43,789 nucleotides of DNA from a virus. Lineage: Duplodnaviria; Caudoviricetes. Where the stretch lies: IMG/VR virus record IMGVR_UViG_3300020045_008873, positions 1 through 43,789 of that record. The stretch is one strand, 5' to 3'. Under the pieces are notes generated by a model that did not search any database, was not told the origin of the DNA, and worked only from the letters and a program-made list of their open reading frames with translations. A program made the translations under genes and the position numbers. Of the stretch, positions 1 through 43,789 are shown piece after piece; the stretch's first letter is position 1; every line of letters starts with the position of its first letter.

Positions 1-781
1 CGCCTGCCTCAGCAATCGTTAAAAAGCGCTCCCATAAATTCACGCCACGTAGCTGAGCCGGAATAGTCGTCGGGTTCGTGAGTGATATTTTTGACACGTC
101 GCCATTATTGAAAAAGGTGGTCAGGTTATCCACCAGTGCCAGCCATGTCAGAATCGCCAGTGAAGCTGACGTGTCTGCCGCCGTGATACCTGTGAATAAC
201 TTCTGCCATTCAAGGGTGTGATAGATACCGATGCATTCCAGATGGACTAGATTAGCTTCACCGCCTGCCTGTGTAATAGCCGTTTGCGGAAAAGCCCGTT
301 GTGCCAGTACGGTGTTGCCAAGTACGGTGCGCTGTGTACCAACTGAGGTGTCAGGGCCGAACTCTATTTGTTCCTGCTTAATGCCGTAAATGGCTTGGCT
401 TGCCGTGTTATTTACAGGTGTGGTTTCAGCCGCCGCATTGGCCGCCGCCGTGTAAACAACACTGACGCGGTTTGCCATTTCATCAAGGCTTATGGTATAG
501 GCCGCGCCGCCTGCATTGAACGTGACACGGTTAATCAATCCCTCCCAGACGGGCAGGGCGGCATTGTCCACATATACCGCTACAAAACAGCCAAGATACT
601 GATTCAATATACCCATGCCTTCACCCTGCGATCTTACGGCCAGGTCACAGGAGGCAGTATCAAACCAGCCATTATTGACAATTGAATGTTGGTAGTTGTA
701 CACAGCATGGCTCTGAATAAAGGCCGTGCCTTGTTTCGGGCGATCATAAACGTGGATGGAGTGGATAGGTACAGTTGTCAT
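1..781 (-). CDS. Tail tip / baseplate-hub-like protein, partial (runs off left edge)
   Basis: Not in the ORF track. ATG at 781 overlaps the previous stop (ATGA). Frame reads MTTVPIHSIHVYDRPKQG...VWEGLINRV. Position after the distal tail gene. Confidence 0.65.
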   Translation of the reverse strand, partial: MTTVPIHSIHVYDRPKQGTAFIQSHAVYNYQHSIVNNGWFDTASCDLAVRSQGEGMGILNQYLGCFVAVYVDNAALPVWEGLINRVTFNAGGAAYTISLDEMANRVSVVYTAAANAAAETTPVNNTASQAIYGIKQEQIEFGPDTSVGTQRTVLGNTVLAQRAFPQTAITQAGGEANLVHLECIGIYHTLEWQKLFTGITAADTSASLAILTWLALVDNLTTFFNNGDVSKISLTNPTTIPAQLRGVNLWERFLTIAEAG

Positions 782-2541
782 GAGTCACGCACGCCTAGCC
801 ATCTTGGCACGATGTTCATCCGCACGGTGTAAGTGGCGCGCAACCCTTCACGCGGCGCGGCGGTAGAAATGTAATAATTTTGCAAAAAGTATAGGCGCTG
901 GCGTGTGCCTGGTTTCAAGGTTATCGGTTGCCCACGCACCTCAACCGCACTGCCTCCAGTTGTGATATAAGCATCGGCTGAACTGCGGTTGAAACTAAAG
1001 CCAACCTGACGAACATTGCCCCGCGCCAGATGTCCGGTATTGTCCAGAATGATACCCGCCTTAGATGTGCCAGTGATGGGCGTGGTTATCATATGAACCA
1101 TGCCCTCATCCATCGGAATAAGCATCACGTCAAGTAAGGTGAATTGTCGGTTAGCCGTTGCCACCAATACTTGCTGCTCCAGGATGACGCGCATGTTGTT
1201 GTTGGTGCTTTGCATAATCTGGCGACCATAGCCTTCAGCCGAAACAATTGAACGCTCGGAAAATGGATAGGTAATAGTGCCCATATAGGTAATGCCGTAA
1301 TCGATGTTATTATCCAACAGAGGCACGTACACTTCTGGTAATACCACCGGATTCACGGACTCAATATCAGTTCCTTCTGTGAACGTAAGTCGCATTTTCA
1401 TGTCACTCACCACCGGAGCGGCGGCGCTGGTATTGTAGGCTCGCACAAATACGGCATAAGTACCACGATATAATTCACGGTCAAGTTGAATGATGTTGGA
1501 AACTATAGGCGCTCCCCATACCGCTGCTGTAACATAGGCCGCATCTACGCCTGTCACCGTGCGAATGCCTGCATAGCTGGTGACTGCACTGTTGTTACTG
1601 AGGATACCGCTTACCACACCCACCGCCGTTTTAACCAGCACGCCTGAACCCTGATGGTCGCCTGCATTCAAGTTCAGTGCCATTGCACGCGGTACACCGT
1701 CATGGCCTGTGCCCGTGAGCGGCTTGCTGGTGCGCCCAATATAGGTATTAATCGGCTTGCCTATAAACAGCGCGTCGCTGGTATCAATTGACAGTTCTAC
1801 CAATGCGTCTGTGTCGCCTGGAACCAGCGCGGCGGGAATGTCGATATAGTTCTTGGTGATATAGGTTGTCTGCAAACCGACAGCCGCTGGCGACCATTCG
1901 TATTTGTTATTGAGTACTTCAGTGATGAGATGATCCGAACCGGTTAGCAATGCCGCCGTGTTCACATTGAACTGCGGGTTCGAGGGATTGACTTCGTATG
2001 TCCATATTTTCGGATTAGCCCCGGGCGGAATGCCTCGCCAGGCGGGTTCGCGTTCAATCGTCATATTGATACGAACAGACGGGGTAGGGGATTGTTCATA
2101 TTCGGGTGCAAGTTCAATATTGTAAATCATGGCGTACTGCGGCCCCGCGCCACAGTTTGCATACCACATGAGATACACAGGATCAATCTGATAATCCGAC
2201 TGCCAAAAGTCCCGACAGTCTGACACCATTTGATTAAGTGCATTCAACTGCCGCTGCACGCCTAAGTAACTGGTGTCCACAATGCGAATACTCATCTTCT
2301 CAGTGACGTTGCCCACCGGGGCGGCCAGCAAGGTACGCCCGTCTGCGATAGGACTGCTTGCCCATACGCCACCGCCCTTAATTGCGGGTATGTTTGGACT
2401 CCAGTCCTCAAGGCTGATAATGCCGCTCATCAGGTTCACTACCTGACGCGGGTTCTCTGCACTGTACGTGTCGCCAGGAGTTGCACCTATACCCTTGATT
2501 ATCTGAAGCTGCTTATGATCCAACCAATCGTGTTGTGTCAT
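778..2541 (-). CDS. Distal tail (Dit-like) protein with inserted beta-rich domains
   Basis: Directly follows the tape measure gene. 587 aa, beta-rich. Call rests on synteny. Confidence 0.6.
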   Translation of the reverse strand: MTQHDWLDHKQLQIIKGIGATPGDTYSAENPRQVVNLMSGIISLEDWSPNIPAIKGGGVWASSPIADGRTLLAAPVGNVTEKMSIRIVDTSYLGVQRQLNALNQMVSDCRDFWQSDYQIDPVYLMWYANCGAGPQYAMIYNIELAPEYEQSPTPSVRINMTIEREPAWRGIPPGANPKIWTYEVNPSNPQFNVNTAALLTGSDHLITEVLNNKYEWSPAAVGLQTTYITKNYIDIPAALVPGDTDALVELSIDTSDALFIGKPINTYIGRTSKPLTGTGHDGVPRAMALNLNAGDHQGSGVLVKTAVGVVSGILSNNSAVTSYAGIRTVTGVDAAYVTAAVWGAPIVSNIIQLDRELYRGTYAVFVRAYNTSAAAPVVSDMKMRLTFTEGTDIESVNPVVLPEVYVPLLDNNIDYGITYMGTITYPFSERSIVSAEGYGRQIMQSTNNNMRVILEQQVLVATANRQFTLLDVMLIPMDEGMVHMITTPITGTSKAGIILDNTGHLARGNVRQVGFSFNRSSADAYITTGGSAVEVRGQPITLKPGTRQRLYFLQNYYISTAAPREGLRATYTVRMNIVPRWLGVRDS

Positions 2542-2545
2542 ATCG

Positions 2546-5137
2546 TTATCCTTGCGCCGCCGCTAGGCCGCGAATGTTGGCAGCAGTAGAGTAGCCGAGT
2601 GAATCGGCTTGCGCTTCGCTCTGCACAATGTTGTTATTGACGACGCTGAAACTATTGCCACCGCGCCCTGAGAACGAACCGCCGGGAATGTATCCTTGCA
2701 AGGCTGCCATAATTTGTTCAGTGGTGCGATTGTTCAGCACGGCAAGATTACGATCTGTCGTAATAATCTCGCGGCCTTGTTCGCCTGCCATGAATGTACC
2801 GGTAGCATTGCCACCGAGCGCCTTGCCCGTTTTGGCGACGTTGGTAGCACCTGCCCCTGCCAACCCTCGTGCGGTTGCCATAAGTGAAGTCAGCGCCCCG
2901 TTCACGGCGCTTAAGCCAGCGGCGGCGGCGGGGGCATTACCCGCCACCGAACTAAGTGAACCTGCTAACATGCTGACAGGTCGAGCGCTGGCTACGGCGG
3001 CGCTGGCTTGTTCTTTGGTAGCAGTGGCTACTGCAGCTACAGCAGGTGCAGCGGCAGCGGCATTCGTGCCCTGTGTGGCGGTGGTGGTTGCCAGTTCCCC
3101 GACAGGCGCGGTTGTCGTTTCGGCAGCTACTGCAAGGTCAGTGGCTTTAGTGGCTGCCGCGTCCAAGTTCATTCCAAAGTCAGCGTCAATCAATTCCTCA
3201 ACACTGCCCTGACTGGCTTCTACCGCCGCGTCAATGTTGGCTTGTAAACCTGCTACGGCTTCGGGGGACAGGGCAGGGGCGGTGTTAATCACAATGCCTT
3301 GATCCAACGCCTCTTGCAGCTTCGCGCCACCTTCCCGCAGTGCCACGTCACCCACTGTAATATCAAGGCCGCTCAGGTCGGGGGCAAGCTGGTAATTAGC
3401 CGCCTGTGTTTGGATTGCATCGAGTACCGCCTGCGCCTGTGTAACCGCGCCGCTTTCAATCAGGCCGCCCACTGTGGTACTGAGTATCTCGGATATATCA
3501 CCAGCGCCTACGCCGCGTGCAATGGCGGTAGAAATTTCACCACTGATTTCATCGGCATTGCCTACCGTTAAATCGAATGAAAGCTGCTGTTCTCCGAGGC
3601 GGGCAATAGCCGCATCCGTTCCCTTCTTCGCTTCCCAGTTCTCAGGGCTTAAGGACTGAATACTTGACACCACCTGCAACAAAGCAATGACGAAATTACC
3701 TAGCATGGATTCAAGCCCTTGAAACTCATCATCGAATCCAATTGGCTTCAGGGCAACCGTGAGCGCATCGCCTAGCGTGCCACCTTCGGATAGCGTGTTA
3801 AGCGCGTCCTGAATACCTGTTTTCAGTGCAGCAATCTTACCGGGAAGGTCAATGGATTCGCTTGATAGGAACTCAGTTGCGGCCTGTTGTGCTGCCAGCA
3901 TGAAGTCATCTATCGCACCACGCAAACTATCATCAATGGCTACGCCTGCGTCAACTGCCGCCCCCTCCACATTTGCGAAGATCGTACTGGCTTGTTCCGG
4001 TGTGATTTCAAGAAATGAGCTAAACGTTTTAGCGCCCTGCTTACCACCAACCAGGTTAGTGAATAACGCTTCCCGTTCGGTATCCGTCAGTCCGGGGGCA
4101 GTCTTGATTGCATCAATAACCGATGTGAAGAAGTCAGCACTCCACGCCTCACCCGTTTCAGCCGGGTTCGCAATGCCTAGAATATCCAGTGTGGTACTTA
4201 CATCTGAAGTATCATTGCCCGCCGCATTGGTCACGTTCTGCTTAATCTTAACCAGTACATCAACCACTGACTGCGCACTCTTAAAACCAGCGTCTAAGCC
4301 AGATGTGATGAAGCTGAGTGCTTCCGGCCCTGACACGCCTAAGTCATCTAAAGCAGTGGCATTGTTGTTAATCGTGGTCAGCAAGTCGCCAGCACGATTA
4401 GCACCATTCTGAAAAGCCACCGTTAGTAAGTCACCCGCCTCAGTAAAGCCAGGCGCAAGGTGGTTCGTGACCATCTGATTAAGCGTGTTGAGCACGTCTA
4501 TAGGACTGGCATCATCAAACACCTTTGTGAACGCTAAGGCCGCCCGCGCTGCCTCATCAACAGGCGCGCCTAACTGCGAGGCCGCAACCACCATATTGCC
4601 AACCTGGTCTATGCTACTGCCTAAGTCGTCATAGAATATGCCATTAATCAACTTGTCAGCATTCGGGATAGCGAAGCCCGTCTGTGCATTAACCTTTGCT
4701 ACTGCCTCCTCCACCGATAGCAGCGGATCGACTGCGAACGTTTTGACATTGCCTAGCAGTTCTACTGCATTCCCGGCAATGTTCCATACGGTTTCAATGA
4801 TTTTAAGGTTTCTAAGTGTCTCAACTGCGCTTAAAGTTTTTTCAGCAGTATCGGTTTGAGTGACATCTACCTCCGCATCAATCTGCGGGTTCTCGTCACC
4901 TTCAAATGGTAATGGATCACCTTCGACGGATGTCTCAATAGCTAAGTCTATTGTCTCACCGTCGAGCGGCAAGTCGCCTAAGTCAACGCCGCTGGTGTCT
5001 ACTTCAACGCCCAACGAAATAGTCTGGTCACCGATGGACTCAAATTCCTCAACCGACGCAATTAAATTGTCAACATCGGTTACAGCTTGTTCAGTTTCGG
5101 CGACTAGTTTTATTCCGCTTTCCGGTAGTGCTGGCAT
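2546..5137 (-). CDS. Tape measure protein
   Basis: 863 aa, Ala/Gly-rich helical, follows the tail chaperones. C-terminal ALGG...MAGEQGRE motif is typical of TMPs. Confidence 0.85.
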   Translation of the reverse strand: MPALPESGIKLVAETEQAVTDVDNLIASVEEFESIGDQTISLGVEVDTSGVDLGDLPLDGETIDLAIETSVEGDPLPFEGDENPQIDAEVDVTQTDTAEKTLSAVETLRNLKIIETVWNIAGNAVELLGNVKTFAVDPLLSVEEAVAKVNAQTGFAIPNADKLINGIFYDDLGSSIDQVGNMVVAASQLGAPVDEAARAALAFTKVFDDASPIDVLNTLNQMVTNHLAPGFTEAGDLLTVAFQNGANRAGDLLTTINNNATALDDLGVSGPEALSFITSGLDAGFKSAQSVVDVLVKIKQNVTNAAGNDTSDVSTTLDILGIANPAETGEAWSADFFTSVIDAIKTAPGLTDTEREALFTNLVGGKQGAKTFSSFLEITPEQASTIFANVEGAAVDAGVAIDDSLRGAIDDFMLAAQQAATEFLSSESIDLPGKIAALKTGIQDALNTLSEGGTLGDALTVALKPIGFDDEFQGLESMLGNFVIALLQVVSSIQSLSPENWEAKKGTDAAIARLGEQQLSFDLTVGNADEISGEISTAIARGVGAGDISEILSTTVGGLIESGAVTQAQAVLDAIQTQAANYQLAPDLSGLDITVGDVALREGGAKLQEALDQGIVINTAPALSPEAVAGLQANIDAAVEASQGSVEELIDADFGMNLDAAATKATDLAVAAETTTAPVGELATTTATQGTNAAAAAPAVAAVATATKEQASAAVASARPVSMLAGSLSSVAGNAPAAAAGLSAVNGALTSLMATARGLAGAGATNVAKTGKALGGNATGTFMAGEQGREIITTDRNLAVLNNRTTEQIMAALQGYIPGGSFSGRGGNSFSVVNNNIVQSEAQADSLGYSTAANIRGLAAAQG

Positions 5138-5143
5138 TATGAC

Positions 5144-5425
5144 TTACCTGTTTTTTCTTTTGCGCTCGGATTCGCGTTCACGTTCTTTCGCTTTGTCCCA
5201 CTGGCGCATGTTATTTATTGCACCGTCAGCCACGCTTGCGCCTGTAATCATCATACGCGAAAAGCGGTCTTTTTGGAAATAGGCGTCGGGGTCAATGCCG
5301 AATTTCATGCAAGCAGTTACCTCTGCCCATAGCTGGTCAGAGGCGTTTACTTTAGGGGTATCAAAGAATGCAGGATGACTGTTAAGCCACTGTTCAACAG
5401 GCGAGTAATTATATTCGAGGCCGAA
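5144..5425 (-). CDS. Tail assembly chaperone gpT part, probably reached by +1 frameshift
   Basis: Open frame FGLEYNYSPVEQWLN...MKFGIDPDAYFQKDRFSRMMI...KRKNR* begins at TTC TTT CGG (5421-5429) near the end of gpG and stops just before the TMP start. Confidence 0.7.
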   Translation of the reverse strand, partial: FGLEYNYSPVEQWLNSHPAFFDTPKVNASDQLWAEVTACMKFGIDPDAYFQKDRFSRMMITGASVADGAINNMRQWDKAKERERESERKRKNR

Positions 5426-5990
5426 AGAAACGTATCCCGGTTATGACTTCCCCCGGCGTGAGTGCCACTGTCTGAATTGCCAGTTGAATAATCCTGGAAT
5501 AATCCGAACTCGTCGGTTTCAGGTTCTTGTCGCTATCCACGCCAACTTGATTCCAACTGAGTACCAGATGCTTAAGCACGATGTCGTAGTCGCTGTCGTC
5601 TTTGTCAAACGTGGCAATCTTGCGCAGCTTTGCCAGTTCGTCCTTAAAGGCCGCTACCATATCCTCTGGCGTGGGGAAAGCCGGGCAGTGCGTGGCGTAA
5701 TCGAATATAGCGCGATCTGTCCACTGCGCCCGCTCACTGTCCACCTTGAGGCAGGCCGCTACATATTCCGGGTTATCCTCGGCAGGCGTGAGTTGGTTAT
5801 CAGCAAAGGAGTTTTCTTCAGGTTGCTGATAAGGCGCTTTGTCGGGATAGGGGAAGGTATCCTGTGCTTTCAGTTGAATGGCACGAAGTAGTGGTAAATT
5901 TAGTGGCGTGATGTGGAAGATGATACCGCTGTAAGTTTCGTACACGATGAGGGCTTTTCTGCCCTCATCGTTATTGCTGTTCTCTGACAT
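5409..5990 (-). CDS. Tail assembly chaperone (gpG-like)
   Basis: Between tail tube and TMP, AGGAG SD, overlapping downstream frame. Confidence 0.75.
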   Translation of the reverse strand: MSENSNNDEGRKALIVYETYSGIIFHITPLNLPLLRAIQLKAQDTFPYPDKAPYQQPEENSFADNQLTPAEDNPEYVAACLKVDSERAQWTDRAIFDYATHCPAFPTPEDMVAAFKDELAKLRKIATFDKDDSDYDIVLKHLVLSWNQVGVDSDKNLKPTSSDYSRIIQLAIQTVALTPGEVITGIRFFRPRI

Positions 5991-5998
5991 TTTTACAC

Positions 5999-6031
5999 TC
6001 CTGACTGTAAGCCTAGTTCTGACTGCTAGGC
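5999..6031 (-). promoter_or_regulatory. Leader with two CAGTCAG boxes, one in a hairpin loop and one overlapping the SD
   Basis: Minus strand reads gcctag-CAGTCAGaa-ctaggc-tta-CAGTCAGGAG-tgtaaaa-ATG. Confidence 0.55.
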
Positions 6032-7591
6032 CGGGCGAACCATTCCGATGAAGGCGTACGTCTCATGTACTTCGCCGACGCTAACCCCCATGTTCACATT
6101 GGCAGGCGCGAAGCTGTTAATACCGAAGTTGCCGGGCGTAGTGAATGCACCGATAACCTCAACATCATTGCCCAGGTTGCCACCGCTGAAATCACGCAAG
6201 ATGCGACAGGTTGCATCGGTATTGGCTTGCACCACAAAGAGCGTATTGCCCTGATACCCGGCAAAGTTCATATCACGGATTGCGCCAATACCCGTACGGT
6301 CAAACGGCATATTCTTGAACACAACCACAGTGGCATTCACATTACGCGAGCGCCAGATTTCACCGCCCGACGTGCCAAGAAACACTTCATTACCGCGTGT
6401 CGGTGGGCAGCGTACGCTGTTGATATTGGCAGATAGCGTATTGAGCGATGCATCACGCACCGCAACCAGTGAGGCGCTGAACTGCGATTGTCCCGGTGTT
6501 TTGATGAGACGAACGAACACACCACTGTTACCACCTGCATACGCATTGCCGCCATCGAAAGCGTGGATAGCGTTCAGGTTCTGTGTGGTGATGACGCCTG
6601 TGTCATAGGTGAGGGTGTAGGTAATGCCGCCATCAGTGGACAGCCATACACGCCCGCCATTGCCGACTGCGAGGATTGTGCTGCTATCAATCGCCACCGC
6701 CGCTTTGGGGAAGTTAGTGGAGGTGATACCACTAAAGCCGCTGGCACTTGCCCACAAAAGGGGGTCTGCCACGCCGTTATAGATGTCAGCCAATTGCGCG
6801 TAAATCGGTGCTTTGCTGTCACTGAATACCAGCACGCGGCTGCCTGCCAGTACCACGTCCAACGCATCAGCACCGACATAGATACCGATACGCACGCCCG
6901 TGCGTGTCACCCAGCGATCCACCGTCCAGTACAGCCAGGGAGCGCTGCCGCCTGCATACGCCGGTGAACTGTCACGATCTGTCACCGCCAGCCATGCGTC
7001 CTCTTCAGTCGTGCCTGTCACATTGCACGCACCCGCGCAAGTTTCGGCGCTGATACCAATCACGCGATTGAAGGCAATGTCAGCTGTGGTGAGTGAGATG
7101 TCATCATGCGCCACTGCCGTCCAGATTTCTTCAAGCGTGGAAGTGAGCGCCAGTGAGCGCAGCACGTCCGTTCCCTGCCCATCCATCACGGCGAGTCCAT
7201 TGTCGAATGACTTGCTGGTAAAGGTTGTTTCCAGATAGCCCACCATGCCGGGTGCAACATAGGCTGTCATGTTGGAACGGTTCGGAGCGCAATACTGGCG
7301 AGCGCGTAGAGTGAAGGGACAGGTTAGCCGCTTCAGGGCGTTCTCTGATGTGTAGGGATAGGTGAGATTGAAAGTCATGTCATCCGGGTTGCCCGTGTAC
7401 ACAATAGAGCGCGGTTGCAAGCCGCCTTTTTCGCCACGTCCCCACATGGTAGAACGCGCCCGCCCGCCGCCGCTAGGCGCGTCAATAGCGGCATTTTGAT
7501 CCATCACTGCCCAGGCATTACCGGGGCCGCCCACCTGAATATCAACGGTGCTTGCGTCACCACCATTTCGCCATTGGAGTCCTACTGCCAT
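6026..7591 (-). CDS. Major tail (tube) protein with C-terminal BNR/Asp-box beta-propeller
   Basis: Immediately upstream of the chaperones. Repeats such as WLSTDGGITY, WRSRNVNAT, AVGNGG and AGGNSG in the C-terminal two thirds. Confidence 0.65.
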   Translation of the reverse strand: MAVGLQWRNGGDASTVDIQVGGPGNAWAVMDQNAAIDAPSGGGRARSTMWGRGEKGGLQPRSIVYTGNPDDMTFNLTYPYTSENALKRLTCPFTLRARQYCAPNRSNMTAYVAPGMVGYLETTFTSKSFDNGLAVMDGQGTDVLRSLALTSTLEEIWTAVAHDDISLTTADIAFNRVIGISAETCAGACNVTGTTEEDAWLAVTDRDSSPAYAGGSAPWLYWTVDRWVTRTGVRIGIYVGADALDVVLAGSRVLVFSDSKAPIYAQLADIYNGVADPLLWASASGFSGITSTNFPKAAVAIDSSTILAVGNGGRVWLSTDGGITYTLTYDTGVITTQNLNAIHAFDGGNAYAGGNSGVFVRLIKTPGQSQFSASLVAVRDASLNTLSANINSVRCPPTRGNEVFLGTSGGEIWRSRNVNATVVVFKNMPFDRTGIGAIRDMNFAGYQGNTLFVVQANTDATCRILRDFSGGNLGNDVEVIGAFTTPGNFGINSFAPANVNMGVSVGEVHETYAFIGMVRPA

Positions 7592-7604
7592 AATGTTAAT
7601 CCTC

Positions 7605-8099
7605 TCATGAAGCTAGTGCTTTTGTGACTTGTGAATTGACTCGATCCTGCAAAGAAGGGATTAGTTCGTTAGTTATTGTTTCAATGAATTTTCTAGGTTT
7701 AATACCTGGGTGTATTGTTGTTTTAGTTGATACCCAACTGCCAAATGATTGCCCGCTCCCCTGATTAAACTTGTTTACTGGTGCCGTCCTGGCGCTGTAC
7801 CCGGTACGGAACTTGAGGCGCGGCGCGTTCTTAGCTGCAATGATATACGGCCCCTTCGTCCCTTTGTCCACATAACCGAATATTTTGACGTTGCGCCCTT
7901 TTGGTTTAATGGTCAATTCCATACGCGATTTCGTAACGACTATCGTGTCATCAAAATCCACCTTATGTGACCAGTCCCTTACCACGTCACGCAATCCCGA
8001 CTGAATATCATCAGACGCATTGGTAAGTGCAATGGTAGTCGCTTCTATCACCTTGCGCTTAATCTCTTTCAGGTGTGCAGCGGCCTGTTTCTTGCTCAC
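7605..8099 (-). CDS. HK97 gp10-like neck / head-tail component
   Basis: Basic 164 aa protein with YVDKGT and HPGIKPRKF motifs, plus synteny. Confidence 0.7.
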   Translation of the reverse strand: MSKKQAAAHLKEIKRKVIEATTIALTNASDDIQSGLRDVVRDWSHKVDFDDTIVVTKSRMELTIKPKGRNVKIFGYVDKGTKGPYIIAAKNAPRLKFRTGYSARTAPVNKFNQGSGQSFGSWVSTKTTIHPGIKPRKFIETITNELIPSLQDRVNSQVTKALAS

Positions 8100-8275
8100 T
8101 ACTTATCCAGCCACACCAACACGCAACCAATAACGCAAAACACTGCCGCTACGATTGCGAACGGAGCAGGGAGTGCCAGCGCCCATACGCATACGGCGAA
8201 CGTTACACCTGTAATGAAAAGTTTTGTGCCGATGATAGCGCTCCATTTACACAAATAAAAAAGGACGGTATGCAT
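8099..8275 (-). CDS. Small two-TM membrane protein (58 aa)
   Basis: MHTVLFYLCKWSAIIGTKLFITGVTFAVCVWALALPAPFAIVAAVFCVIGCVLVWLDK. ATG 8275 lies in a terminator loop with an AGGA SD in the stem. Stop abuts the next GTG. Confidence 0.45.
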   Translation of the reverse strand: MHTVLFYLCKWSAIIGTKLFITGVTFAVCVWALALPAPFAIVAAVFCVIGCVLVWLDK

Positions 8276-8284
8276 TACCGTCCT
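8257..8284 (-). terminator. Intrinsic terminator
   Basis: aggacggta-atgca-taccgtcct followed by a T run. Confidence 0.75.
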
Positions 8285-8395
8285 GACTGCGGTGTCCTGA
8301 CTTGTTCGCTTCAGTCGGTGGGGAGGTTGCCCTCCCTGCCTCATGAGTAACCGTGCAACGAGTCAGGGTCGTTGCCGTATGCCTACGTGGCTACG
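8257..8395 (-). ncRNA. Putative structured small RNA or regulatory leader
   Basis: Between a sigma70-like promoter and an intrinsic terminator. Hairpins cgtagcc/ggcatacg, gcaacga-ccctgac-tcgttgc and gggagg-GCAA-cctccc (GNRA loop). Confidence 0.6.
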
Positions 8396-8400
8396 AATTA

Positions 8401-8430
8401 AGTATACACGTTTTTTGTTAGGCGCGTCAA
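8401..8430 (-). promoter_or_regulatory. Sigma70-like promoter
   Basis: TTGACG-18 nt-TATACT in intergenic DNA. Confidence 0.7.
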
Positions 8431-8431
8431 T

Positions 8432-9151
8432 TTAAACCGTTCCTGCAAACAGCACCGGATACTTTCGCCGCGCCATATCACGATAGAATTGCCAGTACGT
8501 GCCTGCTAGTGCCGTCCGCTGGTTGCCCTCCGGCTTTAGGTAGCGGCTGTACACAATCGCGTCAATTTGCCTTGCTTGCACCCCCCCATTCACCAGCGCA
8601 CATTGCAGGCCGAAATCCTCAGCATAGGCAAAATCAGGATCAAAGCCGCCCACGCGCTGCCAATCGGATTGATGAAACATAAACGTAACGCCCGTGATAT
8701 TCTTGCGCGTAAGTGAACCGGGCGGCGCGGCTTTAATGCGGTTCACTTCATTGCCGCTGTGCTCTAAGTAGTCGCCATACACGAACGTTCCCGGCTGCCA
8801 TGCGTCCAAGAGTGGCGCTAGGGAATGCAGTTCATCGTCAGCATCAAGGCAAACTATCAACGGTGCATATGCCATTTCAATCAGGAAGTTACGAGCAAAG
8901 TTCACGCCCGCCCGCACGGTATGAAGCATCGAATAGAACTCTAATTCAGGTGTGGACTGACACAATCCCTCAAGTATCTGGCGCGTGCCATCGGTGCTCG
9001 CATCATCATATACCAGTACCTCAGTAGCGCCCGCTTCCACTGCGCTGTTAATGGCGCGGGCTATGGTGGCTTCACCGTTACGAACTGGGATGATACAGGC
9101 TACCTCATTGGTTCGTGGTATCACGGTTAATTCATCCTGGTTTCCGTTCAC
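8432..9151 (-). CDS. Glycosyltransferase family 2
   Basis: IIPVRN, YDDASTDGT, LDADD, VGGFD...AEDF motifs. Confidence 0.9.
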   Translation of the reverse strand: MNGNQDELTVIPRTNEVACIIPVRNGEATIARAINSAVEAGATEVLVYDDASTDGTRQILEGLCQSTPELEFYSMLHTVRAGVNFARNFLIEMAYAPLIVCLDADDELHSLAPLLDAWQPGTFVYGDYLEHSGNEVNRIKAAPPGSLTRKNITGVTFMFHQSDWQRVGGFDPDFAYAEDFGLQCALVNGGVQARQIDAIVYSRYLKPEGNQRTALAGTYWQFYRDMARRKYPVLFAGTV

Positions 9152-9588
9152 TCTTTAGGCTCATATACTAATGCCGCCCGGCCTTTCATGGTGATATAGA
9201 AAAACATCACACGACCATCGGCAGCGCGAGGGTCATATTCCTTTGTCAGTAAACCTTCAGTAACCATGTTATAGGCTTGACGCATTTTAGTTTCCTCGTT
9301 GGTTCTGATGCTCATGCCAAACTCGCCTTGTGCTGCCTTCAGTGTTTGCCATTGCGATTTCGATAACCCGCTGTAGGGGGTTTTCATCTCACGAATACGC
9401 CGCGCCAGTTCTAACACAATCTCACGGGCTGAAGCAATGAATAGGGCGGTCTCTGCGTCGGGTACTTCAAAAGTTTTGCCCGTTTCATAGTTGATAACTA
9501 CATTGCCACTGATAGCACCTAACTCAGCGCACGATTCAACAGCCACATTAACCAGTTTAATGAGTTCAATGTCTTTGTATTCGCTCAC
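9148..9588 (-). CDS. Hypothetical protein, possible C-terminal winged helix
   Basis: GTGA overlaps on both sides. LSKSQWQTL...EGLL...YITMKGRAAL pattern. Confidence 0.55.
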   Translation of the reverse strand: MSEYKDIELIKLVNVAVESCAELGAISGNVVINYETGKTFEVPDAETALFIASAREIVLELARRIREMKTPYSGLSKSQWQTLKAAQGEFGMSIRTNEETKMRQAYNMVTEGLLTKEYDPRAADGRVMFFYITMKGRAALVYEPKE

Positions 9589-10748
9589 GGGAACTTATGC
9601 CCCTTCTCAACACGCCTATCAAGGCAAACCTGCGAAGCAAGTACCTGTCCATATCTTGCGCCGAATAAACTATTCGCCTGCAATTTTGTTGCCACCGGAA
9701 TAATGCTGCCGCCTATCGTTTCAACCATTGGCCTGTGCCACTGTTCCCACCTATCCAGCGCCCAATAGCTCATCTTTGTCAATTTGCTCATGGTATTGGC
9801 CGCTGCGAATGCGCAGCAAGCTTCAAATAGTTCATTGTCGATATTGTTGTTTACCAGTGGACTGCCTGCCTTATAGTTCACGCGGATAGACTGAGGCAAG
9901 CCGCCGCAGATGTCAGCACATAGCCAACCCATGCGAAAGGCGCTCAGTTCGTTGTCCAGGATGTAACCGGAGTAGGTTTGCAGTACTGTGTTGTTATTGT
10001 CTAGCAGTTCAATGTTGGCACTGGTATCCGTATAGACTCTATAAATGTCAACGGCAGTGACAAAACCTGGGGAGGCGTTGGCAGTGTCTACTACGTTCGG
10101 GCTATTGAAGTTTGGATCATTCGCCACATACTCACGCGCCCATTCGCTCGGCTTCACAAACAGCCAGCGCGGTGCTTTAATCGTCACCGTACCCGCCGCA
10201 TCCGTGATAACCGTTGGTTCAATTTCATAGCGGTAATCGCCAGCAGTCGGAGCGCCATCGGCCACCTGAAAGTACAGTTTGATTTCAGCATTCGCCACCG
10301 CCGTAACCACCGTAATCGTTGCAGTGTCATTTACGCCAATGCTGTTTGGATCGCTATAGGTCACAGCCACCCCCGCCTGAATAAGTGACGTGGCGCGACT
10401 GCCCAATTCAATCATCTTGCACCAGCGTGCTTGATAAATTTGATTGCCGAACGGGCGGCCTAGTTTCGAGAGTGGAATTGTTTCGCTGAAATAAGCAGGG
10501 CATAACCAATAATTGAGGTCATCAGCCATTCGCCCAGCCGCTTGCTCTAATCCGCGTGCAATAAGTTCGCGTTCCTTTTGCAAATAGATTACGCCGCCCT
10601 TATCGTTGGCAGTTTGCACAGGAGCGCCCACGCCCGCGCACTGGTTGAAGTGCCAGGGATCTTCCATAAGCATTGGTTGCCATGCGTTGAGGAAGTGATT
10701 GTTTTGGCCGGGAGATAGATTCGAGGAAACTGATAACGCTATTGCCAT
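9585..10748 (-). CDS. Putative head-tail adaptor / head completion protein
   Basis: 387 aa, PQSIRVNYKAG motif followed by a helix as in gp6-like adaptors. Lies between capsid and neck genes. Confidence 0.55.
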   Translation of the reverse strand: MAIALSVSSNLSPGQNNHFLNAWQPMLMEDPWHFNQCAGVGAPVQTANDKGGVIYLQKERELIARGLEQAAGRMADDLNYWLCPAYFSETIPLSKLGRPFGNQIYQARWCKMIELGSRATSLIQAGVAVTYSDPNSIGVNDTATITVVTAVANAEIKLYFQVADGAPTAGDYRYEIEPTVITDAAGTVTIKAPRWLFVKPSEWAREYVANDPNFNSPNVVDTANASPGFVTAVDIYRVYTDTSANIELLDNNNTVLQTYSGYILDNELSAFRMGWLCADICGGLPQSIRVNYKAGSPLVNNNIDNELFEACCAFAAANTMSKLTKMSYWALDRWEQWHRPMVETIGGSIIPVATKLQANSLFGARYGQVLASQVCLDRRVEKGHKFP

Positions 10749-11231
10749 TTACGGCCTCCACTTCCATTGTAATCGCTTTGCCACATTATATATGGTTGTT
10801 GTGCTTACCCCAAACATAGTCGCTAAATCTCTTGTTTTCACATCTCTTAGGTAATGTTCCCGAATGTAATCTACTTGCTCATTTGTGAGTCTGTGTTGAT
10901 GATGTCCTTCACCTTTTATTCCTCTACCTTTATTATCTCTGTCTTTTGTGTTCTCTTGTGTCGTTCCGAGAAATAAATGCTTTGGGTTACAGCAAGGGGG
11001 ATTGTCACATTTATGGAGTACTTGTAATCCGTCAGGAATATTGCCGTAAGTTATCATCCATGAGAACCGGTGTGTGCGTGTGTGTGAATAAGGGTCTGGT
11101 CTAATGCTCCCATAACCATCTTTGTCTTTCCATCCATGCCATTCCCAACATTTTTCATCATCTGCGGTGATAGCAACTTTAGACCAGAATTTTAGAATAC
11201 GTTGTTCGGGGGTATACTGAGGTCTAGCCAT
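10749..11231 (-). CDS. HNH homing endonuclease (free-standing)
   Basis: CWEW...GYG...HRFSW...VLHKCDNPPCCNPKHLFLGT..EN plus C-terminal HTH. AT-rich. Start moved to ATG 11231 (AAGGA SD, upstream TATAAT and hairpin 11258-11291). Confidence 0.88.
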   Translation of the reverse strand: MARPQYTPEQRILKFWSKVAITADDEKCWEWHGWKDKDGYGSIRPDPYSHTRTHRFSWMITYGNIPDGLQVLHKCDNPPCCNPKHLFLGTTQENTKDRDNKGRGIKGEGHHQHRLTNEQVDYIREHYLRDVKTRDLATMFGVSTTTIYNVAKRLQWKWRP

Positions 11232-11332
11232 TTGTAAATCATCCTTACTTTGGTTAGAACGCGCTTTGATGTGTCTAGCATCAGGCGCGTTTGCTATTTT
11301 ATTTACTCCCTCAATTATACTACATAAGTACC

Positions 11333-11482
11333 TCAGTCGAACCAACCTATTTTCCTTTTCAATTCTACAACACATTTGCACCGTTGGCACAAAGCGCGGT
11401 GTGTCTTATTGTTCGCGAGGTAGAAAACATGGCGGAATGTGTGTCCGAACAGTCGGCAATACAGGCGGCGGATAAGGTTCAT
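11333..11482 (-). CDS. Small Cys/His protein, DUF1660-like (49 aa)
   Basis: Not in the track. MNLIRRLYCRLFGHTF...CQRCKC, ATGA-coupled to the upstream gene. Confidence 0.6.
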   Translation of the reverse strand: MNLIRRLYCRLFGHTFRHVFYLANNKTHRALCQRCKCVVELKRKIGWFD

Positions 11483-11715
11483 AGTGTCTCAAATAATGCT
11501 TGTGACTCTGCCTGCAATCGTTCCTTGCGCCGCTCTAACATTTTTGCAGTGTAGGGCATGACAGCACCAGAGGGGAATGTGATGTAAGTAACTATTGGCT
11601 CACCTGCCATGCAAGGCCAATGAGAGCACACCGGATTGGTGTGCTCCCCTACGCGCTCTAAAGACGGGCGCTGCTTATGCTTCGATTTCAACGCCTTGTG
11701 CCTCGGCAAAGTCAA
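11479..11715 (-). CDS. Hypothetical protein (start uncertain)
   Basis: Fills the gap after the helicase-methylase and is coupled to the next ORF. Confidence 0.4.
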   Translation of the reverse strand: MTLPRHKALKSKHKQRPSLERVGEHTNPVCSHWPCMAGEPIVTYITFPSGAVMPYTAKMLERRKERLQAESQALFETL

Positions 11716-14035
11716 ACAGTGTCGGAGTGTTGGCTAAGTCCTCGGCCTGCTGCAAATAGCGCTGTGCATGTTTCCAGTAGGATTCCTTGAGTTCAATTCC
11801 GATGAACTTGCGTCCCATGCGGATGGCCTCATATCCCTCGGAACCAATGCCCGCAAACGGGGAGAATACCGTATCATCTTTGTTTGTCCATAAGTCGATT
11901 GAGCGGGCAATAACATCCAATTGCAACGGGCAGATGTGCTTCTCATCCTGGCTATCGCGTGCCATCTGGAAGTTCAGCACGTTAGTCTGGTCAATATCAA
12001 ACCACACCGGGGAGGCGTAACGCTGCCATACTGCGATGGAGTAATTGTCATCAACTGACCGCTTGCCGTGTTCCAGTTTCGCCAGTACCGGCGGCTCAGT
12101 GCCAATGTAATCCCCGACTACGCGCTTTTGTTTCACGGGCTTTCCGCCTTCAATCGGCCACTTGCGAAACACCACCATGTAATCAGGCATTCCCTGACGA
12201 CACGCATCGGCAGTGCTGGCAAAGTTCTTATGCAGCAGGCCGTGGTTCTTAGTGCGCTGCATTTCGATTACCGGATCTTTCCAGATGGTCACGCGACTAT
12301 GATACTGCCAGCCGTGCGCCTCGAATGCCTTGATAATCTTGCCGGGGAAGTCTACCAGCCCCGCCGCGCCGTCACGGTTCATATAGGCAGGCAGGTCTTT
12401 GCAGTGCACCGCGCATAACCGGCCCGGTGTGGTCACACGATACAGGTCTTTGATGAGGAACTCGTAATGCTTGAAAAATTCCTCATCATCGGCACTATTG
12501 CCCATGTCCGCTTCACTGTCTGAATAGATGTACAGATTGGCAAACGGGGGCGAGTGAATGCAGAAGTCAATGCTGTTGTCTGGCAAGGTTGCGGTTTCGG
12601 TTACGCAGTCACCCAGGATCATAGTCCAGTCACGGCCGTGCGCCACTTTTGTTTCAGGAATAGATAAACTCATGCGGTTGCTCCCTCTGAATAGGCCATG
12701 TTCATTCATTGCTTCATTCATGGCGGCTTGCATTTCACTGAAACTTTCCTGCTTTTGTTTCAGGATAGTTAAAATGTTTCCTTCAGTTTCAGCATATATC
12801 ATATGCGCGTTGACGGCCTGCTGTTGACCAAACCGATACGAGCGGCGTAAAGCCTGATAGGTCTTTTCGAATGAGTAACTCACTCCCACGAATATCTGAT
12901 TCGGGCAGTGCTGCCAGTTCAATCCAAACCCGGCAATGTCGGGTTTGCTGATAATGACCCTGTACTCCTGATTACTAAACGCCTTGAGTTTAGCCTCTTT
13001 GTACTTATCATCGCCACGCACTTCGGTTGCGCCGGGCAATGCCAGCATGAGCGCGTCGGCTTCATAGTTGGTATCACACCACACGATGTACGGCTCATCT
13101 GGCGCGGCCTCGAATGTTTCCAGCGCCATTGCTACCCGTACATCCAAACTCTCGCGCTTCACTTTGTGCATACCCGTCGACGATGGACTGTCATCAGGCA
13201 TAAGCCGCCCCTCTGCCCATGCCCGGTCAATACTGACTTGTGGCGCAGATAAGCGATGTTCAATGATGTTGAGCGGAGGCAGTTCAAATGAAGGCATATC
13301 GTACTCTGATCCCAAGTCACCGGGCTTAGAGATGCACACTGCCCATGAAGTCAGCCAGCGCCAGAAGTCCTTAGCTGCATGATCTTTCAATCGGTAACTA
13401 CCCGCTTCCATCGTGTCATTAATGAACCAGCGGCTAATCATTTCGTTGGCTGGCAACACGTCCAGGAATGCGGAATGGTTGCCAAGCTCTAGATGATCAT
13501 TCGGGGCAGGGGTAGCAGTGCAGGCCAGTTTGTAAGGGGTGCGCTCAAACGCCTCCATAATGGCGCGTTTGGTCTTACCCATGAACGCCTTGAGAATAGA
13601 ACTTTCATCCAACACAACGCCCACGAACTGACTTGCGTCCATCAGATGCAACCGCTCATAGTTGCAGATGATAATGCGCGTGTCCCCAACTTCATCCTGA
13701 TTGTGAACCTGCTTGACTTCGATCCCCAGCTTCATACCTTCGTCAACAGTTTGGTAGGCCACGGCCAACGGCGCAAGGATTAGCACCTTACCGCCCGTGT
13801 GCATGGCTACCAACCGCGCCCATTCCAGCTGCATGAATGTTTTGCCAAGTCCACATTCGGCAAATATGGCGGCCTTGCCTAAGTGGACTGACCAGCGCAC
13901 AATCGCATTCTGGAACTCGAATAACATGGGGTTGATGTCATCAGGGGAAACGTCAAAACCAGACTGCTGTACAGTCTGTAATTTTGACTTCAGAAACTCT
14001 TGATACTCTGCCGATGCTTTACTCTTCTTTTTCAT
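11675..14035 (-). CDS. SNF2-like helicase fused to an N4/N6 DNA methyltransferase
   Basis: ECGLGKT, LDESS, TATP, GFGLNWQ and QALRRSYRFGQ helicase motifs, then HSPPF and PFAGIGSEG (beta-class order). Start moved to ATG 14035 (AGGAG SD). Confidence 0.88.
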   Translation of the reverse strand: MKKKSKASAEYQEFLKSKLQTVQQSGFDVSPDDINPMLFEFQNAIVRWSVHLGKAAIFAECGLGKTFMQLEWARLVAMHTGGKVLILAPLAVAYQTVDEGMKLGIEVKQVHNQDEVGDTRIIICNYERLHLMDASQFVGVVLDESSILKAFMGKTKRAIMEAFERTPYKLACTATPAPNDHLELGNHSAFLDVLPANEMISRWFINDTMEAGSYRLKDHAAKDFWRWLTSWAVCISKPGDLGSEYDMPSFELPPLNIIEHRLSAPQVSIDRAWAEGRLMPDDSPSSTGMHKVKRESLDVRVAMALETFEAAPDEPYIVWCDTNYEADALMLALPGATEVRGDDKYKEAKLKAFSNQEYRVIISKPDIAGFGLNWQHCPNQIFVGVSYSFEKTYQALRRSYRFGQQQAVNAHMIYAETEGNILTILKQKQESFSEMQAAMNEAMNEHGLFRGSNRMSLSIPETKVAHGRDWTMILGDCVTETATLPDNSIDFCIHSPPFANLYIYSDSEADMGNSADDEEFFKHYEFLIKDLYRVTTPGRLCAVHCKDLPAYMNRDGAAGLVDFPGKIIKAFEAHGWQYHSRVTIWKDPVIEMQRTKNHGLLHKNFASTADACRQGMPDYMVVFRKWPIEGGKPVKQKRVVGDYIGTEPPVLAKLEHGKRSVDDNYSIAVWQRYASPVWFDIDQTNVLNFQMARDSQDEKHICPLQLDVIARSIDLWTNKDDTVFSPFAGIGSEGYEAIRMGRKFIGIELKESYWKHAQRYLQQAEDLANTPTLFDFAEAQGVEIEA

Positions 14036-14066
14036 GGTTGCTCCTGTTGCAATAACTATACTTTTT

Positions 14067-14095
14067 ATTATAGCTAGTATTGCTCCAAAAAGCAA
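14067..14095 (-). promoter_or_regulatory. Sigma70-like promoter for the helicase-methylase
   Basis: TTGCTT-17 nt-TATAAT. Confidence 0.7.
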
Positions 14096-16066
14096 CTATT
14101 CAGTGTGAGCGCGTTCCCAATCATTGGGATAGACTCTCAGTAATTCATCAATGTCGTCTTTGTGCACAAATAGATTATGACCGGGCTGATACTCATACCT
14201 CGTACCTGACACCCAAGCGTTGCCAAGTCCAAAGGCGTAGGGGTTGCGCCCTTTGTAAATGAGTTCAATGCTGTTTTGCATCTGCTCACTTTCGCCCATG
14301 TGCTTCTTAATCAGCGCCATGAGCTTTGTCACCTGTGCATCAAAGCTGTAATGCTCACGAACGAAGGCAGTGCCAGCGGCGGCTATTTCTTGTAGTTTAT
14401 CTATTTCATCACTTGTTGTATTTGCGAACCAATGGCGCAAGTCGTCAATTGACTTCCAGGGGACATAATGTCTATTTGCCCTCAATCCCGTCAGTTCATC
14501 CAGTCCATCCACATGCTGCTGTAGCACCACACCACCGCCCGCCGCGAGTGCCTGGAATAGTCGATTGCTCACGAACCCGCGAGAGGTGAAACCGTTATCT
14601 GATATGATGACCTTAGCTCGCCTGTATAGGAGCGCAGAGGTTGAAAAATTATAGAGGGTGGCGTGGGAATCGCCCGGTGTTTCAACGAGTCCGCCAAACG
14701 ATCTAACGACTTCTGCAATGGACTGTCGCTCTGGACTGCGGAGGCTGGCAAGGTACACAATAGGGAAGGACGATGGGTCACTGTCGAATGGATTAGGCCG
14801 TCCAAGCTCACGGAAGTAATTTGCCACATTTGTTTCTAATTCTCCTTGTGATTCCTCATAACCAATTTGCCAATAATCCCACTTGATGAACTCGCGTTCG
14901 TAAATCGGCACAACGTCAAGGTTCGTAATCAGTTGCAAGTCCACATGGCGCAGGAGCGCTATCATTTCGGGACTGGCAAGGCCGCCCGGTGCCTGGTCGC
15001 CATTCCAGTTAATAATGGTTGCACCCGTGCGCTGTCTGACTTCATGCAACATTTCAGCCGTAAGCGGCTTAGGCGATTGCAACTGAGTGAGGATTAAGTC
15101 GGGACGAAAGGTGTCTACCAAATCCATTAGCTGCACGCGCAGTTGTTTGGCGGGCACATCTAAGTAATCAAACTCTTGCACGATATGGGTAGCACCATAT
15201 TTGTTTTTTCCCCGCGCCAGTGCATCCCGCAACCCGCGCTTGCCATGTACAGGATGCTTTTGCACTGCCCACCCCGGCTCGTAAATAGGCAGGTAGAGAA
15301 TACGGGCGGCGCGTCTGTCCTGCTGTGGCATTTGCGGATCACTCATGACAATTACTCCGTTAGGCCACTGGTCATAAAAGAAGTGGCTATCATTCGACTT
15401 AATCCCTTTGTTACGGTTGATTTCGCGCAGTTCATCATCGGCTACATGATCCTCCACAATGCAACCGGGAACTGCGTCAACGGTGTAACCTTTGTTCCAT
15501 ATTTGAGCGCTGAGTGAATTGTCACCCGCATATACCTGCGCTCCCAACATCTCATCATGCGCACCTAGCCACCAGCCGCATTTGTCGCCTAACCATTTTC
15601 GGAACAAGCCGACTTGTGCATAGATTACGCTGGTGCGGTGTCCATCACGCAAGGCCGCCATGCGCAGGGTCTTGTAATCCTTTGTGGTGAAGAAGTCAGG
15701 TATGGGACGATTGTCTGCGAATGCCACCGCGCCACATTTCATGGTTTGCTCAAGGTGGACAATGGCAGGCATGATGCTGTTTTTCTTGAACGTTATATCA
15801 TCATTCGCCAGCATCACGTAAGTTCCCGTTGCGGCATACGCTCCACGCGTGAAGGCGCTAATCGCACCTAACAACGCCCCGTCCTCAATAAGCCTTATAT
15901 CAGGTTGCGCCTTGCACCATTCAATCGTGCCGTCATTCGACCCACCATCGACGATGACAATCTCATACGTGATACCCGGTAGCAGGTTGTCACGGAATGA
16001 TTGACACATTTCGGTGAGCATCTTGAGACGATTATAGCTGCCTGATACAAGGCTAATGAGAGGCAT
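14096..16066 (-). CDS. Two-domain glycosyltransferase (GT2 plus CgeB/Glyco_trans_1_2-like) with small C-terminal domain
   Basis: VDGGSNDGT and LANDD in the N-terminal half. NWNGD and SNRLFQALAAG in the C-terminal half. Confidence 0.85.
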   Translation of the reverse strand: MPLISLVSGSYNRLKMLTEMCQSFRDNLLPGITYEIVIVDGGSNDGTIEWCKAQPDIRLIEDGALLGAISAFTRGAYAATGTYVMLANDDITFKKNSIMPAIVHLEQTMKCGAVAFADNRPIPDFFTTKDYKTLRMAALRDGHRTSVIYAQVGLFRKWLGDKCGWWLGAHDEMLGAQVYAGDNSLSAQIWNKGYTVDAVPGCIVEDHVADDELREINRNKGIKSNDSHFFYDQWPNGVIVMSDPQMPQQDRRAARILYLPIYEPGWAVQKHPVHGKRGLRDALARGKNKYGATHIVQEFDYLDVPAKQLRVQLMDLVDTFRPDLILTQLQSPKPLTAEMLHEVRQRTGATIINWNGDQAPGGLASPEMIALLRHVDLQLITNLDVVPIYEREFIKWDYWQIGYEESQGELETNVANYFRELGRPNPFDSDPSSFPIVYLASLRSPERQSIAEVVRSFGGLVETPGDSHATLYNFSTSALLYRRAKVIISDNGFTSRGFVSNRLFQALAAGGGVVLQQHVDGLDELTGLRANRHYVPWKSIDDLRHWFANTTSDEIDKLQEIAAAGTAFVREHYSFDAQVTKLMALIKKHMGESEQMQNSIELIYKGRNPYAFGLGNAWVSGTRYEYQPGHNLFVHKDDIDELLRVYPNDWERAHTE

Positions 16067-16069
16067 GAG

Positions 16070-16879
16070 TTACACCTTTGCCGTTCGCTTTTTGCGCGTC
16101 TTTGTAACCTTCACAGGCGGTAAGGTGACACTCTCAATCGGTGCAATGCCCACTGACTGAACACTGTCATCTATCGCCACCTCTTGCCACTCCCCCGGTG
16201 CAACCGTGAGAGCAATGCCACAATCGCTTGGTTCAGGTAGGTACAGTCTGAAATAAGCGTTAGCTTGCGCTAGGCCATCTTGCACCGCTTTGCCCACCGG
16301 CGAGTAAGGCGCTCCGATGCTACCCGGCTGGTAATTGCCATCCCATGAGAACGTTTTAGGCGCGTCATGGTTCACTAAGAACCCGCCCGGTTGCAGCTTG
16401 CGTAAAGCCAATCGGCTCAAGGTGGCGACCAGTTCGGTTTCATGAGACGCATCTTCAAAGATAAACCCTATCGACTGGTCATCTTGTTCGGATAACCAGT
16501 CCTCGCCATTGGCACGTATCAGCGTGACATAGGGGCGCAAGTGGTTTGGGATTAACTCGCCATGCACCGCTTCCAACGTGCCGTTATCCACGCTAATGAC
16601 TTCACCGAATCCGTTGCGCTTAATGGCCGCTGCCAGATGCGACGTGCTGCAACCTGATAGCCCGCCGATCTCTACCACTGTCAACGGTTTCAGGTAGCGA
16701 ATCAGGGCGTAAAGTATCTGGCCTTCAACGCCCCACAGACTACCCATCGGAAAGACGCGCATAGCTTCATTGATGTGATAGCCGCCCAAGTCATCCTCAG
16801 CCGCAAATTCTTGCAGCTCTCGCGGATCTGCTTTTACCTGTGCGGCGACGAGTTGTAAGGTCTCGATAAGTGATGTCAA
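16070..16879 (-). CDS. Class I SAM methyltransferase (Methyltransf_24-like O-methyltransferase)
   Basis: VVEIGGLSGCST, IFEDASH, LQPGGFLVNHD. TTG start at 16879 with AGGAG SD, overlapping the upstream stop. Confidence 0.82.
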   Translation of the reverse strand: MTSLIETLQLVAAQVKADPRELQEFAAEDDLGGYHINEAMRVFPMGSLWGVEGQILYALIRYLKPLTVVEIGGLSGCSTSHLAAAIKRNGFGEVISVDNGTLEAVHGELIPNHLRPYVTLIRANGEDWLSEQDDQSIGFIFEDASHETELVATLSRLALRKLQPGGFLVNHDAPKTFSWDGNYQPGSIGAPYSPVGKAVQDGLAQANAYFRLYLPEPSDCGIALTVAPGEWQEVAIDDSVQSVGIAPIESVTLPPVKVTKTRKKRTAKV

Positions 16880-17640
16880 GATGTTTGCTCCTTTATATGT
16901 TGCACGTTGACGATAGTTTCCCAATTGAGGGGAACTGCCAGGATGTCGGTTTGTTCAGGGTTACTCCACACGTAACCCCATGATTCTAACATCTCAATAA
17001 TCTTATTTGCCGCCAGTCCGAACTGGTCAGCGTTTTGTTGACTGTATTCGGCAATGATAAACGGATGATATTTTTCAATGATATGCGCCGCGCCTTCGAG
17101 TACCAATTGCTCAGCGCCCTCAACATCAATCTTGAGAACCGTTGGCACGATGTCATTTTGCTTGCAAAACCTGTCCAACTTAATCACGCGCACAGGTACA
17201 GCCTCAGTTACTTTGTGATACTCTGGCGTGCCGTTCACAATACTAACGCCCTTTCCACCATCGGCCTTCACCACATGAGCCACACCCGTGCCGTCATAGT
17301 TGCCCACGGCTACCGGATGCGTACTGACTTTGTTCTGTAACCCGTTCAGCTTCACATTCTCATTAAGCACTTGATAGGTGAGGGTTACAGGCTCAAATGC
17401 CCACACGGTTAAGTCAGGATGCAAGGCAGACAGCAGCGTGTAACAACCCGTGCTTGCCCCCACGTCAAGTAGTGTAGCGCGTGGGTAGCGGCTTAATTGC
17501 TCCCATGCCCATGCCAGCGGCGCGGGGGAGTAGGGGCGCAGTGGATCATAATAGAAGCTGCCGCCCAATGTAGCAGTCCTATCGTCAACCAACACCTTGC
17601 GCCCGTCGTTGAGTAAGTCAACTTCAATTGTCACACTCAC
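16876..17640 (-). CDS. FkbM-family methyltransferase
   Basis: LDVGASTG, WAFEP, LKIDVEGAE..VLEGA. Confidence 0.92.
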   Translation of the reverse strand: MSVTIEVDLLNDGRKVLVDDRTATLGGSFYYDPLRPYSPAPLAWAWEQLSRYPRATLLDVGASTGCYTLLSALHPDLTVWAFEPVTLTYQVLNENVKLNGLQNKVSTHPVAVGNYDGTGVAHVVKADGGKGVSIVNGTPEYHKVTEAVPVRVIKLDRFCKQNDIVPTVLKIDVEGAEQLVLEGAAHIIEKYHPFIIAEYSQQNADQFGLAANKIIEMLESWGYVWSNPEQTDILAVPLNWETIVNVQHIKEQTS

Positions 17641-17807
17641 CAGCCCTTCAATCTGTAACCCGTTTCAGGTTGCTGCATATCTTTGATTTCGATCCCGCAA
17701 CGTACACAGTATTTGTCGATTGCCAGCTTCTTATTCGTGTTACAACGTTGGCATATCACGATGCGATTCACCTTGCGCGTTCCCGTGTTGAATGCGACTT
17801 TACCCAT
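17637..17807 (-). CDS. Small zinc-ribbon protein (56 aa)
   Basis: Not in the track. MGKVAFNTG...CQRC...YCVRCG, translationally coupled on both sides. Confidence 0.6.
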   Translation of the reverse strand: MGKVAFNTGTRKVNRIVICQRCNTNKKLAIDKYCVRCGIEIKDMQQPETGYRLKGW

Positions 17808-18049
17808 TAGGGTATTGGCTCCAAGTCACAATACGGAATATCCCATACGATTAAAAATTCCTTTTGTCCGTAGGGGAACTTCACATCAAAACAACCCGGC
17901 GCGTTATTGTAATACTTGCTTGACGAATGGCGATTCATTGGTTCAATGATTTCTCCTATTGTTCCAACTACGCTTTTTGTACCTGAAGAGTAAACTTCAT
18001 CAATATTTACTATCCATTTAACCTTATCACCAATCTCCATTCGTCTCAC
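17807..18049 (-). CDS. Hypothetical SH3/KOW-like small protein
   Basis: MEIGDKVKW...VGTIGEI...FDVKF. AT-rich. Confidence 0.55.
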   Translation of the reverse strand: MRRMEIGDKVKWIVNIDEVYSSGTKSVVGTIGEIIEPMNRHSSSKYYNNAPGCFDVKFPYGQKEFLIVWDIPYCDLEPIP

Positions 18050-18792
18050 GGTATTAGCTCCATATGCCTGTACGGGTGATTGTTCAGCACGCTTGGCAGA
18101 TTCGTCAGATCAATATCCTCGCAATTCCAATAGGACGATCCTATGATATGACAATCGTACTGGCGGTTAGCCATGAATATATCGTCAAACCAGTTGCAAT
18201 CTTTCCTGAACTCGTTTAGGTGTCCATGTGAGGCAACCTTATAGCGCACGACTTCACTGCGCTGGGCATAGCCATAATGCCAAATGCGCTTGTGACTTGG
18301 AAGTGTGACCGCCTCGCCCATTTGCTTCGGGAACATGACGCGAGTAGGATAGGCCGGATCGTGTGCGAACCCGCGATTGAACGCCCTCCACATATGCGTA
18401 AAGGGCAGGCGCAGCGACCTGCACCCGACTGATAACCCGTACTGAACTGCATCCGCCGCCATACCGTCAGCGTAAACCTCGTCGCTGTCCACAATCACAA
18501 TCGCGTCTGCATCAGGCGCATAGTAGTGGATAGAATTGCGCTGCTCATTTTCGTGCAACCAGTCGCCGTAATGCCAATGCAGCTTTGTTCCCGCCGCTTG
18601 CCATGCCAGCGCGTGCAAGTCATTCTCACTATCAGGGCATATCAGTCCAGAGCGTGAGCCGTGCGACGGTTGCGCGGCATATAAAATATGCATTTCGTCA
18701 ACCGAGTCAATCACTGAACGAATGGCATACTCTAAAAAGTCCAACCCGTAATGGAGCGCACAATATGCAATTATAAGAGGTTTACCAGCCAC
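18046..18792 (-). CDS. Glycosyltransferase (GT-A / GT2-like)
   Basis: IVIVDSDE DxD motif, ENEQRN, IWHYGY. Confidence 0.75.
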   Translation of the reverse strand: MAGKPLIIAYCALHYGLDFLEYAIRSVIDSVDEMHILYAAQPSHGSRSGLICPDSENDLHALAWQAAGTKLHWHYGDWLHENEQRNSIHYYAPDADAIVIVDSDEVYADGMAADAVQYGLSVGCRSLRLPFTHMWRAFNRGFAHDPAYPTRVMFPKQMGEAVTLPSHKRIWHYGYAQRSEVVRYKVASHGHLNEFRKDCNWFDDIFMANRQYDCHIIGSSYWNCEDIDLTNLPSVLNNHPYRHMELIP

Positions 18793-18818
18793 GAATTGCC
18801 TCCCATTCCTCTAATGTC

Positions 18819-19373
18819 TTATCGTGTTTCTGAAGATTGCACCGCTGGCAATGGCACAACGCCCGACGCTACAGGCGCGTAAGGGTAGTAAGTACCTGTA
18901 GCGCTGTTAAACGCCCAGAATAGGCTTGTGGAAGGTTCTGTCGGCACTCCAGGGGGTGTGGCTATTGGTTGCCAGCCGCATAATGGGGCAGTCCAGTTGC
19001 TCAATACCATGGTATGAACTGCATAGCCATTCGTGAACGTGACACCGTAAGTCAGCACAGCATCAGTTGAATCCGCTTCCAGATACCATTCATTCTCATG
19101 CAGGCCGGGCGTAGTGGTGAAAGTAGGGGGTGTGCTGATATAGGGTGTAGTGGCAGGCGGGAAGTCAAAGGTGACTACGAACTCTTCCACGCCATTCGAC
19201 ACATAACCAAAGTGAATGCGATAGGTGTTGTCATCAGTCCATTCCATGCAACCGGGAATGAACCAGGTTGCGACGGTGTCCTGTGCGCTGGTAATGCGCG
19301 CGCATACGAACAGCATCCCTAGCAGCCAGAAAACTATAATCGCATAAGCGATACTTGAACGGTCTCTATTCAC
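18819..19373 (-). CDS. Secreted / surface protein
   Basis: GTG 19373 with GGGAGG SD gives a signal peptide ending ...ITSA-QD, then a beta domain (YRIHFGY) and a Pro/Thr-rich tail. Confidence 0.65.
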   Translation of the reverse strand: MNRDRSSIAYAIIVFWLLGMLFVCARITSAQDTVATWFIPGCMEWTDDNTYRIHFGYVSNGVEEFVVTFDFPPATTPYISTPPTFTTTPGLHENEWYLEADSTDAVLTYGVTFTNGYAVHTMVLSNWTAPLCGWQPIATPPGVPTEPSTSLFWAFNSATGTYYPYAPVASGVVPLPAVQSSETR

Positions 19374-19374
19374 T

Positions 19375-19650
19375 TCAATCCTCCCTGATTGTGGAAGCAT
19401 ACATCTTAGGGAACTCAACCCCCATTGACCACAAAAGGCGCTGGCGATCTTCATAAAGAGATTGAAGTTCTTTGCTATCATCACTATTTAGTAAGTTACC
19501 ATTACCAATTATCACCTCATAGTGGTGTATTCCAGCGCTCACAGCGTTCCATTTGGTAATGAGTAACTTCCAAAACTGACGCTCTTTACTCATGTTACCA
19601 GTCCTCTCCCGGTTGGTCGTGTCCACTTGACACCCAACTTCTAGCTTCAT
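19375..19650 (-). CDS. Hypothetical protein
   Basis: Co-oriented ORF tiling the operon. Confidence 0.5.
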   Translation of the reverse strand: MKLEVGCQVDTTNRERTGNMSKERQFWKLLITKWNAVSAGIHHYEVIIGNGNLLNSDDSKELQSLYEDRQRLLWSMGVEFPKMYASTIRED

Positions 19651-19952
19651 AGTACCTCCGCATAATCTTTAGCCAGCTTGTCATATTCAACCTGGCACTT
19701 ACTCCGCAGTTCGTTGTCAGTTGGCAACCGGTCAATGAGGCGCTTCAGGAACTTGAGCCATACACCGACCAGGGTGTATACCTGAGCATAGGACGGGTTA
19801 TCCGTTTCCTTCGTCATACGTTCCAGAGTCATAAACATGGCATAGTCCAAGTGCGGCCAGTCAATACCCGGCAAGCCTAGCAGTAACCCGGCCTCCACTT
19901 TGGTTGCTGCCATAGTTTGCCGCATGTCTCGAAAGGGCAGGCGCTTAGACAT
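19647..19952 (-). CDS. Hypothetical protein
   Basis: Co-oriented, overlapping its neighbours. Confidence 0.55.
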   Translation of the reverse strand: MSKRLPFRDMRQTMAATKVEAGLLLGLPGIDWPHLDYAMFMTLERMTKETDNPSYAQVYTLVGVWLKFLKRLIDRLPTDNELRSKCQVEYDKLAKDYAEVL

Positions 19953-20733
19953 GGCTCTCAATTCCTTTAGCAAACGTGTATTCCTTGCACAGCAGTTCGT
20001 GTAACGCTATGGCATACTCATCAAGTAGGTTGCTTTTGAGCATGGCCTCAGTGAACCCGGCAATGTACTGATACTCGGATTGCATCATCGTGCCCCGCGT
20101 GAATATGCCAGCATCGTTCACAGTCTCAGTAACGAGGGGCAGCTTATGCGCGGCGGCTAGGCACCAGCGCAAGGACGCTATGCCGGGCGTGTTGTCATTT
20201 TGATGCACATGCACCATAAGCCGCGATTGCAGCAGTTTGACGGAGCGCTCGCGCCCCCACAGGTTGCTAATCGGAGCAAGGCGCAATCCCGCTTCTATCA
20301 ACTGCCTTGTGACAACCTGCCGACGGTGTGTCTGATAACTTAAGAGCGACACATCAAATACTTTAGTCGCCGGGTAGTTTATGCCAACTTCGTTCAGGCG
20401 CAAGTCGCCGCCCATTGGCACGTATTCAAAATCCTTGCTCTTTGCCAACCACGCATCACTTGCCCACACCCGACTGACTCCCGGTGGCGTGTTGTGTTCA
20501 TTAGTGAGCATCCATTCCAACTGCCATAGAATGATCTGCGCTTTTGCGCCCGGCCAGCCGTTCACAGTCTCCCCATTGGCAGGTGTGAAGATATAGGTGT
20601 TATCCGATTGCGGATCAAGCTCATCCACGTAAATGGTTTCATAGCCTGCCCATGCAACCATGTTCCAGAAGTCGGAATACGAAACATAGCCGATGTCCTG
20701 ATACCGCGTTTTGCAAAATATCACACTGCCCAT
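19945..20733 (-). CDS. Putative glycosyltransferase (GT-B-like, divergent)
   Basis: IILWQLEW, RVWASD, lwG.ER..LLQSRLMVHVHQ...SLRWCLAAAHKLPLVTE resembles the GT-B C-terminal lobe. Context supports it. Confidence 0.6.
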   Translation of the reverse strand: MGSVIFCKTRYQDIGYVSYSDFWNMVAWAGYETIYVDELDPQSDNTYIFTPANGETVNGWPGAKAQIILWQLEWMLTNEHNTPPGVSRVWASDAWLAKSKDFEYVPMGGDLRLNEVGINYPATKVFDVSLLSYQTHRRQVVTRQLIEAGLRLAPISNLWGRERSVKLLQSRLMVHVHQNDNTPGIASLRWCLAAAHKLPLVTETVNDAGIFTRGTMMQSEYQYIAGFTEAMLKSNLLDEYAIALHELLCKEYTFAKGIESHV

Positions 20734-20942
20734 TATTTGTAATCCATGTATGACTGACAAATAGCAGGCACTTCACTTGACGACTTGCCAGCATATACAA
20801 TTAAGCATATGCGCTCGTCAATGCATCCACTCGTAGTACAATTCTTAAATGAAGGTGGTATGAAAGATATATAAGCACTCAGCAACCCCAGAAATACAAC
20901 CAACGCAACCAATAGCCACATTCCAAACTTCAAGTATTTCAT
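20733..20942 (-). CDS. Small membrane-anchored Cys-rich protein
   Basis: N-terminal hydrophobic helix and four Cys. Confidence 0.55.
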   Translation of the reverse strand: MKYLKFGMWLLVALVVFLGLLSAYISFIPPSFKNCTTSGCIDERICLIVYAGKSSSEVPAICQSYMDYK

Positions 20943-20954
20943 ATCACTCTCCTG

Positions 20955-21293
20955 CTACAGATACTCGAATTCAATGCGGTTTACAATTCTGTTTCGACTG
21001 CCTTTCATGTGCTGGCAAAAGTAATTCACGAACTGCTCTGGAGCCCAACCGGGAAAGCCTTCCCGCACTACATCGTCAGGGGTGATTGCGTCCAGCGGTT
21101 CCAGTCGCACGGATACCACTCGTATCATTCCGAAACGTTCTGGACTTTCGCCCTTCCTCAATCCCATCTTTTTATTGACCACTTCCAACACGTCACCCGG
21201 TTTAAGGAATGTCCATCCCTCGCGGCGGGTTACTGTTTTGGAACGGTCTTTTATCTGGCGCTCTGTTAGTGCAAAACTGATAAGGTAAGCCAT
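20955..21293 (-). CDS. ASCH-domain protein
   Basis: KTVTRR..W..LKPGD and ITPDDVVREGF motifs. Confidence 0.85.
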   Translation of the reverse strand: MAYLISFALTERQIKDRSKTVTRREGWTFLKPGDVLEVVNKKMGLRKGESPERFGMIRVVSVRLEPLDAITPDDVVREGFPGWAPEQFVNYFCQHMKGSRNRIVNRIEFEYL

Positions 21294-21559
21294 TAGATGT
21301 TATGCCGCCATCCTGTATAGCTGTGCAGGAATAATGCCACACCTGCAATCGCCAGCGCGTCCGTAACCACGTTTGCACCAATGAGCCTCAGCACCAGCGC
21401 CACCCATACCGATAGACAGATGATACAAGTTGTTAGGCCGCCTAATGGCAGGCGTTCACGTAGCCACTCGAACACGCCGAACGGGCCTGTTGTGTTGACT
21501 ACTGCATAGCTTATGTACCATGCGGCGCTGGCATAGGTCAGCAGTTCAAGGAGTGTCAT
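21293..21559 (-). CDS. DUF1360-like membrane protein
   Basis: GPFGVFEWLRE...LTTCIICLSVWVA. Confidence 0.7.
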   Translation of the reverse strand: MTLLELLTYASAAWYISYAVVNTTGPFGVFEWLRERLPLGGLTTCIICLSVWVALVLRLIGANVVTDALAIAGVALFLHSYTGWRHNI

Positions 21560-22431
21560 GTCAAACCGCTTTGCTTCAATACCTGTTCCCGCTTGGGCGC
21601 AAGCTGACGCGGATCTCTGGTTGCTCGAAACAATGGCCGCCCTTGATTGTCCTTAAGCCTCTCAATATCAGTCGGACTAACCATGAGCTTTGAGCCATTG
21701 CCACCGACATAAAGGCGTTGACTGTAAGGACTGTACTCACTGCGCATACCCGTCCACAGTGTTTCAGCCAACACATCGCCCGGCTGCCCCGCTCCGGGGT
21801 CAGCTTGCACTGCACTATCGGGATTACCACAACATGCCATAATTCTTGCCATTCCTCCATTACGTAATGCTACTCGTTCGATAATGTCCTTATAATCCGC
21901 CCGTGCGTGAAAGTCTTTACTGCGCTGCCCGGTGTCATCCGGCCTCAGCACAAGCGGCTTGTCTAAGTGTATGCCGCAAATGCCAGCGGCATACGAACGC
22001 ATGTAAAAGTCAGCATCTTCATGACCGGGTAATGTCTCATCAAAACCGCCTAAGTATTTGAACAGGGCAGTCGGGTAGAGCGTGGTGACAATGTGGAAAC
22101 TTTCACCGCTCCATGCACACGGTTTCGGCTTGAATACCCACTGCCCCGCACCCTCTGCCCATGAGGTGAATACGTACTTACCCTCCTGATAATCTAGGAG
22201 GCATTCAGCCACGAACGACGGATGCAAGATGTCATCTGCATCAAGGAACACGAGGAAAGGCGTATCTACGGTTTTCCCATAGTTGCGCCCAATGGCAGGC
22301 GTGCCGATAGATTCAATCGCCTTTACATCGCAACGGATTGTTTGCACCTCTGCACTCTTAACCGCCCGCTCTACAATGTTGGCATGATAGGGCGCAAATG
22401 GCACAATGATGGTAGCAATTGCATCCGCCAT
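21556..22431 (-). CDS. Glycosyltransferase family 2 with C-terminal MACCG domain
   Basis: IIVP, RNYG, FLDADD, GGFDE...HEDADF. Confidence 0.88.
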   Translation of the reverse strand: MADAIATIIVPFAPYHANIVERAVKSAEVQTIRCDVKAIESIGTPAIGRNYGKTVDTPFLVFLDADDILHPSFVAECLLDYQEGKYVFTSWAEGAGQWVFKPKPCAWSGESFHIVTTLYPTALFKYLGGFDETLPGHEDADFYMRSYAAGICGIHLDKPLVLRPDDTGQRSKDFHARADYKDIIERVALRNGGMARIMACCGNPDSAVQADPGAGQPGDVLAETLWTGMRSEYSPYSQRLYVGGNGSKLMVSPTDIERLKDNQGRPLFRATRDPRQLAPKREQVLKQSGLT

Positions 22432-22435
22432 GAGG

Positions 22436-22699
22436 TTACTCGTTAGTGTCTTTTGTGGCTGGATCAAATACTACTTCTGAGTAAATGGTATCCACTATTT
22501 CAGACTTCTCAATAGCCATGCTTCCGAGCCAGCGTGTAGCGCCACCCATACTCTCTCTATTCGCGCTGATAAATATCTCAACGCCAAGAGGGTTTTCCCT
22601 GCTCACGTCAAACAGCATGTCATCAATGACCCACTGCTCAATTTCCAACTCAATAACCCATTGTCCATCTTTACGGAACATCTTTGCATTTGTTTCCAT
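22436..22699 (-). CDS. Hypothetical protein
   Basis: GGGAG SD before ATG 22699, co-oriented. Confidence 0.55.
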   Translation of the reverse strand: METNAKMFRKDGQWVIELEIEQWVIDDMLFDVSRENPLGVEIFISANRESMGGATRWLGSMAIEKSEIVDTIYSEVVFDPATKDTNE

Positions 22700-22709
22700 G
22701 TCGCTCTCC

Positions 22710-23063
22710 CTATTTACTCGCAAACTTGAAATTAACCACTTCCACCGCGTCTTGGATAATGCGCTTTAGTTCTAGCCCTGCACTGGTAATGGCAATCACC
22801 ACCGCCCGCCTGTCACTGGTATCAGGCCGCCGCGTGATAAGGCGCTGCCGTTCCAGCGAATCCAGTATCGGAGTGAAGGCCGTTGGAGCCGCCCCGACTG
22901 CCCGTGCCAAATCAGAGGGGTGCTGTTTGTCCTGTGTGTATAGGGCAAGCAAGATGTGAACTTGTTTCGGTGTAAGGTCGCAAGCGGGCGTTGGTTCGAG
23001 CTGCTCCATGAGCGCCAGTTCAATGGCGGCTAGTCGCTTTGCGGTGTCTACCCATACTTCCAT
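22710..23063 (-). CDS. MarR-family transcriptional regulator
   Basis: LTPKQVHILLAL...LERQRLITRRPDTSDRRAVVIAITSAG. Confidence 0.9.
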   Translation of the reverse strand: MEVWVDTAKRLAAIELALMEQLEPTPACDLTPKQVHILLALYTQDKQHPSDLARAVGAAPTAFTPILDSLERQRLITRRPDTSDRRAVVIAITSAGLELKRIIQDAVEVVNFKFASK

Positions 23064-23103
23064 AGTTGCGTCCCTCGTATATGCTGAATTAAGTCTATAT
23101 GAA

Positions 23104-23132
23104 ATTATACGCTATTTGTTACATAGATGCAA
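23104..23132 (-). promoter_or_regulatory. Sigma70-like promoter for the marR-glycosylation operon
   Basis: TTGCAT-17 nt-TATAAT. Confidence 0.75.
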
Positions 23133-23196
23133 TAGTTGTATTATTTAATAAGCCTAGCGAAGGGAGGTGATGTAAAGCCGCTGGTATCGCTACATA

Positions 23197-23230
23197 CAAG
23201 AGAGGCCGCACAATTGTGCGGCCTCTCTTG
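23197..23230. terminator. Perfect 34-bp palindrome, probable terminator after the capsid gene
   Basis: caagagaggccgcacaa|ttgtgcggcctctcttg. Confidence 0.75.
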
Positions 23231-23253
23231 ATTCTGTGAAGTAGCAGATACTA

Positions 23254-24729
23254 CTATGAAACTGTGTAGTTGCCATCCCATCTTGAAGTGCCGCCGTCAG
23301 CGTGCGAAATTGTGTCGCCTGGGTAAGCGCCGCGGAATGGAGCCAGGTAGCTGTACTGAATGGTGTCAATGCGTGCTGCCAAGAAAGGTGCGTCCTGAAT
23401 AAGCCGGAACTTGCCCGCGAAGAGGAGCTCCATACAGTAGGCTGTACGCATCTTGGTTGCCAGCCACATGCCGTTATTCACACCCGTGAACTCGTTAGGC
23501 CCCACAAAGTTGGCGAAGTCCATAGCCTGTGCATTGTCCATCGGCTTGTATTGCAGGTTAATCATGCTCATGCTCTGCCATTCGAAAGGCAGAATGAACG
23601 TTGAACTTGCAGTGTACACCGATGAACTGGCGCGGGTTTCACGGATACCATCACTGAACACAACCTGCACGGGTGTGCCGTCGATCAGGAGGTAACGCCC
23701 TTTCCACATGTCATCTTCAAACTTCTTAACCGCCTCTGCGTTCTGGAAGTTGGGGTTACCAGCGCTGCCCGCGCAATAAGCCACATAGTACTGGCACGCA
23801 TACAACCGTGTCAGCACCTTGAACATACGCATCGGCATGACAATCACCCAGCGCATGCCACCGAGTCCGGTTTGTTCGGCAATGTCGGTCAGGCCAAAGT
23901 AAGTATCGACCAGCATCTGAGCGAAGGTGCGTCCGTTCACAGTCGCATCAATGCCACTGCCCCAGGTAATCACCTGACTATCAGCACCAGGGCAGGCGAT
24001 ACCCGTATCCAAATCGACTTTTCCAGTTGTGATCTGGCGCTCAAGTCCTCTGAACTCGCTAATCCAACCGCGTTCGGTTGAGGCGCTGCCTGTGGTTTCA
24101 TTGCCACGAATAAGCACCAGTTCCAATTCGCGCTCCATTTCAGCGCCTAACGTGAACAGTTCAGTTGCCAGCAAGGCGGTGTTGCGGTTCGAGATGTCGA
24201 GCCGTCCCATAATGTCTGGGATGAGCGGGTTCGGGTTCTGGTTCAAGTTCAGAATGCGCTTCTCAACATCGGCATAATCGGCATACTCACCCGCCTCTGC
24301 CACGTTGACAATCTTAGACTTCCAATACGACTTGCCCCAGATGTAATTCTGGACGCATCGTTTCAGTTGCCCAGCAGTCGGGGCAGTGCCGCAAAAGCCT
24401 GTTGGGTTCGTGCCTTCACCGCCCGTAACGCCCGTCATGATACCGATCTTCTCATTAGCGATCAGCGACGGACGTACGCCCAAGATGGAAGCGAGTGAGC
24501 GCGGGCGCATGAAACTGCTAAACATATCCGGGCGAATGCCGGGATAACTGAACACACCATAGTCACCGCTGCCATCGGCATACGGGCCGTAGGGTGGGTT
24601 ATTGGTTGCCACAGTTCCAGAGGCGGCATGTTTCTGTACCTCTAAAATCTGGCGGGTAATGACCTCAGTCAGGTCGGTTAGTTCTTTGGCGGTAAACGTC
24701 TTATCGCCGTTGCTCAGTGGAGCGGCCAT
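23254..24729 (-). CDS. Major capsid protein
   Basis: 491 aa, follows the protease/scaffold and precedes a strong hairpin. RG...EFRGL motif as in HK97-fold capsid proteins. Confidence 0.85.
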   Translation of the reverse strand: MAAPLSNGDKTFTAKELTDLTEVITRQILEVQKHAASGTVATNNPPYGPYADGSGDYGVFSYPGIRPDMFSSFMRPRSLASILGVRPSLIANEKIGIMTGVTGGEGTNPTGFCGTAPTAGQLKRCVQNYIWGKSYWKSKIVNVAEAGEYADYADVEKRILNLNQNPNPLIPDIMGRLDISNRNTALLATELFTLGAEMERELELVLIRGNETTGSASTERGWISEFRGLERQITTGKVDLDTGIACPGADSQVITWGSGIDATVNGRTFAQMLVDTYFGLTDIAEQTGLGGMRWVIVMPMRMFKVLTRLYACQYYVAYCAGSAGNPNFQNAEAVKKFEDDMWKGRYLLIDGTPVQVVFSDGIRETRASSSVYTASSTFILPFEWQSMSMINLQYKPMDNAQAMDFANFVGPNEFTGVNNGMWLATKMRTAYCMELLFAGKFRLIQDAPFLAARIDTIQYSYLAPFRGAYPGDTISHADGGTSRWDGNYTVS

Positions 24730-26057
24730 TATTGTGCATTTCCTTTCACAGCTACACCCATACCCGTCCAGAAGTTTGTCTTTGGATCATCGACAGGGAT
24801 TACATTTTCAAGTCCATCAGTTTCTTTGCGAACAGTACTCACGTCCTGCGAAGCGCGGCGCGGCGGCATGTTGACCACCGTGCGCAGTGCGTCCAATTCC
24901 TTTTGCCAGGCGGCGGTCTGCGATTCAAACTTGTCATCGAGCGCCTTGAGTGCCGCATCTTTGGCAGCTAGTGCTTTGGCCTGCAAGGTCACAATACTGA
25001 CCAGTTCATTCATGCCCGTTGCCAAGTCGCCATAGACAGCGCTGAGAGCCTTGCGACTTTCATCGTCGCCGCCTTCTTCTTCGTCACTGCCTTCGTCCGG
25101 TGTGACCTGTGCATAATCCTTGTATGCAATCCGCATATCTTCCAGCGCTTTGCCGCGCTGCTCGTCTGCCGCCACAATTTCAGCCGCCTTAGCTTTGCCT
25201 ACCACGGCCTCCAGGTAGCGGAGTTTTTCTTCGCTCATTGTCTTTTGCATTGTCATTAACTCCTCAAATGATGTATAGGGATTAGCCGCCGCGTAGGGTG
25301 GCAGGGTTGTAATCTCAAGGGTGTTGTAATCTTCATAGTGCTTGCCGTCATACGCCCATTCTGGCGCTGTGAAACCGTGTGACATTTTCAGCTTGCCTGC
25401 ATTCTTGCGATAGTAGGCAATCGCTTTTTCAGCCTGAGGCGTGTCATCGAAGTGACCGAGCGCATGTACAAAGTGGTCATTGCGCCACACGACATCGGCC
25501 TGCCCGTGTTCAGTGCCGGGCGTGTGCCAGGCCATCAATACGGGCATGGGTACAAGTCCCATGTCCAAGCGGGCGATATAATTATCGTGCGCTTTTTCAG
25601 TGAGGATTTCGCCCTCTAAATCTTCGAAGTTGTTTGTGAATATCGCGTGCCAGTGCCACTGTCCATCAGTGCCCTTGAACACGGTAAATGCATCATCACG
25701 GGGTTTTGCTTTGGGGATTAAATCGCGGAGGCGTTGAGCAAAGGTGCGTGGCTTGCGTGCCATCTCAACATAACCGGCTGACTCGCTTATGGTTTCCGCC
25801 ATATCCTCAATAGCTTCTACCAATGTTTCAGTGGTATCAGCAGGGGGAGGAGGTGATTCTTCCCAGCGGTCACAGTAGCCCGTAGCCAGAATAGGCTCTG
25901 GGGCGCAATCAACGATATGGCAGTCATCATAAGCAGGTAAATAGAATCGGCAATTGGCACAAGCCTTGCCGGGCGTGGCGGATAACGGGACATAGTTCAC
26001 TTCGGATTGTGACAGGTAGCCTGCGAATGCTTTGTCGGTGGTAGCTTGTGCTGTCAA
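24729..26057 (-). CDS. Prohead protease / scaffold with N-terminal HiPIP-like Cys domain
   Basis: DLEGE, LMAWH, MSHGF, EITTL...AANP protease motifs and a coiled-coil C-terminus. TTG 26057 has a GAGG SD. Confidence 0.8.
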   Translation of the reverse strand: MTAQATTDKAFAGYLSQSEVNYVPLSATPGKACANCRFYLPAYDDCHIVDCAPEPILATGYCDRWEESPPPPADTTETLVEAIEDMAETISESAGYVEMARKPRTFAQRLRDLIPKAKPRDDAFTVFKGTDGQWHWHAIFTNNFEDLEGEILTEKAHDNYIARLDMGLVPMPVLMAWHTPGTEHGQADVVWRNDHFVHALGHFDDTPQAEKAIAYYRKNAGKLKMSHGFTAPEWAYDGKHYEDYNTLEITTLPPYAAANPYTSFEELMTMQKTMSEEKLRYLEAVVGKAKAAEIVAADEQRGKALEDMRIAYKDYAQVTPDEGSDEEEGGDDESRKALSAVYGDLATGMNELVSIVTLQAKALAAKDAALKALDDKFESQTAAWQKELDALRTVVNMPPRRASQDVSTVRKETDGLENVIPVDDPKTNFWTGMGVAVKGNAQ

Positions 26058-26076
26058 GGTTTTGCCTCGTAAACGC

Positions 26077-26173
26077 AAAAAGCGCATAAGTGCTATGCGC
26101 TGCCCTGACCAGCTACCTATCCTGACGATAGGGGGTTGTTTCTATTATGGCGGAATTAAGGTGCTATTGTCAA
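26077..26173 (-). promoter_or_regulatory. Promoter plus attenuator-like leader of the head genes
   Basis: TTGACA-18-CATAAT (26144-26173), hairpin cctatc-GTCAG-gatagg, second GTCAGGG, then agcgcata-gcact-tatgcgct followed by TTTT. Confidence 0.7.
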
Positions 26174-26178
26174 ATTGC

Positions 26179-28542
26179 CTATACCCAATTCCCTTTAGAC
26201 TTGCCTGTTGTCTTTTCAAGATAGTGAGCACAGTTCGGTTCCCATGTGCCACATTCGAAGTTGTCATGATCCTTGCCGGGTATCAGTTCCTTCTTCATCC
26301 AATCCTTCATGCGGTGCACCTGTCCCTTGAGTTTCTTGCAGGTATTGCAGTTCTCTACCCCATCATCGCCCACGAACTCGTACATGCCATTTTTATCCGC
26401 ACTGGCAATACCATCATAATAGAATTGGTTCAGTGTGCTAATCCACAAGGCCGCTCGCGCTTCTGGCGTGCCTTTCAATCCCTCCTCTGAATAAATCTCG
26501 TTTACCAAGTCGGATACGAACTGGCTATCGGCTACGTTGTCATCAGCGATTACAAGCAAGTCATCTTCTGATAACTCATCAGGGTCAACGCCGCCGTCCT
26601 CTAATCCGTCCTGATACGCCCGCTTGCCAAAGCGCACGATTGCGCCACGGATACGTGAGGCAGTACCGGCCTTAGTGGTCACTCTTCCCACGCCGTCCTC
26701 AATAGCGGCCTGTACATCCGATACAAAAGCCGCCCCGGTTGCGTCAATGTCCTTAAGCACTACTGGCAATTCAACCGCTTTATACTCAGGCACAGGCCCC
26801 GCGCCATTGCCCGTTGGCATGGTTTCACCTGATACTACCGCGTCAAAGCTGGCAACACCACGCCCGAAATGTGCCTGCCACAAATCGCGTACTTTGTCGC
26901 GTGGTACGGGGAAGTTCTCAACTAAGTACATGCCTTCATACACCGGGTCAGGTGTGAGGCCAAGTGCCGATTGCGCTTGTGCCATTGTGAGCAACCCGGC
27001 CTTCAATTGTTCCTGAACTTCCTTGAACTTATTATCGACTGCCGTTGCAACGGGTTTAATCAAAGCGGCGGCTGGTGCGGGTTTCTTGACTGTCATAGCA
27101 GTTGGTTTAGGCTTAGGCAGTGCCAGTGCTGATTGTGGCGCATCTTGTACCATTGTTTCATTCTGCGAGTTAGCCGTCACATCGCCTTCATTCGCATCTA
27201 GTGGCGTGTCCATTTCAACCGCATCACCGGCCACCATGATTTGCGCGTCCTCTTTAGGATCAGCGTCGTACAGGCGAATCTGCCCCTGCTCATCCATGAG
27301 CACGTCGGCAAAGGCAGGCACTTGATTAGCGACTAGCTGGCGCTTCTCATCATTAGTCATATATGTGGCACTGTCGGCAAGGTTGCTCCATGCCGCCGCA
27401 GTATCGGCAATCTGCTTATCGGCTTCCGAGTTAGGCGCTTTGTACTTCCATTCGAGTGACCTCGGGAGCACCTGATTCCACTCACGTTCCAACCGCGTGA
27501 GCAAGTAACCAGCGCCTTTATTAGAAGTCTTTTGAGCCAGTATCTTCGACTGCATCCCACTGCCCATTGCTGAGGATTGCAGCGGCCATATGTCCTGCGG
27601 ATCAAGCTGCAAAGTCAGTGCCAACAGGTTTACATGAATCTCCATGTACTCTTTGTAGTTAAACCCCTCTGGCACGGTGGACAGGGGTACAAACGTTACG
27701 GAGGCGGGCTGGCTAGGGTCTTTGGATGAGAGCGATAATGGAGCGCGGTAGATGTTCTGACCATCCCGCACCCGCTCATACTCGAACTGCCGCATAGCCG
27801 TTTCAACTTCATCGGCTTTGACGTTGTTGAAGATGACAATGCCAGGGGGCGGCAAGTCGTTAAGCAGTTCGTTCTGGTGACGGCCTAGCATGATCTGGGC
27901 ATTGGATACCGTGAGCGCGTCATAGAGGGCGCTCTTGCCTATGCCGTACATGAGCGTGTTAGGAGAGGGTGAATCCGCCAAGTGAATGACGCGCGTATAG
28001 TGCATCTTATGCAGGCCGCCGTCCCATTCGCTTTGGTACAGGTAAGGCCATTCGCGATTGCCCGTTTGAATGATCCTGAGCGCGTCTAAGTGGTTTAGTC
28101 CTAAGATGCGAGCGCCGTCTTTAATAGGTGTATCAGGTTCACCGTAGGATACCTTTTCAATAAACCCACCTCGGTTCAAGGTGAGGTAATCAGTCAGGAA
28201 CTTGAACATCAGGAAGTCGTACCCTTCACCGAAGTCCGTTTCAAAGAATAGTTCCTGCCATTGCCGGGTGAGGTTGCGCCCGCCTGATATTTCGTAAGGC
28301 GTGCCGAGTACCTTTTCAATCCATATCTTGCACGCCCCGCCCCACAGTGCATTGTGCTGTGTATAGTGCAGCACCCGCAGCGCCACGTCGCATTCTGTCG
28401 TACCCCAAGCGGGCAGCGTGTTGGCAGCGCTAGGCCAGAGGAAGCCCAAGCTGTCGCCTATGAACCCGCCCCATGAGTTAGGGCTGAATTGGCGAACGCT
28501 GTAATCCTGATTAGTAACGATTGCTTGATCTGTATCTGCCAT
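26179..28542 (-). CDS. Portal protein fused to a MuF-like minor head domain
   Basis: Follows terL. Portal-like N-terminal ~430 aa, a low-complexity linker, and C-terminal NCNTC..LKGQ...C.....NC. Confidence 0.8.
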   Translation of the reverse strand: MADTDQAIVTNQDYSVRQFSPNSWGGFIGDSLGFLWPSAANTLPAWGTTECDVALRVLHYTQHNALWGGACKIWIEKVLGTPYEISGGRNLTRQWQELFFETDFGEGYDFLMFKFLTDYLTLNRGGFIEKVSYGEPDTPIKDGARILGLNHLDALRIIQTGNREWPYLYQSEWDGGLHKMHYTRVIHLADSPSPNTLMYGIGKSALYDALTVSNAQIMLGRHQNELLNDLPPPGIVIFNNVKADEVETAMRQFEYERVRDGQNIYRAPLSLSSKDPSQPASVTFVPLSTVPEGFNYKEYMEIHVNLLALTLQLDPQDIWPLQSSAMGSGMQSKILAQKTSNKGAGYLLTRLEREWNQVLPRSLEWKYKAPNSEADKQIADTAAAWSNLADSATYMTNDEKRQLVANQVPAFADVLMDEQGQIRLYDADPKEDAQIMVAGDAVEMDTPLDANEGDVTANSQNETMVQDAPQSALALPKPKPTAMTVKKPAPAAALIKPVATAVDNKFKEVQEQLKAGLLTMAQAQSALGLTPDPVYEGMYLVENFPVPRDKVRDLWQAHFGRGVASFDAVVSGETMPTGNGAGPVPEYKAVELPVVLKDIDATGAAFVSDVQAAIEDGVGRVTTKAGTASRIRGAIVRFGKRAYQDGLEDGGVDPDELSEDDLLVIADDNVADSQFVSDLVNEIYSEEGLKGTPEARAALWISTLNQFYYDGIASADKNGMYEFVGDDGVENCNTCKKLKGQVHRMKDWMKKELIPGKDHDNFECGTWEPNCAHYLEKTTGKSKGNWV

Positions 28543-28554
28543 GATTTCAGTCTC

Positions 28555-28611
28555 TTACAAATTGTAGTAAAGTGCCCGGTTGCAGGCCATGCTCAGAGCC
28601 ACCGCTGCATC
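28555..28611 (-). pseudogene. Displaced original 3' end of terL
   Basis: Translates DAAVALSMACNRALYYNL*, against the current TerL end DACVSLSMAVNRAMYYNL*. Confidence 0.9.
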
Positions 28612-29363
28612 TAAGGGCGACGGCATTTCCACCCTTTATGAGTGCGGCCTGTTTTCATAACTCTCGACATCATACCTTGATCTAATCCATTCTCTCTGCA
28701 AAAACGCGCAAGACCTTTAATGAGCACTTCATTCCCATCCGGAGAAGTAACAATAAAATCTTGCGAACGAGTTTCGGTATACTTTTGCAAAGACTCAGGT
28801 GTGCGCTTTTTACCACGCATCGCATTCCCAAACCTATGCCGCAATTCCGCTGATGGATTAGCGTGGATTATCCGTAACTTAGAGCGTGTTTCCTCTGTTG
28901 CCTTTTTACCTTTACGAGTCCTACGCATAAGCTCTATTTGCGCTTCAGATAACTTTCGGCCTCTTTGACCTTCAGATATTTTACGCCTTGATTCATCAGT
29001 ATGTCTAATCCCCGTATGCGCCGCAGACATTCTTGCTAATGTTTCAGAGGAATGTTTCAACCCCTTCATTGGCGCGGCTGTACTTTGACATATGTTATAT
29101 GTGAGCTTGTTTCCAATAGTATCAATCCAAAATTGCTCACGTCCTAATAACATATCAATCTCGCACCGTTCCAATATCTTAAACTCAAACGTCTTTTCAC
29201 CATATTTATTCCATGAGTTCTGAAGATACTTATTGTGGTGCTTTCCCTTTATTAGATCATTGCGATGTTCATTAATCCGTTTACGGATGTTTTGACTTGA
29301 ACCAATATAGACCTTATTAGTTTTCTTATTCCTGATGACGTAGATACCTGATACAATTATCAC
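28611..29363 (-). CDS. GIY-YIG homing endonuclease with NUMOD3 repeats
   Basis: SGIYVI...VYIGSS..I.KR...H and REQFWI. KHSSETLARMS and RHTDESRRKIS repeats. GTG 29363 with AGGAG SD. Confidence 0.92.
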   Translation of the reverse strand: MIIVSGIYVIRNKKTNKVYIGSSQNIRKRINEHRNDLIKGKHHNKYLQNSWNKYGEKTFEFKILERCEIDMLLGREQFWIDTIGNKLTYNICQSTAAPMKGLKHSSETLARMSAAHTGIRHTDESRRKISEGQRGRKLSEAQIELMRRTRKGKKATEETRSKLRIIHANPSAELRHRFGNAMRGKKRTPESLQKYTETRSQDFIVTSPDGNEVLIKGLARFCRENGLDQGMMSRVMKTGRTHKGWKCRRP

Positions 29364-29487
29364 AGTGACCACTCCTATTGGTTGCTCACTCACCCGGCTA
29401 TTTCGAGTAGCGCGGGTGAGCCTTTTTACATCATAGATTATAATACATGGCTCTATTAACTGCCATTGATAAACTTACACATGCATC
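28612..29487 (-). mobile_element. 876-bp homing-endonuclease cassette inserted in the terL 3' end
   Basis: AT-rich, bounded by two copies of TAGATGCA, carries a recoded terL end, a hairpin and the endonuclease gene. Confidence 0.82.
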
Positions 29488-30876
29488 TATTTTTTGACTC
29501 TGTACCCGCTTAATCAGGCGCAACTTATCCTCTTCGGGTTTCCTGTCGGCATTGATAACGTGCTGCCTCAGTTCAGGGAAGGTGCTGTCGTGCTCAATGC
29601 GTCTATCGCGTATCAGATCAAAAAGCATCTTATCAGCCACTAAGCGCGGACTGCCTTGCAGGAACGGATTCCAGAACACATTACCGCTTAAGCGCTGGCT
29701 CATGCTGGCCATCTGGTACGGATCAAATGCCACCTCAGCTACATTGTACACCGAAAACAATCTAATTAATTCGGTTTCGATTTCAGCGAAGTTAATTTGA
29801 CCATCTTTAGGCGGCGTCCATATGCGGCAGTAACGCACCTGCGGCTTGCCCTCCCTGCTCATGGATACTGCCACTACCGCAAAGCAATCATTCTCCACCG
29901 CCGCATCAATGCCGATTACCACGCTCTTGCGCCCTAGCTCACCCATGCTGTCCACCTTGCAACCATCCCACCACTCAGGCGGAATGAACGCCTCAGTGCT
30001 GGCACTCCATTGGTTGCGGTGCAGGCGTGCGAACTCGGACGGCGTGAGCGTGGCGGCCTCCTGTGCATAGTAGTCGGGGTTGTCTAGCTGCCAGCTCATG
30101 ACAGGCCGCGTGCACCAGTAACCGATACTTGCGCCATTGGTGTAGAGTTCTGGCACGCTGGCATGAGGAGCGCCACCTTTGATGATGCTCTCATAGAGCC
30201 GCTCTAATATCATCGACTGCCCACTAAAACCCGCATAGCTCTCCACGAACTTGAAACTCTTGCCGACGCGCGTGGGTGATAGCGCCGCCTCGCTCCATAG
30301 CATTTCAGGCCGCGTTCCCATAGCGCCCCAGGCTTCTGTCCAGAATAAGCCAGTCGGGTTCATACCCGCTTCACCACGTGGGTCAACGGGAATGCTTTCC
30401 AGCTTTGTACCATTGTCAAGGTACACGGTGAAACGCACAAGGCGGGCATGAGCCAGGAGGCGCGGGTTATGATTAATGGCGTAACGGATAGCTTCCATCA
30501 TGCGATTGTCAGCCTGCTTCTGATCGTTTCCGATGATGTAGACTTGCCCGTCTGGAACTTGTAAGGCTTGCCACAAGGCCACTCCCGCCGCTAAGGTGGT
30601 CTTACCTGATTTCTTTGGGGCGCTGTAGAGCCACAGCGAATAATCAAAGTTGCCATTCGCATCCCGACTGGACATAGCCCTGAGTACCGCTTCTTGCTCA
30701 GGGTGCAGTACCAGCGGCTTGCCCGTTTCAGGTATCACCATTTCGCGTTGAATGAACTCTACTACGTCGGGGCCGTCATAAGGCCGGGGTGAGTAACGAG
30801 TGACGAGGCGTTTAGCTTTCTCCGCTTGTAGCGCCTGATATGACGACTGAGGCAATAATGTCTGTAGCAAGCTCAT
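29431..30876 (-). CDS. terL: Terminase large subunit
   Basis: Walker A APKKSGKT, nuclease motifs VIGIDAA, FDPYQ and KIDAC. Confidence 0.95.
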   Translation of the reverse strand: MSLLQTLLPQSSYQALQAEKAKRLVTRYSPRPYDGPDVVEFIQREMVIPETGKPLVLHPEQEAVLRAMSSRDANGNFDYSLWLYSAPKKSGKTTLAAGVALWQALQVPDGQVYIIGNDQKQADNRMMEAIRYAINHNPRLLAHARLVRFTVYLDNGTKLESIPVDPRGEAGMNPTGLFWTEAWGAMGTRPEMLWSEAALSPTRVGKSFKFVESYAGFSGQSMILERLYESIIKGGAPHASVPELYTNGASIGYWCTRPVMSWQLDNPDYYAQEAATLTPSEFARLHRNQWSASTEAFIPPEWWDGCKVDSMGELGRKSVVIGIDAAVENDCFAVVAVSMSREGKPQVRYCRIWTPPKDGQINFAEIETELIRLFSVYNVAEVAFDPYQMASMSQRLSGNVFWNPFLQGSPRLVADKMLFDLIRDRRIEHDSTFPELRQHVINADRKPEEDKLRLIKRVQSQKIDACVSLSMAVNRAMYYNL

Positions 30877-31486
30877 AACCGATTTCAGCTTCCAGTTGGG
30901 CAGGTGTCACCCTACCCTCTTTCAACAGTTGAATGATGTCCGTACGCCAGTCCTCATTGCGTACCCTGTCCACTAACAGCGCGTGGAACTTGGCAAGAGT
31001 TTTAAGTGCATCAAGCCTATCATACATTTCAATCTCATCTTCAACTATTTCTCTCTCATCACCGCCTTTTTCAGTGATGGTAGTAACTTTAGTTTTAAAT
31101 GCTTTTATGATATGTGACTTGCCCCGCCGCTTAGCTTCCAGTGGATCAATGCCCCCTAAAGAATTGAGAGCGTCCGTAATATCGCCTCGCGCAATGTCGG
31201 TTAAATGGATTAGCACTTCGTTTGCAGACATTGCGTATTGATTTAGTCGCGCGTCTACATGACGGAGGATATTAACGTTTCTTAACAGCCTACTCGCCGC
31301 CGCTGCCAATGCAGCATCATCCCCGCCATACCCTGCTAAACGCGCCGCCTCAGTACCATTCATGCACACGATGTAATGATCCACGAATAGCTGCTGTTTA
31401 ATCGTCAAGCCATTGTGATTAATGGTATCAGTCGGAGGCGCAACTTTCCGTTTGCGCGGTTGCCCTTGCGGTTTACGTTTTGCCAT
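30812..31486 (-). CDS. terS: Terminase small subunit
   Basis: LTIKQQLFVDHY...NGTEAARLAGY...ASRLL. Confidence 0.9.
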   Translation of the reverse strand: MAKRKPQGQPRKRKVAPPTDTINHNGLTIKQQLFVDHYIVCMNGTEAARLAGYGGDDAALAAAASRLLRNVNILRHVDARLNQYAMSANEVLIHLTDIARGDITDALNSLGGIDPLEAKRRGKSHIIKAFKTKVTTITEKGGDEREIVEDEIEMYDRLDALKTLAKFHALLVDRVRNEDWRTDIIQLLKEGRVTPAQLEAEIGYELATDIIASVVISGATSGES

Positions 31487-31861
31487 TTAATCGCTCAACA
31501 GTATCCACACCTGCGCCGTCTGCCCTGCTACGCCCTGCGCCACGGTGACATTGACCCCATGCACGCCCTGGTACACGTAGTTACTCTGCGCCACGTTAGC
31601 CGAGTTTACGGGTAGCGCCTGAGGCCCCACCGCTGAATAAGGCAGCGTGACGTTGGTAAGGGTGAGCAATGGCGGAAACAGCGCAATGCCGTTGGGTGGC
31701 ACGTCGCTAATGATGATGTCGCTCGTTCCAGAGGTGAGGCCGGGCTGAATCGGTATTGCCACCTTCAGGAGTAGCTGCGTATGACTGCCGTCGTTCAATC
31801 CGATGTTCACATTGCCCGCTCCAGCAGCGTCAAGCGGGATACTGGCTAAATTCCATCCCAT
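31487..31861 (-). CDS. Hypothetical beta-rich protein, possibly virion-associated
   Basis: GAGGA SD and upstream extended -10 TGcTATAAT. Abuts terS. Confidence 0.6.
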   Translation of the reverse strand: MGWNLASIPLDAAGAGNVNIGLNDGSHTQLLLKVAIPIQPGLTSGTSDIIISDVPPNGIALFPPLLTLTNVTLPYSAVGPQALPVNSANVAQSNYVYQGVHGVNVTVAQGVAGQTAQVWILLSD

Positions 31862-31906
31862 TGTGTTTAGTCCTCATGAGTTAGTTGTTCTGATTATAGC
31901 ACTGGT

Positions 31907-32185
31907 TTAATCAGATAGTTCGTACATGCCGCAAAAATGATGACTGCCTAAGCGTGTGCCATCCGGCGCGGTGGAAGTCTCATAGTCAAACCAGACCAGC
32001 TCGAACTCGCGTCCGGTTTCCTTGCTAGTATAGCGCCATACCTTGCGTCCATCCTCAGTGCGATTTTTTGCCCGTTTCATGTCGTCAGGCAGTCCGATCC
32101 AATTGTTACTGGCGTAATCAAAAGGCACGATGACAGCGCCCTTATCGGCATAGACTGCGTCAATGAGTGTGCAGTCGTAATTCAC
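31907..32185 (-). CDS. Hypothetical protein
   Basis: GTGA-coupled ORF. Confidence 0.55.
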   Translation of the reverse strand: MNYDCTLIDAVYADKGAVIVPFDYASNNWIGLPDDMKRAKNRTEDGRKVWRYTSKETGREFELVWFDYETSTAPDGTRLGSHHFCGMYELSD

Positions 32186-33183
32186 GGTATCAACGCCGCA
32201 TTAATCATAACGTGATTATTGCCTACCGGGTCACTGTCGCTCGTCAGTGCAGATTGCATAACCGCGCCACCAATTCCAAAGTGGCTTAAACTGATAGTGT
32301 TGTGAGTAGCATTGTGCAATTTGAGAGCGTGAGGTTGCCAGCTATGTACCTTATCATCAAACCGTTCGTAACATGCCGCGTTTACCAAACAATATGCAGA
32401 TTCCCACAGCGTAACCCCTGCCGCTTCCCCAGCTCCGGCGCGGCTATTACTGTCAGCTACGCCCTGCACTACAATACCTTTTGAATTGTCGATTACAAAA
32501 CCGCTGCCTTTGTTATCTTGTGCCTCGCAGGCAGCTAACACCACGCCATTCGTACCGCGTATCCAAAACCCGTAACCCTCGTAATTGTAAGGAACGCGAC
32601 CAGAATAGAACGATTTACAGCCAGATATCCGAACACTGCTATTAACGATATTAAACCCCGCATAGCCGCTGTGACCACTGATACACGCCACTAAATCAGT
32701 ATCGAAAGACGGTTGAAAACCGTAACGATCAGCACGGTAAACAACCACACCAATTAACTTTGTTCCAGAGCGCCCTTCGTCATGATAGCCATCGGTTTTA
32801 ACATCTTTGATATACAGACTTTCAAAGGTGTGCAACATGTCAAAATCATCATCTAGCGGAGACTGCGTATAACGCGGGTTAGTTGTAACCTCAATTCCAT
32901 GTGACACGCCCAGTTGCGCGGTTTTGTTTCCGTCAATGCACAGATTACGAACTGCACAAAATCCCGCGTTGCCTTTGGTTATGCCGTCAGCGGAGGGTAA
33001 TACTTTTATCACAGACCGATTCGCGCCTGCATTCAAGCGCAAAACTGTATTGCGCCCTTCACCTTCCAGATGCACACCAAAAGGCAAGTCAAGCCCATTT
33101 ACATGATAAAAACCCGCCTCTAAATGAACCCGACCACCACCACGCTCTGCTACATCGTCAATCCATGATTGAATTGTCATCAA
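32182..33183 (-). CDS. Pectate-lyase-3-like right-handed beta-helix protein
   Basis: IQSWID...GGGRVHLEAG.Y...GVHLEGEG..TVL, VRNLCIDGNK, repeated beta-helix rungs. Confidence 0.8.
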   Translation of the reverse strand: MMTIQSWIDDVAERGGGRVHLEAGFYHVNGLDLPFGVHLEGEGRNTVLRLNAGANRSVIKVLPSADGITKGNAGFCAVRNLCIDGNKTAQLGVSHGIEVTTNPRYTQSPLDDDFDMLHTFESLYIKDVKTDGYHDEGRSGTKLIGVVVYRADRYGFQPSFDTDLVACISGHSGYAGFNIVNSSVRISGCKSFYSGRVPYNYEGYGFWIRGTNGVVLAACEAQDNKGSGFVIDNSKGIVVQGVADSNSRAGAGEAAGVTLWESAYCLVNAACYERFDDKVHSWQPHALKLHNATHNTISLSHFGIGGAVMQSALTSDSDPVGNNHVMINAALIP

Positions 33184-33192
33184 TTAACGCCT

Positions 33193-34287
33193 TTATGATG
33201 AAACTCGAAACGCATCAATCTGATTGCCCCCAACACTCCACACACCCGCGAAGGTGCTGCCTGCCAAGTTCAGGTCAGCATCGGCTACCACCTGCGCCGC
33301 CCCAACATTGATATTGTTATATTTCAGTTGGATACTTGTACCACTGACCACCGCTTCAAACCATGCCCCATTAACCAAAGTCACCACCTGCACACTTAAG
33401 ACAACTGAAGTGGTGGTCGTAAGTTTTTTCATCATGTAAACTAACCCCGATAATGGCGAGCGTGGCTGGCGTTGAATCCAACAGTAAACACAATTAGCTG
33501 GGTCACTGGCACTCCCTGCCCTTAACACAATGCCGATAGGTGAATGATCTATGAATGTTCCAGGCTTTACCCCAAACGTGCCATTGATAATTCCCCAATC
33601 GGCCAGCAAATACATTGAACTGCGGGTTATTGGTTTTAGACTTATGTCATCCGCAAGGGTGGTATTGTTAGCACTGCCCCCAACTCGCTCAATAAATCGA
33701 AAGGTAGGCACGTTGGTATTAGGGCTATAGTAAGCAACTTTCAACTGTGCATAGGCCGCGCTAATAATTTCAGCAAGTGGACTATTAGAATTATCTGGCA
33801 ATTGCCCTGTTTGCGCTATTCGCATTACTGTGCCATCGTCCGCTCCGGCTGTACGCCAAAACCAACCACTCACCTGATACCAGGTATCTGCAATGGCGGC
33901 ACTGGCCGCCATTGCCAAAAAGTCGCCAATATCGCCAGTAATGTACTGCTGCGCGGATGTACCGCTATGCACAACAGCACTGGCGGACGGTGTAGCATCG
34001 GCATCGGCATCGGTTTCGGTCACATTAGGGGCACGCCCTAGCGAAAAACTAAATAAATCTTCTAAGCCTGGGTTAGGCAGCTTTTCAGCACCTAAAGTCG
34101 GAGCATTGTAGAGATGTCCACCGCTTAGAAAGTAAGTACCGCCTGTGAAAAGGCCGGGAATGGAGGGAGCGGTTGTAAAGTCGATAGAGTAAGGCAGCAA
34201 TCCCCCGCCCAATTCCATCAGTAACACTTGTTTAACTCGCATCCCGCGCCTCGCCTTCACTAAACTCGTAACCTGAGTATAGCGCAT
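33193..34287 (-). CDS. Lectin / CBM-like jelly-roll protein
   Basis: LPNPGLE...VHSGTSAQ...WYQVSGW...DDISLK carbohydrate-binding-module pattern nested in a concanavalin-like frame. Confidence 0.55.
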   Translation of the reverse strand: MRYTQVTSLVKARRGMRVKQVLLMELGGGLLPYSIDFTTAPSIPGLFTGGTYFLSGGHLYNAPTLGAEKLPNPGLEDLFSFSLGRAPNVTETDADADATPSASAVVHSGTSAQQYITGDIGDFLAMAASAAIADTWYQVSGWFWRTAGADDGTVMRIAQTGQLPDNSNSPLAEIISAAYAQLKVAYYSPNTNVPTFRFIERVGGSANNTTLADDISLKPITRSSMYLLADWGIINGTFGVKPGTFIDHSPIGIVLRAGSASDPANCVYCWIQRQPRSPLSGLVYMMKKLTTTTSVVLSVQVVTLVNGAWFEAVVSGTSIQLKYNNINVGAAQVVADADLNLAGSTFAGVWSVGGNQIDAFRVSS

Positions 34288-34306
34288 TTTGCAACCGCGC
34301 GTCTAG

Positions 34307-34702
34307 TTACCCACTGAAGCGGCGGGTATAGCCCTGCCCTACCAGTTCTCCGCGCAACTGTTCACGCCGCGCTTCCATGTCATCTGTCATCGGCAGTGAC
34401 ACGTAACCAAAGTTCTCTGCTAGTTCCAGCTTTGCATGTTGCCAATGATAACTAATCCACGCCTGAATAAGCTTCGGTGTGATAGGCGTATCGGAGTAAG
34501 TGAAGGCTACAAAGGCGTCTTCAATAGCTTTGTAAGGTGCATCACTTTTGTACATCACTAAAGCCGTTTCACGGGTTAAGGGATAACCCGTGATGGAGTC
34601 GACTGGCTGATAGTCACCACTGAAACACGCATCAATCCAGCCGGCTACGCCCTGCTGAATAACTGCCCGTAAATGTTCCCTTAGATTAATCATAACAACC
34701 AA
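34307..34702 (-). CDS. Hypothetical protein
   Basis: Co-oriented ORF after the helicase. Confidence 0.5.
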   Translation of the reverse strand: MVVMINLREHLRAVIQQGVAGWIDACFSGDYQPVDSITGYPLTRETALVMYKSDAPYKAIEDAFVAFTYSDTPITPKLIQAWISYHWQHAKLELAENFGYVSLPMTDDMEARREQLRGELVGQGYTRRFSG

Positions 34703-36524
34703 TGCCTCCCTTGAACTTAACCTGGATCATTACGCCTTCTTTTTCGCCCGCCTCACGATGCTTCAAACAGCGCAGTACAATCTGCCCGGCGGGGAAGTCG
34801 GAATTTTCAGCCTTCACACCCTTTTTAACCAAATTGCCATGATTATAAAGCGCCAGCACCACGTCGGCATTCTCTTCAATCCGCCCACTGCCCTTACCAT
34901 CGTGCAATGTTGGAATGCGGTTATCTCTGCCCTCCAGAGACCGCCCCACCTGTGACGTGGACAGCACCGCTAATCCCATGCGTGCCAATTCCTGAGCGCA
35001 GTCTGATGCTTCACTCACCGTGTCAAATATGCTGGATTTTCCCTCCGCTTTCACGTTGGATAAGCTGTCCAATATGATCCACTGGCAACCTTTCTCTGCA
35101 ATCGCTTTTTTGGCCGTTTCGATGATATGACTCACGGTAGGGTTCTGGCATTCAATGACCTCGCACTGCTGCTGCCTGAGTAAGGCATTGGTGCTATAAA
35201 CGCGGGCGGACTCGTTAGGCTCTAATATACCCTTTCGCATCTTGTCTTTGGATATGCCCACGCGATAGGCCACAATCTGATTCCACCATTTGAGCGCTCG
35301 TGACTCAGTTGGGATAACCAGACCCGGCGCTTGATTAACCAGGTTGGAAGCAATGCTGGCGACGCAGGTAGACTTACCCATACCCGTCTCAGCCAGCACC
35401 ACATACATCATCCCCCTGTCTATCCCTTCAATTAAATCATCCAATTTGGTCATGCCTGTGCTAAACCCTTGCACCGTGCCAGCATGGGACAGATTGCCTT
35501 TTATCCACGTCTCATACTCGACTGACACCTGCTCAAATGTGACCACCTCTCCAGCGGGCGGCCTTAAGCGGTGTATTTCATCCTGCAAGCGGTTCAGGGT
35601 ATCTTCCAGATTACCCGCCTCCCCCTTGCGCAGGTTTACCAGTTCTTTACCCACCTTAACTAGATCTCCCACATTCACGGGTTTTGGCGGTGGCAGTCGG
35701 GTGATAGGTGTTAGAGCATTAAAGTCGGTAAGGCTGGATTCCCCATGCAATTTGCAAAAGTCGGCCAAGTCGCCTTTGTCCGTGAGCATCAAGTCAACAA
35801 TGCTGTATTGCACGCCCGCACCCGTGAAGGCCGTGACAAACTTCTCAGTCCCTTTCCGCCCCGCCTCATCACAGTCCAGTGCAATCCGAACACTGCCTTT
35901 CCATTGCTTTTTGAGTTCAGCCATTAGTTCGGGCGTTACTTTGTGGTTCTCTCCCCCTGGCATACAAAAAGCAGGCAAGCCGAAATGCTGCGCTACAATC
36001 GTTGAGGGTTCGCCATTGCACAAAATCAGGGGCAGCTTGCCCGCCAGTTTGATAGCCCGTGCCAGTCCATACCAGCACACCTCAAAACCTTTGATGCTCT
36101 TGAAGGCTGGCGATTGTCCATCAATAAACCGGTAGCGCTCGCCGCCCGCTGTTGGAAACTTAAAGCAGGGGCGATTGTCGAAATAAGTATGTACCTCCCA
36201 TCCCGCCTCAATAAACACTTGTTCAGGCACGCCCTTCAATTCTGCATATTCCGCTAGAGTTGAATAGGCGCGTTTTGAGTTCTCTACTTTTTCGCGTTTA
36301 GGTGTTTCAATGCCAAGCCGTTCCGCCAACTCGTATAGACTACCCGCCTCCCCCGTCACATGGTCTAACCAGGTTCCGTATTCCCCGCTGTCAATCTTGA
36401 GGGTGAACCCGTGTGAGTTCGAGTTAGGCCGCAGGGGTGAGTTCAGTTGATACTCATTTCCCCTACCCTTCAAGTCATATTGTTCCAATGCCTTAAGTAC
36501 CCGGTCAGCAGTAGTCATCTCCAT
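34686..36524 (-). CDS. Primase (TOPRIM) - DnaB-like helicase fusion
   Basis: IALDCDEAG and KGDLADF. Walker A AETGMGKS, IILDSL, SQVGR...SGRIEENADVV, KHR. Confidence 0.88.
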   Translation of the reverse strand: MEMTTADRVLKALEQYDLKGRGNEYQLNSPLRPNSNSHGFTLKIDSGEYGTWLDHVTGEAGSLYELAERLGIETPKREKVENSKRAYSTLAEYAELKGVPEQVFIEAGWEVHTYFDNRPCFKFPTAGGERYRFIDGQSPAFKSIKGFEVCWYGLARAIKLAGKLPLILCNGEPSTIVAQHFGLPAFCMPGGENHKVTPELMAELKKQWKGSVRIALDCDEAGRKGTEKFVTAFTGAGVQYSIVDLMLTDKGDLADFCKLHGESSLTDFNALTPITRLPPPKPVNVGDLVKVGKELVNLRKGEAGNLEDTLNRLQDEIHRLRPPAGEVVTFEQVSVEYETWIKGNLSHAGTVQGFSTGMTKLDDLIEGIDRGMMYVVLAETGMGKSTCVASIASNLVNQAPGLVIPTESRALKWWNQIVAYRVGISKDKMRKGILEPNESARVYSTNALLRQQQCEVIECQNPTVSHIIETAKKAIAEKGCQWIILDSLSNVKAEGKSSIFDTVSEASDCAQELARMGLAVLSTSQVGRSLEGRDNRIPTLHDGKGSGRIEENADVVLALYNHGNLVKKGVKAENSDFPAGQIVLRCLKHREAGEKEGVMIQVKFKGGIGCYD

Positions 36525-37444
36525 ATCTCCGTAATGCCTATAGCTCTTAGCTCAGGCGATATATCATCACCGGTCAGTATTCCAGTTTTGACGACGGGCG
36601 GGGGTTGCGACGGGGGGTCATCAGCATAGTGCAGCTCTTCACCATTCATGTGCGTTATGCCATACAGTTCAATTGGTCGTTTGCGCAGGTGGCGCGGTAA
36701 GTCGGGCGCTTCAGGTTGGTCTAATCGAGTTGCCCGGTATTCGCTAAGATGGGTTGAAAGTGCGCGAGGGCTGAATGTTTTGAATTTCGCCTTACACCAT
36801 GCATAGAGTGAACTGACACGATCCGCCTCAAATCCAACTGTGCAAAGTTCTTTAGCAGTCGCTTGCACTATACCCCACTCGCCTTTAGTCATTGTGTCTA
36901 CATGCCATCCGAACGCTGCTACGATTGCATTTTTCATGATTGTCATTTGAGGTGCAGGTATGGAATTGGATTTAGACCCCTTTTCGCGTTTACGCGCAAT
37001 AGTCTCTGTTGTAGTCTCTGTTGTAGTCTCTGTTGAGGATCGTTCAGTTTCTTCACTATCGATAGTTAAGTTTCTTGACTTTCGTTCGTCAAGCTTCTTC
37101 ACTATCCATAATTCAAATTCTGACTTTCGGAGGCGGTAATGAACAGTAGGTGCACCATTGAATTTACGCACCATCGTCTCTACGCCAGCCTCACCTAACC
37201 GCTTTGTCGCCGCCATAACCTGATATTTGGATAGTGTGATTTCATCTGTCCACTCAGAATACGACTTTGCAAACCATCCATCATCCATTTTAGTGCGGTC
37301 AGTCCAGTAAATGATCTGACTGAGAAGTAGTGCATCTTCAATATTTCCTGTTACATCAATGTAGGGACGGGGAATTGTAAGTACATTCTCTTGCCCTGAA
37401 AACGAGGCCAATAAATCAGCTACCCATAACCGTGTGGTGTTCAT
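36515..37444 (-). CDS. Phage replication initiator (N-terminal winged helix)
   Basis: ALLLSQIIYW...GWFAKSYSEW..EITLS...HYRL, upstream of the helicase, with internal repeats. Confidence 0.78.
   Translation of the reverse strand: MNTTRLWVADLLASFSGQENVLTIPRPYIDVTGNIEDALLLSQIIYWTDRTKMDDGWFAKSYSEWTDEITLSKYQVMAATKRLGEAGVETMVRKFNGAPTVHYRLRKSEFELWIVKKLDERKSRNLTIDSEETERSSTETTTETTTETIARKREKGSKSNSIPAPQMTIMKNAIVAAFGWHVDTMTKGEWGIVQATAKELCTVGFEADRVSSLYAWCKAKFKTFSPRALSTHLSEYRATRLDQPEAPDLPRHLRKRPIELYGITHMNGEELHYADDPPSQPPPVVKTGILTGDDISPELRAIGITEIWR
37000..37035. repeat. 3 x 12-bp tandem repeat TAGTCTCTGTTG in the initiator gene
   Basis: Exact copies at 37000, 37012 and 37024, encoding STETTTETTTET. Confidence 0.85.
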
Positions 37445-38067
37445 TTTCGTTTCAGGCCACCATAGGTTATTGCAAAACGCCCTCTTCGGTTGACTACCAT
37501 GAAAATACTACCAATTGAGACATTAAACTCTTTTGCAATTTGCTTATAGGTTTTATTGCAATAGGCGTAGTCGTATCGGATAGCTTCTATCTGTTCTGGA
37601 GTTAATACGGCGCTGTAATGCTTGTCACCTTTAATAATATTCCCCCTACCTTTTGCCCACATATCATTGACGTTGTCTTGATGAGTGCCAAGGAATAGAT
37701 GCTTCGGGTTACAACAAGCAGGGTTATCACATGAGTGGCAGACAAACATACCTTCGGGGATTATGTAATTAGGGTATGACCATGCCACTCGGTGCGCTCT
37801 TTCTTGACGACCACGTCGCCCTACATTCCCATAACCACTACTACTTTTCCCGCCCTTCCACAACCAACATTGATTATCATCAGCGGTAATAGCGACCTTA
37901 GACCAAAACAACTTATCTTGTTTTTCTTGATCGTATTTTCTGTTGTGCCCGAAAATATATCTATTGGGCTTTCCCTTTGTTATTCCTTTTGATAAGTGTG
38001 TCTCTGAGGCTAGTTTTGTTTTCTGACCGCAACCACACTGACAATATCCGTATGGAATTTGTGTCAT
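37441..38067 (-). CDS. HNH homing endonuclease (free-standing)
   Basis: CQCGCG N-terminus, CWLW...AHRVAW...VCHSCDNPACCNPKHLFLGT..DN. Confidence 0.88.
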   Translation of the reverse strand: MTQIPYGYCQCGCGQKTKLASETHLSKGITKGKPNRYIFGHNRKYDQEKQDKLFWSKVAITADDNQCWLWKGGKSSSGYGNVGRRGRQERAHRVAWSYPNYIIPEGMFVCHSCDNPACCNPKHLFLGTHQDNVNDMWAKGRGNIIKGDKHYSAVLTPEQIEAIRYDYAYCNKTYKQIAKEFNVSIGSIFMVVNRRGRFAITYGGLKRK

Positions 38068-38068
38068 G

Positions 38069-38362
38069 TTATTTACTCACTCTCTTTAGATCACCGTACA
38101 CGAGTCTGTACTTCATAACATGGCTACAACAGTTTTCAACAGCACTAGGCCAGCCCCGGCAATCGCAAATGACTCTGCCATCTACGATCATTACCGTATG
38201 CTCACCACTGCCTCCCCAAACTGAGAATGAGGTTTCAGTTTGCTGCATAATGGAAAGGTAGGCCGCCTTCACAAACATCTTATTCATTTGCCCAATGCGA
38301 CGTCGCTTGTCGCGAGGTAAGTCTTTGAGCTTTACGCCCTTCGGAGTATCAAACAACTGCAT
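38069..38362 (-). CDS. SWIM zinc-finger protein
   Basis: CDCRGW......CCSHV motif, AAGGA SD. Confidence 0.7.
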   Translation of the reverse strand: MQLFDTPKGVKLKDLPRDKRRRIGQMNKMFVKAAYLSIMQQTETSFSVWGGSGEHTVMIVDGRVICDCRGWPSAVENCCSHVMKYRLVYGDLKRVSK

Positions 38363-38384
38363 GGTGTTGTCCTTTCATGACAAA

Positions 38385-38500
38385 ATAAAAAACGTGCCTT
38401 TGGAGTAGTTACTTGTGGTCGCATTCCCTAGACCCAGGACGACACAAGTACACACTTCAAAAACACGTTTTCATGGGTCTAATTTAGGCCGCGACAGCCT
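38385..38500 (-). ncRNA. C4/CI-like structured leader RNA of the replication operon
   Basis: Long hairpin 38389-38471 ending in a T run. Internal TGGGTCTA and GCGAC are complementary to upstream TAGACCCA and GTCGC. Confidence 0.55.
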
Positions 38501-38517
38501 CTGCGTCTGACAAATGA

Positions 38518-38546
38518 ATTATACCTTGTTATCGATGTTTCGCCAA
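38518..38546 (-). promoter_or_regulatory. Sigma70-like promoter
   Basis: TTGGCG-17 nt-TATAAT. Confidence 0.7.
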
Positions 38547-38599
38547 ACTGTACCGCCTTTCCATGTGTTCTAGGAATAGAATAAATTATGAATTTTCCG

Positions 38600-38878
38600 T
38601 TAGTTTTCCTCGTACCGTTTACGTGGCTGGGGGCTTGCCAGCGTCAGAGTGCGAGCGCCCTTTTGCCCACGTACCAAAAACCCCTCCGAAACCAACTGCT
38701 TAACCCATACCGATACATTGCCCGCATCTTCGCGCTTGCCAGTCACGGCCTCCGCAATTTCCCACAAGGCCGGGCTGTAACCATGCTTGCCATGGTAGGA
38801 TCTAACGAAGTCCAGAATAGCTTGCTTGCGCTGGTTGCCTACAGGTTTGTAACGGCGCTGGCTCAAAATACTGTCCAT
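38600..38878 (-). CDS. LexA-like DNA-binding-domain protein (no peptidase domain)
   Basis: RKQAILDFVRSY...GYSPALWEIAEA...LVSEGFLVR....RTL. Confidence 0.8.
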   Translation of the reverse strand: MDSILSQRRYKPVGNQRKQAILDFVRSYHGKHGYSPALWEIAEAVTGKREDAGNVSVWVKQLVSEGFLVRGQKGARTLTLASPQPRKRYEEN

Positions 38879-38908
38879 TGGTTCACTCCCTTCATAAATG
38901 TTGCTCTA

Positions 38909-38937
38909 ATCATAAAAGATGTTATATGCAAAGTCAA
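38909..38937 (-). promoter_or_regulatory. Promoter with overlapping CATAA-N6-TTAT operator
   Basis: TTGACT-17-TATGAT. CATAAaagatgTTATA at 38911-38926. Confidence 0.72.
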
Positions 38938-39045
38938 TTGGTTGCGGTGTGTTCGATTTCGTGTTACAGTTTAGGGGCATAAGGTTGCTCCCCCTCTGCC
39001 GCAATCGCCCCAACATTATTAGACTGGGGCGGTTGTGATTCTAGG

Positions 39046-39600
39046 CTACTTCACTTTCAATGTAACCGGTTGCCCCTTGAACAGTGCGCTGGTATCATGC
39101 GGCCCCAGGTCGATAATCACCTGCGTGCCATTATCCGCCACCACGTAACCAGTCAGGCCGGCCGCCCCGCTCTTTTTGCCCATTAAGCGGTTCAATAACA
39201 TACCAAACTTCCATACAGGCCAGTCCTTAACGCTGGCCTTTTCCAGCGCCCATAGCGATTTATCTATATCGCCTAGCTTCATGGCCTCCCTGAAATGCGA
39301 GTAGCCACAGTTAGGAAAGGATACACGTGTATCCTTTTGGTAATACGTGCTCATGACCTTTCGCTGCTTCAGTGTAGAGGTGTTCACAGCAATCGCCGCT
39401 GCAAACTTGGTGATGGTATTATCCCCGTAGTGCTTTTGTATCCGTATCGCCAAGTCGCCCTGTCGCCAGCGGCGGACGGTCATATCTTCCTCATCATTCA
39501 CGCCAATAGATACCATCGCTTCCCATGTGTCTATGCCCTGTGCATAAGCCTCATCAATTGCCTGAATAGGGTCAGTAATAACGCGCGCTTTGGTAGTCAT
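39046..39600 (-). CDS. Hypothetical phage protein
   Basis: 184 aa, coupled to the nuclease gene, followed by a GC hairpin at ~39001-39036. Confidence 0.6.
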   Translation of the reverse strand: MTTKARVITDPIQAIDEAYAQGIDTWEAMVSIGVNDEEDMTVRRWRQGDLAIRIQKHYGDNTITKFAAAIAVNTSTLKQRKVMSTYYQKDTRVSFPNCGYSHFREAMKLGDIDKSLWALEKASVKDWPVWKFGMLLNRLMGKKSGAAGLTGYVVADNGTQVIIDLGPHDTSALFKGQPVTLKVK

Positions 39601-40049
39601 CAGAACTGCCAGCCCCCGCAGTTGCTACACTTAATGTCAGGAGTTTCAAATGTCGGATTGCTACAATGGCACACATTACTAACTAACCCTGCCACCCGCC
39701 TCCCGCCTAACAACGTAATCACCTGTTCAATGCAGGCTTGCGGGTCAGCTTCCAACATCTGCGGCGTGAAGCGCAAGAGCTTCCAGCCTAGCAATACTGC
39801 CCGATTATATTTCTCGCAGTCCTCAGTGAACCCGGCTCCGCGTGTATGCCGCCCTCCTGAAAATGCCCCGCCCTCCACTTCAACAGCCACTTTGGAAGGC
39901 CATGCAAAATCAAATTTCCAGTTGCGAGTAGGATGGAATTTGAACTCTCGTTCATAGGGCATACTCTCATCACCAAACAAATTCCAGTAAAAAATAAACG
40001 TGCGCTCGCCACTGCTAGGTTCTTTTAGTTTCTTCACTTTCACTGCCAT
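39600..40049 (-). CDS. PD-(D/E)XK endonuclease (DUF559-like phage family)
   Basis: EFKFHPTRNWKFDFAWP..VAVEVEGG....GRHTRG.G...DCEKYN.A...GW. Confidence 0.85.
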   Translation of the reverse strand: MAVKVKKLKEPSSGERTFIFYWNLFGDESMPYEREFKFHPTRNWKFDFAWPSKVAVEVEGGAFSGGRHTRGAGFTEDCEKYNRAVLLGWKLLRFTPQMLEADPQACIEQVITLLGGRRVAGLVSNVCHCSNPTFETPDIKCSNCGGWQF

Positions 40050-40076
40050 TTTGCACCTCATTTATTATTTTCATGC

Positions 40077-40124
40077 TTTACAATTCATAAGTTTTATTAT
40101 AGGATAAGTGCAGCAATTTAGCAA
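40077..40124. promoter_or_regulatory. Overlapping divergent promoters with operator
   Basis: Minus TTGCTA-17-TATAAT (40096-40124). Plus TTTACA-17-TAGGAT (40077-40105). CATAAgttttaTTATA at 40086-40101. Confidence 0.65.
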
Positions 40125-40141
40125 CTATGAAAGGGAGCAAC

Positions 40142-40594
40142 ATGGAAACAATCACGACAATCACGACAATTGAGCAGTTATTGGCAGCGTACAAAGATGG
40201 CACGTTGAAAGATAAGTTAGTTCAGATAATCGCCGCGACCCTGAGTGGCGCGAACTTGAGTGGCGCGAACTTGAGTGGCGCGACCCTGTTAAACACACGC
40301 GCCATATACTCTGCTTTTACACTCCACATGTCCAGCCGAACCGATAGTCTCACGGGTTACATCACCCTCATCAACGGGGAAATTGTTTTGATGCTCGAAG
40401 CGGGTTGCTGGTCTGGCACACCGGAAGAATTTCGCCAGCGCATTGCCGATAAAAAATCAGAAGCGGAGGGCGTGCAATATCTCGCCGCCACTGCATTCAT
40501 TGAAACGTGTTTTAATGACGACATGGCGGCGGGGCGTTGGGAGTATTTGAAAACGTGGGACGAAGATCATAAGAAAGTTGAGGGGCAATCATGA
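40142..40594 (+). CDS. Short pentapeptide-repeat protein
   Basis: ATLSG ANLSG ANLSG ATL, then AGCWSGTPEEF. Confidence 0.75.
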   Translation: METITTITTIEQLLAAYKDGTLKDKLVQIIAATLSGANLSGANLSGATLLNTRAIYSAFTLHMSSRTDSLTGYITLINGEIVLMLEAGCWSGTPEEFRQRIADKKSEAEGVQYLAATAFIETCFNDDMAAGRWEYLKTWDEDHKKVEGQS

Positions 40595-41412
40595 CCACTA
40601 CCTTGCAAGTTTCAGAAATCAGTATCAATGGTTATGTGCTATCAGTCACAACCCGCGACGGTGGCGACGATCTGAAGGTTCTGGAAGAATTGACCTTTCG
40701 TACAATTGCCGCATGGCTGTACATCGTCAAGTTACTTTTGTCGCAACACTACACGTTGGACATTGGCAGCGTGGAAGGACGCTATTGCGAAGAGCATAAA
40801 ATAGAACTGCCCGAAAAGTGGGGCGACTCCCGTGTAACTGTGTGGGATACCTTTCGAGGCAGCAACCGCATCAACTTCCACCTCAATAGCGACGATATTC
40901 CGCAGGTGGCAATTGACACATGGCTGGCGCAGCGCAATGCACTTGCCCGCGCAATGGAGGAGTATGGCACTGGCGAATCCGCGCCACAAAGCCCGCCAGC
41001 TCCCCGAAACCCGTTCAAGCCTACAGAAACGCCTAAACCACCCGCCGTTCCGCAAGACAGCGTACTGGTGGCAACCCTAGCCCCTACTCCCAACAAACCG
41101 CAGTATGCCGATGGGCAATTGGTGCAATTCACAGTCAATAAGATTGTGGCGAGTACCGGACAAGGAACGATAACCTATGCCTTGTGGGGTGCATTAGGTG
41201 TAAAGTACTCACTCATGACAATCTTCAAAAACAAAAAAGGCAGTGATGAGAACAGCGCCAATTACATTGCGGCTAAGGATACGCTTGTGGCGTTGGGGCT
41301 ATCAGTTGATGAGGGCAGGATTGAAGCGGCTGGTAAATGGCAACTGATAGTAAAGGCCAGTCACAAAGATGGCAAAGAGTACACCAACGTGGTTTCACTG
41401 GTAGCAGTCTAA
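40591..41412 (+). CDS. Hypothetical two-domain protein
   Basis: 273 aa, Pro-rich linker, ATGA-coupled. Confidence 0.65.
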   Translation: MTTTLQVSEISINGYVLSVTTRDGGDDLKVLEELTFRTIAAWLYIVKLLLSQHYTLDIGSVEGRYCEEHKIELPEKWGDSRVTVWDTFRGSNRINFHLNSDDIPQVAIDTWLAQRNALARAMEEYGTGESAPQSPPAPRNPFKPTETPKPPAVPQDSVLVATLAPTPNKPQYADGQLVQFTVNKIVASTGQGTITYALWGALGVKYSLMTIFKNKKGSDENSANYIAAKDTLVALGLSVDEGRIEAAGKWQLIVKASHKDGKEYTNVVSLVAV

Positions 41413-41463
41413 TCGTCCAGGATGATAGGGGCGCAATACCAGCGCCCCGGAAAGGTTCATAGC

Positions 41464-41736
41464 ATGATAACAAAAAACGAAATCAAAGTTACAGGTTCTA
41501 CATATTCTTTAAGCCTATCTAAGTTGGTAGGCAAGCAAATAGCAGATGTGACATTCTATGTGTCTCATTTTGACGAAGATACGCCAGTAATCAGACTGTG
41601 CCAGATTGTTTTTGATGATGGCAGTGAAATGGACATTGAAGGTGAGCACGACATGCCATACGCCACAACATATACAAAATGGCCTATGCCAAACACGGAC
41701 GATGAAACACTCGAAGAATTGGCTAAAGAGGAGTAA
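41464..41736 (+). CDS. Hypothetical protein
   Basis: Co-oriented ORF, AAGG SD before ATG 41464. Confidence 0.55.
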   Translation: MITKNEIKVTGSTYSLSLSKLVGKQIADVTFYVSHFDEDTPVIRLCQIVFDDGSEMDIEGEHDMPYATTYTKWPMPNTDDETLEELAKEE

Positions 41737-41740
41737 CAGC

Positions 41741-41953
41741 ATGGCATGGTTCAACGCAACGCCTTTAGAGCTGTCCATCGTTGAGCAGATTGAAACGGCC
41801 TTCAGTGACGAAACAATCGACGATGCTTACCGCGCCGGATTGATGATCCAATTATGGTACGAACTGGAACGGGCGCATGGTAGCAGGGTGCTGAGTCTGG
41901 TATCGCCAGAGGGCGCAATCATTGAGCGTCCAGTTTTTCTAGGAAGCAAATAA
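41741..41953 (+). CDS. Hypothetical protein (70 aa)
   Basis: GAGGAG SD before ATG 41741. Confidence 0.55.
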   Translation: MAWFNATPLELSIVEQIETAFSDETIDDAYRAGLMIQLWYELERAHGSRVLSLVSPEGAIIERPVFLGSK

Positions 41954-41974
41954 GCAAAACAGGGAGCAAGGAAT

Positions 41975-43108
41975 ATGAGCACAACGCAATCGGAAGCGTT
42001 TTATAAAGTAAACGCATTACTGGAAGAGCAACGGGACGCAGCGTATGAGGTGGCGCGCAACGCAATCGCAGGCCCCAGACCAACGCAAGGAACGCAGCCA
42101 ACGCTAGATGATTATCGCAAACGCAACACGGGAAAGTATTCGCCGCGCATGTTAATTGCGATTGATATTCTAGTTGCGTTCCTGATGGTAGTTGCGTTTT
42201 TTATGAGCGCAATACGCATTCACGCAACTGCGTTGACCGGGGCGCAATCGCTATTCGCAAATGACATTGCATCGCAATACTGGACTGCGTTATTTGTGGT
42301 GCTTTTGGCAGAGACCTGTCAAATCGTTTTCAGCGTTGCGTTTGCAACCACCGATAGCGTTTTGCAAAAGATTGCATACGCAGTCGGCGCTGCGTTTGGA
42401 ACGCTGATTGCGTTGTACGGCAATGGCGCAAAAGCAGAGCAAGGCATATCGCAAGAGCTTGCGTTGCTGGTTACGTATGTTCCTCCGGTGCTAACGCTCA
42501 TCGCAGCGCAAGTTTTAAAGTCGCATATGCTGCACGCAATCGAAGAACGCAGACAGTCAAACGCACTGTACGCAACTGCGTTAGATGAGTGGAAACGCAA
42601 TTTCGAGATTGCGTCTGCGGAGTGGACAACGCAATACTCAAACGCAACTGAACACGCAGAATGGACAATGCAACTGGCAAACGCACTACGCAATGCGTTG
42701 CGACTGGCAAACCGACAAAGCAAGGCGCAATTGCGTTTGCTCACCAACGCAGACTGGCACGCCCTAGTGCTGCGTGAACGCAATGCGTCTGAGTGGTGGA
42801 AGGTAGCTGAAACGCAAGTACAGCAGGAGGCAATGCGTTTTGAAGTGAAGCGTGCAACGCAGCGCAGCGGCGCAATGTCCACCGGATCGACTGGCGAAGT
42901 GAACGCAGCGGAAACAAAACGCAATGGCGATGCGTTTGTGAAAGTGTGTCCACACTGCCAGCAAGAATTTGAACGCGACACCGAGCGCAGCGCTACTAAC
43001 GCATTGGTAGCGCACATGAAAAAGCATAAGAACGAACGCAAAACGCAACGCAATGCAGTTCTGGAAGCTGAACTATTCTTGAACGGGCATAGCGAACCAA
43101 CCCCCTAA
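41975..43108 (+). CDS. Four-TM membrane protein with coiled coil and C-terminal C2H2-like zinc finger
   Basis: Four hydrophobic helices (DUF2637-like layout), a long helical region, and CPHC-x18-HMKKH. Confidence 0.75.
   Translation: MSTTQSEAFYKVNALLEEQRDAAYEVARNAIAGPRPTQGTQPTLDDYRKRNTGKYSPRMLIAIDILVAFLMVVAFFMSAIRIHATALTGAQSLFANDIASQYWTALFVVLLAETCQIVFSVAFATTDSVLQKIAYAVGAAFGTLIALYGNGAKAEQGISQELALLVTYVPPVLTLIAAQVLKSHMLHAIEERRQSNALYATALDEWKRNFEIASAEWTTQYSNATEHAEWTMQLANALRNALRLANRQSKAQLRLLTNADWHALVLRERNASEWWKVAETQVQQEAMRFEVKRATQRSGAMSTGSTGEVNAAETKRNGDAFVKVCPHCQQEFERDTERSATNALVAHMKKHKNERKTQRNAVLEAELFLNGHSEPTP
41984..43053. repeat. Dispersed ACGCA/TGCGT motif array inside the CDS
   Basis: Manual count ~30 ACGCA and ~16 TGCGT in ~1.1 kb. 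Confidence 0.9.
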
Positions 43109-43133
43109 TTAATGGGGCATCATCCTATCTCAA

Positions 43134-43162
43134 TTGACATAATTTTCCTTATGGATTATACT
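43134..43162 (+). promoter_or_regulatory. Near-consensus sigma70 promoter with operator
   Basis: TTGACA-17-TATACT. CATAAttttccTTATG at 43138-43153. Confidence 0.82.
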
Positions 43163-43202
43163 AAGTATATAGTCAAGTGAAGCAAGGAAACAGGGAGCAA
43201 TC

Positions 43203-43592
43203 ATGAGCAAAGTAGAGAATCTAGTAACCTTCGCCCGGCTGATACTAGGTCGCAAGGCTATCGTCGAAGCCTTTGAATCCGCACAGGACTTCGTAGGATG
43301 CGAAGTGCTGAACCGGTTGAATATTCCAGTATCACCCGATTCAAAAGGCGTGTTTGCCCTCGCAGTCATCACAGACATCCGTTGGGACAGTTCGGTACTG
43401 CCCGTCAACTGGCAAAAGGGGCAACCGGAAGGTGACTGGATGATTGAAATTCGTTATATCGCTACCGGATGGAAGTACTGGACTGACCAAAGCGCACTCA
43501 TCCTCACCGGAACCAAGTACGATGATGCTGGCGCGGCGGTTATCCAGGCCGCTCACAAAGCACAGATGCGCATGGAGGTGAGCCATGAGTAG
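43203..43592 (+). CDS. Hypothetical protein
   Basis: GGGAG SD downstream of a strong promoter. Confidence 0.65.
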   Translation: MSKVENLVTFARLILGRKAIVEAFESAQDFVGCEVLNRLNIPVSPDSKGVFALAVITDIRWDSSVLPVNWQKGQPEGDWMIEIRYIATGWKYWTDQSALILTGTKYDDAGAAVIQAAHKAQMRMEVSHE

Positions 43593-43789
43593 CCTTCCTA
43601 TGCGTCAAGGCACATCACACCACTTGCCACTTGTTACCACCGTGAAGATGACAGACGAAGAACGGGCGCAACTTCACATTGATGCAAAGAACTTGCAGCA
43701 GTACCTTTGCACCGCTACTCCCCGCAAGCAGTTCGGCAAAGAGGAATGTGATTTCATGCAGGCGGCGCTGGATATTTGCAGTCACAGTT
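43585..43789 (+). CDS. Hypothetical protein, partial
   Basis: GGAGGTG SD, ATG 43585, open to the window end. Confidence 0.5.
   Translation, partial: MSSLPMRQGTSHHLPLVTTVKMTDEERAQLHIDAKNLQQYLCTATPRKQFGKEECDFMQAALDICSHS

Follow-up and report, generated by a model that had tools for sequence, protein, structure and literature searches.

The window, meaning the whole 43,789-nt stretch of tailed-phage DNA analysed here, carries on its minus strand a predicted small-RNA locus (8256-8430) that is adjoined by a glycosyltransferase gene and a tail module. A promoter kept among relatives (TTGACG-18-TATACT, 8401..8430) and an intrinsic terminator before the tail module (8256..8284) delimit a predicted terminated transcript of about 140 nt (8256..8396), which would serve both as the small RNA and as the tail-module leader and which is represented by 13 distinct copies, L004, L005 and L047 having been left out as near copies of L003. 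A TAnAnT -10 element with a best spacer of 18 bp was present in all 12 copies having upstream sequence, two of them with a weak -35, and a literature search on the 18-bp spacer returned no usable result. The 5’ part is predicted to fold into a three-way junction (8347..8394) composed of P1 (8389-8394/8347-8352), the P2 hairpin (8376-8387) and the P3 recognition hairpin (8355-8375), a topology that is the minimum-energy fold in 13/13 copies of differing sequence (z-scores -0.4 to -3.9). P3 presents the recognition loop CCCUGAC (8362..8368), which varies among relatives and is matched by the cis boxes each time.

Downstream of a P4 spacer hairpin of variable sequence and length (8321..8336) follow cis box 1, GUCAGGA (8295..8301), which lies outside any conserved hairpin, and cis box 2 (8281-8287), located in the loop of a predicted antiterminator hairpin (ACCG/CGGU, 8277..8293). 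This hairpin was seen in all 13 copies, with 4-5-bp stems of differing sequence and a 3’ arm in common with the terminator. In the consensus fold of 10 copies, cis box 1 is paired with the recognition loop, and the predicted trapping of the loop by box 1 ranges from 0.00 to 1.00 depending on the copy. Behind the RNA lie a 164-aa tail-module gene (7605-8099) and a gene for a 521-aa tube-like protein (6026-7591), both on the minus strand and named from position only; in the model of the 521-aa protein an all-beta N-terminal domain is accompanied by a beta-propeller, and only propellers were matched in fold searches, which did not confirm the tube identity. An earlier note on this DNA had let box 2 overlap a Shine-Dalgarno site; this role is unsupported, since the ATG that follows and the next conserved gene stand in different frames (L059, L007, L002).

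The head leader, again on the minus strand, has its own promoter (TTGACA-18-CATAAT, 26144..26173), kept in 6/7 head leaders and missing from the earlier note. Box 1 (26120-26126) occupies the loop of hairpin 1 (CCTATC/GATAGG, 26116..26132), the pairing of which is kept as the stem sequence changes among relatives, and box 2 (26103-26109) occupies the loop of hairpin 2 (GCUG/CAGC, 26099..26113), which overlaps the intrinsic terminator (26075..26101) in 7/7 head leaders. These counts are for the seven phages with both loci; four metagenome loci that do not reach the head leader were left out. A short terminated RNA of about 62 nt with two box loops is predicted from this leader. The first head target is a prohead protease/scaffold gene (24729..26057, minus strand), probably starting with TTG at 26057 as judged from this sequence and from relatives, the structure model of which matches the T4 gp21 protease (E 7.7e-4). 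The next gene (23254..24729, minus strand) is a lead for the major capsid protein: language-model look-alikes (scores 0.96-0.97) carry SU10_MCP in 35% and 89% of members, and the gene has no Pfam or PHROG match. No capsid relative was found in the annotated phages searched, and a 24-nt DNA match there was rejected as chance.

At the third site, the leader of a probable tail assembly chaperone gene (5409..5990, minus strand; called from position and an Atlas lead, Phage_TAC_4, at 0.88), the tandem boxes described in the earlier note are present, but the upstream one (6017-6023), lying in hairpin 1 (GCCTAG/CTAGGC, 6011..6031), reads GUCAGAA and pairs with the loop at 5/7 positions. This second, upstream box occurs only in the window, L059, L001 and L051. 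The downstream box, GUCAGGA (5999-6005), lies in hairpin 2 (UUACA/UGUAA, 5993..6010) and recurs in 13/17 leaders from relatives, where as a rule it occupies a hairpin loop immediately 5’ of the start codon; its purine half is likely the Shine-Dalgarno site. Three clade members (L007, L048, L054) have no chaperone box. A tape-measure-like gene with a PF10145 match (2546-5137) follows the chaperone gene.

Re-reading of the sequence placed all six boxes and the CCCTGAC loop on the minus strand where the earlier note had them; it also located the RNA promoter at 8430-8401 and terminators at 26101-26081 (head leader) and 8284-8262 (RNA locus). The claimed clustering also held: the 43 minus-strand GTCAG sites form five pairs 12-20 nt apart, compared with a mean of 0.36 and none of 20,000 random placements, and the three intergenic pairs are the most of all 1024 pentamers, a count for which two over-long ORF calls were corrected by hand. 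The box hexamer alone is mildly over-represented (26 in the window vs 17.2+/-4.1), a value reached in 3/100 shuffles.

The covariation check proposed in the earlier note was positive, as changes in the loop are accompanied by changes in the boxes in five classes other than CCCUGAC, both in cis and at distant leaders. Six loop classes were distinguished (CCCUGAC, CCCUAAC, CCCCAAC, CCCCGAA, UCCCGAC and CUCUGAC), every one of them with cis boxes to match; 76 of 84 positions are Watson-Crick and the observed assignment is the unique best among 720. In the tube-protein tree the five derived classes occupy four or more separate branches. Because MAFFT alignments ran off register, base pairs were tallied in an explicitly set register, and GTCAG across ATG-TCA-G starts was not scored as a box, one L050 row excepted. 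In the seven phages with both loci, all 14 head boxes pair with their own loop at 6-7 of 7 positions. Support for covariation in trans comprises two lineages per distant site: head boxes track the loop in G002 (CCCUAAC/GUUAGGG) and G001 (CCCCGAA/UUCGGGA, GUCGGGG), and the chaperone box tracks it in G002 and L051. The G001 chaperone boxes fail to do so, still reading GUCAG against the loop CCCCGAA; G001 head box 2 pairs equally well with CCCUGAC (-12.9 vs -11.4), most G002 boxes also pair with CCCUGAC via G-U, and the L053 boxes are degenerate. Compensatory change links loci 14-35 kb apart. Because loop and boxes change together, also at distant leaders, the comparison speaks for pairing between RNAs rather than for a protein reader, and the predicted RNA likely controls virion-building genes.

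The direction of this control was addressed by comparing the competing folds, using energies computed without sequence past the U tract. At 20 of 20 terminator sites a hairpin of 4-5 bp, mutually exclusive with the terminator, carries box 2 in its loop, an arrangement absent from the earlier note. At the RNA locus the terminator is predicted to win over this hairpin by 4-11 kcal/mol and takes up 1-4 nt of box 2 in 13/13 copies (0-4 nt without the first U of the tract), and loop-box 2 duplexes amount to about -8.5 to -14.5 kcal/mol in a folding model unable to score kissing loops. In the head leaders, box 2 and terminator overlap by 0 nt in 7/7 cases and the two states are near balance (-1.5 to +4.4 kcal/mol), therefore pairing there might just as well open the hairpin and promote termination. 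Activation at these leaders would call for a kissing bonus of about 4 kcal/mol or more. Since box 2 is always found in a hairpin excluding the terminator, in an ANTAR-like layout, antitermination is the favoured direction at the two terminators. The chaperone box covers the likely Shine-Dalgarno site, which favours a translational block and implies repression there, so that the logic of the regulon would be mixed.

Together, we propose that a phage RNA with a covarying 7-nt loop pairs with tandem boxes, stabilises the terminator-excluding hairpin and switches on head and tail transcription, a reading to which we give an even chance of being correct. Both late promoters would be constitutive, with transcripts stopping at the terminators. 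Box 1, made first in the RNA’s own transcript, could trap the loop, and the short RNA would then stay latent until enough loops are set free, by copy number or by processing. Free loops would then kiss box 2 of nascent leaders and cause read-through, the paired boxes possibly giving docking or cooperativity, and the same pairing at the chaperone gene would mask the Shine-Dalgarno site and dampen translation. The fuller proposal, which we hold with slightly less than even confidence, is that of a natural trans-acting small-RNA antiterminator replacing a Q or N protein, in which the 7-nt loop, open to retuning, licenses the head and tail operons through kissing contacts with dual-hairpin switches, while the RNA sets its own timing by loop trapping and has diverged into orthogonal classes among related phages. 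Among the 50 ORFs of the window and the 129 ORFs of four relatives (Pfam only), none matched a Q, N, NusG or ANTAR family, most of them matching nothing at all.

The strongest competitor keeps the same pairing with the opposite sign: a C4/CI-like repressor made in the lysogen would melt the box-2 hairpins, block the chaperone Shine-Dalgarno site and silence the virion genes, the loop classes being immunity groups. We regard this as unlikely, though worth serious consideration. The chaperone box in 13/17 leaders and the energetically poised head leaders fit it, a serine recombinase in G003 and an actin-like protein in G002 are consistent with temperate life, and the natural analogues closest to the RNA, C4 and CI, both repress, a few C4 loop changes restricting P1-P7 cross-reaction as described for that system. 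However, the terminator at the RNA locus already wins and uses part of box 2, therefore pairing there can only oppose it; moreover, no alternative default antiterminator was seen, and no conserved box site was found at early or repressor genes, save one single box common to the 90%-identical G006.

An improbable alternative is that the loop works only in cis, as a folding switch of the tail module, and that the short head-leader RNA is the trans partner, titrating the loop and coupling tail to head transcription. Such a role would suit the strong promoter and the terminator of the head leader and its two looped boxes, and cis pairing is the best-supported covariation, but it leaves unexplained why head hairpin 2 overlaps the head terminator in 7/7 leaders and why a box stands at the chaperone start within a long mRNA. 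Slightly more doubtful still is an RNA-binding protein resembling ANTAR or CsrA proteins, of phage or host origin, that reads the boxes while the complementary loop merely hides them in cis. Dual hairpins overlapping a terminator are indeed an ANTAR signature, and a reader could hide among the many ORFs without a family; however, the boxes drift (GUCAGG, GUUAGG, GUUGGG, GUCGGG, UUCGGG, GUCAGAG) in strict Watson-Crick match to the loop, their loops of 5-10 nt do not follow the ANTAR hexaloop A1/G4 rule, and the ORFs of the window and four relatives gave no ANTAR or CsrA match. CsrA/RsmA sites have a conserved GGA, often CAGGA, in hairpin loops. The CAGGA core, on which the earlier note had based a protein alternative, is not kept here (GUUAGG, GUUGGG, UUCGGG, GUCAGAG), and box 2 reads GUCAGGG, GUUAGGG, GUCGGGG or GUCAGAG in many copies, which much weakens that alternative. 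Chance or DNA-level repeats without RNA function, for which the commonness of the box hexamer might speak, are highly improbable and largely refuted by covariation, given compensatory change between such distant loci, conserved promoters and terminators and a fold conserved despite changed sequence.

The predicted RNA element is absent from remoter relatives that share the gene order, an absence read mainly from gene junctions. In two distant relatives (G007, L058) a bare terminator directly precedes the tail module. The search model R1 recovered its 10 training copies, L047 (near-identical to L003) and, weakly, L051; because it misses L048 and L053, its failure to match distant phages counts for little. 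A head-pattern scan returned eight loci, six already known and two (L096, L101) rejected as coding matches in unrelated gene order, and a tail-pattern scan returned ten, one known and nine rejected for having no relatives of the query proteins; a descriptor match (L016:19704) was rejected as coding-like sequence. Further protein scans gave no new close phage; homologues of the tube-like protein numbered 89. No RNA run was listed among the sequencing runs, and the single DNA run yielded three short pieces, uninformative on expression. As to the host, one 39%-identical homologue is labelled Anaerolineae, and the closest relative sits in an assembly with the label Gammaproteobacteria.

Late-gene control in tailed phages is usually exerted by proteins, such as Q, late sigma factors and activators. 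A 50-nt RNA module controlling virion operons at a distance via a 7-nt loop would be a new solution, whichever its direction. If antiterminating, it would be a natural counterpart of the engineered STARs, and its six loop/box classes would offer a ready set of candidate orthogonal switches. Because remoter relatives share the gene order but not the element, the clade appears to show how a late region already in place gained an RNA regulon, which then diversified.

The Rfam search suggested in the earlier note gave no match to the RNA: C4 (RF01695) was matched neither in the window (E<=5) nor in 8200-8460 or four related loci (both E<=10), and these searches returned nothing meaningful of any family. 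The RNA is not a member of C4, though it would work like C4 and CI. C4 of P1/P7 is likewise a small phage RNA with three stems, comparable to the junction predicted here, whose loop recognises short targets, one of them in its own transcript, and in which phage specificity is decided by a small number of changes in the loop (PMC5320573, PMC6906374). However, C4 has a’ and b’ loops, whereas here only the P3 loop covaries, with two like boxes; the 5’ domain is about 50-65 nt instead of 77, and the window copy has no GGW start. Moreover, C4 targets the icd-ant immunity operon around it, whereas the targets here are intrinsic terminator switches and include distant head and chaperone leaders of virion operons. 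C4 and P4 CI are both matured from a precursor by RNase P. P4 CI RNA is described as being cut from a prematurely terminated leader, pairing with sites of its own transcript and controlling termination (PMC4825925), features that resemble our locus, yet its reported role is to promote the termination of replication genes, and its targets flank it on both sides; here both cis boxes lie downstream, distant targets exist and the anatomy favours read-through, the energetics opposing pairing-promoted premature termination at the RNA locus and being neutral at the head leaders. IsrK of the Gifsy-1 prophage, as reported, is also a short terminated RNA that activates its own read-through transcript in trans, but it uses long helices on orf45 translation, via AnrP and AntQ, whereas the direct targets of the 7-nt loop proposed here would be the terminators of several late operons.

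In ANTAR systems (EutV, NasR, AmiR), the dual hairpin is described as antiterminating at several sites, the second hairpin excluding an intrinsic terminator (PMC3369931). The second hairpin was found at 20/20 sites here, and the first in head leaders, without conservation at the RNA locus. In contrast to the protein dimer that reportedly reads A1/G4 hexaloops, the variable second-hairpin loops of 6-10 nt (for example GUCAGGG, GUUAGGG, UCGGGG), outside the A1/G4 pattern, track a complementary RNA, and no ANTAR-domain protein was found in the ORFs searched of the window and four relatives. STARs likewise use a trans RNA to prevent terminator formation, but they are engineered and invade the terminator. 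In T-box riboswitches, pairing with tRNA stabilises an antiterminator, the ligand being host tRNA rather than a phage RNA. At lambda PR’-tR’, a terminator is described as holding back a constitutive late promoter (PMC7547250), much as proposed here, although Q is a protein. None of these last three is a small RNA of natural phage origin whose loop can be tuned.

Compensatory change between the loop CCCUGAC (window 8362-8368) of a predicted RNA of about 140 nt (8256-8396, minus strand) and the short boxes complementary to it argues, at the level of sequence, for the existence of an uncatalogued phage RNA regulon that governs virion genes. An earlier note had proposed such a regulon with tandem GUCAG(G) boxes, and its positions for all boxes and the loop were correct on re-inspection of the window. 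The hexamer alone is weakly enriched in the window; tandem GTCAG pairs 12-20 nt apart number five against 0.36 expected (0 of 20,000 placements), a pattern beyond chance, and GTCAG ranks first among 1024 pentamers for intergenic tandem pairs. A fourth tandem pair (38023-38042, minus strand) lies inside an HNH gene, at its 5' end, and was not seen in relatives. Each of the two terminator sites is served by a consensus promoter of its own (8430-8401 and 26173-26144), and the best promoter match has an 18-bp spacer in all 12 RNA loci with upstream sequence and in six of seven head leaders, a constancy hinting at a host polymerase preference.

The window is a complete virus record of a tailed phage (43,789 nt), with terminase subunits (29431-31486), a 787-aa gene located where a portal gene would stand, a gene for a prohead protease/scaffold protein with a predicted model that matches T4 gp21 (E 7.7e-4), a probable major capsid gene, and a tail module that comprises a 164-aa gene, a tube-like gene of 521 aa (so named from its position), a probable chaperone gene (a lead only) and a tape-measure-like gene. 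A search among annotated phages found no cultured relative; a single 39%-identical homologue was labelled Anaerolineae. Glycosyltransferase and methyltransferase genes scattered among the virion genes (8432-9151, 14096-17640, 21556-22467) possibly serve virion glycosylation, a pentapeptide-repeat gene contains cgcgccactca three times in tandem (40242-40285), and the closest relative, G006, carries a DNA hypermodification pair, a TET/JBP oxygenase next to a TET-associated glycosyltransferase gene (L079:2119-3740).

Using tube and protease alignments, we retrieved related loci that came from genomes as well as from viral contigs and metagenomes. The RNA element occupies the same place in 14 of 15 loci having sequence upstream of the tube gene, the exception (L058, 44% tube identity) having a terminator only. 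One further element came from L059; once three near copies of L003 had been set aside, the set held 13 distinct elements, window included. The element was not seen at that junction in genomes G007 and G009, nor in six loci of greater distance, and so appears limited to the clade that reaches about 58% tube identity or above. In G009, TCCGACC occurs twice ahead of its tail terminator (C1:4575-4660), one copy close to a hairpin tip and the other at the terminator arm; that record yielded no complementary loop. Despite widely differing sequences, the first 54-68 nt of all 13 copies share a single predicted topology, comprising a closing stem (P1), a small hairpin often with a GGCA tetraloop (P2) and the recognition hairpin (P3), followed by a variable hairpin, two boxes and the terminator. 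Fold z-scores range from -0.4 to -3.9, each modest on its own, and the Rfam search called for earlier returned no matching family.

Six loop/box classes exist among the 13 copies: CCCUGAC/GUCAGG (seven copies, with which we placed L053, loop GCCUGAC and degenerate boxes), CCCUAAC/GUUAGG (L002), CCCCAAC/GUUGGG (L055), CCCCGAA/UUCGGG and CUCGGG (L001), UCCCGAC/GUCGGGA and GACGGGA (L051) and CUCUGAC/GUCAGAG (L048). When each class is represented by a single copy and paired with its own loop, 76 of 84 positions are Watson-Crick, a score that no other of the 720 assignments reaches (mean 57), so that the covariation check proposed at the outset bears out co-change of loop and cis boxes. The derived classes are spread over at least four branches in the tube tree, whose inner support is limited.

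Boxes at distant leaders follow the loop as well. In the seven phages with both loop and head leader, every one of the 14 head boxes matches its own loop at 6-7 of 7 positions, also where the adjoining protein has diverged or been exchanged (G004 protease 30%, G002 capsid 28% identity). G002 (loop CCCUAAC) has GUUAG in each of its five boxes, of which two are in cis, two in the head leader and one in the chaperone leader, G001 (loop CCCCGAA) has head boxes UUCGGGA and GUCGGGG, and L051 (loop UCCCGAC) has UUCGGGAG and UACGGGAG in its chaperone leader. G-U pairing lets head box 2 of G001 and most G002 boxes fit CCCUGAC well too; the converse pairing is poor (CCCUAAC with GUCAGGA, -4.1 vs -11.1 kcal/mol). 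The chaperone boxes of G001 are still GUCAG and mismatch its loop, and no chaperone box was found in the leaders of L007, L048 and L054. Since distant boxes follow the loop in two lineages per site, support for action in trans is good but thin. Directly ahead of its RNA, G001 has an extra promoter-terminator unit (L001:9150-9290) containing UGACUU, which might, speculatively, pair with AAGUCA of the mismatched chaperone boxes; three related palindromic intergenic repeats with GTCAG also occur in this genome (C1 18605, 23644, 40400).

The 20 sites linked to a terminator comprise 13 RNA loci and seven head leaders, and in every one of them a predicted 4-5-bp hairpin holds box 2 in its loop. The 3' arm of this hairpin doubles as the terminator 5' arm, the two structures being mutually exclusive, and the stems differ (ACCG/CGGU, GCCG/CGGU, UAUCG/CGAUA, ACUGU/ACAGU, GCUG/CAGC). 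At the RNA locus each of the 13 copies has a terminator that takes in 1-4 nt of box 2, and therefore box-2 binding would compete with termination; here the computed terminator is favoured by 4-11 kcal/mol. In head leaders (window 26173-26075, minus strand) box 2 lies outside the terminator and the two states differ little in energy (-1.5 to +4.4 kcal/mol). The chaperone leader (6031-5993, minus strand) has its box in 13 of 17 related loci, mostly within a hairpin loop, its purine half a few bases upstream of the start codon like a Shine-Dalgarno (SD) site. A possible 58-aa hydrophobic ORF (8099-8275, minus strand) starts inside the RNA-locus terminator loop; the insertion carrying it is missing from L059, the closest relative.

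Complementarity, covariation and the conservation of promoters, terminators and exclusive hairpins are shown directly; from them we infer that the RNA is really transcribed, that it pairs in trans, and with which sign. We favour activation, by antitermination of head and tail operons, and rate it at about even. Transcription from constitutive late promoters would halt at the terminators, the loop being initially held in some copies by its own box 1 (predicted, and highly variable between copies); build-up or processing of the RNA would free the loop, which would kiss box 2 and stabilise the antiterminator, giving read-through into both operons, and pairing across the chaperone SD would trim that gene's output. 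The main rival, a C4/CI-like repressor, would give a simpler account of the SD overlap and is in keeping with temperate relatives (a serine recombinase is encoded in G003, an actin-like protein in G002). It agrees badly with the energetics at the RNA locus, and we consider it rather unlikely. It is improbable that a short head-leader RNA acts as a sponge, slightly more so that a protein reads the boxes, and chance is a very distant last.

A separate second loop/box element lies upstream of the replication genes (38385-38523, minus strand), where -10 TATAAT (38518-38523, minus strand) is followed by a small hairpin, box TAGACCCA (38474-38481) and a hairpin of about 85 nt ending in a U tract, its tip TGGGTCTA (38429-38436) complementary to the box; TCAACCCA/TGGGTTGA in G006 and TTGAACCA/TAGGTTTA in G002 are thus compensatory changes. 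Directly after this early -10 stands a lone GTCAG(A) (38506-38511, minus strand), possibly a fourth target of the RNA; G006 has GTCAGG there, and none was seen in G002.

Among known systems, the accessible parts of PMC5320573 and PMC6906374 describe P1/P7 C4 RNA with three stems, loop recognition and specificity set by a few bases, as here, and P4 CI works alike (PMC4825925, in part). However, the RNA here is not a member of that group, because it has no Rfam score, one recognition loop instead of two, and virion targets rather than an immunity operon. The c4 and Chloroflexi-1 motifs catalogued in PMC2864571 (as far as accessible) have Rfam models that do not match it. Six short motifs had no match in the searched part of the PMC10690425 supplements, and the motif may be present but unnamed among the candidates of that paper. 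ANTAR targets share the dual-hairpin layout, but their loop rule, as given in the accessible part of PMC3369931, does not hold here. Trans-acting RNA antiterminators are described as engineered STARs (PMC5648800, in part); no natural phage small-RNA antiterminator was found in literature judged by title and abstract start, with most subscription journals outside the search. IsrK already provides a case in which a terminated phage RNA activates the read-through form of its own transcript, although its activation runs via translation and proteins. T-box riboswitches and lambda Q are looser parallels, the former using tRNA to stabilise an antiterminator and the latter being a protein. The regulon RNA would represent a new variant among loop-reading phage regulatory RNAs and, if it antiterminates, a categorically new one.

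What the first reader, a model, noticed from the sequence alone, without database searches (positions are those of the whole stretch)
41975..43108. Membrane-anchored zinc-finger gene saturated with one DNA motif: possible self-binding DNA tether
Seen: about 46 copies of ACGCA/TGCGT (often AACGCAA) in 1134 bp, against roughly 2 expected for a 5-mer on both strands. They occur in both orientations and all three frames (AAC GCA, ACG CAA, AAA CGC AAC), so selection is on DNA rather than protein. The array stops at the gene boundaries and includes inverted pairs such as ACGCAATGCGT and ACGCAACTGCGT. The product has four TM helices, a coiled coil and a C-terminal C2H2-like finger. Inference: the protein binds a centromere-like array within its own gene and tethers phage DNA to the membrane. 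That would be a one-gene system for segregation, spread along a filamentous host, or exclusion. The loose analogy is Streptomyces plasmid Spd proteins.
Basis: partly seen in the sequence, partly recalled or inferred. Interest (0 to 1): 0.88.

Follow-up and report, generated by a model that had tools for sequence, protein, structure and literature searches.

The report
Membrane protein gene carries own address
A phage gene for a predicted four-helix membrane protein ending in a zinc-finger-like domain is packed with 46 copies of one short DNA word, an excess found in finger-bearing relatives but not in fingerless ones, so the protein likely grips its own gene and pins the phage DNA to the host membrane.

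Summary
ACGCA/TGCGT occurs 46 times in the gene, against 14.5±2.9 in synonymous shuffles and 1.8/kb elsewhere in the window. Synonymous positions inside motifs are conserved (36/42 versus 53/97 outside). A 40%-identical homologue keeps the density but shares only 8 of about 55 sites, so site number, not position, is kept.

The protein belongs to an unannotated family (504 clusters at 50% identity) of phages and small integrative elements, found in 90 of 382 genomes of one Chloroflexota order. The membrane part is constant; the C-terminus is a C2H2/C2HC finger, an HTH-like domain, or absent. The CGCA core is raised in 6 of 6 finger genes (strongly in 4), in 0 of 67 fingerless and 0 of 4 HTH-type genes; 3 of those 4 carry clusters of a different word.

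Best reading: the finger likely binds its own gene and tethers phage DNA to the membrane, for hand-over between cells. Binding and function are untested, and the six finger genes form one clade. It works like SpdA2/sps plus SpdB2 but showed no sequence match to pIJ101 SpdB or DUF2637.

The parts
41975..43108 (+). Gene for a 377-aa protein: N-terminal helices, four hydrophobic helices, long helix, helical domain, linker, C-terminal finger
   Evidence: ORF; 22 homologues at 32-86% identity; no Pfam, PHROGs or NCBIfam family at E<=0.001
41984..43052 (.). Dispersed array of 46 ACGCA/TGCGT words (35 are AACGCA), both orientations, no fixed spacing
42149..42517 (+). Four predicted transmembrane helices (about residues 59-80, 103-124, 129-149, 161-181); with four passes and a basic N-terminal flank, both ends are inferred to be cytoplasmic
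   Evidence: hydropathy, AlphaFold model, charge count
42518..42640 (+). Long soluble helix continuing from TM4 (residues 182-222), a predicted stalk or coiled coil
   Evidence: model helix 160-222, pLDDT about 80-95
42914..43027 (+). C-x2-C-x18-H-x3-H finger with an extra beta hairpin and a lengthened helix (R338, T341/N342 conserved); the predicted DNA reader
   Evidence: invariant C325, C328, R338, H347, H351; beta-beta-alpha in model; weak zf-C2H2_4 hit E 0.2, in 7 of 23 members
41961..41974 (+). Purine-rich ribosome-binding leader
   Evidence: read directly from the sequence

Best explanation
The gene's DNA is under selection to hold many copies of AACGCA, and its product, a predicted four-pass membrane protein with a cytoplasmic zinc finger on a stalk, likely binds those copies and so tethers phage DNA to the membrane. 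Shown: selection on the word, site turnover at constant density, and co-occurrence of the array with the finger. Inferred: one finger reads only a few bases, so specificity would come from many membrane-held fingers gripping a stretch about 100-fold richer in sites than the rest of the phage. That explains why density matters but spacing and orientation do not. Placing the sites in the gene itself would bring them next to the newly inserted protein and keep binder and target inseparable in recombination. Most likely use (inferred): holding phage genomes at the membrane so that they pass to daughter or neighbouring cells of the host, as Streptomyces Spd proteins do for plasmids. Fingerless relatives would get their DNA through a partner instead; the commonest sit just upstream of an HUH-relaxase-like gene.
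For: 46 observed vs 14.5±2.9 under synonymous shuffling; 31 control ORFs reach z<=3.9. Fourfold-degenerate positions inside motifs are conserved with L001 at 36/42 vs 53/97 outside, p=5e-4; with L001 as reference 36/40 vs 53/99, p=3e-5. Window vs L003 (40% aa identity): 55 and 54 WCGCA sites, 8 shared. CGCA core z = 8.5, 6.6, 6.5, 5.4, 3.6, 2.9 in the six finger genes; -1.9 to +1.4 in 67 fingerless genes; -0.8 to +1.0 in 4 HTH-type genes. L006, whose finger helix reads KQANTALSAH instead of RSATNALVAH, shifts its top word to ATCGCA (18 vs 3.9). Three of 4 HTH-type genes hold >=9 copies of their own 5-mer within 180 nt next to the C-terminal domain, vs 0 of 67 fingerless genes. Protein-only footprint of the word in the first 270 residues: 2.11x shuffled in 60 finger proteins of the query's clade, 1.32x in 34 finger proteins of the other clade, 1.06x in 27 without a domain (p=2e-11 and 0.003). 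32 of 66 fingerless loci, and none of the 6 finger or 4 HTH loci, carry the relaxase-like neighbour within the DNA fetched. Precedents: SpdA2 binds sps inside its own gene and both are needed for stability (PMC4170104); SpdB2 is a four-helix DNA-binding membrane protein with homologues on some actinophages (PMC4447253).
Against: No binding, localisation or expression data. The six finger genes with DNA form a single clade, so the finger-array link rests on one origin plus indirect footprints. Two of the six (L002, L013) are only weakly enriched: best 5-mer z 3.7 and 4.1, within the background range. The word shift in L006 is one case. HTH calls were made by eye; the only one of the four with a Pfam HTH hit (L051) did not pass the cluster test (6 copies), and 8 of 267 flank chunks also reach >=9 copies. 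At least 67 relatives have no domain and no array, so the membrane part works without them. Local mRNA folding is somewhat stronger than in shuffles (-33.6 vs -30.1±1.0 kcal/mol per 120 nt), which an RNA-level role would also give. No FtsK/TraB-like motor or ParA was found among 41 window ORFs scanned; the record is about 77% complete.
Confidence: 0.58

Rival explanations
1. The finger binds its own gene only as an autoregulatory roadblock that limits a toxic or pore-forming membrane protein; tethering is a side effect.
For: The array lies wholly within the transcribed ORF. SpdB2 forms pores (PMC4447253 passages).
Against: About 50 sites spread over 1.1 kb, with amino-acid sequence bent to hold them, is far more than repression needs. 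The promoter-like sites at 41790-41817 and 43134-43162 hold no copy. The 67 fingerless genes manage without it.
Confidence: 0.14
2. The protein is a membrane sensor-effector for superinfection exclusion: clustering on site-dense incoming or replicating DNA of kin phages oligomerises it and opens a pore.
For: Swappable DNA-reading domain on a fixed membrane domain; carried by phages and integrated elements.
Against: The phage's own gene is the densest target, so it would trigger itself. Keeping the trigger word under purifying selection is unexpected for a target of exclusion. PADLOC was not searched.
Confidence: 0.1
3. The word is read by another host or phage factor, or acts in the mRNA (an RNA-binding finger or RNA structure), not as a DNA site for this protein.
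For: Local folding is stronger than in shuffles. The window encodes other DNA-binding proteins (MarR, HTH). The single-clade caveat applies.
Against: A third of the copies are in the reverse orientation (30 +, 16 -; CGCA 33/30 in L003), which suits double-stranded DNA. Neighbouring genes lack the word in different phage backbones. Fingerless genes in related hosts lack it.
Confidence: 0.11
4. The array is a replication origin or iteron cluster that happens to lie in this gene.
For: Short words in both orientations cluster at primase/helicase genes in several related elements. Lambda O iterons lie in the O gene (recalled).
Against: The window has a separate O-like initiator (36515-37444) with its own three 23-nt-spaced repeats. 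The array is even across 1.1 kb, with no AT-rich unwinding region (gene GC 51%) and no converging order.
Confidence: 0.05
5. The excess is a by-product of protein sequence, codon bias or tandem duplication.
For: The protein is rich in NA, TQ and RN dipeptides, which raises the null from about 2 to 8-14.
Against: z is about 11 after fixing both protein and codon counts. All frames and both strands are used. Repeats do not extend much beyond the word. Sites are lost and regained at new positions.
Confidence: 0.02

Closest known systems
SpdA2/sps of Streptomyces plasmid pIJ101 (PMC4170104; abstract, introduction and passages read)
   Same: A DNA-binding protein whose sites lie inside its own coding region and shape its amino-acid sequence; removing the sites or the gene costs 16-21% plasmid loss after three sporulation rounds.
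   Different: sps is a 12-bp palindrome in 1-3 copies; here a 5-6-bp non-palindromic word in about 50 dispersed copies with turnover. Here the binder is predicted to be a polytopic membrane protein with a zinc finger, on tailed phages.
SpdB2 of pSVH1 and SpdB/DUF2637-type spread proteins (PMC4447253; passages read)
   Same: Four predicted transmembrane helices, coiled-coil parts, DNA binding, carried by mobile elements of filamentous bacteria and some phages. ESM Atlas ranks SpdB_N/DUF2637 clusters first for residues 1-280 (score 0.80, a lead only; TM 0.40/0.64).
   Different: SpdB2 binds DNA non-specifically and works with the TraB translocase. No profile match to pIJ101 SpdB (probability 0.9%), no DUF2637 match, and pIJ101 spdB holds no word array (best z 2.8). 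pSVH1 SpdB2 itself could not be compared.
Phage phi29 p16.7 (recalled; only a search listing seen)
   Same: A phage membrane protein with a coiled coil and a C-terminal DNA-binding domain that holds phage DNA at the membrane.
   Different: Single membrane anchor, non-specific binding, and no site array in its gene (all recalled).
Iteron arrays in or beside initiator and primase-helicase genes (lambda O, P4 alpha; recalled)
   Same: Short repeated words in or next to the gene of the protein that binds them; similar clusters were seen at primase/helicase genes of related elements.
   Different: Those are compact origins; this array covers a whole membrane-protein gene, and a separate initiator with its own repeats is present.

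Membership tests
SpdB/SpdB2 spread proteins | Four transmembrane helices with coiled-coil regions | tested here: met
   hydropathy and model; predicted only
SpdB/SpdB2 spread proteins | Sequence homology to SpdB | tested here: inconclusive
   No profile match to pIJ101 SpdB, one representative only. Atlas feature score 0.80 to SpdB_N clusters is below the 0.9 bar. PF27080 did not appear in the local Pfam scans.
SpdB/SpdB2 spread proteins | Encoded with a TraB/FtsK translocase in a spread operon | tested here: inconclusive
   No FtsK family among 41 window ORFs or 28 ORFs of related loci, but the records are 77% and 84% complete
SpdB/SpdB2 spread proteins | Oligomerisation, pore formation, DNA binding | not testable with these tools
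   needs experiments
DUF2637 (PF10935) | HMM score above the curated cut-off | tested here: not met
   No match in G000 or G001 at E<=10; not among the 25 families shown for 66 members or 23 members
SpdA/sps stability system | Binding sites inside the protein's own gene | tested here: inconclusive
   A selected word array lies in the gene and tracks the finger; binding is untested
SpdA/sps stability system | 12-bp palindromic site in 1-3 copies | tested here: not met
   non-palindromic 5-6-mer in 46 copies with no fixed spacing
Classical C2H2 zinc finger | CxxC...HxxxH ligands in a beta-beta-alpha fold | tested here: met
   four ligands invariant in 23 of 23; beta-beta-alpha in the alignment-based model. 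A single-sequence model of the fragment gave helices only.
Classical C2H2 zinc finger | 12-residue spacer and Pfam zf-C2H2 score above cut-off | tested here: not met
   spacer is 18 in 71 of 97 finger proteins; zf-C2H2_4 scores 12.9 bits against a cut-off of 27
ParABS/ParMRC/TubZRC partition systems | An NTPase motor encoded with the centromere-binding protein | tested here: inconclusive
   none among 41 window ORFs; record incomplete

The most novel reading that the evidence does not exclude
This is a one-gene, self-addressed DNA tether: a membrane module with an exchangeable DNA-reading tip (finger, HTH or none) whose own open reading frame evolves into the matching target by accumulating short words wherever the code allows, read by density rather than by spacing. 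Phages of Chloroflexota use it to hold their genomes at the membrane and pass them between cells without lysis, while small integrative elements use the same module with a relaxase-like partner. Each gene would then display the specificity of its own domain, giving a natural protein-DNA recognition code for a prokaryotic single zinc finger.
Probability: 0.35. Interest if true: 0.9.

Novelty: new variant of a known kind. Interest (0 to 1): 0.76.

Why it matters
How low-copy phage and mobile DNA is positioned or moved in Chloroflexota, many of which are filamentous, is little studied. This family offers a concrete one-gene candidate with a built-in test: recode the gene synonymously and the sites vanish while the protein stays the same. 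It is also a clear case of a coding sequence doubling as a dense, turning-over binding platform that bends the protein sequence. With hundreds of members carrying different C-terminal domains, pairing each gene's enriched word with its domain could give DNA specificities directly from sequence.

Tried and rejected
Family libraries: no Pfam, PHROGs or NCBIfam family for the protein at E<=0.001; 133 representatives gave only scattered weak hits. PDB sequence search gave a best E of 0.77. Fold searches gave no clear match: Foldseek best E 0.06, VIA best Z 7.7 on generic helical bundles. The single-sequence model of the finger was uninformative and was not searched.

No match in the annotated phage or plasmid collections with P0001, P0068 or L052; P0092 gave only short linker-level hits. 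The five scans of viral contigs after the first returned either the one provirus G001 or nothing. The family was not found in 300 phylum-level or 400 class-level sampled genomes besides G002. No DNA was obtained for finger genes of the other clade or for the metal-free clade, so covariation is not tested across independent origins.

The homodimer prediction gave no verdict. No sequencing run was listed. pSVH1 could not be fetched, so SpdB2 was not compared. Earlier scan notes held nothing relevant.

Literature searches for a description of this arrangement returned none; the library lacks most subscription papers, and no supplements were read.

Rejected readings: protein or codon artefact; a palindromic operator with fixed spacing; a cyanobacterial host as the title of L013's record suggests. 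The relaxase call for the neighbour gene rests on an HUH-like motif read by eye, an adjacent RHH gene and weak Pfam hits (E 0.04-0.08); PDB and NCBIfam did not confirm it.

Full report
Observation. The window is a tailed-phage record (terminase, tape measure, DnaB primase-helicase, O-like initiator), 43,789 bases and about 77% complete. The ORF at 41975-43108 holds 46 ACGCA/TGCGT words: 30 on +, 16 on -, in all three codon phases on +. That is 40.6/kb against 1.8/kb elsewhere. With the protein fixed, 7.8±2.5 are expected under window codon usage and 14.5±2.9 under a shuffle of the gene's own synonymous codons (maximum 25 in 3000). The best 5-mer in 31 other window ORFs reaches z 3.9 at most, against 10.1 here. 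The consensus is AACGCA(A/G). Inverted pairs exist, but no spacing is preferred. Outside the gene AACGCA occurs 12 times, against 20.7 expected from base composition.

Selection acts on the DNA. Against L001 (77% amino-acid identity), fourfold-degenerate positions inside motifs are unchanged at 36 of 42, against 53 of 97 outside (p=5e-4). Against L003 (40% identity) both genes hold 54-55 WCGCA sites but share only 8. Site number is kept while positions turn over. One test was negative: residues that depart from the family majority are not enriched inside motifs (5 of 44 vs 29 of 148, p=0.26).

Protein. Four hydrophobic segments lie at about 59-181. The alignment-based model (mean pLDDT 79.8, pTM 0.46) shows a long helix to residue 222, a helical domain, a low-confidence linker and a beta-beta-alpha unit at 320-351. 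C325, C328, R338, H347 and H351 are invariant in 23 of 23 close homologues. The spacer is 18 residues, not the classical 12. A profile search found 504 representatives at E<=0.001, of which the best 150 were listed. Of the 166 proteins held, 94 end in a finger, 26 in an HTH-like domain (judged by eye, a few with weak Pfam support), 11 in a metal-free finger-like unit and 27 in no domain; 8 are fragments. On a tree of the N-terminal part, the finger label needs 15 changes and the HTH label 17, so the tip has been swapped repeatedly (FastTree).

Distribution. Finger genes with DNA lie in phage-like contexts where enough flank was held (L002, L006, L013); G001 is classed as a provirus. L013 lies in genome G002. 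In G002's GTDB order, 90 of 382 genomes carry the family, often in several copies. None of 400 other class-level or 300 phylum-level sampled genomes did. The 16S genes of two genomes of the order match both Chloroflexi phylum probes exactly (probes from PMC6753630, passages read). G002's record title names a cyanobacterium, but it has 58-67% GC and no PsaA/B. The host of the window's phage is therefore inferred to be a Chloroflexota bacterium; whether it is filamentous was not tested.

The array tracks the tip. I fetched 70 of the order's loci (the 30 best and 40 chosen, mostly for longer frames), giving 67 fingerless and 4 HTH-type genes, 3 of them partial. The CGCA core has z 8.5, 6.6, 6.5, 5.4, 3.6 and 2.9 in the six finger genes (28-59/kb against 8-18/kb in flanks). 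It ranges from -1.9 to +1.4 in the 67 fingerless genes and -0.8 to +1.0 in the HTH genes. One fingerless gene reached a best 5-mer z above 4.5 (6 copies). L002 and L013 are weak by the best-5-mer measure. L006 has a changed finger helix and ATCGCA as its top word. L013 (C2HC finger) keeps the core but not the AA flank. Three HTH-type genes hold 9-10 copies of their own 5-mer (ACGGA, GGAAA, CTTCA) in both orientations within 180 nt next to the C-terminal domain; 0 of 67 fingerless genes and 8 of 267 flank chunks do. Those flank clusters are mostly iteron-like arrays at primase/helicase or initiator genes. The six finger genes are one clade. As an indirect check, the protein-level footprint of the word is 2.11x shuffled in 60 finger proteins of that clade, 1.32x in 34 of the other clade and 1.06x in 27 domain-less proteins; relatedness is not corrected for.

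Context of fingerless members. They lie among integrases, Prim-Pol, D5-like and DUF3987 helicases and SSB, that is, small integrative elements. In 32 of 66 fingerless loci, and in none of the 10 finger or HTH loci, the fetched DNA holds a gene with an HUH-like motif, followed in the three loci read in full by an RHH gene. The relaxase call is weak (TrwC E 0.07; unconfirmed). It suggests that the membrane module deals with mobile DNA and gets it either through a partner or through its own tip and array.

Mechanism. Shown: selection for a dense, orientation-free word array confined to this gene, and its co-occurrence with the finger. Inferred: the finger binds the word. A single finger is weak and short-sighted, so many membrane-held copies would read site density. 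Coupled transcription, translation and insertion would put new protein beside its own gene. The result is a tether of phage DNA to the membrane. Inferred further, and least sure: the tether serves hand-over of phage genomes to daughter or neighbouring cells. Rivals are autoregulation, a sensor-pore for exclusion, another reader or an RNA role (local folding -33.6 vs -30.1±1.0), and an origin, which is unlikely because the initiator gene has its own repeats at 37040-37121.

Comparison. SpdA2 of pIJ101 binds a palindrome inside its own gene and stabilises the plasmid (PMC4170104: part 1 of 6 and passages read). SpdB2 is a four-helix, pore-forming, non-specifically DNA-binding spread protein with homologues on some actinophages (PMC4447253: passages). 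This protein works, by inference, like the two in one chain. It shows no profile match to pIJ101 SpdB or DUF2637, only a sub-threshold Atlas lead, and pIJ101 spdB has no array. phi29 p16.7, lambda O and P4 alpha are recalled, not read. Searches found no description of this arrangement.

Verdict. A real, selected feature in an undescribed family; self-binding tether 0.58; new variant of a known kind; interest 0.76.

Noticed in passing
window 36515-37444 (-), repeats at 37040-37121: Lambda-O-like initiator gene with three 23-nt-spaced repeats and three copies of a 12-mer inside it: the likely origin.
   Followed up: partly
L095:9919-12408, L096:9470-14802, L097:5463-10347: A small integrative element repeated across one Chloroflexota order: fingerless membrane gene, HUH-like gene with no family, RHH, Prim-Pol, DUF3987 helicase, with GTCAC/TGACA clusters at the helicase end.
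   Followed up: partly
L013 / G002: The record title names a cyanobacterium, but the genome is 58-67% GC, lacks PsaA/B and groups with genomes matching Chloroflexi 16S probes.
   Followed up: yes
P0104, P0109, P0122, P0125, P0136, P0143, P0145, P0154, P0155, P0159, P0160: A clade of 11 members ends in a finger-like strand-strand-helix unit without Cys/His ligands; no DNA was obtained.
   Followed up: no
window 43078-43105 and most family members: Many members end in a short Asn-Gly-(Asn-Gly)-His tail whatever their C-terminal domain; unexplained.
   Followed up: no
window 8432-9151, 14096-17640, 21556-22467 (-): Several glycosyltransferase and methyltransferase genes in the late region; similar genes appear by eye in L015. 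Possibly virion or DNA modification.
   Followed up: no
window 11675-14095 (-): SNF2-type helicase fused to an N6/N4 DNA methylase.
   Followed up: no
window 10749-11390, 28611-29393, 37441-38067 (-): Two HNH and one GIY-YIG homing-type endonuclease genes.
   Followed up: no
window 43134-43162 and 43186-43202: A near-consensus sigma-70 promoter (11 of 12) directly after the gene; the next gene's leader repeats the purine-rich stretch found before 41975.
   Followed up: no
window 42319-43053 (-): A 244-aa antisense frame overlaps the gene; L003, L006 and L013 also have long antisense frames. Probably a by-product.
   Followed up: no
L055:680-864, L065:3443-3563, L069:3584-3735, L075:5242-5422, L076:1106-1228: Clusters of 9-11 copies of element-specific 5-mers in both orientations, in or near primase/helicase-type genes.
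   Followed up: partly
L050:146-1051: A subtilase-like protein followed by a Phe/Thr-rich repeated peptide tract.
   Followed up: no
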